Positions 1 to 63,177 are shown, counted from the first letter of the whole stretch. The stretch: 63,177 nt of DNA, filler included, from Candidatus Nezhaarchaeota archaeon WYZ-LMO8 (GCA_004347965.1; 4 parts of 4 records of this genome joined end to end with filler, not necessarily neighbours in it), one strand, 5' to 3'. Notes: generated from the letters alone by a model not told the origin. A program made the numbers and translations.

Positions 1-79
1 CAAAATCTCAACAAAATCTAGCCTACTAAAATTAAGAAATTTAAGGTTTAGTTATGCTGAGATAATAGTGTGAGTAATT

Positions 80-700
80 ATGAGCTCTGGCTCTGAGAAC
101 CTTAGAGGCTTCTACTCAGCCATGGGGGAGATACTCTCATTTCTGGAGGACCTAAAGGACAAGCTAAATAAAGCCGAAGTAGACAAGATGGTCGGCATGC
201 TTGTTGAAGCTTGGGGATGGGGGAAAATAGTCTTGATAGTTGGGGCTGGTCGAAGCGGTTTAATAGGCAGAGCTTTTGCTATGAGACTTATGCACTTAGG
301 CTTTAGGACTTACGTAGTAGGTGAGACCATAACCCCAGCCATAGGCCCGAACGATATTCTGATAGCGATATCAGGCTCAGGCTCCACAGCAATAGTGGTA
401 ACAGCAGCTGAAGCAGCTAGGAAGGTTGGAGCCAAGGTGATAGCAATAACATCGTTTAGAGATAGCCCACTAGCTAGGCTAGCTGACCACGTTGTCGTCG
501 TCCCTGGAAGAACTAAAACGGCTGTAGAGCAAGATTACTTCTCAAGACAAATACTCGGAATCCATGAGCCATTAGCCCCTCTTGGTACGCTTTTTGAACT
601 TGGAACAGCGGTTTTCCTTGATAGTGTGGTCGCAGAGCTCATGTATAGGCTTGGAAAGTCAGAAGTAGAAATGAAGTATAGACACGCAATAATAGAATGA
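80..700 (+). CDS. phi: 6-phospho-3-hexuloisomerase (SIS domain, RuMP pathway)
   Basis: [31 protein letters not shown] and APLGTLFE motifs of HxlB/PHI. Confidence 0.93.
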
Positions 701-727
701 ATGAGAAGATAATTGTTAGTAAAATTT

Positions 728-1789
728 TCAGCCCTCCAATATGGCCTTATAATCGACGTCCCTTGATATAAGCTCTTTAACCATGTTTATTCTCTTAACG
801 TCTTCAGGTTTAATCCTACCGCCAAGCTTGCTTATCATCTGAACTGTAGTATAGGTATCATAATTAACGAGTATTATTGGAATACCCTTCTCCTCAGCTT
901 TCGCTAAAACCCTTAATCCTGGATGAATACCACCAGTTAAAATCATGGCAACGGTGGGGGTTTCAAGAATTGATAGTATGATGTCCACTCGGTCGCCACC
1001 GACTATTACGAGTTTATTTGCAGCCCTCCTAGCATAGATGAGGGCACTCTCACACCCCATGGCCCCAATGAGAATCGTTTCGTACGTGTTATCGATCTTG
1101 TCTGGAGCCGTCAAGACTTCACCATTAAGGTTTGCAACTATTTCTCTTATGGTTGGATTTAGGAGACTAGGTACTTCTCGTAAGACCCCATAAACTCGAA
1201 TACCCCTCTCCTCCAGTAAGGGTACGATATCCTCCTTGAAGTGGTAATAAAGATAGTGAGGGACGAAATTCAAAACTGCTCCTTGAAGTCTCGCTCCCAT
1301 GCTTTCAATAAAGCTCTTCTCTACTAGCAATTCATCCACGACTTCTTCTGATGAAGCTTTAGTTGCAAGTAAGATGTTTGCGTCGATCTTCTTAGCTATT
1401 TCTGGAATCGATAGTCCTGCCACTAAGCCGCTTTTCGTGCTCTTGAAACCTCCAAGCAGCAGGTAATCACAATCCTTCTGCATTTGAGAGCAAGCTTTGA
1501 TAATTTCCTCCATTCCACGATCTTTTAGCTTTATTAGTTTTTCAACGAAGTACTCATCAACTACTATCGGGCACAGAAACTCATAGGGTTGAGGGAGCTT
1601 TAACACTTTCTTCATGAGTACAACGTCTTCATCCATTGGTCTACCATCAACAGTTGTTCCAGCAAGCCCTATAGGCTTCATGTAGCATACCCTGGCTCCC
1701 TCTTCAACAGCTTTAAGTGCTAGTCCAAGAGCTACTACCGTCTTTCCAGCATAAGCTTTAGGTGACGCTATGAAGAGCTTCTTAGCCAT
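728..1789 (-). CDS. Phosphotransacetylase-family protein (BioD-like N-terminal AAA domain + DRTGG domain, no Pta catalytic domain)
   Basis: N-terminal AGKT and YMKPIG; C-terminal GGDR and LTGG of the DRTGG domain; directly downstream of the acyl-CoA synthetase. Confidence 0.85.
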   Translation of the reverse strand: MAKKLFIASPKAYAGKTVVALGLALKAVEEGARVCYMKPIGLAGTTVDGRPMDEDVVLMKKVLKLPQPYEFLCPIVVDEYFVEKLIKLKDRGMEEIIKACSQMQKDCDYLLLGGFKSTKSGLVAGLSIPEIAKKIDANILLATKASSEEVVDELLVEKSFIESMGARLQGAVLNFVPHYLYYHFKEDIVPLLEERGIRVYGVLREVPSLLNPTIREIVANLNGEVLTAPDKIDNTYETILIGAMGCESALIYARRAANKLVIVGGDRVDIILSILETPTVAMILTGGIHPGLRVLAKAEEKGIPIILVNYDTYTTVQMISKLGGRIKPEDVKRINMVKELISRDVDYKAILEG

Positions 1790-1792
1790 GCT

Positions 1793-3922
1793 TCAACACC
1801 ATATCTTTGCATCTACAGCTATACAGCCCTTAAATTTCTCATAAACAAACAGAGGGTTAATATCGATTTCCTGAATCTCTTTGAACTCAGTGCACAACGT
1901 GGAAACCTTCAATAGCACATCAACCACTGCATCTATATCCCCTGGAGGACTACCTCTAAAGCCTCTAAGCAATGTATAAGCCTTTGTCTCCATAATCATT
2001 TCTAGTGCTTCACTCTTTGTGATGGGAGCGAGTCTAAACGAAACTTCTCTCAAAAGCTCAACGTATATTCCGCCCAGTCCAAACATTAGCAAAGGACCAA
2101 ACTGAGGGTCTCTACGCATTCCTATAATCGTTTCCATTCCTTGAGGTACCATCGGTGCAACAGCTACACCATAAACTGTTGCTCCTACTGCAAACTTTGA
2201 GACATTAGCCATTATCTCGTAGTAAGCGAGCTTGACTTCACTCGATGTCCTCAAGTCGATCTTCACGCCACCAACATCAGACTTGTGAATGATGTGGGGA
2301 GAGACTATCTTCAACACAACGGGATAGCCCAAGCTTTCAGCTGCTTGAACAGCTTCATCGGGGCTTCTAGCTACTATGCATGGTGCAGCTCTTATTCCAC
2401 ACGAGTTTAATATTTCACAGGCCTCGTGAGGCAATAACATGCTTCTACCCTCTTCCTTCGCCCTCGATAGTGTACTTTTTATGCGATCTCGATCTATCGG
2501 ATACCTCAGATGACCTTCATTCAATAGTCTCTGTTGCTTATCACAAATTTCTTTATAGTTTATGAGCGAACTCAATGCCTTAATGGCTCTTTCAGGAGAG
2601 TCGTAGTTAGGAATTCCCCCATTTCTCAATATTGATATGGCATTTGTGACTTTTGATCCTCCAAGGAAGCTCGCTACGATAACCTTCTCAGGCTTCTTGG
2701 CTTTAAAGTCTACGAGTAACTTAGCGACTTCATCTGGTTCTGTCATCGCTTGAGGAGACAATACCATTACTAGGCAATCAAGCTCTTCTTTAGCTGATAG
2801 TATTGTAAGGACAGCCTGATACCTATCTGCTCGAGCATCCCCTAAAACGTCTATAGGATTATTAGTTGATGCAGCTGGAGGAAGAATTCTTCTCAATTCT
2901 TTAATGACGTCAGCTCCTAAGTACGCGAGCTTTAAGCCCAATTTCCCACACGCATCAGCAGCTAAGATCCCTGGACCTCCAGCATTGGTTATTATAATTA
3001 TGTTGCCATGTTTTGGTAGAGGTTGACTTCCAAAACATTTGGTCGCATCTAAAAGATCGGAGAGACACTCTGCTTTAATAACCCCGAATTGCTTAAAGGC
3101 TGTTACATACGCTATCTCGCTTCCAGCCATGGAACCTGTGTGTGATGATGCTGCTTTAGCACCGACCTCCGTTACGCCAGCTTTCAAAGCTACTATTGGC
3201 TTCTTAGTTGAGACCTCCCTAACAATCTTAGTAAACTCATCCCCCCTCTCTATCCCTTCAACGTATAGGGCTATCACCTTAGTCTCTGGGTCGTCAGCTA
3301 GCAACCTTATGTAGTCTATCTCGTTTAAATCTGCCTTATTCCCGAGACTTACTATTTTGCTGAAAGCTAGGTCTTCAAGTGATGCTCTATCTATAAGTGA
3401 TGTTAAGAGAGCGCCGCTCTGCGATATGAACGCTATGTGCCCCTTAGGTGGCATGATAGCTGCAAATGAAGCATTCAGGCCTATTGATGTGTTTATGTAG
3501 CCCAAGCAATTGGGGCCTAGGATCCTCATCTTATATCTCTTAGCTATTGAGACTAGCTCAACCTCTCTCTTAGCGCCTTCGAGTCCTACTTCCTTAAATC
3601 CTGCTGATATAACTACTAAGACCTTAACTCCGGCTTGCCCGCAGTCATCAACTACTTCTAAGACTTTACCAACTGGAACCGCTATGACCGCCATGTCAAT
3701 CTCATCATTCACGGCTGAAACCTTTGGATAGCACTTTAATCCAAGAATGTTATCTGCCTGTGGGTTAATTGGGTATATCTTTCCTCTATATCCTCCATCA
3801 ATTATGTTCTTCAAGATTACATAGCCTACCTTACCCTCAAACCTTGACGCACCAACTACAGCTACAGACCTAGGGTTCAACAATGCATTTTGGCTGACCT
3901 TCGAGCTCATGGTAACTTCCAA
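1793..3922 (-). CDS. acdAB: Acetate/acyl-CoA ligase (ADP-forming), fused alpha-beta
   Basis: VAVVGAS, GPNCLG, SQSGA, phospho-His motif SSHTGS, TNAGGPG, NPID, beta-domain HKSDVGGV and DINP. Confidence 0.9.
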   Translation of the reverse strand: MEVTMSSKVSQNALLNPRSVAVVGASRFEGKVGYVILKNIIDGGYRGKIYPINPQADNILGLKCYPKVSAVNDEIDMAVIAVPVGKVLEVVDDCGQAGVKVLVVISAGFKEVGLEGAKREVELVSIAKRYKMRILGPNCLGYINTSIGLNASFAAIMPPKGHIAFISQSGALLTSLIDRASLEDLAFSKIVSLGNKADLNEIDYIRLLADDPETKVIALYVEGIERGDEFTKIVREVSTKKPIVALKAGVTEVGAKAASSHTGSMAGSEIAYVTAFKQFGVIKAECLSDLLDATKCFGSQPLPKHGNIIIITNAGGPGILAADACGKLGLKLAYLGADVIKELRRILPPAASTNNPIDVLGDARADRYQAVLTILSAKEELDCLVMVLSPQAMTEPDEVAKLLVDFKAKKPEKVIVASFLGGSKVTNAISILRNGGIPNYDSPERAIKALSSLINYKEICDKQQRLLNEGHLRYPIDRDRIKSTLSRAKEEGRSMLLPHEACEILNSCGIRAAPCIVARSPDEAVQAAESLGYPVVLKIVSPHIIHKSDVGGVKIDLRTSSEVKLAYYEIMANVSKFAVGATVYGVAVAPMVPQGMETIIGMRRDPQFGPLLMFGLGGIYVELLREVSFRLAPITKSEALEMIMETKAYTLLRGFRGSPPGDIDAVVDVLLKVSTLCTEFKEIQEIDINPLFVYEKFKGCIAVDAKIWC

Positions 3923-4116
3923 GGTCCTCTCTCACCAACCAATTAAAGATGTCTTCTACGGCTGTTTATACAACAAAGGACGTTCTGAATAAAAATACTT
4001 CCCCTAAGTAAGTTAAGGCTTAACTGTCAAGTGAAGAATCTTCTTGCATCTCAACGAAAAGCCTATTGTGAAAGCATTAAAGTAAAAGGTAAATTTCCTA
4101 TAAGCTAGAATATATT

Positions 4117-4371
4117 GTGGTGGTCCACCTGAAAATTGACGAGCAGATTTTAGTTGACAAATACCGTGACCCTCAAGGGAACGTTATAGCTTTGACGAGC
4201 CTTGAAGTCTGGAAAGCCCTTAAACCTGTGCTTAGTGTATACGATCTTGAGGAAGTTCATGTTGAGATCTCAGGCAAAAAAGTTCTATTAAAGTCCAAAT
4301 CACGAGCTAAGATAAAGGCTATTGTGAATAAAGCCAAGAATCTGGGGATAACGATCCTCGGCTCACTATAA
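4117..4371 (+). CDS. Small hypothetical protein
   Basis: 84-aa ORF with protein-like composition, no overlap with other genes, TATA-like element upstream; start uncertain. Confidence 0.55.
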   Translation: MVVHLKIDEQILVDKYRDPQGNVIALTSLEVWKALKPVLSVYDLEEVHVEISGKKVLLKSKSRAKIKAIVNKAKNLGITILGSL

Positions 4372-4420
4372 GATCTAATCTCTAAACTCGTATACCAGTA
4401 AGTTTTCTCATCTTCTTTCA

Positions 4421-4474
4421 TCAGTTCCGGATGTACCGATCATCCTGGAGGTCTCAAGTTCCGGCGCTCATCAT
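4421..4474 (-). ncRNA. Box C/D guide sRNA candidate
   Basis: Minus strand: ATGATGA (C), GCGCCGGAAC, TTGA (D'), ATGATCG (C'), GTACATCCGGAA, CTGA (D); AAAACTTTAAG TATA-like element ~26 nt upstream. Confidence 0.6.
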
Positions 4475-4571
4475 CTATAGAAGTCTATCTCATCCATAGC
4501 TTAAAGTTTTCTAATGCTTCTAAACTAATTAAGTAAAACATTTTAATAGGGTCTAAAATGAGTATTGATTA

Positions 4572-4636
4572 AGGGCCTGTGATGAGAGTCATGCCCACCG
4601 AGAATCGATGACGTGTCCTAGGGTATCGGAGGCCCT
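4572..4636 (+). ncRNA. Box C/D guide sRNA candidate
   Basis: GTGATGA (C, 4579-85), 12-nt guide, CCGA (D'), TCGATGA (C'), 15-nt guide, CGGA (D); terminal AGGGCCT/AGGCCCT stem; TTTTAATA upstream. Confidence 0.7.
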
Positions 4637-4957
4637 CTAAGCTATGTAGTGCCCTCTTATCTCCTTGATTCTATCTTCCTCCTCCTTACTTATACCCGAG
4701 CCCTTCTTGAGTATTTGAACTATGAAGTTACATACGAATTCGGGATTCTCCCTAAACATTGCTTGTAGGGTTTTTAGCAGTATGTTCACGTTCTTTGGTG
4801 GTAGGTCGCTGAGCATTTTGTCAAGCCCCTCTCTTATGATGTCCCTCATGTAGTCGTTAAAATCGCTTTCAGCTTCTATCACTGTATCGTATACCTTTTT
4901 GAAGTTAATGATCATCCTGTACTCTTCCTCGCTGACCTTAATCACTATCTCCATCAT
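4637..4957 (-). CDS. Hypothetical protein with possible N-terminal ribbon-helix-helix-like domain
   Basis: 106-aa ORF; IVIKVSEEEY strand-helix pattern typical of CopG/RHH proteins. Confidence 0.6.
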   Translation of the reverse strand: MMEIVIKVSEEEYRMIINFKKVYDTVIEAESDFNDYMRDIIREGLDKMLSDLPPKNVNILLKTLQAMFRENPEFVCNFIVQILKKGSGISKEEEDRIKEIRGHYIA

Positions 4958-5016
4958 GGCCCTTAATTATTAAGGTGAAAGGATGCTTATCAAGATTCGT
5001 GTTACAGAGGAATTAC

Positions 5017-5958
5017 CTACTTCGTCACCATTATCTTAGCCCCTTGGTTGTCGGCCTTTACCACAAAGGTCCTGTTCTTAATCTTTAACCTTCTCCTGAT
5101 TTTATTCGCTACAATCTCAGCTTTGTCGTCACTCGTCACGGCGTAAACAGCTGGCCCCCACGAGCTCTGCCCGTAACCTTCGACTCTAAGCTCTCTAAGA
5201 ACTTCTATCACCTTGGCTGATAAGGGGCTGTAGATGTCTCCTTGAGCTTGAGAGAACATGGTTCCTACTATTTCTTGAAGCTCTATGAGAGCCTTTCCAA
5301 AAACTTCTAGATCTTCTTCTAGTAAAGCTGGTAGTAGTTTACACAAAGTTACATGTGCTGCTCCATGAACTAACTTCTCATTCTCCTTAGAAGGCTTCAA
5401 GCTAGCAAAGGCCCTCTTCTCTGCTCTACCACTAACACCTCTGCCTAGCGGTATCGTGACTATGAACCTCCACCACTCAGGGACGTCTAGCTTCAATATC
5501 AGTGGCGGGAAAGAACCTTTAATTCCGATAACACCTCCATCAAGTACAAATCCTCCTCTCTCAAAGACGTAAGTGCCTACGCCAGACTGCTCTCCAAGAC
5601 CCAAGGCCTTAGCCACATTAACTACCTTCTCCTCTCTCCTGTAAAGGGAGAGAAGGGCGTAGGCTACAGATAGAGCTATTTGAGTTGTGGAGCCAAGCCC
5701 AACATGTCGGGGGGCTGTAGAGTGTATCCTTATCCTTCCACTCCAAGTTCCGAAAACCCTTGCAACACGCTCAGCATATTTTTGAGCTAACCTCTTATGG
5801 AGACCTTCAACTACTAATTCATCATAAGTTTCAGCTTCAACCACGGTTCTAGGCTCTTCAATGCCAATACCAAGAGACACGTAAAGCCTTCCTTCAACTC
5901 CTACTGGGTTTATCATCCCGAAGTGCAGCCTTGATGGCGCGCTAACCCATACTCTCAC
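5017..5958 (-). CDS. Beta-ribofuranosylaminobenzene 5'-phosphate synthase family (GHMP kinase fold)
   Basis: PSRLHFG, PRHVGLGSTTQ, SGVG...F..GGFVLDGG and GQSSWGP motifs; start moved to GTG 5958, 6 nt after a GGTG RBS (ORF-track start 6156 overlaps the divergent gene). Confidence 0.88.
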   Translation of the reverse strand: MRVWVSAPSRLHFGMINPVGVEGRLYVSLGIGIEEPRTVVEAETYDELVVEGLHKRLAQKYAERVARVFGTWSGRIRIHSTAPRHVGLGSTTQIALSVAYALLSLYRREEKVVNVAKALGLGEQSGVGTYVFERGGFVLDGGVIGIKGSFPPLILKLDVPEWWRFIVTIPLGRGVSGRAEKRAFASLKPSKENEKLVHGAAHVTLCKLLPALLEEDLEVFGKALIELQEIVGTMFSQAQGDIYSPLSAKVIEVLRELRVEGYGQSSWGPAVYAVTSDDKAEIVANKIRRRLKIKNRTFVVKADNQGAKIMVTK

Positions 5959-6088
5959 CCGCATCACCATGACGATGTCTTTAGACCTAGCTTGGGAGCT
6001 AAGAAACTTTACATGACTGAGCCTTAAATTTATTAAGCACGTAAAAATAAAGAAGCAGAATGACGTCGCTCTTAAAGAGGTGGGTTCA

Positions 6089-7216
6089 TTGGTAAGGGTC
6101 TTAGGAGTGGATCCTGGAACATTTAGCTTTGACGTATGTGGTCTAGAGAACGGCAAGGTCTATTATGAGAAAGTCATACCAACGATAGAGATAGCTAAGG
6201 ATCCAGGCAAACTTATTGAGGGACTTGAGGAAGCTGGCAAGGTAGACTTGATAGCTGGTCCCTCTGGTTACGGGGTTAAAGTAACTTATCTAAAGGATGT
6301 CGAGGACCCTGAAGCCTTTGCTCTTAACGATCTCCTGCTTGTGAGAAAAGAGGATATTGAGTCAGCCGTTAAGAAAGGCGATATAGGCATAATGGTCTAC
6401 CACGCAATGGTTAGGGCGACCGTTGAAATGAAGAAAAGAGACTTGCCTGTCTGCTTTATCCCTGCAGTAATACACTTACCGACTGTTCCTTGGTATAGGA
6501 AGATCAACAAGATAGACATGGGAACTGCCGATAAGATGTGCATAGCGGTCTTGGGGGTTTACGATCAATCGAGGAGACTTAGTATAGATTACAGTCAAGT
6601 CTCCTTCATACTCGTGGAGATGGGATTTGGGTACAATGCAGTGATAGGCGTCAATAACGGTAGGATAGTTGATGGTGTAGGTGGAACTACTGGGTCGATG
6701 GGCTTTCTAACATCTGGAAGCTTAGATGCTGAGCTCGTACAATTAGTGGGCAAGTGGGAGAAAAGCGATGTCTTCACTGGAGGAGCGTCAGCAGCTGCTG
6801 GGGTCGAATCACCTCAAGAGCTAGTTGAGAGAGCTAAGGAGGATGACGTTTGTAGGAGCATCTTGGAGGCCATGATAGAAGGTGTAGAGAAGATGGTAGC
6901 TTCCATGATGGTCTCAGTCAGAGAGCCAAATGAAATATTGCTATCAGGTAGATTAACTAGGATAAAGGAGATTGAAGAAATGCTTAAAGAACGTCTAAGT
7001 AAGTACGGTGAGGTAAGAAGGATTGGCTGGCTTGAAGAGGTGAGAGAGGTTAAGGAGGCAGCTCAAGGTTATGCTATGGTCGCTGATGGGCTTGCTGGAG
7101 GGGTCTTTAAGCCCCTAATAGAGTGGATGAAGATAGCTGAAGCATCTGGAACGTCCTTGGATTACATAGTTCATTTAGGGAAGAGTAGGACAACGATAAA
7201 GCCGTTGACCAGGTGA
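6089..7216 (+). CDS. DUF1464 family protein (ASKHA/butyrate-kinase-like fold)
   Basis: GVDPGT, GPSGYG, KIDMGTADK, E.GFGY, KEAAQG motifs; TTG start 6 nt after GAGGTG. Confidence 0.85.
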   Translation: MVRVLGVDPGTFSFDVCGLENGKVYYEKVIPTIEIAKDPGKLIEGLEEAGKVDLIAGPSGYGVKVTYLKDVEDPEAFALNDLLLVRKEDIESAVKKGDIGIMVYHAMVRATVEMKKRDLPVCFIPAVIHLPTVPWYRKINKIDMGTADKMCIAVLGVYDQSRRLSIDYSQVSFILVEMGFGYNAVIGVNNGRIVDGVGGTTGSMGFLTSGSLDAELVQLVGKWEKSDVFTGGASAAAGVESPQELVERAKEDDVCRSILEAMIEGVEKMVASMMVSVREPNEILLSGRLTRIKEIEEMLKERLSKYGEVRRIGWLEEVREVKEAAQGYAMVADGLAGGVFKPLIEWMKIAEASGTSLDYIVHLGKSRTTIKPLTR

Positions 7217-7225
7217 TGTATCGAG

Positions 7226-7762
7226 ATGTCGATGCTTCACGAGTTTAGGGCTCCTTACGATCGCATGATCAAAGCTACGACGAGCATAGTAATAGCCTTG
7301 ATGTCGATCCTCTTCACGTACATAACGTACCTTGTAGTAACTGAGGTAAGTAATCTTGGGATCTTAATAGTATCGCTACTCGCCCTTCTCTACTTCTTAA
7401 TAGTGTTCGTACCCTACCTTTTCTCACCACGTGGCTTCGCTTTGACGACGAAAGGTGTTTTAATTAAGAGACCCTTGAGGAGCATCTTAATATCATACAG
7501 CGAAATAATCGATTTTAAAAGAATCTCAGAGACATCGGTAATGAAAGGTGTGAGGATTTGGGGGAGTGGAGGGCTCTACGGCTTCATAGGGCTCTTTCGC
7601 ATCTCTGGTCTAGGTAAGGTTTGGATGTACGTAACCGATCGAAGTAAAATGATACTTATTGAGACTAAGCGTAACATGAAGTACGTTATAAGTCCAAGCG
7701 ATCCATTAACGTTCATTGAGAGGTTAAGATCATTAGCCCCAAGCGCGGGACAACGACCTTAA
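7226..7762 (+). CDS. Membrane protein with bacterial-PH (bPH_5-like) domain
   Basis: Two N-terminal TM helices, then R.WGSGGLYG..G and ISP.DP..F motifs. Confidence 0.75.
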   Translation: MSMLHEFRAPYDRMIKATTSIVIALMSILFTYITYLVVTEVSNLGILIVSLLALLYFLIVFVPYLFSPRGFALTTKGVLIKRPLRSILISYSEIIDFKRISETSVMKGVRIWGSGGLYGFIGLFRISGLGKVWMYVTDRSKMILIETKRNMKYVISPSDPLTFIERLRSLAPSAGQRP

Positions 7763-7954
7763 GGCTTATCGGTCACTAAACCGCTACTCAAAGGTTATGA
7801 GGGGAAATAGTACATTGATCATTAGCTAACGAACTACCTCACCATCACATTGCTTTAACCTACCGGAATCGGGTTCCTTCCCAACTGTTTAGCAGAGAAG
7901 AAACGTCATCAGTTCTCATCAAAGGAGATTTAACCTAAAAGTTCTAACCCCCTC

Positions 7955-8806
7955 TTAAATACAACCTACTAAGAAGGCTGTTAATGCTAGACCCATAAAC
8001 ATCAACATTAATTTCTTGCTTTTCCCAGCTTTATTGGGTGTTGGTGCTAAAAGCACTAATAGGGTTGAGGTTAACAGCCCTGCATCAGCCACTAGCACTA
8101 TTGGGAGGTATAGCCAATTCACATAACCAAGTAATGTGGGCACAATGCTTAAGGCTACTGCAAGGCACATAAAGACGAGAGCTACTTTGGCTGAAGCTCT
8201 AGATCCTCGCGATATGGCTAACGTCCTTAATCCCTTGAGCTTATCGCCTTCAATATCAATTATGCCCTTCACTACTTCACGACTCATGTTCGCCAAGAAG
8301 GCCATCGATGAAAATACTGCGATTAAGCCTGGAAAACCTCCTGTTGCAACTGCACCGTAAACGAAGGTCAAGGCTACACACAAGCTAACGCATGCATTAC
8401 CAATTAAGCCATGTCTCTTTAAGTGTATGCTATAGATTGTGAACCCCGTACACGCGACAATAGCTACGATTAGGGCTTCTAAGCTTATGAGCGTGGATAG
8501 GAGGAGGCCTGTAATCATTAGGATGATGGAGAAGATGAGCGCTCTTTCCGGCTTCACTCTACCGCTAGGTATGGGTCTTTGAGGCTGGTTTACGGCATCT
8601 ATTTCTCTATCAAAGTAATCGTTCATAGCCATTGAGGAGGAGGAGAAGACAAAGGTGGATGCAAATAAAAGGATCAGCTTCATGTAATCGTAATGAGAGA
8701 GTGAAAAGCCTGATGCTATTAGGAAGCCTATTATGGATGCTAAACCAGCCATTATGCTATTCGTAGGTCTCATTAGCTCTAGATATGGATTCAAGTACCC
8801 ACTCAC
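7955..8806 (-). CDS. Digeranylgeranylglyceryl phosphate synthase (UbiA family)
   Basis: LMRP.N, NDYFD.EID..N.P.RPIPSG, REVVKGIIDIEGD; multi-TM. Confidence 0.9.
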   Translation of the reverse strand: MSGYLNPYLELMRPTNSIMAGLASIIGFLIASGFSLSHYDYMKLILLFASTFVFSSSSMAMNDYFDREIDAVNQPQRPIPSGRVKPERALIFSIILMITGLLLSTLISLEALIVAIVACTGFTIYSIHLKRHGLIGNACVSLCVALTFVYGAVATGGFPGLIAVFSSMAFLANMSREVVKGIIDIEGDKLKGLRTLAISRGSRASAKVALVFMCLAVALSIVPTLLGYVNWLYLPIVLVADAGLLTSTLLVLLAPTPNKAGKSKKLMLMFMGLALTAFLVGCI

Positions 8807-9229
8807 CTAGGGTTTCCAAGTCCACTGAGAATCCTTTCTTTTAACCGTTACCGGTTGTGCTTCATCTACGTACTCGCTTATGTCCTTTAAGACCCACGTG
8901 CCTCTACCGTTCTTAACTCTCCACAGTACTGCGAGCACGTATTCTACTCTCCAGTCCTCCTCGATGAGGTGCTTGTACCAAGTTTCGTACCTGCTCTTCA
9001 ATCTTTCAATGCTCTCTCGAGGAATGACCAAACTGTTCTTCAACGTCGACTTCACCTCTATGAGTGCCAGCCTCTTCTCACTCGGCTTTATTGCCTCAAC
9101 ATCGACTTGAGCAGTACTTCCACTCATAGGCGTCCTACATGCTATCCAACCATAACTTGTAAGTTTAGCCACAAGCCTTTCCTCAGCGTATCGCCCTCGA
9201 ACATAACCTCGATAACTTCGTGACATCAA
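8807..9229 (-). CDS. Hjc/Hje-like Holliday junction resolvase family PD-(D/E)XK nuclease
   Basis: G..AE..LV..L...GW...R.P.SG...VD......LIEVKST. Confidence 0.75.
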   Translation of the reverse strand: MMSRSYRGYVRGRYAEERLVAKLTSYGWIACRTPMSGSTAQVDVEAIKPSEKRLALIEVKSTLKNSLVIPRESIERLKSRYETWYKHLIEEDWRVEYVLAVLWRVKNGRGTWVLKDISEYVDEAQPVTVKRKDSQWTWKP

Positions 9230-9375
9230 TTCACCACAAAAACTAATTACTTAATTACTAATAACGCTTAACTTCGAATGTCAAGTACACTTAGAGGATG
9301 AGGCCCTCCTAATCTGCTGAACATAATTTCAACTTCTCGTTTCACATCACTCTAGGTAGAAATCATTGTCGATCA

Positions 9376-9891
9376 TTAATCTGATACTGCAATTACGAAT
9401 GTCCTACTGTCGACTGTAGAGCCGTTAGCCACCACATCAACGTAGATCCTATACTTTATTTCAGCTATACCTGAAGGTATGTTGAAGACTAAGTTAGCAA
9501 CATACTTAACTTCAGAGAGTGGTGGTAGAACACCGAAGTCCCATCGCCAAACTCCTTCGCTTATCTTTACAACATTGAAGCCACTTACCGTCACATACTT
9601 CTCTACTTCACCTTTTATGGAGATGAACACCTTGACCTCAGCGTTATGATTTAAGTTGTTAGAAACTCTAACGATTAAGAGGGCTGGCTCACCGACTTTA
9701 ACACTTGAAGGATTTGTATATGCTTCGAGGACCTTAACACCTCTAAATTCAGGAACTACTTGCTGCTGCTGAGGTGTCAGTGCAGATGCTATTAGAAAAC
9801 TCATTAATGCAATCACCGCTATTGCTACCATGCCAATGAGTAATAGCGCTCTTCTATTATCGTCGAAGGCCCCCATAAACTTACGCCTCAT
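9376..9891 (-). CDS. Membrane-anchored Ig-like (beta-sandwich) protein
   Basis: One N-terminal hydrophobic helix, then a beta-rich domain (NPSSVKVGE...V.V.V.N). Confidence 0.65.
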   Translation of the reverse strand: MRRKFMGAFDDNRRALLLIGMVAIAVIALMSFLIASALTPQQQQVVPEFRGVKVLEAYTNPSSVKVGEPALLIVRVSNNLNHNAEVKVFISIKGEVEKYVTVSGFNVVKISEGVWRWDFGVLPPLSEVKYVANLVFNIPSGIAEIKYRIYVDVVANGSTVDSRTFVIAVSD

Positions 9892-9978
9892 TGTTTGAGG
9901 CTCAGTGGAGTGATAAAATCTTTGGTATTACCAAAAGCTTGAAAAAGCTTAAAACAGTCGTGGAACTAAGCTAAGTGG

Positions 9979-10215
9979 GTGCTTGAAGTAATGGCTAGGG
10001 TGCTATCAAAGTATAAGATTGAGCTTGAGAAGCTGGGACTAGCCCAATTAGATGTCTACAGGTATCCAGGCTATGATGAGGTGAGAGTTAAGACTGCCGA
10101 TGAGGTTATACTCATTAAGTTGCCAAGCCACAGAGAGGCCATGAGCCTTGAAGATTTTAAGGAGTACGTAATGAAGGAAGTTAAGAGGATTAAGGAGGCT
10201 AAAAAGAAAAAGTGA
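9979..10215 (+). CDS. Small conserved hypothetical protein
   Basis: 78-aa basic ORF with strong AAAAGCTTAAAA promoter upstream; ATG 9991 is a likely alternative start. Confidence 0.65.
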   Translation: MLEVMARVLSKYKIELEKLGLAQLDVYRYPGYDEVRVKTADEVILIKLPSHREAMSLEDFKEYVMKEVKRIKEAKKKK

Positions 10216-10254
10216 GCTATGTCTCAACTCCGAAGCTAATTAGAGGTTGGAGGT

Positions 10255-11385
10255 TTGAGGTTTTTAGTAGTCGGCTATGGGAGAGTTGGTAGGGCAGTAG
10301 CATTGGACTTAAAGTCTCGTGGACACCACGTTGAAGCAATTGACGTCGCAGCACGTCACGATGAAATTCTCGACGAGCTTCATGTAATTGATGTATTGAA
10401 AGATGTCTCTAAAGCATCTAAATTAGCAGCAGAATTTGACTGCATATGCAGCTGCTTACCTGGAAAGCTAGGCTACAAGTTTATGGAGAGTTGTGCTGGG
10501 CGAGGTGTGAAGTTAGTTGACGTTTCCTTCATGAGCGAGGACCCCATGCTTTTAGACTCAAAAGCCCGAAAAGAAGGCTCCATAATCATACCTGATTGCG
10601 GAATTGCGCCTGGCTTAAGCAACATGATTGTAGGCTTAAGCACTAGAATGCTTGATTACGTGAACAATGTTGAAATTAGAGTTGGAGGATTGCCATTAAA
10701 CCCAAAGCCTCCTCTTTACCACTCGCTCTCATGGTCAATTGATGACCTGCTAGAGGAGTACACAAGACCTGCTAGGTACGTTGAAAATGGTGTGGTTAAG
10801 ATTTGTGATCCTTTAAGCTTTAGAACCACAATAAGGATTGGGGATTGGGAGCTTGAGGCCTTTCCAACTGATGGTTTGAGGACCCTCCTTCGCATGAAGA
10901 ACAGGCCAAACTCCCTACGAGAACTTACGTTGAGGTGGAAAGGTCACTTAGATGCCATCAGTCTCTTAAGGGCTCTGGGCTTGTTAAGTGAAGAGAAAGT
11001 TGAAATCCAAGGAGTAAGGGTTCCCATTAAAGCGCTCACGGCTAAGATCTTTGAGAAGAACATGAAGAATGGACCTGACATGATAATAATGGAGGTTGAA
11101 GTGCAAGGAGTTAAGAATGGAAATAAAGTTAAAGGTCTTTTAAGGCTCTATGGAACGACATCTAGCAATGATCTAAGCACCATGGCTAGGGTGACTGGTG
11201 CTGTGTGTAGCGAAGTAGCATTACTATTATGCGAGGGTCGAATAGATGGTAGTGGAGTAATTCCTCCTGAGGACCTTGACGATCTCAAACTGATAATTCA
11301 ACAAATACTGGAGAGATTCAAGAGCTTTAAAATTCATCTAGATCTTAAAGGATTAGAGAGCTTAGGCTTAATGCTACATACTTGA
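10255..11385 (+). CDS. Saccharopine dehydrogenase family / lysine 6-dehydrogenase-like
   Basis: Rossmann GYGRVG, DCGIAPGLSN, VGGLP..PKPPL, WS...LLEEY.RPA, LEAFPTDGLRTL. Confidence 0.85.
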   Translation: MRFLVVGYGRVGRAVALDLKSRGHHVEAIDVAARHDEILDELHVIDVLKDVSKASKLAAEFDCICSCLPGKLGYKFMESCAGRGVKLVDVSFMSEDPMLLDSKARKEGSIIIPDCGIAPGLSNMIVGLSTRMLDYVNNVEIRVGGLPLNPKPPLYHSLSWSIDDLLEEYTRPARYVENGVVKICDPLSFRTTIRIGDWELEAFPTDGLRTLLRMKNRPNSLRELTLRWKGHLDAISLLRALGLLSEEKVEIQGVRVPIKALTAKIFEKNMKNGPDMIIMEVEVQGVKNGNKVKGLLRLYGTTSSNDLSTMARVTGAVCSEVALLLCEGRIDGSGVIPPEDLDDLKLIIQQILERFKSFKIHLDLKGLESLGLMLHT

Positions 11386-11447
11386 GATTATTCACTCAAC
11401 ATCATCATGACATGTAAGGTCCTTCTTGATGTTGGTTGGATGTGTTC

Positions 11448-11574
11448 CTACCAGGTTTCTAGTTTGATGCTAACCACGAGGGCTTCATAGCCACTTTAAG
11501 CGCATACCTAAGCAGCTTCATGGCCCATGGTTCCAGCACTTGGTACCTCTACTTTTCGTGTTAATCCTCTTCAT
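11448..11574 (-). pseudogene. Remnant of a 3-hydroxyacyl-CoA dehydrogenase family N-terminus
   Basis: GGAGG RBS and ATG 11574; after a +1 shift it reads KVEVPSAGTMGHEAA*VCA*SGYEALVVSIK, matching the family pattern KVAVIGAGTMGHGIAQVCAQAGYEVVLVDI with two Gln codons turned into stops. Confidence 0.7.
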
Positions 11575-11632
11575 TAACGTGCCTCCATTAAGCCTAGCTA
11601 ACGCATATTGTGATGTCTCCGATCATTCAAGG

Positions 11633-12589
11633 CTAATCATATCGCTTAGGCTCTTTGGGTAGTCCAAGCATTTCTCTAGCTTCCTCCGGAGTTGCTATAG
11701 GCCTTCCAACCTCATTTGCTATCCTCACTACTCGCTCAACTAATTGAGCATTGCTCTTCGCCAATTCTCCCCTACGATAGAATATGTTGTCTTCGAGGCC
11801 CACTCTAACATGAAGACCCATGACTATGGCTATAGTTGCTAGATAAGTTTGAAATGGACCTATTCCAACTACGAACGGAAAGCTGCTTGGAGGTAGGTGC
11901 TCTACCATGTTTATCAGGTTCTTGTAGTGAGGTAGCTCCCCGCCAGGTACTCCAAGCACTAGCTGAATAATGTATGGCTCTTTAGCTAAGCTGTTTTCGA
12001 TGAGGTGGTATATGACGTGGAAATGACCTTGCTGGTAAACTTCAAATTCAGGCTTCACGTTCCTCTCCAACATCCTCTTAGCTAATACCTCTGCCTCGTT
12101 CCAAGTGAAGTTCGGAGGCCACGTTAAATCGACGTGAGTGTCTTGCATTCTTACCGGTTCTCTCTTTCTCAGCACGGTTCTCCAAGCAACTGGCCCAACG
12201 TTGAGAGAAGCTATTTCAGGATCGGCCTCAAGCACTTTAAGCCTCTCTTCGAGAGAGGTGAATAGGCCTATTCCAGTTGAGTTATTAATTATTATGTCGG
12301 GGCATAACTCCCTCACCTTCTTATTTACAAGCCTTATTTGAGCAGGATTAGCCGTTGGGGTTGCATAGTTTGTCTTTGGATCCCTCACGTGAATGTGTAC
12401 TATCGATGCCCCAGCCTTATACGCTTCATAAGCCTGCTGAGCTTGTTCTTCAGGGCCCTCAGGAAGATATGGATTAACCTCCTTGCCCTGTAATCCTCCA
12501 GTTATTGCAACTGTTATTATCAGGGGTGGTAATTCTCCTCTTCGTATTCTCCTAATCCACTCGTTCATATCGTTGTAATCCCAAGACAT
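11633..12589 (-). CDS. Beta-keto acid cleavage enzyme (BKACE/DUF849, Kce-like)
   Basis: IITVAITG, AGASIVHIHVRD metal motif, STG, HVRVGLEDN, SNAQLVER, ATPEEAREML. Confidence 0.92.
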   Translation of the reverse strand: MSWDYNDMNEWIRRIRRGELPPLIITVAITGGLQGKEVNPYLPEGPEEQAQQAYEAYKAGASIVHIHVRDPKTNYATPTANPAQIRLVNKKVRELCPDIIINNSTGIGLFTSLEERLKVLEADPEIASLNVGPVAWRTVLRKREPVRMQDTHVDLTWPPNFTWNEAEVLAKRMLERNVKPEFEVYQQGHFHVIYHLIENSLAKEPYIIQLVLGVPGGELPHYKNLINMVEHLPPSSFPFVVGIGPFQTYLATIAIVMGLHVRVGLEDNIFYRRGELAKSNAQLVERVVRIANEVGRPIATPEEAREMLGLPKEPKRYD

Positions 12590-13185
12590 TAAGGCTCACC
12601 ATAGTATGCAGTGAACCCTGAAACTTTAACTCTTTCCAAGAACTTTAAATAGTTCTAAGTGACTCCGTAATTCCTTAAATTATTCAATGAAGGATGCGAA
12701 TTACCATCGCTTGATGGACTTGTAGAGTTTCCTTTAAGCCTACGATCCTTAGTAAGCAGCATGTCTTCACCACGTGCCTAATAAGAAAACCTTTAAGTCC
12801 ATTTGACTCAAAAGACCTCCTTAACCTTCATCTACTGCTTCTAAGGCTCTTACACTCCATGAAGAAAGCTCGTCTCAATGATGTCGTTAACCTTTAGGTT
12901 GGTTATGAGGAAGGTCGCCTATAATTCTCCTTCTCATCATACTCCATACTATAGCTTTAAGGGATTCTATTGCCTTCAATAGAAGTGGATGACTTAAATT
13001 AGCCTCTCGTATTCTTAACTCTCTACATCTCTTAATGAAAGTACGTGTAAATCGCTGATCTACATACGTTTAATGTTTTTAGTGGATTGAGGCCATGATT
13101 AGGTTTATTAAGTCCTGAACCTTGTGAGGCTCAATAGAGATAAAGAAGCTAAATTAAAATAGTGATAGCCCACAAAGATTATTTG

Positions 13186-14385
13186 ATGTCCGTGAAGGTA
13201 CTAGTTCTAGGTGGAGCTGGTCACATAGGTTCAAAAATTGTATTAGAACTTCGAAACCTTGATCCAAGCATGAAGATAGTCATTGGTGATAAGAACGTTG
13301 AGAGGGCTCAAAGCGTAGCAAGCGAAGTTGGGGGCGATGTTGAGGTACTAGTTATTGATGCTGTAGCTGAGGATTCACTGATAGATGCTATGAAGAGGTT
13401 TGACGTTATCGTCAGTGCTTTAGGACCTTTCTATAGATTTGGTGTTCCCGTTTTAAGAGCTGCTATAAGGGCTGGCGTCAACTTCGTAGATATAAATGAT
13501 GATTACGACGCTACGGAAGAGGCTCTTAAACTACATGAAGAGGCTCAGAGAAAAGGTGTTGTCGCGTTAATCGGGCTTGGAGCGACACCTGGAATAACTA
13601 ACATGCTTGCTTATCAGGGGGCTCGAATACTCGATGAAGTTCACGAAATCGGAACTTACTGGGTTTGGACTGCCTTAGATCCAACGATGGGGCCTGCGAT
13701 CATAGACCACTTCTTTCACGCAATAACTGGCATGGTCGTCACGTACAAGGATAATAAGTGGATCAAGATCCCAGCTCTTTGCGAGCCGGAACGCTTTAAG
13801 TTTCCGAGCCCAATAGGGGCATGGGAGGTTGCGCACGTAGGTCATCCAGAACCAGTTACAATACCTCGATACATAAAAGTTAAGAATGTGTACAACAAAG
13901 GAGGGGTCTGGCCCTCAGAATTGAACGAAGTAGCGAAGGTGTTTTCTAAGCTGGGTCTCACAAGCTTTGAGGAAGTTAGGGTGAAGGATCAGGCCTTTAA
14001 GGCAAGAGAAGTCGCTGTGGCCATAGCCATATCGTTACCCAAACTAATGCCCCCAGAAGAAATAGAGAGGATGGTTGCACCACTCTACGAGAAGATGGGA
14101 GACTATGTACTAACGGGCGTAGGTCTAGCGACGGTTGTTAAAGGATTTAAGGATGAGAAGGGGTTTACTATTAAGTACGGTATTGCATGTAAGGATTCTG
14201 CTCGACTTACTGCACTACCTGTAGCTCTAGCTACGCTAGAACTTGCAACGAAGAGGGATATTAAGGCTGGTGTCTATCCACCTGAAGCTGGAGTAATCAA
14301 TGTGGATAGGATCATAGAGAGCATCAAAAAATTGGTCACAATAGAGTTTGTTGAGGAGAGAGTAGAAAACGCTGTAACAATATGA
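13186..14385 (+). CDS. Saccharopine dehydrogenase family oxidoreductase
   Basis: VLGGAGHIG, GPFYRFG, DINDD, GLGATPGITN, GHPEP; start moved to ATG 13186. Confidence 0.85.
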   Translation: MSVKVLVLGGAGHIGSKIVLELRNLDPSMKIVIGDKNVERAQSVASEVGGDVEVLVIDAVAEDSLIDAMKRFDVIVSALGPFYRFGVPVLRAAIRAGVNFVDINDDYDATEEALKLHEEAQRKGVVALIGLGATPGITNMLAYQGARILDEVHEIGTYWVWTALDPTMGPAIIDHFFHAITGMVVTYKDNKWIKIPALCEPERFKFPSPIGAWEVAHVGHPEPVTIPRYIKVKNVYNKGGVWPSELNEVAKVFSKLGLTSFEEVRVKDQAFKAREVAVAIAISLPKLMPPEEIERMVAPLYEKMGDYVLTGVGLATVVKGFKDEKGFTIKYGIACKDSARLTALPVALATLELATKRDIKAGVYPPEAGVINVDRIIESIKKLVTIEFVEERVENAVTI

Positions 14386-14508
14386 GCTTAGAGCTTAGAC
14401 AGCTTTTCACAGCTTGATGATTAAACGTTCGCCCTACCATCAACACCTCGCGCTAAGATTAAAACGAGAAGCTAAGCACATCTTTAACTTGAATTGTTGT
14501 TTGAAAAT

Positions 14509-14775
14509 TTAAGGCTGTGAAGCCATTGCCTCTTCTATTGCTTTCTTAAGCTCGTTCTTGCTCGGAACCCTTCCTGAAAAGACAAGTTTATCGTTTACCA
14601 CGATGGATGGCGTGATGAAGACTCCGTATCTGTCAGCTTCCTCTGAAAGAGCTGATAGCTTAACTACCTTAACCTTGCCGCTAAACTCCTCAGCTACCTC
14701 CTTAGCAACCTTCTCAGTAGCTTTACATTTAGCGCAGGGAGGTTCAGTTCCAAAGATCTTAACTATTACTTCCAT
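14509..14775 (-). CDS. Small thioredoxin-family redox-active disulfide protein
   Basis: PPCAKC, YGVFITPSIVVND, GRVPS; real start MEVIV at 14775 (ORF-track extension overlaps arsR). Confidence 0.88.
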   Translation of the reverse strand: MEVIVKIFGTEPPCAKCKATEKVAKEVAEEFSGKVKVVKLSALSEEADRYGVFITPSIVVNDKLVFSGRVPSKNELKKAIEEAMASQP

Positions 14776-14794
14776 AAAATACCACATCCTATAT

Positions 14795-14810
14795 ATTACG
14801 ATATGTCGAT
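14795..14810. promoter_or_regulatory. Putative ArsR operator, copy 1
   Basis: ATTACGATATGTCGAT, imperfect match to ATCG-N2-ATAT-N2-CGAT, in the divergent trx/arsR promoter. Confidence 0.6.
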
Positions 14811-14890
14811 ATATAAATTTATTCATCAAAGACGACTCACGATATAAATCGACAAATTTAAATGCTGATAAGCAATCCATATCATAAGCC

Positions 14891-15238
14891 ATGAGTAAGA
14901 TAAGTAAGGAACTTTTAATTGACCGGAAAGTTAAGGTGTTCAAGGCTTTAGCTAACCCCACGAGGTTGCAGATAATAGACTCCTTAAAAGATGGAGAGAG
15001 GTGTGTCTGCGAGATAATTCCAGCAATAGGTAAGGCTCAGTCAACAACCTCTAAGCACCTTGACATGCTATACGATGCTGGAATATTGGATAGAAGAATG
15101 GATGGGAGGAGGACTCTCTACCGTATTAGGAATCCCAAGGTGCTCGACATTATTAAAGCCATTGAATTAATGGTACTCGAAGATGTTATAGCACTAGTCA
15201 AGGCCCTTGAATCCTTAAAGGACACCAAAAACCAATGA
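14891..15238 (+). CDS. arsR: ArsR/SmtB family repressor
   Basis: FKALANPTRLQI, CVCE alpha3 metal-binding motif, QSTTSKHL helix-turn-helix. Confidence 0.92.
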   Translation: MSKISKELLIDRKVKVFKALANPTRLQIIDSLKDGERCVCEIIPAIGKAQSTTSKHLDMLYDAGILDRRMDGRRTLYRIRNPKVLDIIKAIELMVLEDVIALVKALESLKDTKNQ

Positions 15239-15310
15239 CAACTCTATGTCTAATTTAATAGACAACTTATCGGTAAAACGGTTTTGACGTATAGATTCAT
15301 TTAGCGCAAT

Positions 15311-15326
15311 ATCGAGATATAGCGAT
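15311..15326. promoter_or_regulatory. Putative ArsR operator, copy 2
   Basis: ATCGAGATATAGCGAT palindrome upstream of the permease. Confidence 0.7.
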
Positions 15327-15371
15327 ACATTTTTATCTCAGAAACACTTTATTCTCGACTGCTGAGGGACC

Positions 15372-16490
15372 TTGGATTTAAGCCAAGTGCTTGCGTTAAT
15401 GGAGGCTGGCCTCGATTCTCTAATAGATTACATAGCCTATCACGTGGTTACGTGTCTTATCCCAGCATTCCTGCTAGCTGGAGCAATGAGCGTGTTCCTA
15501 TCGCGCGACGCTATCATCAGATATTTGGGGTTAGAGTCTCGAAAGATCATCTCCTTCCCTCTAGCAGCTGTCTCAAGCTTGGGGTTGGCTGTATGCTCGT
15601 GCACCGTGATTCCAATAGCTGCAGGTCTCTATAAGCGTGGAAGCAGCATAGGACCCGCCTTCATATTCCTATGGGTGGCGCCTGCAGCTAATATTTTGGC
15701 TCTAACTTATACTGGAGCTATACTTGGAGTTGACATGGCTGGAGCAAGGATCGCTACAGCCTTCGCTACAGCCTTCTTAGTCGGGCTTGCGATGACGGTT
15801 ATCTTTAGGAATGATGAGGCGTCGAGATTGAAGAAAATGAGGTTAGAGCGTGTTGCTACGACGAGCATTACCATTGGAGGCGTAAAGGGTATCGTGCTAA
15901 TAGTCCTGCTCGTAGTCACTCTTCTAATGCCAAACTACTTGGGCGCAGTACTACCTAGCTACCTGAACATTAACTCAGGTGAAGATAAGCTATTGATCTA
16001 TGGCTATAAGCTCTTAATATTTGCAGTACTGTTTGCGATAACCATGAGTTACGCGCTTAAGTTTATCGAGAGGGACCATGTAGGTGTGTGGATGCACGAA
16101 ACTCTATGGTTCGTGAGAATGATATTCCCACTTCTATTAGTTGGAGTATTCGTAATAGGCGTGGTAAGCAAGTTATTGCCGGAACCCTGGATTAGGGAGT
16201 GGCTTGGAGGAAACGGCTTATTGCAGACGTTCATCGCATGCATTATAGGGGCTCTAAGTTACTTCGCGACCTTAACAGAGGCTCCCTTCGTCAGTATGTT
16301 AATGAGTTTGGGGATGGGTAAAGGCCCAGCACTCGCACTCCTCTTAACAGGACCGGGCATGAGCTTACCAAACATGCTGGCAATTATTAGGATCTTTACA
16401 GTAAGGAAGGCCGTGGCATACATTCTAGTAACAATTGTCATCGCCACCTTAGCGTCGTTCATCGTTGGCAACACCATATGGAGTCTCTAA
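15372..16490 (+). CDS. ArsP/DUF318 family permease
   Basis: HV.TCLIPAF..AG, AVCSCTVIP, GPA..FL...PA.N, YFATLTE.P, GPALALLL.GP..SLP. Confidence 0.9.
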   Translation: MDLSQVLALMEAGLDSLIDYIAYHVVTCLIPAFLLAGAMSVFLSRDAIIRYLGLESRKIISFPLAAVSSLGLAVCSCTVIPIAAGLYKRGSSIGPAFIFLWVAPAANILALTYTGAILGVDMAGARIATAFATAFLVGLAMTVIFRNDEASRLKKMRLERVATTSITIGGVKGIVLIVLLVVTLLMPNYLGAVLPSYLNINSGEDKLLIYGYKLLIFAVLFAITMSYALKFIERDHVGVWMHETLWFVRMIFPLLLVGVFVIGVVSKLLPEPWIREWLGGNGLLQTFIACIIGALSYFATLTEAPFVSMLMSLGMGKGPALALLLTGPGMSLPNMLAIIRIFTVRKAVAYILVTIVIATLASFIVGNTIWSL

Positions 16491-16561
16491 CTGGATTTAA
16501 TGGTCTAAAATCTATCAAGGACAAGTTGGAAGCAGAAGCCTTAAATAGTTCTTATCGAAAA

Positions 16562-16577
16562 ATCGTAATATAGCGAT
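16562..16577. promoter_or_regulatory. Putative ArsR operator, copy 3
   Basis: ATCGTAATATAGCGAT, between the CTTAAATA TATA box and the RBS of the thioredoxin pair. Confidence 0.7.
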
Positions 16578-16590
16578 ATAAGGTGGAAGA

Positions 16591-16851
16591 ATGAAGGTTA
16601 AAGTTGAGTTCTTTACGGCTGAGCCTCCATGCGCTGGCTGCGTAAAGCTTCTAGAGTACGCCGACATCATCAAGGAGAAGTATGGAGACAAGGTAGAGGT
16701 AATAAAGCGTACAGGTCCATGCGAGGAGTTCAATAACTACGGTTTAACGGTTGTACCAGCAGTGGTCTTCAACGAGGGAAAAATAAAGATCATGGGAGTC
16801 TGTCCAAGCCTAAAAACTATAGAGATAGCCTTGAAGGAATTGGGGGTATAG
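16591..16851 (+). CDS. Thioredoxin-like protein (CAGC)
   Basis: PPCAGC, YGLTVVPAVV, extra Cys in GPC and GVCPS. Confidence 0.85.
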   Translation: MKVKVEFFTAEPPCAGCVKLLEYADIIKEKYGDKVEVIKRTGPCEEFNNYGLTVVPAVVFNEGKIKIMGVCPSLKTIEIALKELGV

Positions 16852-16855
16852 AAGT

Positions 16856-17119
16856 TTGAAGGTTAAGGTCGAGGTCTTCACGTCAGAACCTCCGTGCTCT
16901 GGTGGAAGATTGCTACTGAAGCTGATAGAGAAAATAAAGGAAGAGTACAAGGATAAGATAGACGTCGAGATTTATCGAGGTCCAAATCCAAAGCTCAGCG
17001 AGTACGGCATAAGCAGTAGTCCAGCGATAGTGATAGACAAGGATATTCGCATAATAGGTGTCTGCCCAAGCGAAGAGACTTTGAGGGAAGCTTTGAGGGA
17101 AGCTGGCGTCATTCCTTGA
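16856..17119 (+). CDS. Thioredoxin-like protein lacking the resolving Cys (CSGG)
   Basis: Paralog of the preceding gene; PPCSGG and GVCPS. Confidence 0.82.
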   Translation: MKVKVEVFTSEPPCSGGRLLLKLIEKIKEEYKDKIDVEIYRGPNPKLSEYGISSSPAIVIDKDIRIIGVCPSEETLREALREAGVIP

Positions 17120-17540
17120 CTTCATCAATGGAGAGCAATAGATCCCATAGTCCTCTTTCTTCACGATAAAGTAGAGGGATGAGGATTACTAGACTCCTTT
17201 ATCGCTTCCCGAGCTTCAATAGCTCAAAAGCTACGGAAAGCAAGAAACATCTATTGATGTTCGTGATGCTGGCATAAGATAGTGTTCTTACTAAGATTTA
17301 CTTGACGTTAATGACCAACCTCATTATTAAGGTCATGTGAAGTTACGAGTTAAAGCCTCTGCTAGTGCAGTAAAGCCTTTTAACGGGACGTTACAAAACC
17401 TACTTTCAAAGAAACTTTAATAGTTAAAAGAAAAATTGAAAGAACGTTTTTAAGCAGGATTGTATCCTTAATCATCAAGTCATAATCGATGTTGTACAAA
17501 ATTGTTTATGAGGTTGCCCCTTCCATAAAATTGAAGATCT

Positions 17541-18254
17541 ATGAGTAGTTCGATAAAGGCAGTTGCTTACTCAAGGACGTCTACCGACATGCAGACAACG
17601 GAGCAGCAAATAAATGCTATTAGAGACTATGCTGCTAAAAGTGGAATAGAGATAGTAGAGTGGTTTAGTGATCCCGACGTTTCAGGAGCTATACCGGCTC
17701 TCGAACGTGATGGATTTAAGAGGCTTCTTAACTTCATAGAACAAAATAAGATATCTACAATCATAGTCTATGCAATAGATAGGCTCGGCAGGAGCTTCAT
17801 GGACATATTTAAGACGTTGAGCGAGCTTGACAAGAAGGAGATAACAGTTGTAAGCGTGAGAGACAGCTTCCTCCAAACCCTCGACCCCAACATTAGGAGA
17901 CTTGTGCTAGCGGTCTTGGCTTGGGCCTCAGAATACGAGGTCAAGCTGACTAGAGAGAGAGTAAGACTAGCCATGAGGAGAAGAGAGGTTCAAGAGAAGC
18001 TAGAGAAAGTGAGAAAGGTTACCAAGATATACGATGAGACCAGACAGTTGATAAAGAGCCTCTATGCTCAAGGTTGGAGCTTGAGGAGGATAGCTAAGAC
18101 CGTTAACTTAAGTCTCTACGCTGTACGCAAGGTCTTAATGCAAGATGGAGTCATAGAGCCTGGGAGGTATAGCTGCCCTCGATGCGGTCACAAGCTTAGC
18201 TGGGACGACATAGAGAACACGTACAAGTGTAGAGCCTGCGGCTACAAGAGCTAA
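17541..18254 (+). CDS. Serine recombinase (resolvase/invertase type) with C-terminal HTH and Zn ribbon
   Basis: AVAYSRTST..Q...Q, D.DVSG....R.GF, IDRLGRS, helix E (E......ERV), GWSLRRIA HTH, CPRC...CRAC. Confidence 0.88.
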   Translation: MSSSIKAVAYSRTSTDMQTTEQQINAIRDYAAKSGIEIVEWFSDPDVSGAIPALERDGFKRLLNFIEQNKISTIIVYAIDRLGRSFMDIFKTLSELDKKEITVVSVRDSFLQTLDPNIRRLVLAVLAWASEYEVKLTRERVRLAMRRREVQEKLEKVRKVTKIYDETRQLIKSLYAQGWSLRRIAKTVNLSLYAVRKVLMQDGVIEPGRYSCPRCGHKLSWDDIENTYKCRACGYKS

Positions 18255-18283
18255 CCTTCGCTAACAATAAAAAAGGAGAGTGT

Positions 18284-18514
18284 TTAGTGAATTGCCACCA
18301 TAGTTAAGGTCTTCTCCACTCCTTCAATCTCGTGTATCTTGCTGACTATCTTCTTTATGTCAGCCATGGGCTCCTCGCTCTTGAAGCAAGCTACAACATC
18401 ATAAGGTCCTGTGACCGCATAAGCCGACTTAACCTTCTCTATCTTAGCGACCTTCTCAGCTACCTCAAAAGCCTTACCGGGTTTCGTATTTATTAAGATG
18501 AAGATGACATGCAT
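18284..18514 (-). CDS. Stand-alone Lrp/AsnC ligand-binding domain protein
   Basis: FILINTKPGK...VA..........AYAVTGPYDVV...I.GVEKTLT. Confidence 0.88.
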   Translation of the reverse strand: MHVIFILINTKPGKAFEVAEKVAKIEKVKSAYAVTGPYDVVACFKSEEPMADIKKIVSKIHEIEGVEKTLTMVAIH

Positions 18515-18649
18515 AATCTCGTGACCTGTAAGATATGTTAAGCTTCAAGCTTAAAAGCTATCCTCTTACGTGAATTGCTCGAGCTCGATCTGAAGAGTGA
18601 AGTTATTCTCTGAGCTTGCATCATAAAGAGTAGGGATCGGTGAACTATC

Positions 18650-19444
18650 ATAAACCACATAGTAGTAACCGAGGTCCAATGTAGAAGTGCTCTATCTAAA
18701 AGCGGCATATACGGTGTGGACTACTCCTTAAACCCCTATTTTGGTTGTGTACACTCATGTGTTTACTGCTATGTCCCTAGGTTGATGCCCAATAGGCTTG
18801 GAGGAAGGGTTTGGGGTAGCTTCGTCGAGGTTAAAGTTAATATGCCAAGGGTCTTGACCAGGGAGCTTAAGCGCATAAACAGGGGAGTTGTATTAGTTAG
18901 CAGCATAACGGATCCGTACCAGCCAGTGGAGCGACGATACGAGCTGACAAGGAAGTGCATTGAATTGCTATCTTCAAGCAAGCTTGAGGTTACAGTACTG
19001 ACTAAGTCAACGCTCTTTAAGAGGGACTTGGACTCCATGGACAAGGAGAAGTTCGAGTTAGGAGTAACAGTTACAACCATTCAAGCACACAGAGAGCTGG
19101 AGCCTCTATCAGACCATCCCATAGCTAGGCTGGAGGCGTTAAAGGAGGCTTCCCAAGAAGGCTTCAAGACCTTCCTCTTCTTAGGACCTCTAATACCCGG
19201 AGTGGTTGATGAGGAAATTGATGAGATAGTCGAACTAGCATACAGCAGTGGAGTGAGCTACATCATAGTGGACAAGCTCAACGTAAAGGGTGACGTAGTT
19301 CAATCAATAATGAGTACCTTGAACAAAAGCCATCTGAACAAATTCGTCAACGCCATTTATGACAAAAGCTGGCTTAGAAACATCAAGGAGAAGATAATCG
19401 AAATCTGCAAAAGGTTTCACATCCCCTGTGACTTCTGCTTTTAG
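18650..19444 (+). CDS. Radical SAM protein, spore photoproduct lyase-like (Rv2578c/SPL family)
   Basis: NPY.GC.HSCVYCY, SSITDPYQP.E, LTKS; conserved-looking N-terminus (EVQCRSALSKSG) lies upstream of the first canonical start (GTG 18716), so the start is placed at ATA 18650. Confidence 0.85.
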   Translation: MNHIVVTEVQCRSALSKSGIYGVDYSLNPYFGCVHSCVYCYVPRLMPNRLGGRVWGSFVEVKVNMPRVLTRELKRINRGVVLVSSITDPYQPVERRYELTRKCIELLSSSKLEVTVLTKSTLFKRDLDSMDKEKFELGVTVTTIQAHRELEPLSDHPIARLEALKEASQEGFKTFLFLGPLIPGVVDEEIDEIVELAYSSGVSYIIVDKLNVKGDVVQSIMSTLNKSHLNKFVNAIYDKSWLRNIKEKIIEICKRFHIPCDFCF

Positions 19445-19483
19445 GTTGAAAAAAGTTATCTTGGTGAGAGAGTTAGAGTTTAT

Positions 19484-19543
19484 TGGGCGATGAATTAAAG
19501 CGCCTTGCTGATGAATGATGAACGTGGAGTACCCATGAGCCCA
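19484..19543 (+). ncRNA. Box C/D guide sRNA candidate
   Basis: GCGATGA (C), 14-nt guide, CTGA (D', 19508-11), ATGATGA (C', 19515-21), 13-nt guide, ATGA (D); terminal TGGGC/GCCCA stem. Confidence 0.75.
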
Positions 19544-19713
19544 TAGCGTCGCAAAAATTTAAGGTGATGAAGAAGGCTACTAATTAGGGGATAAGAGAGT
19601 GAAATTGTATTAGTAACCTTCTTGCTAATAATGGCTGTAGATTCGATGTTTTTGCATAGAGACTTACCGAGCAACATAACACCAAGTGTAAATGATTCAA
19701 GAAGCATTTAAAG

Positions 19714-19813
19714 NNNNNNNNNNNNNNNNNNNNNNNNNNNNNNNNNNNNNNNNNNNNTTAATTAATTAANNNNNNNNNNNNNNNNNNNNNNNNNNNNNNN
19801 NNNNNNNNNNNNN
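19714..19813. other. Artificial contig linker
   Basis: 44 N + TTAATTAATTAA (stops in all six frames) + 44 N. Confidence 0.97.
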
Positions 19814-19928
19814 AAAAAATGTTAAGAAAATGTGAGGTAAAAGTTTATTTATCACTTCTTTCACACTTTCGTTTTCGCTAACTGTGAAACTACCTTATGT
19901 AATAAGTTGATTAAATTTTGGGGGTTAA

Positions 19929-20171
19929 ATGTTGAAGAAGAAGTTCACGATTTTAGATCACGAATTAGTTCCAAAGCACATTCTCCTAACTAAAGAGGAG
20001 AAAAAGCAATTATTAGAACAGCTTAAGATTAGACCAGAGCAATTGCCATGGATAAGAGCTTCTGATCCTGTCGCTAAGTTAATAGGTGCAAAACCGGGAG
20101 ACATAGTTAAGATCGTAAGGAAGAGCCCAACTGCGGGGGAAGCAATAGCTTATAGGTTTGTCGTTCCATAA
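19929..20171 (+). CDS. rpoH: RNA polymerase subunit H (Rpo5)
   Basis: [25 protein letters not shown]. Confidence 0.97.
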
Positions 20172-20174
20172 GAG

Positions 20175-23100
20175 GTGATGTGCATTCTAACTATCGGGGA
20201 TAGATGGGATCTAATAAGATGCTACATTAAGGAGAATGGTTTAACTAAGCAACACTTAGCATCCTACAATGAGTTTGTCACGCACGGAATACAGAAAATA
20301 GTCTACGAATTTGGAGGAATTGAGGCGAGAGACATCAAGATAAGATTTGATAAGGTTCATATAGGCTCGCCTATGGTTAAGGAAGCTGATGGCTCTGAGC
20401 GAAGCATACTGCCTATGGAGGCTAGACTTAGAAATCTCACCTACGCTGGGCCTCTCTATGTAACGGTGACCAAGTATGTCAATGGCGTGCGTGAAGGAAC
20501 CACAAAGGTCTTTATCGGCTACTTTCCAGTAATGGTTAAGTCGGTATTATGCCCACTATCAAAGATGAGTGGAGAAGAGCTTGTAATTAATGGCGAGGAT
20601 CCAAAGGATCCTGGAGGTTACTTCATAATTAATGGCTCAGAGAGAGTTCTTGTAGCACAGGAGGATTTAGCAACTAACCATGTTTTAGTGGATGTTCTTG
20701 AGGGTAGCTCTAATGTAACTCATGTAGCTAAAGTGCTATCTTCAACCGCTGGACTTAGAATACCAACTTCCATAGAAAGATTAAAGGATGGAACCCTCCA
20801 CGTAGTAATACCCTCTGTTGCTAGTAGAATACCTCTATTCATTATGATGCGAGCTTTAGGTCTTGAAAGTGATAAGGAGATAGTTGAAGCCATAACTTGG
20901 GATCCAGAGATAGAGGTTGAGCTTTTACCGTCATTAGAAGCGGCAAGCGACGTCCCCACGGTTGAAGATGCCCTTGACTACATAGGCGGTAAGATAATGT
21001 TCGGACAGCCTAGACAGAAGAGAATTGAGAGAGCTGAACTTGTCATTGATAAGTACTTCTTACCTCACTTAGGTTCAAAACCTGAAGATAGAATTAAAAA
21101 AGCTTATTTCCTGGGACAAATGACTGAGAAGCTGCTTGAGCTGGTTCTCGGTAGGAGGAAGCCTGACGATAAGGATCACTATGCAAATAAGAGGTTGAGA
21201 CTTGCAGGAGATCTCCTAGCAAGCTTATTTAGGGTTGCATTCAAGAGGTTCTGCCAAGATCTACAGTATCAGCTTGAGAGGATATGGGATACGGGAAAAG
21301 CTATTTACGTTGAAAACTTAGCAAGAGCTGACTTGATAACTGAAAGGCTGCGCCATGCATTAGCGACGGGCAACTGGACTGGGGGCAAGGTTGGGGTTAG
21401 CCAGCTTCTAGATAGAACTAACTACTTGTCAACGCTAAGCCATCTTAGAAGAGTGGTATCTCCATTAAGTCGAGGTCAACCTCACTTTGAAGCTCGCGAC
21501 CTTCATGCAACGCAGTGGGGTAGGATCTGTCCGAACGAGTCGCCTGAAGGACCTAATTGCGGTCTCGTTAAGAACTTGTCATTAATGGCACGAATAACTG
21601 TAGGCATTAATGAGGCCGAGATAGAGACTAAGCTTTACGAGCTCGGTTTAATTCCAATACAGAGAGCTATAAAAGAGGAGAGAGCAAAGTCAGAGCATGA
21701 GAGGATTAAGAGGCCGAAGGTCTTTCTCAACGGTAGGCTCGTAGGTGTGCACGATGACCCTCACTTCTTAGTCAACCGTATAAGAGAGGATAGAAGAAGA
21801 GGTGCGATAAGTCCTGAAGTTAACGTAGCTTACATAGAAACAGAGTACATAAAGGAAGTGTACGTGAATTGTGATGGCGGTCGGATCGTTAGACCGCTAA
21901 TAGTGGTCAAAGATGGTAAGCCTCTTGTTACTAAAGAGCATGTGGAGAAGCTAAGGCGAGGAGAATGGACATGGAAGGACTTTATAGAGAGAGGACTCAT
22001 CGAGTACTTGGATCCTATGGAGGAGGAGAACGCTTACATAGCTTTAAACCCTGAAGACATAACACCTGAGCATACGCATCTCGAGATCATGCCCACAGCA
22101 ATATTCGGTGTTTGTGCTGGGATAATACCTTATGCTGAGCATAATCAATCACCAAGAAACTCCTACGAAGCTGCCATGGCAAAGCAAGCTTTAGGGCTTT
22201 CCTGTGCTAACATGCTATTAAGAATGGATTCTCGAGGGCACTTCCTACATTACCCTCAAAAACCACTTGCTCAGACTAGACTATTAGAAATAATAGGGTA
22301 TAATGATAGACCAGCAGGTCAAAACATGATAGTGGCTGTACTAACACTCACAGGGTACAACATTGAAGACGCCTTAGTGTTTAGCCGTGCAGCAGTTGAT
22401 AGAGGGTTGGCAAGATCAACGTTCTTCAGGACATATGAGGCAGAAGAGAGAAGGTATCCGGGAGGAGAAGAGGATAGAATTGAGCGCCCTCCCCCTAACG
22501 TTAGGGGGTATAGGGCTGGCGAGGTTTATAGACATCTAGGCGAAGACGGCATAGTTGAGGTGGAAGCTCAAGTACGTGGTGGAGACGTCTTAATAGGGAG
22601 AACTAGCCCGCCAAGATTCATGGGCGAGTACAGAGAGTTTGAAGTTTCAGGCAGAATTAGGCGGGAGACCTCTATAGACATGAGACATGGAGAGACAGGT
22701 ATTGTGGATGCAGTTCTAATAACTGAGTCAAGCGAGGGGAATAGGCTTGTTAAGGTTAGAGTGAGAGATTTACGAGTACCGGAGCTTGGTGATAAGTTTG
22801 CTTCGAGACACGGTCAGAAGGGGGTTATAGGGCTTCTGCTTCCACACGAAGATCTACCGTTCACAGAAGATGGCATAGTACCTGACATAATAATCAACCC
22901 GCATGCCTTTCCATCAAGGATGACCATAGGACAGCTAATAGAATCTCTAGCAGGAAAGGTTGCAGCACTAAAGGGATCGTTCATAGATGCCTCCACCTTC
23001 TATGGAATGAAAGAATCTGAGCTTAGAGAAGAGTTAAGGAAGTTAGGTTACAGTCCTACTTGTTGTGAAATTATGTACGATGGAATAACAGGAGAAATGT

Positions 23101-23516
23101 ATAAAGTCCCAATTTTCATAGGTGTAGTGTACTATCAAAAGCTGCACCACATGGTTGCAGACAAGATGCATGCAAGAGCCAGAGGACCTGTTCAAATACT
23201 CACTAGGCAACCAACTGAGGGTAGAGCAAGAGAGGGAGGTTTAAGGTTTGGAGAGATGGAGAGGGACTGCCTAATCGCTCATGGTGCTGCAGCTCTATTA
23301 AGAGATCGTCTCCTCGAGGAGTCTGATAGAACTACTGTTTACATATGTGAAAATTGTGGGATGATAGCATGTTATGATGCCATAAGTGACAAATACAAGT
23401 GCCCACTGTGCGAAGAGAAGGCTAAAATCGCTCAAGTAACCATGTCCTACGCGTTTAAGCTTCTCCTTCAAGAGCTTATGAGCCTAGGAATATATCCGAA
23501 GCTTAAGGTGGATTAG
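20175..23516 (+). CDS. rpoB: RNA polymerase subunit B (Rpo2), unsplit
   Basis: GGYFIINGSE, GDKFASRHGQKG, SRMT.GQ, KLHHMVADK, GLRFGEMERD; exact start uncertain. Confidence 0.98.
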   Translation: MMCILTIGDRWDLIRCYIKENGLTKQHLASYNEFVTHGIQKIVYEFGGIEARDIKIRFDKVHIGSPMVKEADGSERSILPMEARLRNLTYAGPLYVTVTKYVNGVREGTTKVFIGYFPVMVKSVLCPLSKMSGEELVINGEDPKDPGGYFIINGSERVLVAQEDLATNHVLVDVLEGSSNVTHVAKVLSSTAGLRIPTSIERLKDGTLHVVIPSVASRIPLFIMMRALGLESDKEIVEAITWDPEIEVELLPSLEAASDVPTVEDALDYIGGKIMFGQPRQKRIERAELVIDKYFLPHLGSKPEDRIKKAYFLGQMTEKLLELVLGRRKPDDKDHYANKRLRLAGDLLASLFRVAFKRFCQDLQYQLERIWDTGKAIYVENLARADLITERLRHALATGNWTGGKVGVSQLLDRTNYLSTLSHLRRVVSPLSRGQPHFEARDLHATQWGRICPNESPEGPNCGLVKNLSLMARITVGINEAEIETKLYELGLIPIQRAIKEERAKSEHERIKRPKVFLNGRLVGVHDDPHFLVNRIREDRRRGAISPEVNVAYIETEYIKEVYVNCDGGRIVRPLIVVKDGKPLVTKEHVEKLRRGEWTWKDFIERGLIEYLDPMEEENAYIALNPEDITPEHTHLEIMPTAIFGVCAGIIPYAEHNQSPRNSYEAAMAKQALGLSCANMLLRMDSRGHFLHYPQKPLAQTRLLEIIGYNDRPAGQNMIVAVLTLTGYNIEDALVFSRAAVDRGLARSTFFRTYEAEERRYPGGEEDRIERPPPNVRGYRAGEVYRHLGEDGIVEVEAQVRGGDVLIGRTSPPRFMGEYREFEVSGRIRRETSIDMRHGETGIVDAVLITESSEGNRLVKVRVRDLRVPELGDKFASRHGQKGVIGLLLPHEDLPFTEDGIVPDIIINPHAFPSRMTIGQLIESLAGKVAALKGSFIDASTFYGMKESELREELRKLGYSPTCCEIMYDGITGEMYKVPIFIGVVYYQKLHHMVADKMHARARGPVQILTRQPTEGRAREGGLRFGEMERDCLIAHGAAALLRDRLLEESDRTTVYICENCGMIACYDAISDKYKCPLCEEKAKIAQVTMSYAFKLLLQELMSLGIYPKLKVD

Positions 23517-23519
23517 AAA

Positions 23520-27406
<3,887 letters not shown>

Positions 27407-27407
27407 C

Positions 27408-27710
27408 ATGGTAAGCTTAGATAGAGAACTCAAGGTTGCATTAAAAACGGGGAAGGTGGTGTTTGGAAGCAAAGAAGTTTTAAAATTAATAGGCAGAGGC
27501 TTAGGTAAGTTAGCAATTGTCGCTTCAAACTGCCCCAACTTCATTAAGCAACAAATAGATTATTACGCCAAGCTATCTCAAATTCCTGTCTATCGTGCCC
27601 CCTATACGAGTCAAGAGTTAGGAGAAATGTGTCAAAGGGGACATGCTATCTCGTCATTATTGGTACTAGAAGAGGGGGAATCCGAAATCTTAAAGCTTAT
27701 AGAGCAATAG
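27408..27710 (+). CDS. rpl30e: 50S ribosomal protein L30e
   Basis: L..ALKTGKV..G, IVASNCP, ELG; start moved to ATG 27408. Confidence 0.95.
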   Translation: MVSLDRELKVALKTGKVVFGSKEVLKLIGRGLGKLAIVASNCPNFIKQQIDYYAKLSQIPVYRAPYTSQELGEMCQRGHAISSLLVLEEGESEILKLIEQ

Positions 27711-27719
27711 GGTGGTAAC

Positions 27720-28154
27720 GTGCCCAACATACGACTATCCGACGAGGAGATGAGGTACATAACACTCTTCGAAAGCATATCGGGTGCTACTGCCAAGGAC
27801 TGCATAATAGACAACAACACTAACAGGGTAATCTTCATAATAAAGAAGGGAGAGATGGGGATGGCTATAGGGAAGAATGGCGTAAACATTAAGAGGGCAA
27901 CGAAGCTCATAGGGAGACCTGTTGAAGTGGTGGAGTCAGGTGATACTCCAGAAGAACTCATTAGAAACGCGCTATTCCCAGCTAAAATTCATGCAGTAAA
28001 GATAACTAGAGATGCTTTCGGCAGATTAGTTGCACATGTTGCGGTGGATCCAAAGGATAAGGGGTTAGCAATAGGGCGTGAGGGCATGAGGATTCAGAGA
28101 GCAAGATTACTGGCTAAGAGGTACTTTGATATCGATGTAGTAGTAGTAAAGTGA
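27720..28154 (+). CDS. nusA: Archaeal NusA
   Basis: FESISGATAKDC, two KH motifs (AIGKNG, AIGREG). Confidence 0.95.
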   Translation: MPNIRLSDEEMRYITLFESISGATAKDCIIDNNTNRVIFIIKKGEMGMAIGKNGVNIKRATKLIGRPVEVVESGDTPEELIRNALFPAKIHAVKITRDAFGRLVAHVAVDPKDKGLAIGREGMRIQRARLLAKRYFDIDVVVVK

Positions 28155-28228
28155 TCAGTTGATGGAGCAAAACAAATATATCAAGCCATCCTTACGTCTA
28201 CTTCAACCTCTAGAAACTGGTGGATAAC

Positions 28229-28669
28229 ATGGGGGGTAAGTCGCCTAAAGGGCTCTTCGCAGCTAGAAGGCTAGTACAAAAAAGGAAGAAGTTTAGATGG
28301 AGTCAGCGAGAGTACAAGAGAAGAATGTTGCGGTTAGATGAGAAGGTAGATCCTCTTGAAGGTGCTCCGATGGCTAGAGGTATAGTTCTCGAAAAGGTTG
28401 GCATTGAAAGTAGACAACCAAACTCGGCTGTTAGAAAGTGTGTGAGAGTTCAACTGATAAAGAATGGTAAGCAAGTAACCGCCTTCGTTCCGGGAGATGG
28501 AGCATTAAACTACATAAATGAGCACGATGAAGTCATAATAGCTAGAATAGGTGGACCTCAAGGAAAGTCTCTTGGCGATATCCCTGGAGTCAAGTTTCAA
28601 GTCATAAAGGTTAATGGTGTCAGTCTCAAAGCTATCTTACAGGGCAAAAAGACTAAACCCACGAGGTAG
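28229..28669 (+). CDS. rps12: 30S ribosomal protein S12
   Basis: [20 protein letters not shown]. Confidence 0.97.
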
Positions 28670-28674
28670 AGAAC

Positions 28675-29307
28675 TTGCCACGAAAAACGGCAAAAGCTAG
28701 AGAGGAAAAAGAGGTTGAATCATTAAAGGTTGGCGTAGAACCTACGGAAATTAAGCTTTTTGGTAAATGGACCTTTCATGATGTGGAGATTAAGGACCCT
28801 GGATTAAAGAGGTATGTATGCTTAAAACCGATTTTCCTCCCACATACTGAGGGTAGACATGAACATAAAAGATTCGGCAAAGCTGACGTTCCTATAGTAG
28901 AGAGACTTATAAACAATCTAATGAAGCCCGGTAAAAATGCTGGGAAAAAGATATTAGCCATGAATATTGTTAAGAACGCTTTTGAAATAGTTCATTTAAA
29001 GACTGGTAAGAATCCCATTCAAGTACTTGTTGAAGCAATAGAAAAGGCTGGACCAAGAGAGGAGACTACGAGGATAGCGTATGGTGGGATAGTCTATCAT
29101 CAGTCGGTCGACGTTTCACCTCAAAGAAGAGTGGATTTAGCATTGAGATGGTTGACAGAGGGCGCTAGGTTAGCATCATTCAGCAATCCTAAGACTATAG
29201 ATGAGTGCTTGGCTGATGAAATCATAGCTGCTGCTCAAGGTGACCCGAAGAGCTACGCTATAGCAAAGAAGGATGAGATAGAAAGGATAGCAATGTCCTC
29301 TAGGTAA
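28675..29307 (+). CDS. rps7: 30S ribosomal protein S7
   Basis: [24 protein letters not shown]. Confidence 0.97.
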
Positions 29308-29446
29308 TGCTAACCGAGAGAAGCTAGTAGTGATGAGTGAGGGTAGAGGATACTCAAAATAAGAGGTAAAGTTCTGTTAGTGAAAAGCTTATTAAAGGGG
29401 TTTAAATCTGGAGTTTACGCTAAGAGGTAATTAAGGTGGTGTAGAA

Positions 29447-30751
29447 ATGTCAGCAGAGAAAGAGCATCTAAACCTAGTGGTTATAGGGCACGTAGATCAT
29501 GGAAAGTCAACGCTAGTAGGACATCTGTTGTACTTATTGGGGCAAGTAGATGAGAGAAAATTGAGAGAGATAGAGGAAGAAGCAAAGAAAATGGGGAAAG
29601 AGAGCTTTAAGTTTGCTTGGATATTGGATACGTACAAAGAAGAGAGGGAGAGAGGTCTAACAATAGACTTATCGTTCTACAAGATTGAAACTAGGAAATA
29701 CGTCTTTACACTTATAGACTGCCCAGGCCATAGAGACTTTATTAAGAACATGGTGACAGGAACATCGCAAGCCGATTGTGCGCTATTAGTAGTTTCAGCT
29801 AAGAAGGGTGAGGCTGAGGCAGGCCTAGGTCCAGCAGGCCAGACGAGAGAGCATGCTTTCTTAGCGAAGACCATGGGTGTAAACCAAATAGTGGTAGCAA
29901 TAAATAAGATGGATGATCCAACCGTTAATTGGAGCCAAGAGAGGTATAACGAGGTCAGAGATTCTGTTTCTAAGATGTTAAGAATGTTTGGATATGATGT
30001 TAGCAAAATACACTTCATCCCGGTTTCAGCATGGCTTGGCGACAACTTAATGGAAAGGAGCAAAAACATGCCATGGTACAAAGGGCTGACAATCCTTGAG
30101 GCATTAGATGAGTTTATACCACCACCAAAGCCCATCGACAAGCCTCTTAGAATACCGATACAAGATGTATACTCAATAACTGGTGTAGGTACTGTTCCCG
30201 TTGGAAGAGTTGAAACTGGAGTCTTGAAAGTCGGGGATACTGTAGTATTCATGCCGGCTAATAAGTCGGGTGAAGTTAGGTCAATAGAGACTCACCACGT
30301 AAGAATTGAGAAAGCTCTTCCGGGCGACAACATAGGCTTCAACGTTAGAGGTGTCTCAAAAACAGATATTAAGCGAGGAGATGTGTGTGGCCATCCCGCT
30401 AATCCGCCAACAGTCGTTGAGAGCTTTGTTGGGAGGATATTCGTCTTGTACCATCCCACTGCCATAGCTAAAGGCTATACACCAGTAGTCCACGCACATA
30501 CTGCTAGCGTTGCATGTAAATTCGATGATCTGCTACAGAAAATAGATCCTAGAACCGGGGCCGTTGTAGAGGAGAAGCCGCAGTTCATAAAGCAGGGTGA
30601 TGCTGCAATTGTAAGGCTTAAGCCGATAAAGCCATTATGCATCGAGAAATACTCAGAGATACCTCAGCTTGGTAGATTTGCCATTAGAGACATGGGTAGA
30701 ACCATAGCAGCTGGAATAGTGATCGACGTTACCCCAGCTAAGGTCCCTTAA
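29447..30751 (+). CDS. tuf: Elongation factor 1-alpha
   Basis: GHVDHGKST, ERERGLTI, DCPGHRDF, NKMD, GRFAIRDMG. Confidence 0.98.
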   Translation: MSAEKEHLNLVVIGHVDHGKSTLVGHLLYLLGQVDERKLREIEEEAKKMGKESFKFAWILDTYKEERERGLTIDLSFYKIETRKYVFTLIDCPGHRDFIKNMVTGTSQADCALLVVSAKKGEAEAGLGPAGQTREHAFLAKTMGVNQIVVAINKMDDPTVNWSQERYNEVRDSVSKMLRMFGYDVSKIHFIPVSAWLGDNLMERSKNMPWYKGLTILEALDEFIPPPKPIDKPLRIPIQDVYSITGVGTVPVGRVETGVLKVGDTVVFMPANKSGEVRSIETHHVRIEKALPGDNIGFNVRGVSKTDIKRGDVCGHPANPPTVVESFVGRIFVLYHPTAIAKGYTPVVHAHTASVACKFDDLLQKIDPRTGAVVEEKPQFIKQGDAAIVRLKPIKPLCIEKYSEIPQLGRFAIRDMGRTIAAGIVIDVTPAKVP

Positions 30752-30790
30752 AGGCTTAATAACAAATTTTTATTTTTGAGGTCTAAAATT

Positions 30791-31099
30791 ATGGTGAGAA
30801 GGGCTAGAATAAGGCTTTCAAGTCCAAGCTTAGATGATTTGCAACGTGTATGCGAAGAAATAAAGTCGATTTCGCAAAAGACAGGCGTAAAAATGAGGGG
30901 GCCGATACCACTCCCCACAAAAAAGTTAATTGTGACCACCAGAAAAGCTCCTTCAGGTCAGGGCTCGCACACCTTCGATCACTGGGAAATGAGGGTTCAC
31001 AAAAGACTAATCGACATGGATGCGGAAGATAGAGCATTGAAGTCTTTAATGAGAGTCAGGATACCTGATACTGTTCATATCGAGATAGAGCTAATATAG
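30791..31099 (+). CDS. rps10: 30S ribosomal protein S10
   Basis: [15 protein letters not shown]; start moved to ATG 30791. Confidence 0.97.
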
Positions 31100-31490
31100 C
31101 TCTTGCATACTCCTCAGCACTCTTAAAAACTTTTAGATCGTTTTGATTTAAGGCTTTAACTATGGCTATCCAGCCTTCATCATATGGCTCTATGTTCACG
31201 ATGCAAGGCTTCTCTCTTAGCCTTTCGTTTACTTCCATCAATTCACAATTTATTGGTGATAGGATTGCAACAACCGCCTTCAAGGATTCCAGCCATACTA
31301 GCGGATTACCTCTCCTTATAGGAGAGTCATTGCCTGGGAAGTTAACGCTGATTATTGTTCCAAGCATCTTCTGCAAGAAATCTGTTACTCCAAGTACTAA
31401 GACGTCTCCTCTGGCTTTAGCCCATACATGGTTTTCAGAATACAAAAGGTTCTTAGGGATAACGTATCCGTCAATGTTTATGTCCCTCAT
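31056..31490 (-). CDS. Glycine cleavage system H-like lipoyl carrier
   Basis: YSENHVW, GVTDF, ESLKA lipoyl-Lys motif, N..PY.EGWI. Confidence 0.85.
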
Positions 31491-31510
31491 AGATTACAGC
31501 CTAGAAGCTT

Positions 31511-31678
31511 TCATCTCTGCTGTTCTCGTACTTCCACCGATAGAGGACTTTGGCTTAATAGTGAGGAGCACTTAGGGCACTTTCCGCTAAACCTCTTAGC
31601 TATCTCTTTTGGTTGAATAAGATCGTTCCCTTTATAGAGAACGTAGCCACAGCTCGCGCACTTAACTATTTGGGGCAA
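31511..31678 (-). CDS. Small Zn-ribbon protein (55 aa; absent from ORF track)
   Basis: TTG start 6 nt after GGGTG; MPQIVKCASCGYVLYKGNDLIQPKEIAKRFSGKCPKCSSLLSQSPLSVEVREQQR with two CxxC. Confidence 0.8.
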   Translation of the reverse strand: MPQIVKCASCGYVLYKGNDLIQPKEIAKRFSGKCPKCSSLLSQSPLSVEVREQQR

Positions 31679-31764
31679 GGCTGACACCCTACTTTTCTAC
31701 GAGATGCATGCTCATAAGCTTAATTTCTAATTTACTGCATAGAAGTGTTTAAGAAATTAGGTGG

Positions 31765-32733
31765 CTATTGTTTATTAACAGAGTCTCTTATTCCATCCTC
31801 AGTTATCTCAAAAACAGCTTCATCTTCTGGTAGATAAGGAGAGTCTACAAGCTTTGCAATCCTTTTCGAACCTCGTAACCTTCTTAAAAACACTCTTGCC
31901 CCAGGCACATGAAACAAAACGTGGCCTCCAACAGCAGTAGTAGGGTCTCCAAAGACCACATCCGGCTTGGCCATAACTTGGTTTGTTACTACAACTGCTA
32001 TCTCATAGGTGTAAGCTATTCTGGAGAGTGAGTGAAGATGTTTATTTAACTTTTGTTGTCGCATAACTAAAGTTTCTCTTCCAGGATACTCTGCTCTAAA
32101 GAAGCCTGTCACGCTATCAACAACTAGCAGCTTCACGTTCTTCTCATTTATTATGTCTTTTGCATGCTCAACTATTAACATTTGGTGATCTGAGTTGTAA
32201 GCTCTAGCAACTATTATGTTCTTTAGAACCTTGGAAGGGTCTAGTCCCAATCCACGACTCATCGATACTATCCTCTCTGGTCTGAAAGTCCCCTCGCAGT
32301 CTATGTAGATAGCTGAGCCCTCAAGCCCTCCTAAATCCCTTGGTAGTTGAACGTTAACGCATAGTTGATGGCATATCTGAGTCTTTCCAGATCCATATTC
32401 TCCATAGAACTCAGTTATTATCTGAGTTTCAACCCCACCTCCCAATAACTTATCTAAGTTCCTACTTCCAGTAGTTATTCTTGCCACTCTCATTCTCTTC
32501 TCGTAGAGTTCATCTGCTGTCTTGAACCCTAACTCTAAAGCTTCGCGAGCTGCGCTTATGATTTTTTGGCTTGCTGAGAGAGATAAACCCGTAATTGAAG
32601 ATATTTCTTGAGGAAGAGCTACAGCAAGTGCCTCTATGGTACCAAAACCGGCCATCGCTAGCTTATCAGCTATTACAGCGCTTACACCTGGAAGTTCTGT
32701 TAATTCTTTAGGTTTTCTCTGCTTCTCAGACAT
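31765..32733 (-). CDS. radA: DNA repair and recombination protein RadA
   Basis: N-terminal Hh[35 protein letters not shown]. Confidence 0.96.
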
Positions 32734-32899
32734 CCTATAGCACTTCCAATACTCTCTACGTACTTAAGTAAGTCGGACTTAAATAAGGATTTAAATTACA
32801 GGGATCATTAGTCTAAACACTAGGAGGATGCGCGGAGAGATTGTATAGAGAAAGCTGATGCTTGCTAGCCCTAACAATGTCGCAACCTTGCGCGATCAA

Positions 32900-33403
32900 T
32901 TATAGAGGTTTTTGCTTAATTCCGAGGAGGTAAGCAACATAGTTACTTGAGATGTGCAGTATGGGAGTTGCTACCAAGATTACTACAAGCTGATCAAGCG
33001 TCAGCGTGTAACCTGATGAATAGCAAAACAACAGAGCCACTAACACGAAGAGGTATTGATCAAGAAGAAGAGCTGACTCCCCCTGAGCCATGCCAAGCCT
33101 GCGCTTTATGAATGATCCTAAGGCATCGCCAGTCATAGCTCCCAAGCCCATTAGAAAGCCCCTTAACACATCGTTCAAGAAGAGTCCAACCAAAAAGCCG
33201 GAGAGAACTCCAGAAATGAAACCTTCAATCGACTTGCTGTCACCGAGAATCCTTCTGCCATCGATCCAGTACCTTCCTAGATCCATAGGCCTTCTCTTTG
33301 AAATGAGTCTAGCTACTATTAGAGGGGTCATGTTAGCGATATAAGCTGGCAGCACGAAGACTATGGAGCTTGCTACCAATTGGACTCCATATGTCAAGTC
33401 CAT
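32900..33403 (-). CDS. carS: CDP-archaeol synthase
   Basis: LPAYIAN..P, PMD.G....DGRRILGDSKS.EG, GD..GSFIKRRLG, LDQ. Confidence 0.93.
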   Translation of the reverse strand: MDLTYGVQLVASSIVFVLPAYIANMTPLIVARLISKRRPMDLGRYWIDGRRILGDSKSIEGFISGVLSGFLVGLFLNDVLRGFLMGLGAMTGDALGSFIKRRLGMAQGESALLLDQYLFVLVALLFCYSSGYTLTLDQLVVILVATPILHISSNYVAYLLGIKQKPL

Positions 33404-34105
33404 TTAATCAACCTCTCTTAAGAAGCCGTTCACTATGTGAGCCACAACTTCGATATTAGACTCGTAACCATGAATTTTTAGAAGCATTATTTTCCTTTGA
33501 AGTGGAACGTCAAGTTTATGTATTGAAACTATGTTGTCCGACCAGTAAGTCAAGATGTTTGATGCTATTGGCTCGTCAATTAACTCTTCGCTAGTTAAGA
33601 GAAACCTTAAGCGGCTAGTCAACACTACTCGCTTCTTTGTCTTAATAACATGGTTCTTTAATATTGCGGTTAGCTGATTTAACTTCTTGTTATGAAGCAC
33701 TAAATCGCGTCTACTTCTTATATCGAGAGACTTGTAGAGGGATGTAAAGGTATCGAAAATCAATAGATCGTGATCTAGACATCCTAGCTCCACTGCCCTT
33801 ACAAGCCCAACCAGATCGTCCAATTTGGTTAAATGATTTACATGGAACTTTGAAGAGAGAGAATTCAATGATGCGCTAATCTCTTTAGCTAAAGCTTCGA
33901 TTCTGGGATAAGGAAAAAAGCCGTCCGTATATGCGTAAAGAACTTTAAGTCCCTCAAGACAACCTCTAAGTGCTAATTGTAGAGCCAATGCCGTCTTGCC
34001 TGAGCCAGCTTCACCAAAGAGTAGGGTTACTTCACCTTCATGTAGCCCACCATTAAAAGCTTCATCGACCTTCAATAATCCTGTTCTAAGCTTTATGGGG
34101 GACAC
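33404..34105 (-). CDS. RadB-like RecA-family ATPase
   Basis: TG....D....GG, GEAGSGKT Walker A, Y..TDG; no RadA N-terminal domain; start GTG 34105 or ATA 34096. Confidence 0.75.
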   Translation of the reverse strand: MSPIKLRTGLLKVDEAFNGGLHEGEVTLLFGEAGSGKTALALQLALRGCLEGLKVLYAYTDGFFPYPRIEALAKEISASLNSLSSKFHVNHLTKLDDLVGLVRAVELGCLDHDLLIFDTFTSLYKSLDIRSRRDLVLHNKKLNQLTAILKNHVIKTKKRVVLTSRLRFLLTSEELIDEPIASNILTYWSDNIVSIHKLDVPLQRKIMLLKIHGYESNIEVVAHIVNGFLREVD

Positions 34106-34187
34106 CTCTAGTAATAGAGAGTGAATAGAGATAAGCTTACAAGTGCACAATCATTAAGGCTACGGTAAGACTGGTGGAGACGATAGG

Positions 34188-35480
34188 ATGAAGAGAATTA
34201 GAGAGAAGCGAGGAACGATAATTAAGATAGAGGGGCCTGCAGGACTAAGAGTCTTAGAGGGCTGTATTTCTATTCTAGGATCCACGATTAAACCTAAGGA
34301 GCAGGTAGTGATACCTAGATATAAATCATTAGTAGTGGAGTTTATTGAGGACTCAATCATAGAGCTTCGATTAGGTGGTGAAGCGAAGGTGGAGACGTTG
34401 ATGGAGACCCTCACACCACTGGAATGGAGGAGTGCTGTTGAGGCAATACTTTCACATAGTACTAAACCAATTAGTTGCATAGTTCTTGGTGATGTTGATA
34501 GCGGTAAAACCATTTTCTGTACATATCTTGCTAACTGTGCTGTTAGCAAGGGTCTCAAAGTCGGGATTGTAGACAAAGACCCAGGCCAAACAGAGATATC
34601 AATACCAACTACGATAGGTCTCGGCTTAATAGAAAAGCCTATATATTCTCTTGAAAACGTTGAAGCAGTATCAGCGAGGTTTGTGGGATCTGTTTCTCCC
34701 GCTAACATTATACAACGAGTCATAGCAGCAACAAAGCAGTTATACGATGAAGCTGTAAGCAAAGGATGCGACATCATAGTAATCAATACCAGTGGCTGGA
34801 TTAGTGGTCGAGGCGCGCGTGAGCTAAAGTATGGGGTGATAAGTACAATTCGCCCAAATTACATGGTCCTAATTCAAAGAACCAATGAAGTTGAGCACTT
34901 AGTTAAACCGTTTGAGAAGAGCGACATCAATATTATTAGAGTTCATCCATCATCTGCGGTAAAACTTAAAACTAAAGAGGAGAGGAAGGCAAGGAGAGAG
35001 TCTATCTATAGAAACTACTTTGCTAACGCCAAGGTTAGAAAGATAAGCTTAAGCAGTATAAGAATCATGTATTCGCTCTTCACAACTGGAGCCGTACTAA
35101 GTAATGTGGACTTAGAGAAGTACGATAAGGAAACTGGACTACACTTGATTTATGGCGAGGAGTGTAGAGACTCGCTATTTCTCGTAAACAGGGAGCCTGT
35201 GCAAGGCAAGACTAAGATGGAGGAAGAGATAGCAAGAGTCCACAGAAAGGAAGAGGTCTTGCTAACATGGATTGGTGAGGAGAGAGGATTACTAGTTGGA
35301 TTACTAGGTCCAGACTTATCGTACGTGGGGCTTGGATTAATCCGTGAGATAGATTATCTGAAAAGAAGCATAGAACTCTTAACGCCAGTAGAGACTACAA
35401 TAGGTGTAATTCAAGTGGGCTTAATTAAGCTTGACGATGACTTTAAGGAAGTAGCAAAGTATGACCGGACACCTTTATAA
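34188..35480 (+). CDS. Clp1/Grc3/Nol9 family polynucleotide 5'-hydroxyl kinase
   Basis: GDVDSGKT, D.DPGQ, INTSGW, ER...RE. Confidence 0.9.
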   Translation: MKRIREKRGTIIKIEGPAGLRVLEGCISILGSTIKPKEQVVIPRYKSLVVEFIEDSIIELRLGGEAKVETLMETLTPLEWRSAVEAILSHSTKPISCIVLGDVDSGKTIFCTYLANCAVSKGLKVGIVDKDPGQTEISIPTTIGLGLIEKPIYSLENVEAVSARFVGSVSPANIIQRVIAATKQLYDEAVSKGCDIIVINTSGWISGRGARELKYGVISTIRPNYMVLIQRTNEVEHLVKPFEKSDINIIRVHPSSAVKLKTKEERKARRESIYRNYFANAKVRKISLSSIRIMYSLFTTGAVLSNVDLEKYDKETGLHLIYGEECRDSLFLVNREPVQGKTKMEEEIARVHRKEEVLLTWIGEERGLLVGLLGPDLSYVGLGLIREIDYLKRSIELLTPVETTIGVIQVGLIKLDDDFKEVAKYDRTPL

Positions 35481-35514
35481 AAAGGATTACAACTCCATTT
35501 CTGGGTTCAAGAGG

Positions 35515-36428
35515 ATGAACAAGTACTTCATTATAACGGTTGTTGGATACGATAAACCCGGCATTGTTGCTGGGATAACTTCTGTAATAGCAGAGATGAA
35601 TGGTAACATAACGTCAATCAAAGCATACACTCTATCTGAGCTATTCGTTATGAACATGATAGTGGATGTTAGTAGAATAAGTGGCACAGAGAACGAGTTC
35701 GTCAAAAAGTTGAAGGAAAAAGCACTTCAAATAGGTGTCGGTATAGCAATAGAGGATGAGAAGGAAAGCTTCAAGACTAAGAAGCTCATAGCCTTCGATA
35801 TGGATGGAACAGTTTTAGAAGTTGAAGCAATAGATGAAGTTGCTAAATATGCATGTGTTCAAAATGAAGTTGCTGAGCTTACGAGAAGAGCTATGTATGG
35901 GGAAATGGACTTTAGCGCCGCGTTGAGGGAACGAGTAAAACTACTGAAGGGTTTACCTGTTAAGGTTGTCGAGGAGGTAGCGGAGAGACTGCCCATATCG
36001 AAGGGGGCTGAAGAAGTGATCAAGACCTTAAAAAGCATGGGCTTCATCACCGTCCTCATAACTGGAGGGTTTGATATAGTTGCGAAGAAGATTGCTGAGA
36101 AGTTGGGCTTCGACTACTGGTTTGCAAATAGGCTGGGAGTTGAAGATGGTAAGTTGAACGGTGAAGTTGAAATCATAGTTTCAGGTGGAGAAGCAAAGCT
36201 TAAGATACTAGAGGAAGTTGCTAAAGCCCACGGGATAGATCTCGAGGAATGTATAGCTGTCGGTGATGGGGCCAATGACCTGCTAGTGCTTGAAAACGTT
36301 GGCCTGGGCATAGGATTTAGACCCAAACCTATAGTCGAACAGAAGGTTAAAGCCTTAGTTAACATAAATGATATGAGGGCCATACTATCATTAATAGCGA
36401 GGGGGCGACTCAAGGAGGACGAAAGGGG

Positions 36429-36432
<4 letters not shown>
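35515..36432 (+). CDS. serB: Phosphoserine phosphatase with ACT domain
   Basis: G.DKPGI ACT domain, FDMDGT, T..AM.GE.DF...LRERV, GDGANDL. Confidence 0.92.
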
Positions 36433-39164
<2,732 letters not shown>

Positions 39165-39264
39165 NNNNNNNNNNNNNNNNNNNNNNNNNNNNNNNNNNNN
39201 NNNNNNNNTTAATTAATTAANNNNNNNNNNNNNNNNNNNNNNNNNNNNNNNNNNNNNNNNNNNN
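39165..39264. other. Artificial contig linker
   Basis: Same 44N-TTAATTAATTAA-44N pattern. Confidence 0.97.
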
Positions 39265-39867
39265 TCTAGGTACAGTTACTCCTCTGACAACGTTAGTAAT
39301 GACGTCATAAACTTCTCCTAATGTCTCCTCTCTTTCAGGAGGTGGACGTACTATGCGTGTTCTCACGCCTATCTTTGCGAAATCCTCGAAGTCCACAGGT
39401 GCTTGACATATGATTATGGTTGGCAACGCAATGAACCTTAGAAAGAACCTAGCTTTGTAGACTACATGCTCTCTAATGCTACCTAGATGAAGTATAGCTA
39501 GTTTATGCCTGTTTATGCTTAGAGCCTCTTCTTCATCTATTGAGCACAGGTTACCTCCAGGAGCTGCTGCTGAAGGTGCATCCGGAGCATTACCTCCTCC
39601 CTTGCTAAGAACCATTACGCTCACTTCAATACCTGCAGCCCTAAGAGCATACGTTATCTCGCAAACTGGCTTGGTAACATGTCTCCTACCAGGGGACATG
39701 GCTACTACAACAACGTCAGCCCTCATTGCTTGAGCCATCGTACCACTTTGTGCAAGCCCTCCACCAGTCTTGAGAGCCATAGTTCTCCTACAATCAACAA
39801 TGTGAGTCTTCCTGCCGAGCTTAAGATTCGAAATCTCGTAGATTCTCATTATGTCTCGAACACCCAT
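39265..39867 (-). CDS. mcrC: Methyl-coenzyme M reductase protein C (3' end cut off)
   Basis: GR.THIVDCR, GGGLAQ.GT, AMSPGRRH.TKPVCEIT, Q.PVDFEDFAKIGV. Confidence 0.93.
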
Positions 39868-39948
39868 TAGGGTTAGGGTTTAAAGACTTAAACTTAAATA
39901 TGTGATTCATGCGAATTACCTGGATAAAAATCCTATTGGGTTTAGAAG

Positions 39949-41487
39949 ATGGAAGAGAAAGTGAGAATATCAATAGATGGAAGGTCTCTGGAAGTGGAAA
40001 AAGGAACTACAATAAAGGAGCTACTCGAAAAATTGGGAATTAAATACGAGGGGCAAGCTCTTGTTGGCCTAAAGATGGTTAAGGAACAATTAATGCTAGA
40101 AACCACGAGCTTCGTCTTCGAAACCACGAAGGGCTCCTTTGTCGTTGAAGTCTATAAAGAAAACATCGAAACTTGGAGGAACATGCTGAAGAACATGGGT
40201 AGTCTCAGAGTCAAGTGGTCTACTCCAAGAGACGTGAGGTTAGGTGTCTTTACCATAAACTTGAAGCCTGAGCTCAAGACTAAGGAGTGGAGAGCTTGGG
40301 ATGTACTTATAAGCGCAGAAGGACTTGATATTGAGAATACTCATATAGTGATTTTGAAGGCAAGGCAAGAGTTAACGTACGCTGCCCCTCAAGGTGTTGA
40401 TAGTCTTGGTAGAGTTTCTCGAGGAAAGAACGTTGTAACGAATCTACAAATAGGAGACTCGATAATCTCTGTGAAGCCGATGATAACACCAGAGCAACTC
40501 TCTAAAGCTGTAGTTAGACTGAGCATTGATAATGTAATAGCAGAGCCTATGAACATATTCACTAAAGTTAAAATAAGGCTTCTTGATTCTTCACCAATGG
40601 CTGCCGAGCTCTTCATGTCCCTCGTTGAGATGTACGGTTTCACGGTCTCTAAAGCTCTCTCAACTTTCATAAAAAATGACCTCTTCAAAGGTCTGCAAGT
40701 TCCTCTTGAAAACAAGTCTCGTAGAGTACGTGGAAGTGTTACCATTAGAGTCAGTGGTCATGAAATGGGATCGATCTACGTGTATAAGAGGAGTTGCCCA
40801 TCATCGCCTCATCATAGTGTGATAGGCTACGTGGAGTCGGGAATTGAGATAATTGATGTGGCACGACCTATGGACAAAATACTTATCGAAACAGAACCTC
40901 AAAGGCTCAATCTCCTAGGTCTTACTCAAGCTGAAGCCTCAAAGATATTGAGCAACTGCGGCATAGCTCATGAAAGAGAGTGGTCTTCGAGAGACGATGA
41001 TGTGATAGTGGATCAAGAACCAAGCCTTACATTTCAAGTTTTAAAGGAAGGGAGGGTTAAAACGCGTGGTATTCCTGCGTCTAAGGTGCTAATGATCAGG
41101 CTTTACTACGACCAAGCACCCAGGACTGTGTGGTACTTCAAGGCATTAACAGGGCTACTTCATAGTAGAGTTGGCAAGTTAAAGGTTTACTTTGCTAATC
41201 CAATGATAGACTTCATTCTCTTCGAAGGTAGCAAAGATTTGAGTGGAGTGCTTTTACCGGAGAACAATCCTAAAGATAAGGTTAAGCCTCTCACAATAGG
41301 AGTAACAAACATGTCCAAGAAGCTTGTGGGTATGGTCGGGGTGAGACTTACGGAAAGCACATCTTATGGCCCGACGGGAGAGGATTTTGCTGGAACGAAC
41401 ATTATCGGCGAGGTAGTTAGGGATCTCAAAGTACTTAAGGAAGCTCGTGAGGGATCCATAGTATACGTCATGGAGATGCGATCATGA
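39949..41487 (+). CDS. mmp3: Methanogenesis marker protein 3 (cyclophilin-like)
   Basis: N-terminal ubiquitin-like domain, R.RGSVT.R..G...G.IY.Y, PEN.P, IGVTNMS, GVRL.ES..YGPTGE.F.GTNI.G. Confidence 0.9.
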   Translation: MEEKVRISIDGRSLEVEKGTTIKELLEKLGIKYEGQALVGLKMVKEQLMLETTSFVFETTKGSFVVEVYKENIETWRNMLKNMGSLRVKWSTPRDVRLGVFTINLKPELKTKEWRAWDVLISAEGLDIENTHIVILKARQELTYAAPQGVDSLGRVSRGKNVVTNLQIGDSIISVKPMITPEQLSKAVVRLSIDNVIAEPMNIFTKVKIRLLDSSPMAAELFMSLVEMYGFTVSKALSTFIKNDLFKGLQVPLENKSRRVRGSVTIRVSGHEMGSIYVYKRSCPSSPHHSVIGYVESGIEIIDVARPMDKILIETEPQRLNLLGLTQAEASKILSNCGIAHEREWSSRDDDVIVDQEPSLTFQVLKEGRVKTRGIPASKVLMIRLYYDQAPRTVWYFKALTGLLHSRVGKLKVYFANPMIDFILFEGSKDLSGVLLPENNPKDKVKPLTIGVTNMSKKLVGMVGVRLTESTSYGPTGEDFAGTNIIGEVVRDLKVLKEAREGSIVYVMEMRS

Positions 41488-41915
41488 AGAGGACGTTCGT
41501 GATTGTGATAAATCCAAGCTCAGAGTTAAGCCCTGAAAAGCTCTTTGATGAAGTGCTTAGTGTGAGTGCTGACATCTCCGCAAAGTGTACATGCTTTGGA
41601 GTATTAATCGAAGGCGAGGAGGAGGAAGTTACAAAAATCTTGAAGTACGTGAGGGAGAAGTATCCCTACGACACATTCATAAAACTTAGAGGTTACTCGA
41701 TTAATGACAGGAGAGTATGCCGTGCTCATAGAGGTGGGGGGCCTAGGCCAGGCTTCCATCAATTAGACGCAGAGTATAGGCTTCTACCACTCATAGCTGA
41801 GGCGTTGAAGGACTTAAGACTCGAAGAGGATAAGGTATCCCCACCTGAGAGCAAACCAATCAAAGCCGAGGAGATGAAGAAGATTGTAGAGGAGGTACTA
41901 ACAAGTGGAGCTTAA
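41484..41915 (+). CDS. mmp6: Methanogenesis marker protein 6
   Basis: K.TCFG..IEGE, RG....D.R.CRA.RGGGPRPGFHQL. Confidence 0.92.
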   Translation: MKRTFVIVINPSSELSPEKLFDEVLSVSADISAKCTCFGVLIEGEEEEVTKILKYVREKYPYDTFIKLRGYSINDRRVCRAHRGGGPRPGFHQLDAEYRLLPLIAEALKDLRLEEDKVSPPESKPIKAEEMKKIVEEVLTSGA

Positions 41916-42456
41916 AGTGGAAATCATCGGTGAAGGCAAGAGACAGTTCGAATCATTAATTAGAGATATCATCATGGATCTAGGAGTCTCCGGTTCAATA
42001 GAATCGTTGAAGATGTACCTCGATCCTCACGAATCAATCTTTGCTTTATACGTGAGAGCTAAACCATCATCACGTACGATAAGGTTAGTTGATGTTGCAG
42101 AAGTTTCGAAGCATGGGGATAAGGTTAGTGTGAAGATACTCGATGAGAGGTTTTCGCCAATTATTCTCAATCTTTTAGAGAAGATGTACAAAGATAAAGT
42201 TTCTCAGAGCAGTCGACATGAAATTGTAATCGAAAATGAGGGACGTAAAGAGGTATTAGAGGACCTTGAAATATGCGATTACGCCGACATGGTTAGGAGC
42301 TCAATCATAGAGCTTGTGAGGAGGATCATGCCTGAAGGTTTTAGGTCAGTAAAAATAATATCAAGGAATAAATACGAGCTGCTAGCTATAGCTTCTGAAG
42401 ATCCTTTAACTGAAGACCTGGTATCTAAAGTCAGCAGCTTAATGAACAGCAGTTAA
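41905..42456 (+). CDS. mmp17: Methanogenesis marker protein 17
   Basis: I...D, RI.PEGFR, ASED; follows mmp6. Confidence 0.85.
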   Translation: MELKVEIIGEGKRQFESLIRDIIMDLGVSGSIESLKMYLDPHESIFALYVRAKPSSRTIRLVDVAEVSKHGDKVSVKILDERFSPIILNLLEKMYKDKVSQSSRHEIVIENEGRKEVLEDLEICDYADMVRSSIIELVRRIMPEGFRSVKIISRNKYELLAIASEDPLTEDLVSKVSSLMNSS

Positions 42457-42462
42457 TGGTTG

Positions 42463-42996
42463 CTACTTCTTCGTGTCTTTAGTTACTTCTTTAATCCACG
42501 TCTTCACTACATCCTGGTACTCCTCTTCCCACATGCTATATAGCTTCTCGCAAGCTTTCTTATAAGCAGCAGCAAAGCAATAAGCTAAGATAGATGAAAT
42601 GGTGTACCTCCCCTCATTATCGTTAAAAGCTTTTTCAATCTCGTCGATCCCATCACTTACAATCTTCATAAAGTCTTCAATCATCCTGTGCGAAGTCTCC
42701 TCTACAATTTTGTTAAGTCCACCGACGGCGCCCTCATAGTATAGTGGGATTAGTGGTTTTACGAAGATCTTCTTTACCCCCCTTTTCTCTACGATCTCTG
42801 TCTTCACAATACCCAAACCTTCCATCTCATTTATCACATCTTTAATTAAGATCTCGCTTACACCAGTTAATGCAGCTAAGGTGTCTAGAGCTAGCGGACC
42901 ACGCGATAATATTTCAAGGATCCTACGCTTAGCTGAGTTGCTTAGCGCAGAACATATGATCGCACACTTCATTGAGTTCTCGAAGATTAACATCAA
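42463..42996 (-). CDS. Winged-helix (ArsR-like) transcriptional regulator with helical C-terminal domain
   Basis: ALSN..KRRILEIL..GP.....LA...GVS........L..M...GIV. Confidence 0.75.
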   Translation of the reverse strand: MMLIFENSMKCAIICSALSNSAKRRILEILSRGPLALDTLAALTGVSEILIKDVINEMEGLGIVKTEIVEKRGVKKIFVKPLIPLYYEGAVGGLNKIVEETSHRMIEDFMKIVSDGIDEIEKAFNDNEGRYTISSILAYCFAAAYKKACEKLYSMWEEEYQDVVKTWIKEVTKDTKK

Positions 42997-43156
42997 GATT
43001 CAGATCCCTCGTGTGTATGGTCATCTTGAGGATTTAAGCTTATACTTGGCATACAAACGTTGTACAGGGTACTTTACACATCAACTTATTTTGATCTATG
43101 CTTTAATGTCACGTTTACGGAGGACACAACTCTACTAAGACTCTTAAACGTAGGGT

Positions 43157-43172
43157 AAAAAAACTTAAAAGT
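43157..43172 (+). promoter_or_regulatory. BRE/TATA promoter of mcrBGA
   Basis: A-rich BRE + CTTAAAA ~35 nt upstream of the mcrB ATG; same AAA.CTTAAAA pattern precedes other genes in the window. Confidence 0.55.
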
Positions 43173-43205
43173 TCACCCAAGAAGTAGGTGTGCGAGGTCT
43201 AGGGT

Positions 43206-44540
43206 ATGCCTAGGTTCCCTGATAAAATAGATTTATACGATGATCGCGGAAAACTCATTGACACCAAAGTGCCTCTCGATGCGGTTAGCCCTCTTATTAA
43301 CCCAGCAATAAAGAAGATAATCTCGATAATCAAGAGAGCTGTAGCTGTTGACTTAAGAGGACTTGAGAGGTCTCTAGCCACTGGGGCTGTAGGAGGTAGA
43401 GGATGCATAATTAGAGGTCGAGAGCTGAAACTTGACATAGTACGTAATGCACCTGCAATAGCAGACAAGATAGAGAAGCTGGTAAGAGTTAAGCCTGGTG
43501 ACGATACAGAGGTCAAGATTCTCCGCGGTGGCGAAAACCTGTTGGTAATGGTTCCCTCATTAAGGCTTGAAGCAGGTGTTGAATATACAACTGCCTTCAC
43601 GGTGGTGGCTGCTGCCTTGTGTCATGTCCTCATCGAGACCTTCAACATCTCCATGTGGGATTACGACATGGTTCATGCAGCGGTTTGGGGTCGATATCCG
43701 CAAAGTGTTGACCCCATGGGTGCATGTGTCTCTCAACTCTTAGCTGTACCCCAGCAGAATGAAGGTATGGGGTACGCTCTAAGAAATATCCCTGCTGCAC
43801 ACATAGCAATGATAACTAAGAGGAACGCTATGAACGCCGCAGCTCTAGCTGCAATTCTTGAGCAGACAGCCATGTACGAGATGGGAGACGCCATAGGACC
43901 ATTTGAGAGGTACCAGCTGCTAGGTCTAGCCTATCAAGGATTAAATGCTAATAACATGGTCTACGACCTAGTAAAGGAAAATGGTAAGAGCGGGACCCTC
44001 GGTGATGTGGTTAGATCAACAGTTAAGAGGGCAGTAGCTGATAAAGTTATAAGACCACTTAAGAAGCTGCCCTCTGGCTACGTCCTGTACACAACAGATG
44101 ACTTATCTCTCTGGAATGCCTACGCAGCAGCAGGTCTCTTAGCTGGAACTATGGTCACATGTGGTGCTGCTAGAGCAATGCAGCACGTAACTTCAGTTTT
44201 AGTGTACTTCAACGACTTGATAGAGAGGGAGGCGGGACTACCAGGCGTCGACTTTGGAAGAGCTGAGGGTACCGGCATTGAAATGAGCTTCTTCAGCCAT
44301 TCAATTTACGGAGGAGGTAACCCTTGCGTATTCCACGGCAATCACATAGTCACGAGGCACAGCAAAGGCTTCGTAATACCTTGTGTAGCAGCTGCTGTAG
44401 CTCTAGATGCTGGTACGGTTTACTACTCTCCAGAGAGGTTGAGCGGAGTGGTAGGTGAGGTTTTAAGCGAAGTGCCTGAACTTCGTGAACCCTTAAAGTA
44501 TGTTGGTGATGCAGCTTCTAAAATTAAGGGGGAGGTGTAA
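43206..44540 (+). CDS. mcrB: Methyl-coenzyme M reductase beta subunit
   Basis: DKIDLYDD.G, WGRYPQ, YQGLNANN, WNAYAAAG, FFSHSIYGGG, GNHIVTRHSKG. Confidence 0.98.
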   Translation: MPRFPDKIDLYDDRGKLIDTKVPLDAVSPLINPAIKKIISIIKRAVAVDLRGLERSLATGAVGGRGCIIRGRELKLDIVRNAPAIADKIEKLVRVKPGDDTEVKILRGGENLLVMVPSLRLEAGVEYTTAFTVVAAALCHVLIETFNISMWDYDMVHAAVWGRYPQSVDPMGACVSQLLAVPQQNEGMGYALRNIPAAHIAMITKRNAMNAAALAAILEQTAMYEMGDAIGPFERYQLLGLAYQGLNANNMVYDLVKENGKSGTLGDVVRSTVKRAVADKVIRPLKKLPSGYVLYTTDDLSLWNAYAAAGLLAGTMVTCGAARAMQHVTSVLVYFNDLIEREAGLPGVDFGRAEGTGIEMSFFSHSIYGGGNPCVFHGNHIVTRHSKGFVIPCVAAAVALDAGTVYYSPERLSGVVGEVLSEVPELREPLKYVGDAASKIKGEV

Positions 44541-44543
44541 GAG

Positions 44544-45320
44544 ATGAGCGAATACAAACCTCAATTTTATCCTGGTTCAAGCCTAATAGCTCAAAACAGA
44601 AGAAAGTACCTAGATCTAAAATACCAGCTTAGAAGGCTTAGAAGCATAAGTGACGAGGACATAGTAAGACTTCTAGGCCACAGAGCTCCAGGAGAAGCCT
44701 ACAAGACTGTTCATCCTCCACTAGAGGAGATGGGCGAGCCTGATTGCCCGATAAGGAAGCTTGTCGAGCCAACACCTGGCGCAAAGGCTGGTGATAGAAT
44801 AAGATACGTACAGTTCACCGACTCGGTATACTTTGCACCGCTACACCCTGTCATACGATGCTGGGTCTATCACAATAGGTGGAGAGGTGTAGACCCAGGC
44901 TCATTATCGGGTAGGACCCCCCTTGAAGGTAGGGAGAGAGACATAGAACTCATATCTAAGGACCTCCTCGAAACCGAGTTATTTGATCCAGCAAGGTCAG
45001 CGGTTAGAGGTGCATCGGTTCATGGGCATGCACTAAGGCTTGATGAGAACGGACTGATGTTCGATATGCAGAGAAGGTACAAGTACGATCCTGAGAAAGG
45101 AGAAGTAGTTTACGTCAAAGATCAGACAGGCAAGCCACTTGATAAGCCAATTTATGTAGGCAAACCACTACCAGAGGAAGAGCTAAAGAAGATTACGACG
45201 ATATTTAGAGCGGATTACATCTCACTAAGAGACGATTCAGAGTTAATGGAGTTTGTACAAAGACTACACTGGTTGAGGACTATGGCTGGTGCAAATCCCG
45301 AATTAGTGAAGGGTGTTTAA
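44544..45320 (+). CDS. mcrG: Methyl-coenzyme M reductase gamma subunit
   Basis: PQFYPG, GHRAPGE, HPPL.EM.EP.CPIR, GDRIRY.QF.DS, VHGHALRLDENG. Confidence 0.98.
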   Translation: MSEYKPQFYPGSSLIAQNRRKYLDLKYQLRRLRSISDEDIVRLLGHRAPGEAYKTVHPPLEEMGEPDCPIRKLVEPTPGAKAGDRIRYVQFTDSVYFAPLHPVIRCWVYHNRWRGVDPGSLSGRTPLEGRERDIELISKDLLETELFDPARSAVRGASVHGHALRLDENGLMFDMQRRYKYDPEKGEVVYVKDQTGKPLDKPIYVGKPLPEEELKKITTIFRADYISLRDDSELMEFVQRLHWLRTMAGANPELVKGV

Positions 45321-45363
45321 ATTTGATTTATGAGTTAAAGTCATGAGTTTGGGGTGTATGGGT

Positions 45364-47031
45364 ATGGCGGCTCGAGAAAAGATGTTTATGGAGGCGCTAC
45401 GCAGAAAGTTCAAGGAAGCTCCTGAAGAGAAGTATACGAAATTCTACGTATACGGCCAATGGAAGCAGTCGAAGAGAAAGACAGAGTTCGTTGAATGGTC
45501 TCAGAAGATAGCTAAGGAAAGAGGCATACCAATGTACAACCCATCTCTGCACTTAGCTGGTGGTGTTGGGCAGAGAGTGTTAATGCCATATCAAGTCTCG
45601 GGAACTGACATATTTGTTGAGCCTGACGATCTTCATTTCGTTAACAATGCTGCCATGCAACAGATGTGGCATGACATAAGGAGGACGGTCATAGTTGGTC
45701 TTGATGCTGCACACACAATATTAACTAGAAGATTAGGCAAAGAAGTTACACCTGAAACTATAAACCACTACTTAGAAGTTCTAAACCACGCTTTACCAGG
45801 AGCAGCTGTAGTCCAAGAGCACATGGTTGAAACGCATCCAGCTATAGTCGCCGACAGCTACGTTAAAGTCTTCACCGGTGATGACGAGCTTGCAGATGAA
45901 ATAGACGATAAGTTCCTAATAGACATAAACAAGGAGTTCCCGCCAGAGCAAGCAGCTCAACTGAAAGCAGCTATAGGAAAGAGGATCTACCAAGTCCTAA
46001 GAATGCCGACGATAATAGCGATGACATGTGATGGAGGAACCATGTCTCGATGGGCTGCCATGCAGATCTCGATGTCCATGATCAACGCCTACAGGTTAAT
46101 GGCAGGTGAAGCAGCTGTCGGAGAATTCGCCTTTGCAGCAAAGCATGCTGAGCTAATAGAGATGGGCACGTTAATGCCATGGAGAAGGATTAGAAGCCCC
46201 AACGAGCCTGGAGGAATACCACTAGGATACCTAGCAGATATGTGCCAGGCAGAGAGAATCAAGCCTGAGGACCCAGCCTGGTGCGCTCTAGAGACCATAG
46301 CTATGGCGGCGGTCCTCTATGATCAGTTCTGGTTTGGAAGCTACATGAGCGGTGGAGTAGGCTTCACTCAATATGCAACAGCAACCTACACCGACAACAT
46401 ACTCGACGATTACTGCTACTATGGTATGGACCTAGTGCTCAAGAAGTATGGAGGCTTCGCTAAAGTTAAGCCGAGCTGGGATGTAATAAGGGAGCTCGCA
46501 ACGGAGCTCACCATGTACGGCTTAGAATGTTACGAGAAGTTCCCAGCATTAATGGAAACACACTTTGGAGGTAGTCAGAGAGCTGCTGTAGTAGCTGCAG
46601 GAGCTGGTGTAACTGTTTCTATAGCTACTGGCGTAGCTCAAGCTGGGCTTAACGCTTGGTACTTAAGCCAGCTACTACATAGAGAATCCGCTGGAAGACT
46701 CGGATTCTATGGGTACGACTGCCAGGATCAATGTGGCTCTGCTAACAGCTTCTCTTGGAGAAGCGATGAAGGCCTACCGTTTGAACTTAGAGGTGTGAAC
46801 TACCCGAATTACGCAATGAATGTCGGTCACCAATCAGCCTACGCCGGTATAATAAAGGCAGCCCACGTAGCTAGAGGAGATGCTTGGTGTGTTAGCCCAC
46901 TCATTAAGGTGGCCTTCGCCGATAAGCATCTAAAGTTCGACTTCACTAGACCGAGACTCTGCTTTGCAAAGGGAGCTCTTAGAGAGTTCATGCCAGCAGG
47001 TCTCTTAGACCCGATAATACCACCACACTAA
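45364..47031 (+). CDS. mcrA: Methyl-coenzyme M reductase alpha subunit
   Basis: [64 protein letters not shown] 45364 after GGGGTG RBS. Confidence 0.99.
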
Positions 47032-47045
47032 ATTTCCTCTTTTTT
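47032..47045 (+). terminator. T-rich archaeal terminator after mcrA
   Basis: ATTTCCTCTTTTTT directly after the stop, at the junction with the convergent gene. Confidence 0.45.
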
Positions 47046-48738
47046 ACACTTTCAATACGTTCTTCTTGTAGAACCTTAATGAAGCCTTTATTGGACCCTT
47101 ATACAGGATCGCACCATTATCTATGACTATCCCTTTATGGCAAGACTCCTCGACAAATCTTAGTTGATGATCAACAAGCAGAACAGAAACGTTTAAACTT
47201 GATACGACGTTCTTAACGGCGTTCGCTGCGCTCCTCGATGTTATTGGATCTAAGTCGCCGAAGGGCTCATCAAGTAGTAGAATGCTTGGCTTAGATACTA
47301 ATGCTAATGCCAGAGCGACTCTAACCTGTTCTCCTCCTGATAGCTCATAACTTCTTCGATATAGAACATCCTCTGGCAGTCTAAGTGCTTTAAGTAAATC
47401 TTTAACCTGGCTTTTAACGAACTCTGCAGGTAATACTGGAAAGAGCTCTTTAATTATGTCCATGGTGAAGCCAAGTTCTTCAAGCTTTGCTCTAGTCTCT
47501 TCTTCTGGTAGCTCAGCTATCCTGTGGAGAGCATCAAGCACCTTGACATCTATTCCAAGCTCCTTGGCTCTCTCTATGGCTCTCTGGATAACATCCCAGC
47601 TCTTCAATCCAAGCCTTGCAGCAAACAAATCAATTACCTTAGCCCAATAAGGTAGAGCAAACTCTTGATGCAGAATCCCTATCTCCTGCCTAACTCTCAT
47701 GCTCTCCTCGCCTAACTTCGTTATGTCTGTCCATCTACGACCACTTTTTACTAGAATTTCGCCACTGTCCGGTAATTCAAGCCCAGCCATTAGTCTCAAT
47801 ATTACGGTCTTCCCAGAACCTGACGGTCCTAGTAGGGCTGTAACTTCTCCCCTCCTCGATTCAAGATTAGCCTCTTTTAAAGTAAAGACCTCTCCAAGCG
47901 GTACTATCTTGTACTTCTTAGTCACATTCCTAGCCCTCAAAACTGGCATCACATGTTTAGGCTTAAGAGGTCTCGGAAGCGGTCTCTCAAGTTTTGATAG
48001 GAACTTTGTAAGCACATAATTAGGCTTGCCTTCTTTCACGACAACACCTTTGTCGAGCCATACAACTCTATCACAAAGCTTTCTATGCATTTCGGGCATG
48101 TGTGAGGCCATGATTATCGTAATACCGAGGTCGTTAATCCTCCTTAAAGCCCTCACAACTTCCTGCCTAGTTCTTGGGCAAGTCATTGTTACAGGTTCAT
48201 CTAATAGAAGTACTTCAGGTTTCTTAGCTATCTGTCTTGCAAGGATAAGTCTCTGCTTCTCACCACCACTAAGTGCTATAGCCCAAAGACTAGCTCTTTC
48301 CCTTAATCCTACCAACTCGAGAATTTGAAGCGCTTCTTCAGCTAATTTCTCGTATTCCCCAGAGCCTGGGGGAGGTAAGGTTTCAATTCCGGTGTACGTC
48401 CATCGCAAGGCTCTAATGACGTTCTCTAACACGGTTTCGGACCAAAGCCCAAAAGACCTCTGAAGATGTATGGCAGTTTTACGCATGAGCTTGCTATATT
48501 CATCAGGAGGTGAGTCAGGCGTCACCTTCACGTCGCCAACTCTAACAAACCCATGATCGAATCTCTCTGCGCCTCTTAGAATCCTTATTAGCGTGGTTTT
48601 TCCCGATCCACTTTCACCCAAGAGTCCTAGGAACTCTCCCTTTTCTACGGTAACATTTACGCCATTCAGAGCCTTTATATCAATTCCATAGCTTGTCCTG
48701 TAAATCTTTGTCAAATCCCTGATCTCCACGAAGATCAT
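47044..48738 (-). CDS. Component A2 paralog (dual ABC ATPase, no Zn-binding insert)
   Basis: Two NBDs (GESGSGKT, GPSGSGKT), A2-type HLQRSFGL and G.LHQEFAL motifs, no TM domains. Confidence 0.88.
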   Translation of the reverse strand: MIFVEIRDLTKIYRTSYGIDIKALNGVNVTVEKGEFLGLLGESGSGKTTLIRILRGAERFDHGFVRVGDVKVTPDSPPDEYSKLMRKTAIHLQRSFGLWSETVLENVIRALRWTYTGIETLPPPGSGEYEKLAEEALQILELVGLRERASLWAIALSGGEKQRLILARQIAKKPEVLLLDEPVTMTCPRTRQEVVRALRRINDLGITIIMASHMPEMHRKLCDRVVWLDKGVVVKEGKPNYVLTKFLSKLERPLPRPLKPKHVMPVLRARNVTKKYKIVPLGEVFTLKEANLESRRGEVTALLGPSGSGKTVILRLMAGLELPDSGEILVKSGRRWTDITKLGEESMRVRQEIGILHQEFALPYWAKVIDLFAARLGLKSWDVIQRAIERAKELGIDVKVLDALHRIAELPEEETRAKLEELGFTMDIIKELFPVLPAEFVKSQVKDLLKALRLPEDVLYRRSYELSGGEQVRVALALALVSKPSILLLDEPFGDLDPITSRSAANAVKNVVSSLNVSVLLVDHQLRFVEESCHKGIVIDNGAILYKGPIKASLRFYKKNVLKV

Positions 48739-48835
48739 AGAATAGCCCTAGAGTAGGGTCTCTCTTACCGATTAAAACTTTAATTATGCACTAACAACTA
48801 TACGTCAGTGGAGAAGTAGGCAAGGAGGATTGTAG

Positions 48836-49177
48836 TTGCTAGAAAAGCAGATAGAGATTTTTCCATACAGAGTGTTAAGCGAGAGAACGACTAAGAAACT
48901 TTTAAGAAGGATATCGAAGATTAAAGGAGTTCTGGATGCAATACCTCACGTCCTAAGATACGAGGATGGAGAGACTGTCACGAAGAGGATAATTATCGCC
49001 TTAAACGGTACATCTCCCGTAGAAGAGGTCTTTAAGAAGATAGACAATATATGTAAGGAGCTATTACCATTCGGCTACATGATTAGAAGCGGAGTCTTCA
49101 TAAAGCCAAGGCCTACCGTCTCAGATTACCTTAGAAGAACTCAAGCTTCAAGTGAGGAGCTGGAAGAGAAGTATTAA
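48836..49177 (+). CDS. mcrD: Methyl-coenzyme M reductase protein D
   Basis: IEIFP.R.L...TT.KLL, C.ELLPFGY....G.F....PTVSDY. Confidence 0.9.
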   Translation: MLEKQIEIFPYRVLSERTTKKLLRRISKIKGVLDAIPHVLRYEDGETVTKRIIIALNGTSPVEEVFKKIDNICKELLPFGYMIRSGVFIKPRPTVSDYLRRTQASSEELEEKY

Positions 49178-49434
49178 CGCTGTGTTGATTTATCCTCTAG
49201 TTCTCGAATCCTCTCCTCTAACTTCTTAATCATGAACTCTCGAGCCCTCATGAGGTCCTCTATCTTACCTCTAAGCACTAAAGTTTTAGGTCTTCCGTAG
49301 ACGTCATCCAGTGGTGGAATATTGACTTCTAACTCAACTACTCTTAAATTGAAGGTTTGCGCGGTCTCAGCTATTATCGAGTAAGGAACACCAGCAGGTA
49401 TTTTCATGTAAGCTTCTCTCTCCTCTCCTCTCAT
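49174..49434 (-). CDS. Small conserved hypothetical protein
   Basis: 86 aa, IP.GVP..II......F.L ... LRG..E.L..A pattern; convergent on mcrD. Confidence 0.7.
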   Translation of the reverse strand: MRGEEREAYMKIPAGVPYSIIAETAQTFNLRVVELEVNIPPLDDVYGRPKTLVLRGKIEDLMRAREFMIKKLEERIRELEDKSTQR

Positions 49435-49945
49435 AATAAGTTCTCCTTCCCTAATCTAAATGAACCATTTTACACTTTAACTTTCTGTTCAAGCCTTAAG
49501 GTTTCAAATGTCCTCACACTTGTAACACATGGATGCTTACAATGTTAAGCAGCCTGTTTAGAGATGATGTTAGAGCTAGTCTCAATGCTACACGTACTCT
49601 CATGATTTCATGGTAATAGCAAGTACTTTAGAAGGAGTACCTCAGCGTTGATTTAATGAAGATTAACTTTAAGACCAACATAACATCGTTATCGCAAATT
49701 AATATGCACGCTACAGACTTGTACTGAACACTTCATGTGCTAGAATTTAATGGGTGAAGGGTGTCTAAAATCTACGCGTAAGAAGCCCATCACACTAAGT
49801 GAGACAGCGACTCGAGTTCCGAAGATAACATTTGTGAACGTAAGTCCTGTAGATGCTGTAGTTCTTAGTAGAGCTGAGGAGATCATAATTAACGCTGAAA
49901 GACCTTTTTATATCCTTAAACACTGAAAAAGTCCAAGTGAGATAG

Positions 49946-50245
49946 ATGTCGAACTACGCGGTTAATAGGAGGGGTGTAAAGATAGCAATAGGATTACGAG
50001 TGAGATACATTGGTACAGGAACCATTGGAGTTGTAAAGGCAATAAACCTATCCGATGAGAGGTATTGGGCCCTTTTAGATTCTACAAACCTATATTATGA
50101 CATTGACTACTTAGAGCCATTGTCAGAAGCAAGCGAGAAGGAGGGGGCAAGCTTGAAAGCTAAGGTGGAGGAGATGGACTCTGTTAAAAAAGAGGATAAG
50201 GTTATTGAGAGAGCTACTGAGGTAACTCCTTCGGGTGCTGGCTAA
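49946..50245 (+). CDS. DUF2098 family protein (SH3-like)
   Basis: G..I.IG..VRY.GTGT.G.V, WA.LD.T.LYY, C-terminal GAG. Confidence 0.85.
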   Translation: MSNYAVNRRGVKIAIGLRVRYIGTGTIGVVKAINLSDERYWALLDSTNLYYDIDYLEPLSEASEKEGASLKAKVEEMDSVKKEDKVIERATEVTPSGAG

Positions 50246-50267
50246 GATACTGCTGAAGTGATATGGG

Positions 50268-50858
50268 TTGAATGGTACTAAAAGCTTTAGACGTATAGTC
50301 TCCATAGTAAGCGAGATAAAGAGGTTAACAGCAGAGCTACCTAGTACTGAAGCTTTAGAGAAAGTGAGGAGAGCGTATAGCGGCTTTCCTAAAGTTGCAG
50401 AACTAGTAGCTGAAGCTTTCATTCATGATAGGCTCGTAGGGATCTACGATAGACTACTTCTTGAGTTATTAATAGTTGAAAGGTACGATCCCCCGGTTAG
50501 ACCTGCCTTAGATCCGGAATTCGCTTTAGCCTTAAGGTTGTACTCGTTCGACGACATTGAGGTTGGTAGATTCCTCGGGTATCCTAGTTGCTGCATAGAA
50601 AGCTTTGTTAGTGATTATAGACTCTTCTTTGACGAGGAGCATTTAAAAGAGCTCCATGAAATAAAGAAAGCGGGGTTGAAGGTCGTCTTGACAGCAGGCT
50701 TCATACCATGCAGCCTATACTGCGAGAAAGCCATGGTATCTGGCCTTCTAGAACATTTAGATAATCCGTCACAAATAATGCTACTGAATGATGAACTTAA
50801 AAAGATGCTTCCTCACTCTCATTCAGCTTACCAAAGCTTCTATGAATTCTTAAGTTAA
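50268..50858 (+). CDS. DUF483 family protein
   Basis: P.VRPALDP, G.FLGYP.CCI.SF, GFIPCS..C. Confidence 0.8.
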   Translation: MNGTKSFRRIVSIVSEIKRLTAELPSTEALEKVRRAYSGFPKVAELVAEAFIHDRLVGIYDRLLLELLIVERYDPPVRPALDPEFALALRLYSFDDIEVGRFLGYPSCCIESFVSDYRLFFDEEHLKELHEIKKAGLKVVLTAGFIPCSLYCEKAMVSGLLEHLDNPSQIMLLNDELKKMLPHSHSAYQSFYEFLS

Positions 50859-50877
50859 GGTGAGTACCAGGTGATGA

Positions 50878-51333
50878 ATGTTGCCTAAGAAGGTCATGAT
50901 ATTTCCACCAAATAGCTTAATACTTTACGACTTGGTTCTAAGGTTTGGCCACAAACCTCTAGCAATAATGTCAAAGATAGGTGAGAAAGTAAGAAATCCT
51001 GAGATCGATTCTCCACCAATAAATATAACGTATGAAGAGCCTAGGCATGGAGTAAAGTACTGTGCCGTTGAAGTCCCCTCAGGTGTTAGAGGTAGGATGG
51101 CTCTACTAGGACCGTTAATTGAAGAAGCTGAAGCTGCAATAATAGTTGACGACCCTGACATATCCTTTGGATGTTCTGGCTGTGCTAGGACAAACGAACT
51201 TGTAATACAGATGCTCTATGAAAAGAACATCCCAATACTAAGGTTGAGGTATCCTAGAAACAATGATGAGGCGCGAGAATTCGTTCGTTCAATAGTAAAA
51301 TTCTTGAAGTCCCTTAATGGTGATAAAGGATGA
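50878..51333 (+). CDS. mmp5: Methanogenesis marker protein 5
   Basis: PPNSLIL.DLV.RFGH.PL, DSPP.NIT, EVPSGVRGRM, FGC.GCARTNE. Confidence 0.93.
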   Translation: MLPKKVMIFPPNSLILYDLVLRFGHKPLAIMSKIGEKVRNPEIDSPPINITYEEPRHGVKYCAVEVPSGVRGRMALLGPLIEEAEAAIIVDDPDISFGCSGCARTNELVIQMLYEKNIPILRLRYPRNNDEAREFVRSIVKFLKSLNGDKG

Positions 51334-52562
51334 CTGTAAGGATAGCACAAATATCGTGTGGGACCGAGTATAGTGGTATTCAAGGAGAAGTCTACAGAGC
51401 TGCTGAAATCACTGGGATGCATATTGTGTTCCCTGAAATTGATACTGACGACATTAAGAGAGCAATGGATGTCATAGGTCTATATCCTGCAAGCACTGGA
51501 TTGAGGGTTATGCTTGCAAGAGCATTGGCGGTAGCCGAAGGTAGGGTTGAAGTTGATGGAGTGATAGTCATGACGTGCTTTAGGTGCGCGGAAGGTGCTT
51601 TAGTTCGACATACAATAAGACGCTTTCTCCACAAAACAACTAAAATTCCAGTGATATCGTACTCGTTTACTGAGAGAACCAAGGCTGAAAACCTCTTATT
51701 GAGATTTGAAGCTCTTGTAAACATGATTGAGCGGCGTACTCTTCTTGCTAGAAAGAAGCATGAGGGGCTAACTATTGGAATAGACTCTGGATCAACAATG
51801 ACAAAGGGAGTGGTCATGAAGAATGGGGAGATCTTAGCTGCTTACTGGTTGCCGACAATAGATGTAGTTACTTCAGGGCTAAGAGTCTACGAAGAGCTAT
51901 TTAAAAAAACTGGCATGTCAAAGAGCCAGGTAGAAGCCATAGGAGTAACAGGCTATGGTCGCTTCATATTAGGTAAAGAGCTCAAAGCAAACTTAGTCCA
52001 GGAAGAAATAACTGTCTGTTCAAAAGGGGCTGCGTACCTGGGTAACGCTCAAGAGAGCTACTCAACGATAATAGATATAGGTGGTGCGGACAATAAGGCA
52101 ATAGCTTTGTATGAAGGTGTTCCATACAGCTTTACTGTTGGAGGAATATGTGCTGGAGCCTCGGGTCGTTTTCTGGAGATAACTGCTACGAGACTTGGTG
52201 TAGATTTGATGACGTTTGGAGAGCTTGCATTGAAGGGGGATCATCGTAAGATAGTTATGAATGCCTACTGCATAGTCTTTGGAATGCATGATTTAGTGAC
52301 AGCTCTCGCGAGGGGGGCGAGACGGGAGGATGTCGCTGCAGCTGCTTGCTACAGTGTTGCAGAGCAATTCTTCGAGCAACAATTCCAAGAGGTCGAGGTT
52401 AAAGAACCAGTGCTACAGATAGGGGGGACATCACTTATTAAAGGGCTTGTGAAAGCCTTCGAAGATACGCTTAAAATGAAGATCATAGTACCCCCATACT
52501 CTCAATTTGCTGGTGCAGTGGGAGCAGCAATACTGTCATCAGCACTTGCTAAGAGCAGCTAA
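51330..52562 (+). CDS. mmp15: Methanogenesis marker protein 15 (BadF/acyl-CoA dehydratase activase-like ATPase)
   Basis: IAQ.SCG.EYSG.Q, TCFRCAE, GIDSGST.TK, TGYGR, GG.CAGASGRF, YCIVFG. Confidence 0.93.
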   Translation: MTVRIAQISCGTEYSGIQGEVYRAAEITGMHIVFPEIDTDDIKRAMDVIGLYPASTGLRVMLARALAVAEGRVEVDGVIVMTCFRCAEGALVRHTIRRFLHKTTKIPVISYSFTERTKAENLLLRFEALVNMIERRTLLARKKHEGLTIGIDSGSTMTKGVVMKNGEILAAYWLPTIDVVTSGLRVYEELFKKTGMSKSQVEAIGVTGYGRFILGKELKANLVQEEITVCSKGAAYLGNAQESYSTIIDIGGADNKAIALYEGVPYSFTVGGICAGASGRFLEITATRLGVDLMTFGELALKGDHRKIVMNAYCIVFGMHDLVTALARGARREDVAAAACYSVAEQFFEQQFQEVEVKEPVLQIGGTSLIKGLVKAFEDTLKMKIIVPPYSQFAGAVGAAILSSALAKSS

Positions 52563-53455
52563 CTTAATGCCGACTCCGGCAGCAACTTGACCAGTATGTG
52601 ATCGTTTAAGACCGACCTCTTAATGGAGGCTATCTCCTTCACTCTATATTCTTCAATAATTACATTACTCACAGGCTTGGAGTATTCGTCATAGTTGAGC
52701 AGTACTCTAACTCCATCAACCTTGAGGACCGTGGAGCCCTTAGCTTCCTCAATTTGTCTCTCTACTTCCTGCTTTAAAAGTACTGGAGGTACAAGAGGAG
52801 GGTCCTCAAGAAGCTCCCCCCTCTTCTTCTCGAGCAGCTTACTAAGAGCATTCACTATCTTCTCAAGAATCTTCTCCTCTTCGCTCGACTTCAAACGATG
52901 CGCTACTCTTCCAAGCCCTCCTACGTACACTATCCATTCTGGGAGCTCGACATGTTGAGGACCGCCAACTATCACTATCGGTATGTGAAGTCCCCTAAGC
53001 ATCACAGCCTTCTTCTTTATGCACTCATCAACGTTACCCATTATGAAAACTGCAGCATCAACCTCGTTTAGGAAATCTCTTTCATAGCTTGTAATCATAG
53101 CCCTTTTCTGCCCAACTCCTCTTGAAAGTCCAACCATAAACGTCTTTGCTCCATGTCTCCTTAAGTACTCGTTAATATCGCATGCTGGATGGGGTAAGTG
53201 TCTAAAGGACATACTTGGGGGGACAACCGCTACTTCTGAACCTACAAGCTTGGCTTCACGAACCTTAGCTTTAACCTCTTCAACCAACTTCATGAAGCTC
53301 TCGAGATCAGTTCTCGGGATGGCGATAAACATTACCAAGTCGAGCCCCATTGAGAACTCTTCTATTACTACGCCACCTAGATCCTCTATGAAGTCGATGA
53401 CCTCATTCTTTCTGTAGAGACCCCCCTCGAATATATAGTATCCATAATCGTACAT
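52559..53455 (-). CDS. mmp7: Methanogenesis marker protein 7
   Basis: F.GG.Y.......IEDLGG, HLPHPACDI.EYLRR.GA, GL.RG.G, DPP; ATG 53455 after GGGTG. Confidence 0.92.
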   Translation of the reverse strand: MYDYGYYIFEGGLYRKNEVIDFIEDLGGVVIEEFSMGLDLVMFIAIPRTDLESFMKLVEEVKAKVREAKLVGSEVAVVPPSMSFRHLPHPACDINEYLRRHGAKTFMVGLSRGVGQKRAMITSYERDFLNEVDAAVFIMGNVDECIKKKAVMLRGLHIPIVIVGGPQHVELPEWIVYVGGLGRVAHRLKSSEEEKILEKIVNALSKLLEKKRGELLEDPPLVPPVLLKQEVERQIEEAKGSTVLKVDGVRVLLNYDEYSKPVSNVIIEEYRVKEIASIKRSVLNDHILVKLLPESALS

Positions 53456-53590
53456 TCGATGCACCCAATACTTCTGGTCTTCACTTAAAGGGCTACTTGA
53501 GAAAGGCTATATTAGTTTTGCATGATTACTTATAACCCTAATTCACCAAGTATTTGTGACCTCGCCATAGAATATCCAGACGTGGTAACA

Positions 53591-55177
53591 ATGATACTAC
53601 TCGAAGTCCGGAGGGTAAGCAAAGAGTTCGATGGGGTAAAGGCACTTGATGGTGTATCATTTAATTTAAAGCTTGGAGAGAGTCTTGGAATTTTTGGTAA
53701 AAGCGGGGCGGGTAAATCGGTCTTAATGCACATGATTCGAGGGGTCAGAGGTTATGAGCCAACGGATGGTAAGGTCATATATCATGTAGCTATTTGTCCG
53801 CAATGTTTATGGATTGAGACACCCGACTTCGGTGGTAAGCCTTGTCCTTACTGCAACACCGTGATGGAGTACAGAGTCATCGACTTCTGGAGTGAGTCTG
53901 ATAGGAAGGTTGTTGAAGCTCTAAGGGCTCGAGTTGCTATAATGTTTCAAAGGACATTCGCACTTTACGGCAGCTTGACGCCGCTAGAGAACATCATGGA
54001 GGCTCTAAGGAGAGCTAGAGTTAAAGAGGACAAGGCCCTTAAGCTTGCCATAGACTACTTAAATCACGTTAACCTACTGCATAGGATGCTACACCCAGCT
54101 GAGATTCTAAGTGGAGGAGAAAAGCAGAGAGTCGTACTTGCAAGGCAAATAGCCGTGAACCCCATCTTACTGCTAGCTGATGAACCCACTGGTACGCTAG
54201 ATCCATACAACGCTGAGCTTGTAAGTAGGGTTTTGCTGAGAGAGTTTAAAGAGAAAAAGAAGTGCATGATAGTAGCCTCCCACATCCCGATAGTTCTACG
54301 TAGTCTCTGCGATAGAATAATATGGCTCAGCGAGGGGAAAGTTGTGATGGAGGGGAGTGCCGACGAGGTCTTCAATACTTTTCTTAAAGATCTTGGAGAG
54401 GTAACACTAGAAAAAGCTCCAATAGGAGGCGATGTGCTAAGGATAATAAACATAAGTAAGTACTACTACTCGCTCGATAGAGGACTTGTAAAGGCTGTAG
54501 ATAACGTTAACTTAACTGTTAAGGAACGAGAAATTCTGGGAATCGTTGGTAGGAGTGGAGCTGGAAAAACAACTTTATCACGAATCATATGTGGCATCAC
54601 AGAGCCTTCTAGTGGCAAGGTGGAAATAAGGATTGGGGATCGCTGGTACGACATCACAAAGCAAGGTTACGAAAGAGCTATAGCACTAAGCTACGTAGGT
54701 CTACTACATCAAGAGTACTCCCTCTACCCATATAGAACGGTTATAGAGAACTTAAGCTCAGCTATAGGGTTAGAGCTACCAGAGGAGCTAGCTAGGCTTA
54801 AAGCAGTTTACACGTTAAGGTCTGTAGGCCTGGAACCTAAAACTATAGATAAAATACTTAACAAGTATCCTGACGAGCTTAGTGAAGGTGAAAGGCATAG
54901 AGTTGCATTAGCACAAGTTCTGATTAAGGAACCTAGGATAGTGGTTCTTGATGAGCCCTCGGGAACCATGGATCCCATAACTAAAGTTGAAGTGGCAAAA
55001 TCCATATCGACGTCGAGATCACAGCTCGACGAGACATTTATAATAGTTTCACACGATGTTGACTTCGTCAAATTGACTTGTGACAGAATCGTATTAATGG
55101 AGAGCGGTAAGGTAGTAGATTACCTAGATCCCAAGAGAATATCATGGGAGGCACTTGCTGCCAGACTCAGCGAGTAA
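53591..55177 (+). CDS. atwA: Methyl-coenzyme M reductase system component A2
   Basis: GKSGAGKS.LMH..RG, CPQC...CPYC Zn insert, AIMFQRTFALY, LHQEYSLYP, ELSEGERHR; start moved to ATG 53591. Confidence 0.93.
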   Translation: MILLEVRRVSKEFDGVKALDGVSFNLKLGESLGIFGKSGAGKSVLMHMIRGVRGYEPTDGKVIYHVAICPQCLWIETPDFGGKPCPYCNTVMEYRVIDFWSESDRKVVEALRARVAIMFQRTFALYGSLTPLENIMEALRRARVKEDKALKLAIDYLNHVNLLHRMLHPAEILSGGEKQRVVLARQIAVNPILLLADEPTGTLDPYNAELVSRVLLREFKEKKKCMIVASHIPIVLRSLCDRIIWLSEGKVVMEGSADEVFNTFLKDLGEVTLEKAPIGGDVLRIINISKYYYSLDRGLVKAVDNVNLTVKEREILGIVGRSGAGKTTLSRIICGITEPSSGKVEIRIGDRWYDITKQGYERAIALSYVGLLHQEYSLYPYRTVIENLSSAIGLELPEELARLKAVYTLRSVGLEPKTIDKILNKYPDELSEGERHRVALAQVLIKEPRIVVLDEPSGTMDPITKVEVAKSISTSRSQLDETFIIVSHDVDFVKLTCDRIVLMESGKVVDYLDPKRISWEALAARLSE

Positions 55178-55185
55178 CTGAGTAC

Positions 55186-55599
55186 CTACACTAACCTCTT
55201 ACCAGCGTCAGGACCAGGCTTCACGGTATAGACCTCTTCAACTTTGATCATTACGGCAGCCTTAGTCTTAAGCGTAGGCCTAATGGATCTAACCCTAGAA
55301 GCAACTTCTTCAAACACTGGGCCAGACGTGTGTACTTGAACCCTGCCCTTAATTTGATAACCCTCCCTAGTCTCCGGATCCCAGAACGTAAGTGATGCTA
55401 CAGGATTTTCCTCAATATTAGCCCTAGTCTTGAGGAAGAAGTTATCAGCTATAACTACTTCCTCCTCACTCCAAGGCCATACAAATATTATCGGCACAGC
55501 ATTAGGCTTCCCATCTCTTGAGGAAGTTGCTAATACGCAGAGCGATTTAGGAGCAACTTTCTCTAGAAGTCTCACAACTTCAGATGGAAGCTTAGCCAT
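55186..55599 (-). CDS. Pyridoxamine 5'-phosphate oxidase-like split-barrel protein
   Basis: LATSS.DG.PN.VP, ADNFF.KT..NI.ENP, GYQIKG, PGP.AG. Confidence 0.85.
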   Translation of the reverse strand: MAKLPSEVVRLLEKVAPKSLCVLATSSRDGKPNAVPIIFVWPWSEEEVVIADNFFLKTRANIEENPVASLTFWDPETREGYQIKGRVQVHTSGPVFEEVASRVRSIRPTLKTKAAVMIKVEEVYTVKPGPDAGKRLV

Positions 55600-55659
55600 A
55601 TCTCTCTAAAAGTACTTCCAACAATGAAAGCAGTAAAAAGGTTGCGGACCATTGCTCTT

Positions 55660-55830
55660 TCAAAATTCGACCTCTAACTCCCTCTTTAGCAGCTCCACGT
55701 AGCTTTTGACGGTCTCTAAGACTCTTGCCACTTGAGTGAGACCCACTTCTTGAGAGGCTCTTATAGCTTCAGAAACTTTTTGATCAAGCTCTTCGATAAT
55801 ATTTGAAATTCTTCGTAAACCTTCCATCAT
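55660..55830 (-). CDS. Small helical hypothetical protein
   Basis: GAGGTG RBS before ATG; co-oriented between neighbours. Confidence 0.55.
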   Translation of the reverse strand: MMEGLRRISNIIEELDQKVSEAIRASQEVGLTQVARVLETVKSYVELLKRELEVEF

Positions 55831-55855
55831 AATCACCTCGCTAACCAATCTGCCA

Positions 55856-57166
55856 TCACTCCTTGACTATAACCCTCTTAGACTTCCCCTCAAACCTTGG
55901 CAATGAGCCTGGTTCAACAACTTCAATCTTAGGTTCTATAAACAAGTTATTCTTGAAATCGTTAAGTAATTTCTCCACAAGTAACGATGACTCGTAGACT
56001 TTAGGTACCTCGATCTTGACAACGAAATCGTAGGGCAGTTTCGTCTTATCTACTACAACTTGGTACTCTAGTACCTCCTTGTACCTCAATATCGTCTCCT
56101 GAATCATAGACGGCATGATCTTAATGCCCTTGAAGTGTATAACATCATCGACTCTAGCCCTAACTCTAAGGCATCTGGGGAACGCTATTCTGCCACACTC
56201 ACAAGGCTCATCATCTAGTATCGTTATGTCACCAAGCCTATATCTAATCAGTGGTGTAGCTTCTTTCACTAAGTGCGTGAAGACCATTTCGCCTTCTTCA
56301 CCAGGTTCTACGGGTTCACTGGTCTTCGGGTCAATGATTTCAAGGAGGAAATGGTCTATCCAGAAGTGGAAACCCTTCTCATAAATGCACTCCTGACCTG
56401 CACCGGGACCACAAAGCTCTGTCGCACCGTAAATGTCTCTAGCTCCTCCACCCTTAGCTTTAAGCCCTAACCACTCTTCGATTCTCCTTCTCATTTCTTC
56501 AGTCCACATTTCAGCTCCTGGTATTGTAATCCTCAAATTAAGGTCTCTCTCTACATCTATCCCCATCTCTTTAACTAAGCTGGCTATGTAGTATTGATAG
56601 CTTGGCGTCCCACTCATAACAGTAGCCTTAAAGTCTATTAAGCTCTTTATGAGGGCTTGAGTTCTTCCAGTACTCCAAGGTATGACAGTAGCACCTATAA
56701 GGAACGCACTTTCATGAAGTCCTAGCCCTCCTGTGAATAAGCCATAACCGTAGATGTTCATTATAATGTCACCAGGTTTAACTCCAGCTGTTACGTAACA
56801 CCTTGCCACTAAATTCATCCACGTATCATAATCTTGTCTCGTGTACCCACCTAGGATTGGAACTCCAGTGGTTCCAGAACTCATGTGCCAGCAAACCACT
56901 TCTTCCCTAGGTACACATAGGAACTCTCCACCATGAGGGTAACCGTGCTTCCTCAGGTCATCCTTGGTCGTAAAGGGAAACTTACGTACGTCTCCTAGGC
57001 TATTTATGTCAGAAGGATGCAATCCTAATTCTCTGAATTTACGTCCATAGAATGGGCTCTTCCAGTACACGTACTCAATCATGTGCTTTAATCTTTTCAA
57101 CTGCAACTTCTCAATGGCCTTTCTTGGAGCTGTCTCTATTTGAGTCTCCCAATATCTCACTTCCAT
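55856..57166 (-). CDS. Phenylacetate-CoA ligase / coenzyme F390 synthetase family adenylate-forming enzyme
   Basis: PFTTKDDLR, SSGTTG, YGLFTGGLG, GTPSY, YGATE, RYRLGD, GKSKRV. Confidence 0.9.
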   Translation of the reverse strand: MEVRYWETQIETAPRKAIEKLQLKRLKHMIEYVYWKSPFYGRKFRELGLHPSDINSLGDVRKFPFTTKDDLRKHGYPHGGEFLCVPREEVVCWHMSSGTTGVPILGGYTRQDYDTWMNLVARCYVTAGVKPGDIIMNIYGYGLFTGGLGLHESAFLIGATVIPWSTGRTQALIKSLIDFKATVMSGTPSYQYYIASLVKEMGIDVERDLNLRITIPGAEMWTEEMRRRIEEWLGLKAKGGGARDIYGATELCGPGAGQECIYEKGFHFWIDHFLLEIIDPKTSEPVEPGEEGEMVFTHLVKEATPLIRYRLGDITILDDEPCECGRIAFPRCLRVRARVDDVIHFKGIKIMPSMIQETILRYKEVLEYQVVVDKTKLPYDFVVKIEVPKVYESSLLVEKLLNDFKNNLFIEPKIEVVEPGSLPRFEGKSKRVIVKE

Positions 57167-57241
57167 TTACAGGAACACCTTCACCCCATTCTTGGGGAAC
57201 GAAGATAAAAGTCTCGTGGACAAAAAAGTTTAACCACTAAG

Positions 57242-57269
57242 CGTACTAAACAAACCGTACTAAGCAAAC
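57242..57269. repeat. 14-bp tandem direct repeat
   Basis: CGTACTAAACAAAC CGTACTAAGCAAAC (1 mismatch), upstream of tRNA-Leu. Confidence 0.55.
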
Positions 57270-57300
57270 TTGCATCATTCAAGCACTTGAGTAACACAAA

Positions 57301-57385
57301 GCGGGGGTGGCCGAGTCAGGTCAAAGGCGGCAGGTTCAGGACCTGCTGGCGTAGGCCTTCGTGGGTTCGAATCCCACCCCCCGCA
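57301..57385 (+). tRNA. tRNA-Leu(CAG)
   Basis: GCGGGGG/CCCCCGC acceptor stem, GCAGG-TTCAGGA-CCTGC anticodon arm, long variable arm, GTTCGAATC T loop, discriminator A. Confidence 0.96.
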
Positions 57386-57485
57386 NNNNNNNNNNNNNNN
57401 NNNNNNNNNNNNNNNNNNNNNNNNNNNNNTTAATTAATTAANNNNNNNNNNNNNNNNNNNNNNNNNNNNNNNNNNNNNNNNNNNN
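57386..57485. other. Artificial contig linker
   Basis: Same 44N-TTAATTAATTAA-44N pattern. Confidence 0.97.
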
Positions 57486-57508
57486 ATCAATGACATAGGT
57501 GTTTAAGC

Positions 57509-58108
57509 TTGTACTCTTCTAAGGATAGGAGGAAATTTGAAGAATACGCCTACATACTAGACTTCTTGCCTAGAGGTTATCCAAGGGAAACTCGTCCTCA
57601 GTTTATGAGCAAGCCGATAGCTCAAGCGATCGGTGAAGATTTCTTCATGCTACTCGAATTGATCCCCAAGCTCAATGTTAACCTAGCAATTGGAGAAAGG
57701 GTCTTTATAGGAAAGGGATTTAGAGAGAAGATAGATAGAATAACAAGATTATTAGGTTATGAAGATTTAACATCTTTTGCTAAGGATGAGCTTACTCGAA
57801 TAGTAGAGAAGATAGTGAAGGATCACGAGAATAGATTCGTGTCTTTCTTAAATAACGCTCCTCCATTAACCACGAAGATGCATTCCCTCGAGCTTCTACC
57901 TCGAATAGGGAAGAAGACCATGTGGATCATAATTAAAGAGAGGGAGAGAACTCCCTTCACAAGCTACGAAGACTTTGAGAAGAGAACGGGAGTGAGCAAC
58001 ATAGTTAAGATAATAACTGAGAGGATCTTAACTGAGCTGAAGGGCGGTGAGAGATACTACTTATTTGCAGTAGCACCAGTCTCTAAAGAGAGATCCATAG
58101 GGTCATGA
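57509..58108 (+). CDS. DUF655 family predicted RNA-binding protein
   Basis: EEYAY.LD.LP.G, AQAIGE..F.LLE, A.P.T..MH.LELLP.IGKK; upstream of ksgA as usual in archaea. Confidence 0.9.
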   Translation: MYSSKDRRKFEEYAYILDFLPRGYPRETRPQFMSKPIAQAIGEDFFMLLELIPKLNVNLAIGERVFIGKGFREKIDRITRLLGYEDLTSFAKDELTRIVEKIVKDHENRFVSFLNNAPPLTTKMHSLELLPRIGKKTMWIIIKERERTPFTSYEDFEKRTGVSNIVKIITERILTELKGGERYYLFAVAPVSKERSIGS

Positions 58109-58941
58109 ACTTGCGCGAAAGAACCCTAATGCTGATTAGGAAGTACTCCATAATGCCAAAGAGAGAGATGGGCCAATCATTTCTAGTTAATGAAAGAATT
58201 GCGAAGCGAATAGTTGAATTGTCAGAAGCTGATGGTCTCGTGGTCTTGGAGATCGGAGCGGGGCTTGGAGCTTTAACTGAAATTCTAGCTTCAAAGGCGA
58301 GACTCGTCTACGCTATTGAGGTTGACCCCTTACTAGTTAAGGTGCTACGAGAGGAAATCCTAAGAGACTATGATAATGTCGTATTGATTGAGGCTGACTT
58401 CCTAGAAATGACCCCTCCTCCAGTCGATGTCGTGGTCTCTAACGTACCTTACAGTATTGCCACGCCATTGCTCTTCAAACTAGCACGAGAGTGCTCCTTC
58501 GCGAAAGCCATTCTCACCCTACAAAAAGAGCTTGCTCTACGCATAACTTCAAAGCCAGGAAGCAGAAACTACGGCAGATTAACTGTCTCTTTAGATGCTT
58601 TCTTCAGCTCTCATCTGCTAATGATAGTTAGGAGAGAGCACTTCTACCCTCAACCGGAGGTCGATTCAGCTGTAATAAAGCTTGAAAGGCGAAAGCCACC
58701 CTACGAAGTTAAGGACTTAAACCTTCACTTAGAAGTTGTAAGGTCACTTTTCACTCAACGTAATAAGGTGCTAAGAAAGGCTTTACGAATGGCTATAGCC
58801 AAGCTCCTGCCCTTCCAGATCAACGATAAGGTTTGTGGAGATGAGAGGTTAGAGAAGTACATGAACCTGAGGGTTAAAGATTTAAGTCCATCAGACTTCG
58901 CCCACATAGCCAACGTCGTAAAGGAGTACGTAGTCGGTTAA
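58105..58941 (+). CDS. ksgA: 16S rRNA dimethyladenosine transferase
   Basis: GQSFL, LEIGAGLG.LT, SNVPY.I, QKE.A.R, YGRLT, F.P.P.VDS. Confidence 0.95.
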   Translation: MNLRERTLMLIRKYSIMPKREMGQSFLVNERIAKRIVELSEADGLVVLEIGAGLGALTEILASKARLVYAIEVDPLLVKVLREEILRDYDNVVLIEADFLEMTPPPVDVVVSNVPYSIATPLLFKLARECSFAKAILTLQKELALRITSKPGSRNYGRLTVSLDAFFSSHLLMIVRREHFYPQPEVDSAVIKLERRKPPYEVKDLNLHLEVVRSLFTQRNKVLRKALRMAIAKLLPFQINDKVCGDERLEKYMNLRVKDLSPSDFAHIANVVKEYVVG

Positions 58942-58951
58942 GGTGAGCTTC

Positions 58952-59557
58952 TTGAAGATGGCTCTTGACGACATGGTGATCTACGTTTGGAAGGGTGTTT
59001 ACCCACCCTCTGATGATACCTTCCTAGTGTTAGACAACTTGAAGCTAGATGGTGGTGAGCTTGTACTGGACATTGGAACTGGAACTGGAGTTCTAGCCAT
59101 AAAGTGTGCATTGATGGGCTGCTACGCGGTTGGAATCGACATAAATAGAGTAGCGATCAAAAATGCTCAATTCAATGCGAAGACGAATAACGTTGAGAGG
59201 TCAACGAGCTTCCTATGCTCTGATGCCACATCAGCATTAAGAGACAATTGTGAGTTTGATGTTGTGATAATGAATCCACCTTATCTGCCATCTACTGGCA
59301 TTCCAAGCATAGACGATCCTTCGTGGAACGGTGGTCTTAATGGTACCTCCTTAATCCAGAAAGTAGTTAAAGAGGTGCATAGAGTGCTAAGTAGGAACGG
59401 CAAGTTATACTTTGTAGTTTCTTCTCTCTCAAAGTATGATGACGTCTTCTCCTATCTTAGATCCATGAACCTCCAGCCGGTAATAGTAGCTGAGAAGAAG
59501 CTTTGGTTTGAGGAGCTATTCTTAGTAGAGGTGAGGAGATGCCTCACTTCAGGGTAG
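58952..59557 (+). CDS. HemK2/PrmC-like release-factor glutamine methyltransferase
   Basis: VYPPSDDTFL, LDIGTGTG, NPPYLP, W.GG..G, FEEL. Confidence 0.88.
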   Translation: MKMALDDMVIYVWKGVYPPSDDTFLVLDNLKLDGGELVLDIGTGTGVLAIKCALMGCYAVGIDINRVAIKNAQFNAKTNNVERSTSFLCSDATSALRDNCEFDVVIMNPPYLPSTGIPSIDDPSWNGGLNGTSLIQKVVKEVHRVLSRNGKLYFVVSSLSKYDDVFSYLRSMNLQPVIVAEKKLWFEELFLVEVRRCLTSG

Positions 59558-60252
59558 TCTTAGTTGAGCCACTTTACGAGGTTAATATAGGTCTTACATG
59601 CAGGGTGATGAAGAACTTCGGCCTCAAAGATTTATGTCTTGTTAGGCCTCGAACCTCTATCTCGGATATATCAAGGATATACGCTGTAAAAGCTTCAGAC
59701 ATTCTAGATTCGGCTGTTATAGTTGACAGCTTAGAAGAAGCAGTTAAAGGTTTTGACTTGAAAGTAGGTACTACTGGTAAGCTAGCTGGACCAAGGAACG
59801 TCATAAGAAGTGTCGTGCCACCTTGGCATCTACAAGAATTAGTGAGTTATGAGGGCAAGGTGGCCTTAATTTTTGGTCGTGAAGACATAGGGTTAACCAA
59901 TGAAGAGCTTTCGCTATGCGATATAGTTGTGCATATACCTACAAGCGATGAATATCCGATAATGAACGTTACTCACGCGATTACCGTAGTGCTATACGAG
60001 CTCTCAAAAATCATTCACGTGAAACGTAAGTTGAGACTTGCAAGTACAAAGTTGAAGGAAGTGGCTATTAAGTACTTCACAGAGGTATTAGATCTCGTAG
60101 AGTTTCCAAGAGAGAAGAGGTCAAAGGCTCAATTGGTTTTCAGGAGGGTTCTTGGCAAATCATTTATATCTCAAAAGGAGATGCACGTAATGCTGGCTTT
60201 CTTACGCAAAGTACACTTGAAGCTTGCCGAGCATGTTGTGAAGAAAAGCTAA
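59539..60252 (+). CDS. trmJ: TrmJ family tRNA 2'-O-methyltransferase (SPOUT)
   Basis: VVLVEP....NIG...R.MKNFG, FGRED.GLTNEEL, IPT...YP.MN. Confidence 0.9.
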   Translation: MPHFRVVLVEPLYEVNIGLTCRVMKNFGLKDLCLVRPRTSISDISRIYAVKASDILDSAVIVDSLEEAVKGFDLKVGTTGKLAGPRNVIRSVVPPWHLQELVSYEGKVALIFGREDIGLTNEELSLCDIVVHIPTSDEYPIMNVTHAITVVLYELSKIIHVKRKLRLASTKLKEVAIKYFTEVLDLVEFPREKRSKAQLVFRRVLGKSFISQKEMHVMLAFLRKVHLKLAEHVVKKS

Positions 60253-60289
60253 AAAGGCTTCCCCCATTTATAGGGGAGGTGCAAGAAGT

Positions 60290-60805
60290 ATGCCTCTAAG
60301 ACCAGCTCGCTGTTACAGGCTTGTTAGGGGACCAGCCTACACAAGAAGAGAATACGTGCATGGTGTTCCACCACCAAAGATTACGAAGTTCACCATGGGG
60401 AATACGAAGGCTGACCTTCCCTTAGTTGTACAGCTAATAGCTAAAGAGCCAGCACAGATAAGGCACAATGCGCTGGAAGCCATGAGGGTCGCTTGCAGCA
60501 AGTACTTATCTTCAAGTCTTGGTGAAAGTAACTACCTACTCAAGATACATCCCTATCCACATCACATTCTAAGAGAAAATAAGATGATGGCTTTTGCTGG
60601 TGCTGACAGGCTTCAGGATGGCATGCGCCTTGCATTTGGAGACCCCGTAGGCACAGCAGCTAGAGTAAAGGCTGGAGACGTGATCTTAACGATAAGGGTT
60701 CCATCAGATAAAGAGGTAGTAGCAAGAGAAGCTGCAAAAAGAGCTGCCTCAAAACTCCCTGTGCCATGTGAAATAAGGATTTTAAAGGAAGTTAACAAGA
60801 GTTGA
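60290..60805 (+). CDS. rpl10e: 50S ribosomal protein L10e (uL16)
   Basis: RPARCYR, YTRREY, RENKM...AGADRLQDGMR. Confidence 0.97.
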   Translation: MPLRPARCYRLVRGPAYTRREYVHGVPPPKITKFTMGNTKADLPLVVQLIAKEPAQIRHNALEAMRVACSKYLSSSLGESNYLLKIHPYPHHILRENKMMAFAGADRLQDGMRLAFGDPVGTAARVKAGDVILTIRVPSDKEVVAREAAKRAASKLPVPCEIRILKEVNKS

Positions 60806-60813
60806 AGTCTATC

Positions 60814-61056
60814 TTACCTTGGTACTACGTAAAAGCTGATGAACATCAACGCTAAAAGCCCAAAAATCATCATCATCCATACCAAGTTGAAGGTTTTACT
60901 CCTCTTCTCCCTCTTAATTAACTCCTCCTCGCATTGCCCCTCACATACTGGTGGATTCTTGTCTGGCGGAACAACTCCTCCACATATTACGCAGTGCTTA
61001 TGAGCTGGTAGACCCAGCCCCCCAACCTTCTTTTTCTTGGTAGACGTTTCAATCAC
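60814..61056 (-). CDS. DUF2116 family Zn-ribbon membrane protein
   Basis: HKHCVICG..VPPD....C...C plus C-terminal TM helix. Confidence 0.8.
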   Translation of the reverse strand: MIETSTKKKKVGGLGLPAHKHCVICGGVVPPDKNPPVCEGQCEEELIKREKRSKTFNLVWMMMIFGLLALMFISFYVVPR

Positions 61057-61299
61057 CTTGATATGTCTACTCGCTTAATGCTTAAGGTCCTAATTCTCAT
61101 ATAGTGAGAAGAAGGTCTCTACTTACTAAATATCCTTTTCCTTCTATAACGCTTAAGTCTTCTCTAATCAAACATGGCTTGAAGTTTAAATTCTCTTTTA
61201 AAGTTCCTAATAGCATGAGCTTTAAGTCATTTAAGGTCCGTCTAGAGTTTAACGATTTTGAAGTATAGCATTAAAACTTATGTGAAATTGGTGTGATGC

Positions 61300-63177
61300 T
61301 CATTTTCTTTGATGTCTCCTCTTCCCCTTTACCTCCAGCATGTTCTCAAGTAGTATCCTCCTTTCAACTTGAGCGACAAGGCGACGTACTCTCACGACAG
61401 CGTCAGGATTGACGGATATGCTATCTATGCCTTGACGTACTAGCCACTCCACAAAATCTTCCAAGTACGAAGGCCCTTGACCACATATGCTCACAGTTAC
61501 TCCATGCTTATGCGCAACCTTGATTAGATGGCTTATAGCCCTTAAAACTGCTGGATCTCTTTCATCAAAGTACCGTGGATCGAGATTCGGTAAAATCTCA
61601 GAGTCCCTATCGACTCCAAGTATTAGTTGTGTCAAGTCATTACTACCTATGCTAAAACCATCGATGTACTTGCAGAACTTGTCAGCCATGAATATGACGC
61701 TTGGAACCTCAGCCATGACCCAAACCTTAAAGTCCCTCCCTCTTTCAAGTCCCTCCTCCCTCATTATTTTTAGTACCTTCTCCACCTCCCACGTGGTCCT
61801 GACGAACGGCAGCATTATCCACACGTTCTTAAGACCCAGCTCATCTCTGACCCTCTTAATTGCTCTACACTCTAACCTGAACGCTCTCTCGTACTGTGGG
61901 CTTATGTAACGCGATACGCCACGATAGCCGAGCATGGGATTGTGTTCCTCTAACTCGTACTTCTCACCACCCTTTAATTTCCTGTACTCGTTTGTCTTGA
62001 AGTCACTAAACCTCACAACTACAGGTCTAGGTTGAACATACCTTGCTACGAGAGCTATACCATCAGCTAACTTCTTAATGAACTTCTCCTCCTCTCCTCT
62101 CTCCACCAGGTAGAGTGGATGCTCTCCTATACTAGAAAGGATGAACTCAATGCGCATTAAGCCTATTCCGTCAAATGGAAGCTGAGCATATTCCACTATC
62201 TTCTCGGGAACCCCTAAGTTCATGTAAATCTTTGTCCCAGTAGTTATGATAGACTCCATAGCTGGCATTGTTGGCTGTGTAGTCACGGTTTTAATTCCTT
62301 CCTCTCTTCCCTTCTTTATGAGCTCTTCTACTACTCCCTCATAGACTACCCCTGTTGAAGCATCAACTGTGTATTCTTTACCAGTCTCTAGAACTTTCGT
62401 TGCATTACCTGAACCGACTATAGCTGGAATTCCTAGTTCCCTACTAACTATGGCGGCGTGACAGGTCATGCCTCCTTCATCCGTCACTATGGCACCAGCG
62501 AGCCTCATGTATGGAACCCAGTCGGGATTTGTCATTGTGGTTACGAGTATATCTCCCTTCTCTATTAGTCTAGAAGCTTCCTCAATGCTCCTAACAACCT
62601 TAGCCTTGCCAGCCCACACGCCTGGACTTGCTGGCAGACCCTTTACTACAACCTTCCTACCTCTTGCTACAACCATCTTTTCTTCCCTCCTCTCCTCCCT
62701 TAACGTCCATACCGTTTCGGGTCTTGATTGAACTATGAATACGCTTTCAGGAAACTTGAGATCGTAATCGATGGCCCACTCTATATCTTGAGGTTGTCCA
62801 TAGTGTTGCTCTATCTTGATAGCAAGTTCCGCTAGCTTTAGAACCTCCCCATCTGTTAAGCAAGGATCTCTACTCTCTTCAGAAGGAACTTCAACCCTTA
62901 CGGTTTGCCCTGAATATGGATCTCTAACTAGTTTATGCGTTTTCTCGGCAATTCTTTTCTCTAGTATCTGAAGAGTTTTCTTATCTACAACGTAGATGTC
63001 GGGCGTTACTGAACCACTTACAACAGCTTCTCCTAAGCCCCAGACACCTTCTATCACTATTTTGTCTCTCTCTCCAGTAACGGGGTGGATGGTGAACATT
63101 ACTCCAGCAGCCTTCGCATTAACCATCTTCTGCACAACAACGCTCATAAGCACTTTATCATGCCTAATCCCTTTTTG
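61300..63177 (-). CDS. ppsA: Phosphoenolpyruvate synthase (5' part outside the window)
   Basis: QSRPETVW, GGMTCHAAIVSRE phospho-His motif, DFKTNEY, SIGSNDLTQ, SICGQ. Confidence 0.96.
   Translation of the reverse strand, partial: QKGIRHDKVLMSVVVQKMVNAKAAGVMFTIHPVTGERDKIVIEGVWGLGEAVVSGSVTPDIYVVDKKTLQILEKRIAEKTHKLVRDPYSGQTVRVEVPSEESRDPCLTDGEVLKLAELAIKIEQHYGQPQDIEWAIDYDLKFPESVFIVQSRPETVWTLREERREEKMVVARGRKVVVKGLPASPGVWAGKAKVVRSIEEASRLIEKGDILVTTMTNPDWVPYMRLAGAIVTDEGGMTCHAAIVSRELGIPAIVGSGNATKVLETGKEYTVDASTGVVYEGVVEELIKKGREEGIKTVTTQPTMPAMESIITTGTKIYMNLGVPEKIVEYAQLPFDGIGLMRIEFILSSIGEHPLYLVERGEEEKFIKKLADGIALVARYVQPRPVVVRFSDFKTNEYRKLKGGEKYELEEHNPMLGYRGVSRYISPQYERAFRLECRAIKRVRDELGLKNVWIMLPFVRTTWEVEKVLKIMREEGLERGRDFKVWVMAEVPSVIFMADKFCKYIDGFSIGSNDLTQLILGVDRDSEILPNLDPRYFDERDPAVLRAISHLIKVAHKHGVTVSICGQGPSYLEDFVEWLVRQGIDSISVNPDAVVRVRRLVAQVERRILLENMLEVKGKRRHQRK

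Follow-up and report, generated by a model that had tools for sequence, protein, structure and literature searches.

A family-typical MCR supercluster in a Nezhaarchaeota genome and its empty site in MCR-lacking congeners

The genome of a hot-spring archaeon, Candidatus Nezhaarchaeota archaeon WYZ-LMO8 (G000), was found to hold MCR, all known activation helpers and five conserved extra genes within ~16 kb of a single contig, C18. This block is the family-typical MCR supercluster of MCR-bearing Nezhaarchaeales (Methanonezhaarchaeia), and very probably represents a co-inherited and probably co-regulated neighbourhood that was ancestral in the family and was lost by a single ~18-kb deletion in congeners abandoning methanogenesis. 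The window, meaning the whole analysed stretch of 63,177 nucleotides, is made up of four contigs joined by N44-TTAATTAATTAA-N44 spacers; C18 occupies 39265-57385, with all named markers at 39265-55177. The block encodes mcrBGA and homologues of the six proteins of the activation complex (McrC, Mmp3, Mmp7, Mmp17, A2, and DUF2098), to which it adds Mmp5, Mmp6, and Mmp15, further members of the MCR activation operon, a short McrD, and five conserved extras (ABC2, orf86, DUF483, a putative winged-helix regulator, and a PNPOx-like protein). As a neighbourhood rather than one operon, it would supply the needs for MCR assembly, loading, and reduction to Ni(I); F430 synthesis, McrA thioamidation, and a NifB-like protein would still have to be provided by genes outside the block.

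Genes were assigned with NCBIfam equivalog cut-offs and Pfam cut-offs, and the chains of the activation complex by phmmer searches against the PDB (Table 1). HMM searches confirmed McrC, Mmp3, Mmp6, Mmp17, McrBGA, DUF2098, Mmp5, Mmp15, Mmp7, one A2, and a short McrD from the markers listed in the initial annotation, but not its second A2. Most scored above the NCBIfam cut-offs; Mmp7 (slightly, with 330.7 vs 349.15 bits for TIGR03274), McrD, and ABC2 fell below them, with Mmp7 matching MCR_C of Pfam and McrD passing its Pfam cut-off. McrC covers positions 1-181 of the 194 in its TIGR03264 profile and matches chain I of PDB 8S7V with 225.1 bits, and AtwA, which carries a CPQC..CPYC motif, matches chain K of 8S7V/9H1L with 555.2 bits over its full length. 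The grouping is more than chance: marker searches of G000 returned a single place each, or the two ABC genes, and the arrangement recurs in three further genera. Near-identical proteins come from sources named Nezhaarchaeales or Nezhaarchaeota, and the Thermoproteota affiliation assumed in the initial annotation is correct.

Table 1. Features of the C18 supercluster and its flank. Positions are those of the window; values after "vs" are family cut-offs.
Feature	Position	Strand	Evidence or remark
mcrC, 201 codons, 3' end cut by C18 start	39265..39867	-	TIGR03264 255.8 bits vs 213.5
mmp3	39949..41487	+	TIGR03268 482.6 bits vs 234.45; PDB 8S7V chain J 281.4 bits
mmp6 (DUF2102)	41484..41915	+	TIGR03272 137.1 vs 125.95; PF09875 115.8 bits; 4-base overlap with mmp3
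mmp17 (DUF2113)	41905..42456	+	TIGR03291 117.2 vs 67.1; 8S7V chain G 38.3 bits, E 1.1e-8
HTH177, winged-helix protein	42463..42996	-	weak ArsR/TrmB/MsvR-type HTH matches; divergent from mcrB
HTH177/mcrB divergent promoter region, 209 bases	42997..43205	.	invariant A-rich CTTAAAA box before mcrB (four-genera alignment)
mcrB	43206-44540	+	TIGR03257 650.7 bits, above cut-off
mcrG	44544-45320	+	TIGR03259 369.4 bits, above cut-off
mcrA	45343-47031	+	TIGR03256 976.7 bits, above cut-off
ABC2, A2 paralogue (AtwA2-like)	47044..48738	-	TIGR03269 290.9 bits vs 517.1
mcrD, short form, 113 aa	48836..49177	+	PF02505 64.7 bits vs 25
orf86, 86-aa KH-like protein	49174..49434	-	convergent with mcrD, 4-base overlap
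orf86/DUF2098 divergent spacer, 511 bases	49435..49945	.	only short repeats
DUF2098 gene	49946..50245	+	PF09871 69.8 bits vs 25; 8S7X/8S7V chain L 38.3 bits, E 1.2e-8
DUF483 gene, 196 aa	50268..50858	+	PF04467 101 bits
mmp5	50878-51333	+	TIGR03271 222.4 bits vs 140.25
mmp15, BadF/BcrAD-type ATPase	51330-52562	+	TIGR03286 610.9 bits vs 455.75
mmp7	52559..53464	-	PF04609 (MCR_C) 294 bits; PDB 8S7V chain H 245.6 bits
atwA, true component A2, with zinc motif	53522..55177	+	TIGR03269 719.9 bits vs 517.1
orf137, PNPOx-like split-barrel flavin protein	55186..55599	-	PF01243 71.1 bits
orf436, PaaK-like adenylating enzyme, flank gene outside block	55856..57166	-	PF00501 and PF14535
tRNA gene, beyond orf436	57301-57385		

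As read from the gene layout, the block consists of nine transcription units on alternating strands with five divergent promoter regions, and co-regulation, judged only from this layout, is probable; the RNA evidence comprises contigs of one metatranscriptome from a related strain, which cannot resolve transcripts, strands, or levels. The order of 19 genes is identical in the related genomes G006, G009, and G008, and G007 agrees over the length of its 8,093-base contig, these four being all of the family-f1 genomes that have Mmp3. The synteny comparison proposed in the initial annotation shows a collinear block across four Nezhaarchaeales genera (three beyond that of G000). The accompanying statement that these genes are usually scattered is wrong: together, A2 and six Mmp genes already bear the name "MCR activation operon", and clustering is also seen in Methanomethylicaceae and two further families of Thermoproteota. 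What is particular here is that the activation set is merged with mcrBGA, mcrC, mcrD, and DUF2098.

Rather than the two A2 ATPases previously claimed, the block contains one A2 and one zinc-less paralogue. ABC2 was rejected as a second A2, being below the TIGR03269 cut-off, without the zinc motif, and 31% identical to the true A2. Its two ABC ATPase domains are intact, with PF00005 matching twice and Walker A, signature, and Walker B motifs recognisable in the translated and aligned sequence, and the second domain carries a ~55-residue insertion. The stretch aligned to the CPQC..CPYC motif of true A2, in the first nucleotide-binding domain, is without cysteine. The best PDB match of ABC2 is the A2 chain (209.1 bits), and PDB searches with ABC2, orf86, and DUF483 yielded no chain beyond A2 itself. 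Among 31 relatives, the genomes in which ABC2 reaches 528.8 bits or more are exactly the 11 that bear McrA, and homologues of ~47% identity are found in Methanobacterium, Archaeoglobi, and Bathyarchaeota.

The short McrD (66.2 vs 100 bits for TIGR03260; 113 residues against a 150-position profile) is common to the class, with relatives of 108-117 residues and 120 in G183. The convergent gene, orf86, matched no Pfam or NCBIfam family; it is detected (E ≤1.9e-13) in all 11 McrA-bearing relatives and in no other genome among the 31, and in each of the four families examined it lies no more than ~3 kb from mcrD. Its predicted structure (pLDDT 87.4) gave weak KH matches, the best by Foldseek being the FUBP1 KH domains (E 0.013, TM ~0.45). 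Assignment as a KH domain with GXXG was rejected: one helix, not two, precedes strand 2, and no GXXG was seen in the orf86 alignment, where a conserved P-x-G-x-P stands in its place. Profile comparison with hhalign linked orf86 with 98.9% probability to small proteins from methanogens and gave relatives in proteins whose sources are named Methanopyri, Methanobrevibacter, Halobacteriota, and Syntropharchaeia; affiliation to an MJ0093-like family is a lead.

DUF483, which the initial annotation left unnamed, has invariant Cys/His/Asp motifs (residues C108, C109, C152, H125, H183, and H185); its gene lies directly downstream of mcrA in seven of seven Methanomethylicaceae genomes and in G183, and downstream of YcaO in G032. 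The PNPOx-like orf137 is present in 10 of the 31 relatives, and all 19 genomes without the cluster lack it; there is a 61%-identical copy near DUF483 in G032. Co-occurrence with MCR among the 31 relatives and linkage to MCR genes across families make ABC2, orf86, DUF483, and the PNPOx-like protein good candidates, as judged from sequence, for MCR-linked functions, in line with the earlier expectation for unassigned genes inside the block. HTH177, for which no curated family was found, is likely a regulator; it occupies the same position in G006, G009, G008, and G007, and in G183 a relative with 26% identity adjoins orf86. The region between HTH177 and mcrB also contains one 10-nt imperfect inverted repeat. 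The orf86/DUF2098 spacer ranges from ~0.2 to 1.9 kb among genera, with no Rfam match and nothing conserved found in it.

A further reading is that McrD, orf86, and ABC2 might form a second ATP-driven MCR maturation module, for F430 insertion into, or assembly of, apo-MCR, parallel to the Ni-reducing A2/McrC/Mmp3/7/17/DUF2098 module, with DUF483 as a further McrA-directed accessory. This is suggested by the proximity of orf86 to mcrD in four families, by an mcrD-orf86 operon in G032 that is divergent from ABC2-A2-YcaO-DUF483, by the confinement of orf86 and ABC2 to the MCR-bearing genomes of the 31, and by the orf86 relatives from the four sources named above. We regard it as speculative and rather unlikely.

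Comparison of congeners revealed an empty site. In MCR-bearing G006, orf436 and a SAM-decarboxylase gene are 18.2 kb apart, and the interval holds orf137, the A2 through McrC genes, and orf342. This gene pair is separated by 343 bases in G004 and 247 bases in G001, both of which lack MCR, and synteny continues beyond it. A junction-spanning contig exists in two of the five MCR-lacking congeners, the contigs of G003 and G005 ending there and G002 being left out. The empty site in G004 and G001, set against the 18-kb block in G006, indicates loss by one deletion, which would have removed the block in congeners giving up methanogenesis. G009 retains both flanks, and G008 retains the orf137/orf436 side and the PLP-ATPase side, without orf342 and the SAM-decarboxylase gene; presence is consequently favoured as the ancestral state, and parsimony over genus labels, on which the direction rests, points to loss rather than gain. 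CfbD, YcaO, and full-length TfuA likewise went undetected in the congeners without MCR, so that the loss of methanogenesis took more than deletion of the block. The available text of a preprint (10.1101/2025.06.25.661132) likewise reports that some Methanonezhaarchaeaceae species lost MCR and markers.

Alternatively, recent horizontal transfer could have brought the block into some species of the genus as a genomic island, a methanogenesis cassette that entered between orf436 and the SAM-decarboxylase gene. Its patchy presence (two of seven species of genus g1, G000 included), the clean presence/absence junction, the tRNA gene beyond orf436, and the rampant A2 HGT among archaea described in the accessible part of bioRxiv 10.64898/2026.03.18.712670 would fit such an origin. 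However, the block lies between the same flanks in G009 and, except for orf342 and the SAM-decarboxylase gene, in G008, with G007 agreeing within its contig, and a partial TfuA match persists in MCR-lacking G002. Nor does the locus resemble a mobile island: no integrase or recombinase gene was found in the block or adjoining it, no flanking direct repeat at its boundaries exceeds 11 nt, the tRNA gene is off the junction, and composition is typical of the genome, with a GC content of 0.440 vs 0.435 and tetranucleotide usage more atypical in 68 of the 84 other 16-kb windows. Recent acquisition is thus improbable, and loss of an ancestral neighbourhood is the preferred reading.

The initial annotation also presented the block as an attractive cassette for heterologous expression, and at its strongest this would mean that transfer of ~16 kb gives a host active MCR. 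Such self-sufficiency is suggested by the presence of mcrBGA, McrD, and the full protein set of the solved activation complex. It is nevertheless very improbable, and the claim overstated, since the nine transcription units occupy both strands with native archaeal promoters, and the F430 synthesis, YcaO/TfuA, and NifB-like genes are elsewhere: YcaO and TfuA on contig C1, the NifB-like gene on C23, and CfbD on other contigs in G006, G007, and G009, with none found in the G000 assembly. Published heterologous MCR work, in the accessible text of PMC9584954 and PMC9081873, used a methanogen host, and the block is better regarded as a useful parts list for methanogen-host expression than as a stand-alone cassette.

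That C18 is a chimera or binning artefact mixing genes of different organisms, which the initial annotation had named as grounds for abandoning the supercluster, has a negligible probability: G000 is a MAG in 78 contigs (1.35 Mb, of which the block is ~1.2%) and the window itself a concatenation, but a congener assembled in 2 contigs has an identical gene order, with 73-98% identity at the amino-acid level, composition is homogeneous, and all 30 bins are covered by DNA contigs from two other studies (runs X9, X10, and X11), whose listed pieces each differ in 0-4 letters and bridge the gene junctions piecewise. The contig edge truncates the 3' end of mcrC, and ~3 kb between C18 and C2 are unassembled.

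MCR assembly, F430 loading, and activation are partly solved, the 2025 structure accounting for six accessory proteins. In this lineage, Mmp5, Mmp6, Mmp15, McrD, and an A2 paralogue are also packed beside the enzyme, and linkage and co-occurrence give a short candidate list of orf86, ABC2, DUF483, the PNPOx-like protein, and a putative dedicated regulator. The empty site offers a concrete genomic picture of how the methanogenesis core may be dropped in one deletion; MCR loss has so far been reported, in the literature text available, as gene absence only.

Among known systems, the Methanococcus maripaludis activation complex comprises McrC, Mmp7, Mmp17, Mmp3, A2, and DUF2098 (PMC12176620, as far as its available text extends; PDB 8S7V, 8S7X, and 9H1L). 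Homologues of all six accessory chains are present in the C18 block, which bears out its description as a near-complete parts list, although Mmp17 and DUF2098 are distant (E ~1e-8). Mmp5, Mmp6, Mmp15, ABC2, orf86, and DUF483 are not named as co-purified subunits in that text, where Mmp5, Mmp6, and Mmp15 have no occurrences, and the earlier placement of Mmp6 in the complex is accordingly withdrawn.

The MCR activation operon of Methanosarcina acetivorans, as given in the accessible part of bioRxiv 10.64898/2026.03.18.712670, contains A2/MA_3998 with Mmp5, Mmp6, Mmp17, Mmp7, Mmp3, and Mmp15. All seven genes are also neighbours here (39949-55177), but they are distributed over four units on both strands, among which mcrBGA, mcrC, mcrD, DUF2098, DUF483, orf86, ABC2, and the putative regulator are interspersed, whereas the same source describes the mcr operon of M. 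acetivorans as a separate unit. The canonical methanogen operon is mcrBDCGA (review PMC9081873, available text); mcrB, mcrG, and mcrA are likewise contiguous and co-directional in the block, but mcrD and mcrC are not between mcrB and mcrG, mcrC being 3.3 kb upstream on the other strand and mcrD 1.8 kb downstream behind ABC2.

Paralogues of AtwA are known from Methanothermobacter (AtwA1/AtwA2; PMC3087415), and MA_3967, an A2 homologue without the zinc-binding motif, served as outgroup in 10.64898/2026.03.18.712670; no function for an A2 paralogue without this motif was found in the available text of either source. ABC2 is likewise an A2-related double-ABC ATPase and, like MA_3967, has no zinc motif; here it sits between mcrA and mcrD. 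Methanomethylicaceae link the same families in two sub-clusters, one of orf86, Mmp5, McrC, McrD, Mmp3-6-17-7, and ABC2 and the other of mcrBGA-DUF483, DUF2098, A2, and Mmp15, with mcrA and mmp3 21-25 kb apart in the four genomes that have both on one contig. There, ABC2 is last in the Mmp3 operon and DUF483 last in the mcr operon, and a Cro/C1-type HTH gene, not a winged-helix protein, precedes mcrB.

A supercluster of MCR and activation genes does exist on contig C18, with good support, and is typical for its lineage. Gene calls from an ORF listing combined with Pfam and NCBIfam scans revealed alternating units and not a single operon, in the order mcrC(−), mmp3-6-17(+), HTH177(−), mcrBGA(+), ABC2(−), mcrD(+), orf86(−), DUF2098-DUF483-mmp5-mmp15(+), mmp7(−), A2(+) and orf137(−). 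The markers listed in the initial annotation were confirmed by HMM, most of them above the NCBI equivalog cut-offs. The exceptions were Mmp7 (330.7 against an NCBIfam cut-off of 349.15), which matches both Pfam and the PDB chain strongly, McrD (66.2 against 100), which lies above the Pfam threshold and has a short form common to the class, and the second ATPase (290.9 against 517.1).

Contigs of the window and features of contig C18 (positions along the whole window)
Feature	Position	Strand	Remark
C16	1–19713		part of window
C17	19814–39164		part of window
C18	39265–57385		carries supercluster; start coordinate is first base of contig
mcrC	39265–39867	−	3′ end truncated by contig edge
mmp3	39949–41487	+
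mmp6	41484–41915	+
mmp17	41905–42456	+
HTH177	42463–42996	−	winged-helix gene, 177 aa
mcrB, mcrG, mcrA	43206–47031	+
ABC2	47044–48738	−	double-ABC ATPase
mcrD	48836–49177	+	113 aa
orf86	49174–49434	−	86-aa ORF
DUF2098	49946–50245	+
DUF483	50268–50858	+
mmp5	50878–51333	+
mmp15	51330–52562	+
mmp7	52559–53464	−
atwA (A2)	53522–55177	+
orf137	55186–55599	−	PNPOx-like
orf436	55856–57166	−	PaaK-like, flank gene
tRNA gene	57301–57385	+	58 bits; very end of C18, upstream of orf436, away from block junction
C49	57486–63177		part of window

Five divergent promoter regions, of 81, 209, 97, 511 and 57 bases, are present in the block and, because these regions are shared, co-regulation of the units is suggested. 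An A-rich CTTAAAA box upstream of mcrB, in the 209-base region, is invariant across four genera; no convincing operator repeat was found in the promoter regions of the block, and the spacers of C18 contained no Rfam family besides the terminal tRNA. HTH177 is divergent from mcrB in every case within the family of the window (f1), a position that makes it the obvious candidate for a dedicated regulator. An HTH gene stands directly before mcrB in both f1 and the Methanomethylicaceae (f5), and the types differ: the f1 protein is a winged helix, and the f5 protein (L038:2316-2879) is of the Cro/C1 type with a PrpR_N-like part, encoded co-directionally with mcrB.

The genome (G000) is a MAG of 78 contigs and 1.35 Mb, 93% complete, from which the window joins C16, C17, C18 and C49 with spacers N44-TTAATTAATTAA-N44 at 19714–19813, 39165–39264 and 57386–57485. 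C16, C17 and C49 carry housekeeping genes, such as those for RNA polymerase, ribosomal proteins, EF-1alpha and RadA, and are not known to be linked to C18. Proteins nearly identical to those encoded here carry the source names Candidatus Nezhaarchaeales and Nezhaarchaeota. A serine recombinase gene (Resolvase domain, 119.7 bits) at 17541–18254, near the end of C16 and beside a radical-SAM gene, is unrelated to the supercluster. A chimeric C18, the alternative named at the outset against the cluster, left no sign. The same 19 genes occur in identical order in the congener G006, whose assembly has two contigs, with 73–98% amino-acid identity to C18. All of the 30 bins are covered by DNA contigs from three runs that belong to two other studies, with 0–4 differing letters in the listed covering pieces and the gene junctions bridged piecewise. 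The composition is typical, with a GC content of 0.440 against 0.435 for the genome and, in tetranucleotides, 68 of 84 other 16-kb windows lying farther from the genome mean. Contigs of metatranscriptome X14, from a related strain (90–99% alike), fall on 27 of 30 bins, where transcription, strand and level are not readable from the contigs and uncovered bins are uninformative; one 622-nt piece spans DUF483, a contig-level match that cannot show transcription.

The class was sampled with 31 genomes, one of them G000; Mmp3 was found in 12 and McrA in 11, the difference being G007, which is 72% complete and whose contig ends inside the cluster. The window order is kept in all four other Mmp3-bearing genomes of f1, in full in G006, G009 and G008 and, in G007, as far as its 8,093-base contig reaches. 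The genes of f5 (Methanomethylicaceae, Methanosuratincola) form two sub-clusters in seven of seven genomes, with mmp15 between them; the first reads orf86 / mmp5-mcrC-mcrD / mmp3-mmp6-mmp17-mmp7-ABC2 and the second HTH(Cro-type)-mcrBGA-DUF483 / HAD hydrolase / DUF2098 / AIR-synthase-like / A2, and mcrA and mmp3 are 21–25 kb apart in the four genomes with both on one contig. A wider sample of 401 Thermoproteota had McrA in 37, and both cases outside f1 and f5 were examined. In G183 (family f9), orf86 / HTH177-like / mcrD / mmp3-6-17-7-ABC2 share one contig, and mcrBGA-DUF483 is on a second. G032, from another class, holds the whole set within ∼37 kb, ordered as mcrC / mcrBGA, mmp3-6-17-7 / mmp15-mmp5 and an mcrD-orf86 operon divergent from ABC2-A2-YcaO-DUF483; a homologue of orf137 (61% identity) is nearby. 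From the arrangements in f1, f5, G183 and G032, clustering of MCR and activation genes is therefore the rule in MCR-bearing Thermoproteota, and the Nezhaarchaeales form is the most compact among those compared. Several Methanomethylicaceae (G030:C3, G227, G337, G292, G286, G354) have a second, divergent McrA-like gene at ∼515–535 bits, below the cut-off of 767.75, which may be of the alkyl-CoM reductase type.

Of the six other species in the genus of the window, only one was found to have McrA or Mmp3. A distance of 18.2 kb separates orf436 from a SAM-decarboxylase gene in G006, and it contains orf137, the block running from A2 as far as mcrC and a family-less ORF of 342 aa (orf342). Two congeners without MCR supply the evidence for an empty site: the orthologues of these two flank genes are separated by 343 bases in G004 (9 contigs, 93% complete) and by 247 bases in G001. 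The contigs of G003 and G005 end at the site and are uninformative, and G002 was left out. Beyond the empty site lies the same PLP enzyme gene, plus A-type ATPase genes in G004, with the PLP gene of G001 on another contig. No block-gene remnant turned up in a blastn search of the G004 and G001 junctions; the sole match was a small conserved ORF, present after orf436 in G006 as well. The same flanks border both sides of the block in G009, from another genus, and G008 keeps the orf137/orf436 side and the PLP-ATPase side, without orf342 and the SAM-decarboxylase gene. Because G009 and G008 keep these flanks and no mobile-element features were found in the block, the gene order is read as ancestral presence followed by a single deletion in the MCR-lacking congeners. 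The deletion is not the whole story of the loss, because CfbD, YcaO and full-length TfuA were also not found in these congeners. The empty site fits the available portion of the Methanonezhaarchaeia cultivation preprint (10.1101/2025.06.25.661132), which reports that some species of the family lack mcr and carry few marker genes; the locus itself is not described there.

Between orf137 and orf436 lies the small ORF (∼62 aa, 55660–55848, minus strand), apparently a coiled coil, which is conserved in G006 and persists in G004 and G001 as the left edge of the deletion. At the other end of the 18-kb block, orf342 (L015:1821-2849 in G006) lies one base after mcrC in G006, G009 and G007; it has no Pfam family and no match in G008 or in the G000 assembly, which has a gap of ∼3 kb at that place. 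This gap, between C18 and C2, is predicted to hold the remainder of mcrC, orf342 and the genes for the SAM decarboxylase and the PLP enzyme. The MCR-lacking G002 keeps a partial TfuA match (G002:C37:6592-6762, E 4e-13, profile positions 46–103, in a 105-aa frame), possibly left over from McrA-modification genes that have been lost.

All six accessory chains of the Methanococcus maripaludis activation complex (PDB 8S7V/8S7X/9H1L) have a homologue in the block, with 225 bits for McrC, 246 for Mmp7, 281 for Mmp3, 555 for A2 and 38 (E 1e-8) for each of Mmp17 and DUF2098. The co-purifying proteins named in the accessible text of the study are McrC, Mmp7, Mmp17, Mmp3, A2 and DUF2098 (Nature 2025, PMC12176620). 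The initial annotation had also counted Mmp6 as part of the complex, which that subunit list does not bear out; 'Mmp6', 'Mmp5' and 'Mmp15' are absent from the same text. Alignment of DUF2098 proteins from eight genomes revealed a small conserved domain in the N-terminal half and, after a variable charged linker, a C-terminal Gly-Ala-Gly invariant in 8/8.

The atwA product aligns full-length with the A2 chain of the complex, contains the zinc motif CPQC..CPYC and is component A2. Only this one of the two ATPases first annotated as A2 is a true A2, and the other, ABC2, is a zinc-less paralogue, 31% identical to A2, with both nucleotide-binding domains intact, no cysteine at the zinc-motif position and a ∼55-residue insertion in the second domain. 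ABC2 homologues at ∼47% identity, named ABC ATP-binding proteins by NCBI and A2 by JGI, occur in Methanobacterium, Archaeoglobi, Bathyarchaeota and Methanomethylicus. Within the class, at least 528.8 bits were reached in exactly the 11 McrA-bearing genomes of the 31 searched, and the scores in G032 and G183 were 637–667 bits. Directly after ABC2 in G183 (L069:9378-11306), at the end of the mmp3-6-17-7-ABC2 operon, a RACo-type protein is encoded. RACo, the reductive activator of corrinoid enzymes, combines a 2Fe-2S cluster with an ASKHA ATPase. The paralogues AtwA1/AtwA2 were described by Kaster et al. 2011 (PMC3087415), and the accessible portions of the literature on such paralogues, this paper included, give no function for a zinc-less form.

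orf86 belongs to no Pfam or NCBIfam family. At E ≤1.9e-13 it was found in all 11 McrA-bearing genomes of the 31 and in no other; one extra match (E 0.006, inside a 967-aa frame) was taken as chance. Its profile matched only 40 proteins at E ≤0.001 among 1.84 billion representatives, and the named relatives, 'hypothetical' proteins, come from Bathyarchaeota, Verstraetearchaeota, Syntropharchaeia, Methanosarcinales, Halobacteriota, Methanopyri and Methanobrevibacter. Weaker relatives aligned to the profile with an hhalign probability of 98.9%, in a set drawn from the profile's own matches, and matches of a narrow alignment to the genome collection were confined to the same class. A profile search of the PDB gave nothing significant, and ESM Atlas offered 'MJ0093 family' (PF27275, score 0.87) as a lead only. 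The AlphaFold model (pLDDT 87.4) has a beta-alpha-beta-beta-alpha order with a long last helix and a weak likeness to KH domains (E 0.013, TM ∼0.45), without the GXXG loop. Both mmp5 and mcrC lie within 2.5 kb of orf86 in 17 of 19 loci of the genome collection, the other two contigs ending within 1 kb, and mcrD lies within ∼3 kb in four of four families.

DUF483 (196 aa) has full-length matches (E ≤1.3e-24) in the 12 cluster-bearing genomes and partial matches only (∼1e-9 to 1e-12, in 296–340-aa frames) in seven MCR-lacking genomes. Among the residues that do not vary are three cysteines (two of them adjacent), three histidines and two aspartates, which suggests a metal site. The model is confident only in its helical N-terminal half; Foldseek against the PDB found nothing at E ≤0.001, as did PDB sequence and profile searches. 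In a phage preprint, rSAM and methyltransferase domains occur linked to DUF483 or fused with it. Among the controls, M. jannaschii alone gave a match to DUF483 and M. acetivorans alone to TfuA. Substitution for TfuA in thioglycine formation was rejected for DUF483, as TfuA, YcaO and DUF483 occur together in G000 and 10 of 11 other cluster-bearing relatives (TfuA was not found in G007, 72% complete). Partnership with Mmp10, the radical-SAM arginine methylase of McrA, was likewise rejected, as all 31 genomes, the 11 McrA-bearing ones among them, gave no Mmp10 match at E ≤1e-20 and both methanogen controls were positive. A complex prediction for DUF2098 and DUF483, made without controls, scored 0.00 and is evidence neither way.

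orf137 was found in 10 of 31 genomes and in 0 of 19 without the cluster. No paper linking DUF483 or MJ0093 to MCR was found in the literature; a list of 38 markers was reportedly given by Borrel et al. in 2019, and some of orf86, DUF483 and ABC2 may already be on it. What gives the supercluster its value is a handful of conserved neighbour genes that are uncharacterised, together with the clean deletion in congeners.

Several further parts are encoded elsewhere. YcaO and TfuA are on contig C1 of G000 and a NifB-like gene is on C23, and CfbD (methanogenesis marker 13, F430 synthesis) is on other contigs in G006, G007 and G009. CfbD was not found in the G000 assembly, probably an assembly gap in a MAG that is 93% complete. 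With these genes outside it, the block, once suggested as a cassette for heterologous MCR expression, is therefore not a stand-alone one; it can serve as a list of parts when the host is a methanogen.

The observations comprise parts homologous to a structurally defined activation machinery, conserved linkage and joint presence or absence. By analogy with M. maripaludis, as described in the available text of PMC12176620, McrC, Mmp7, Mmp17 and Mmp3 would carry iron-sulfur clusters passing low-potential electrons to F430, A2 would bind MCR and use ATP, and a loop of McrC would hold DUF2098. Delivery of F430 is the role proposed for McrD in the consulted part of a review (PMC9081873), which also notes ANME-1 as lacking McrD. 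Linkage and co-occurrence raise the idea, an unlikely one at present, that cofactor loading or assembly is served by a second ATP-dependent module made up of McrD, orf86 and ABC2.

The usual mcr operon, as given in that part of the review, is mcrBDCGA, whereas in the block mcrC and mcrD lie outside the mcr operon and activation genes are placed around mcrBGA. Such genes had been called usually scattered, a view at odds with the MCR activation operon already known and with clustering as the rule in the MCR-bearing Thermoproteota examined. The accessible portions of the Methanonezhaarchaeia preprint, Adam et al. 2022 and the review do not describe the merged cluster. Compared with these known systems, the block fuses the mcr operon with the MCR activation operon, both of them known kinds.
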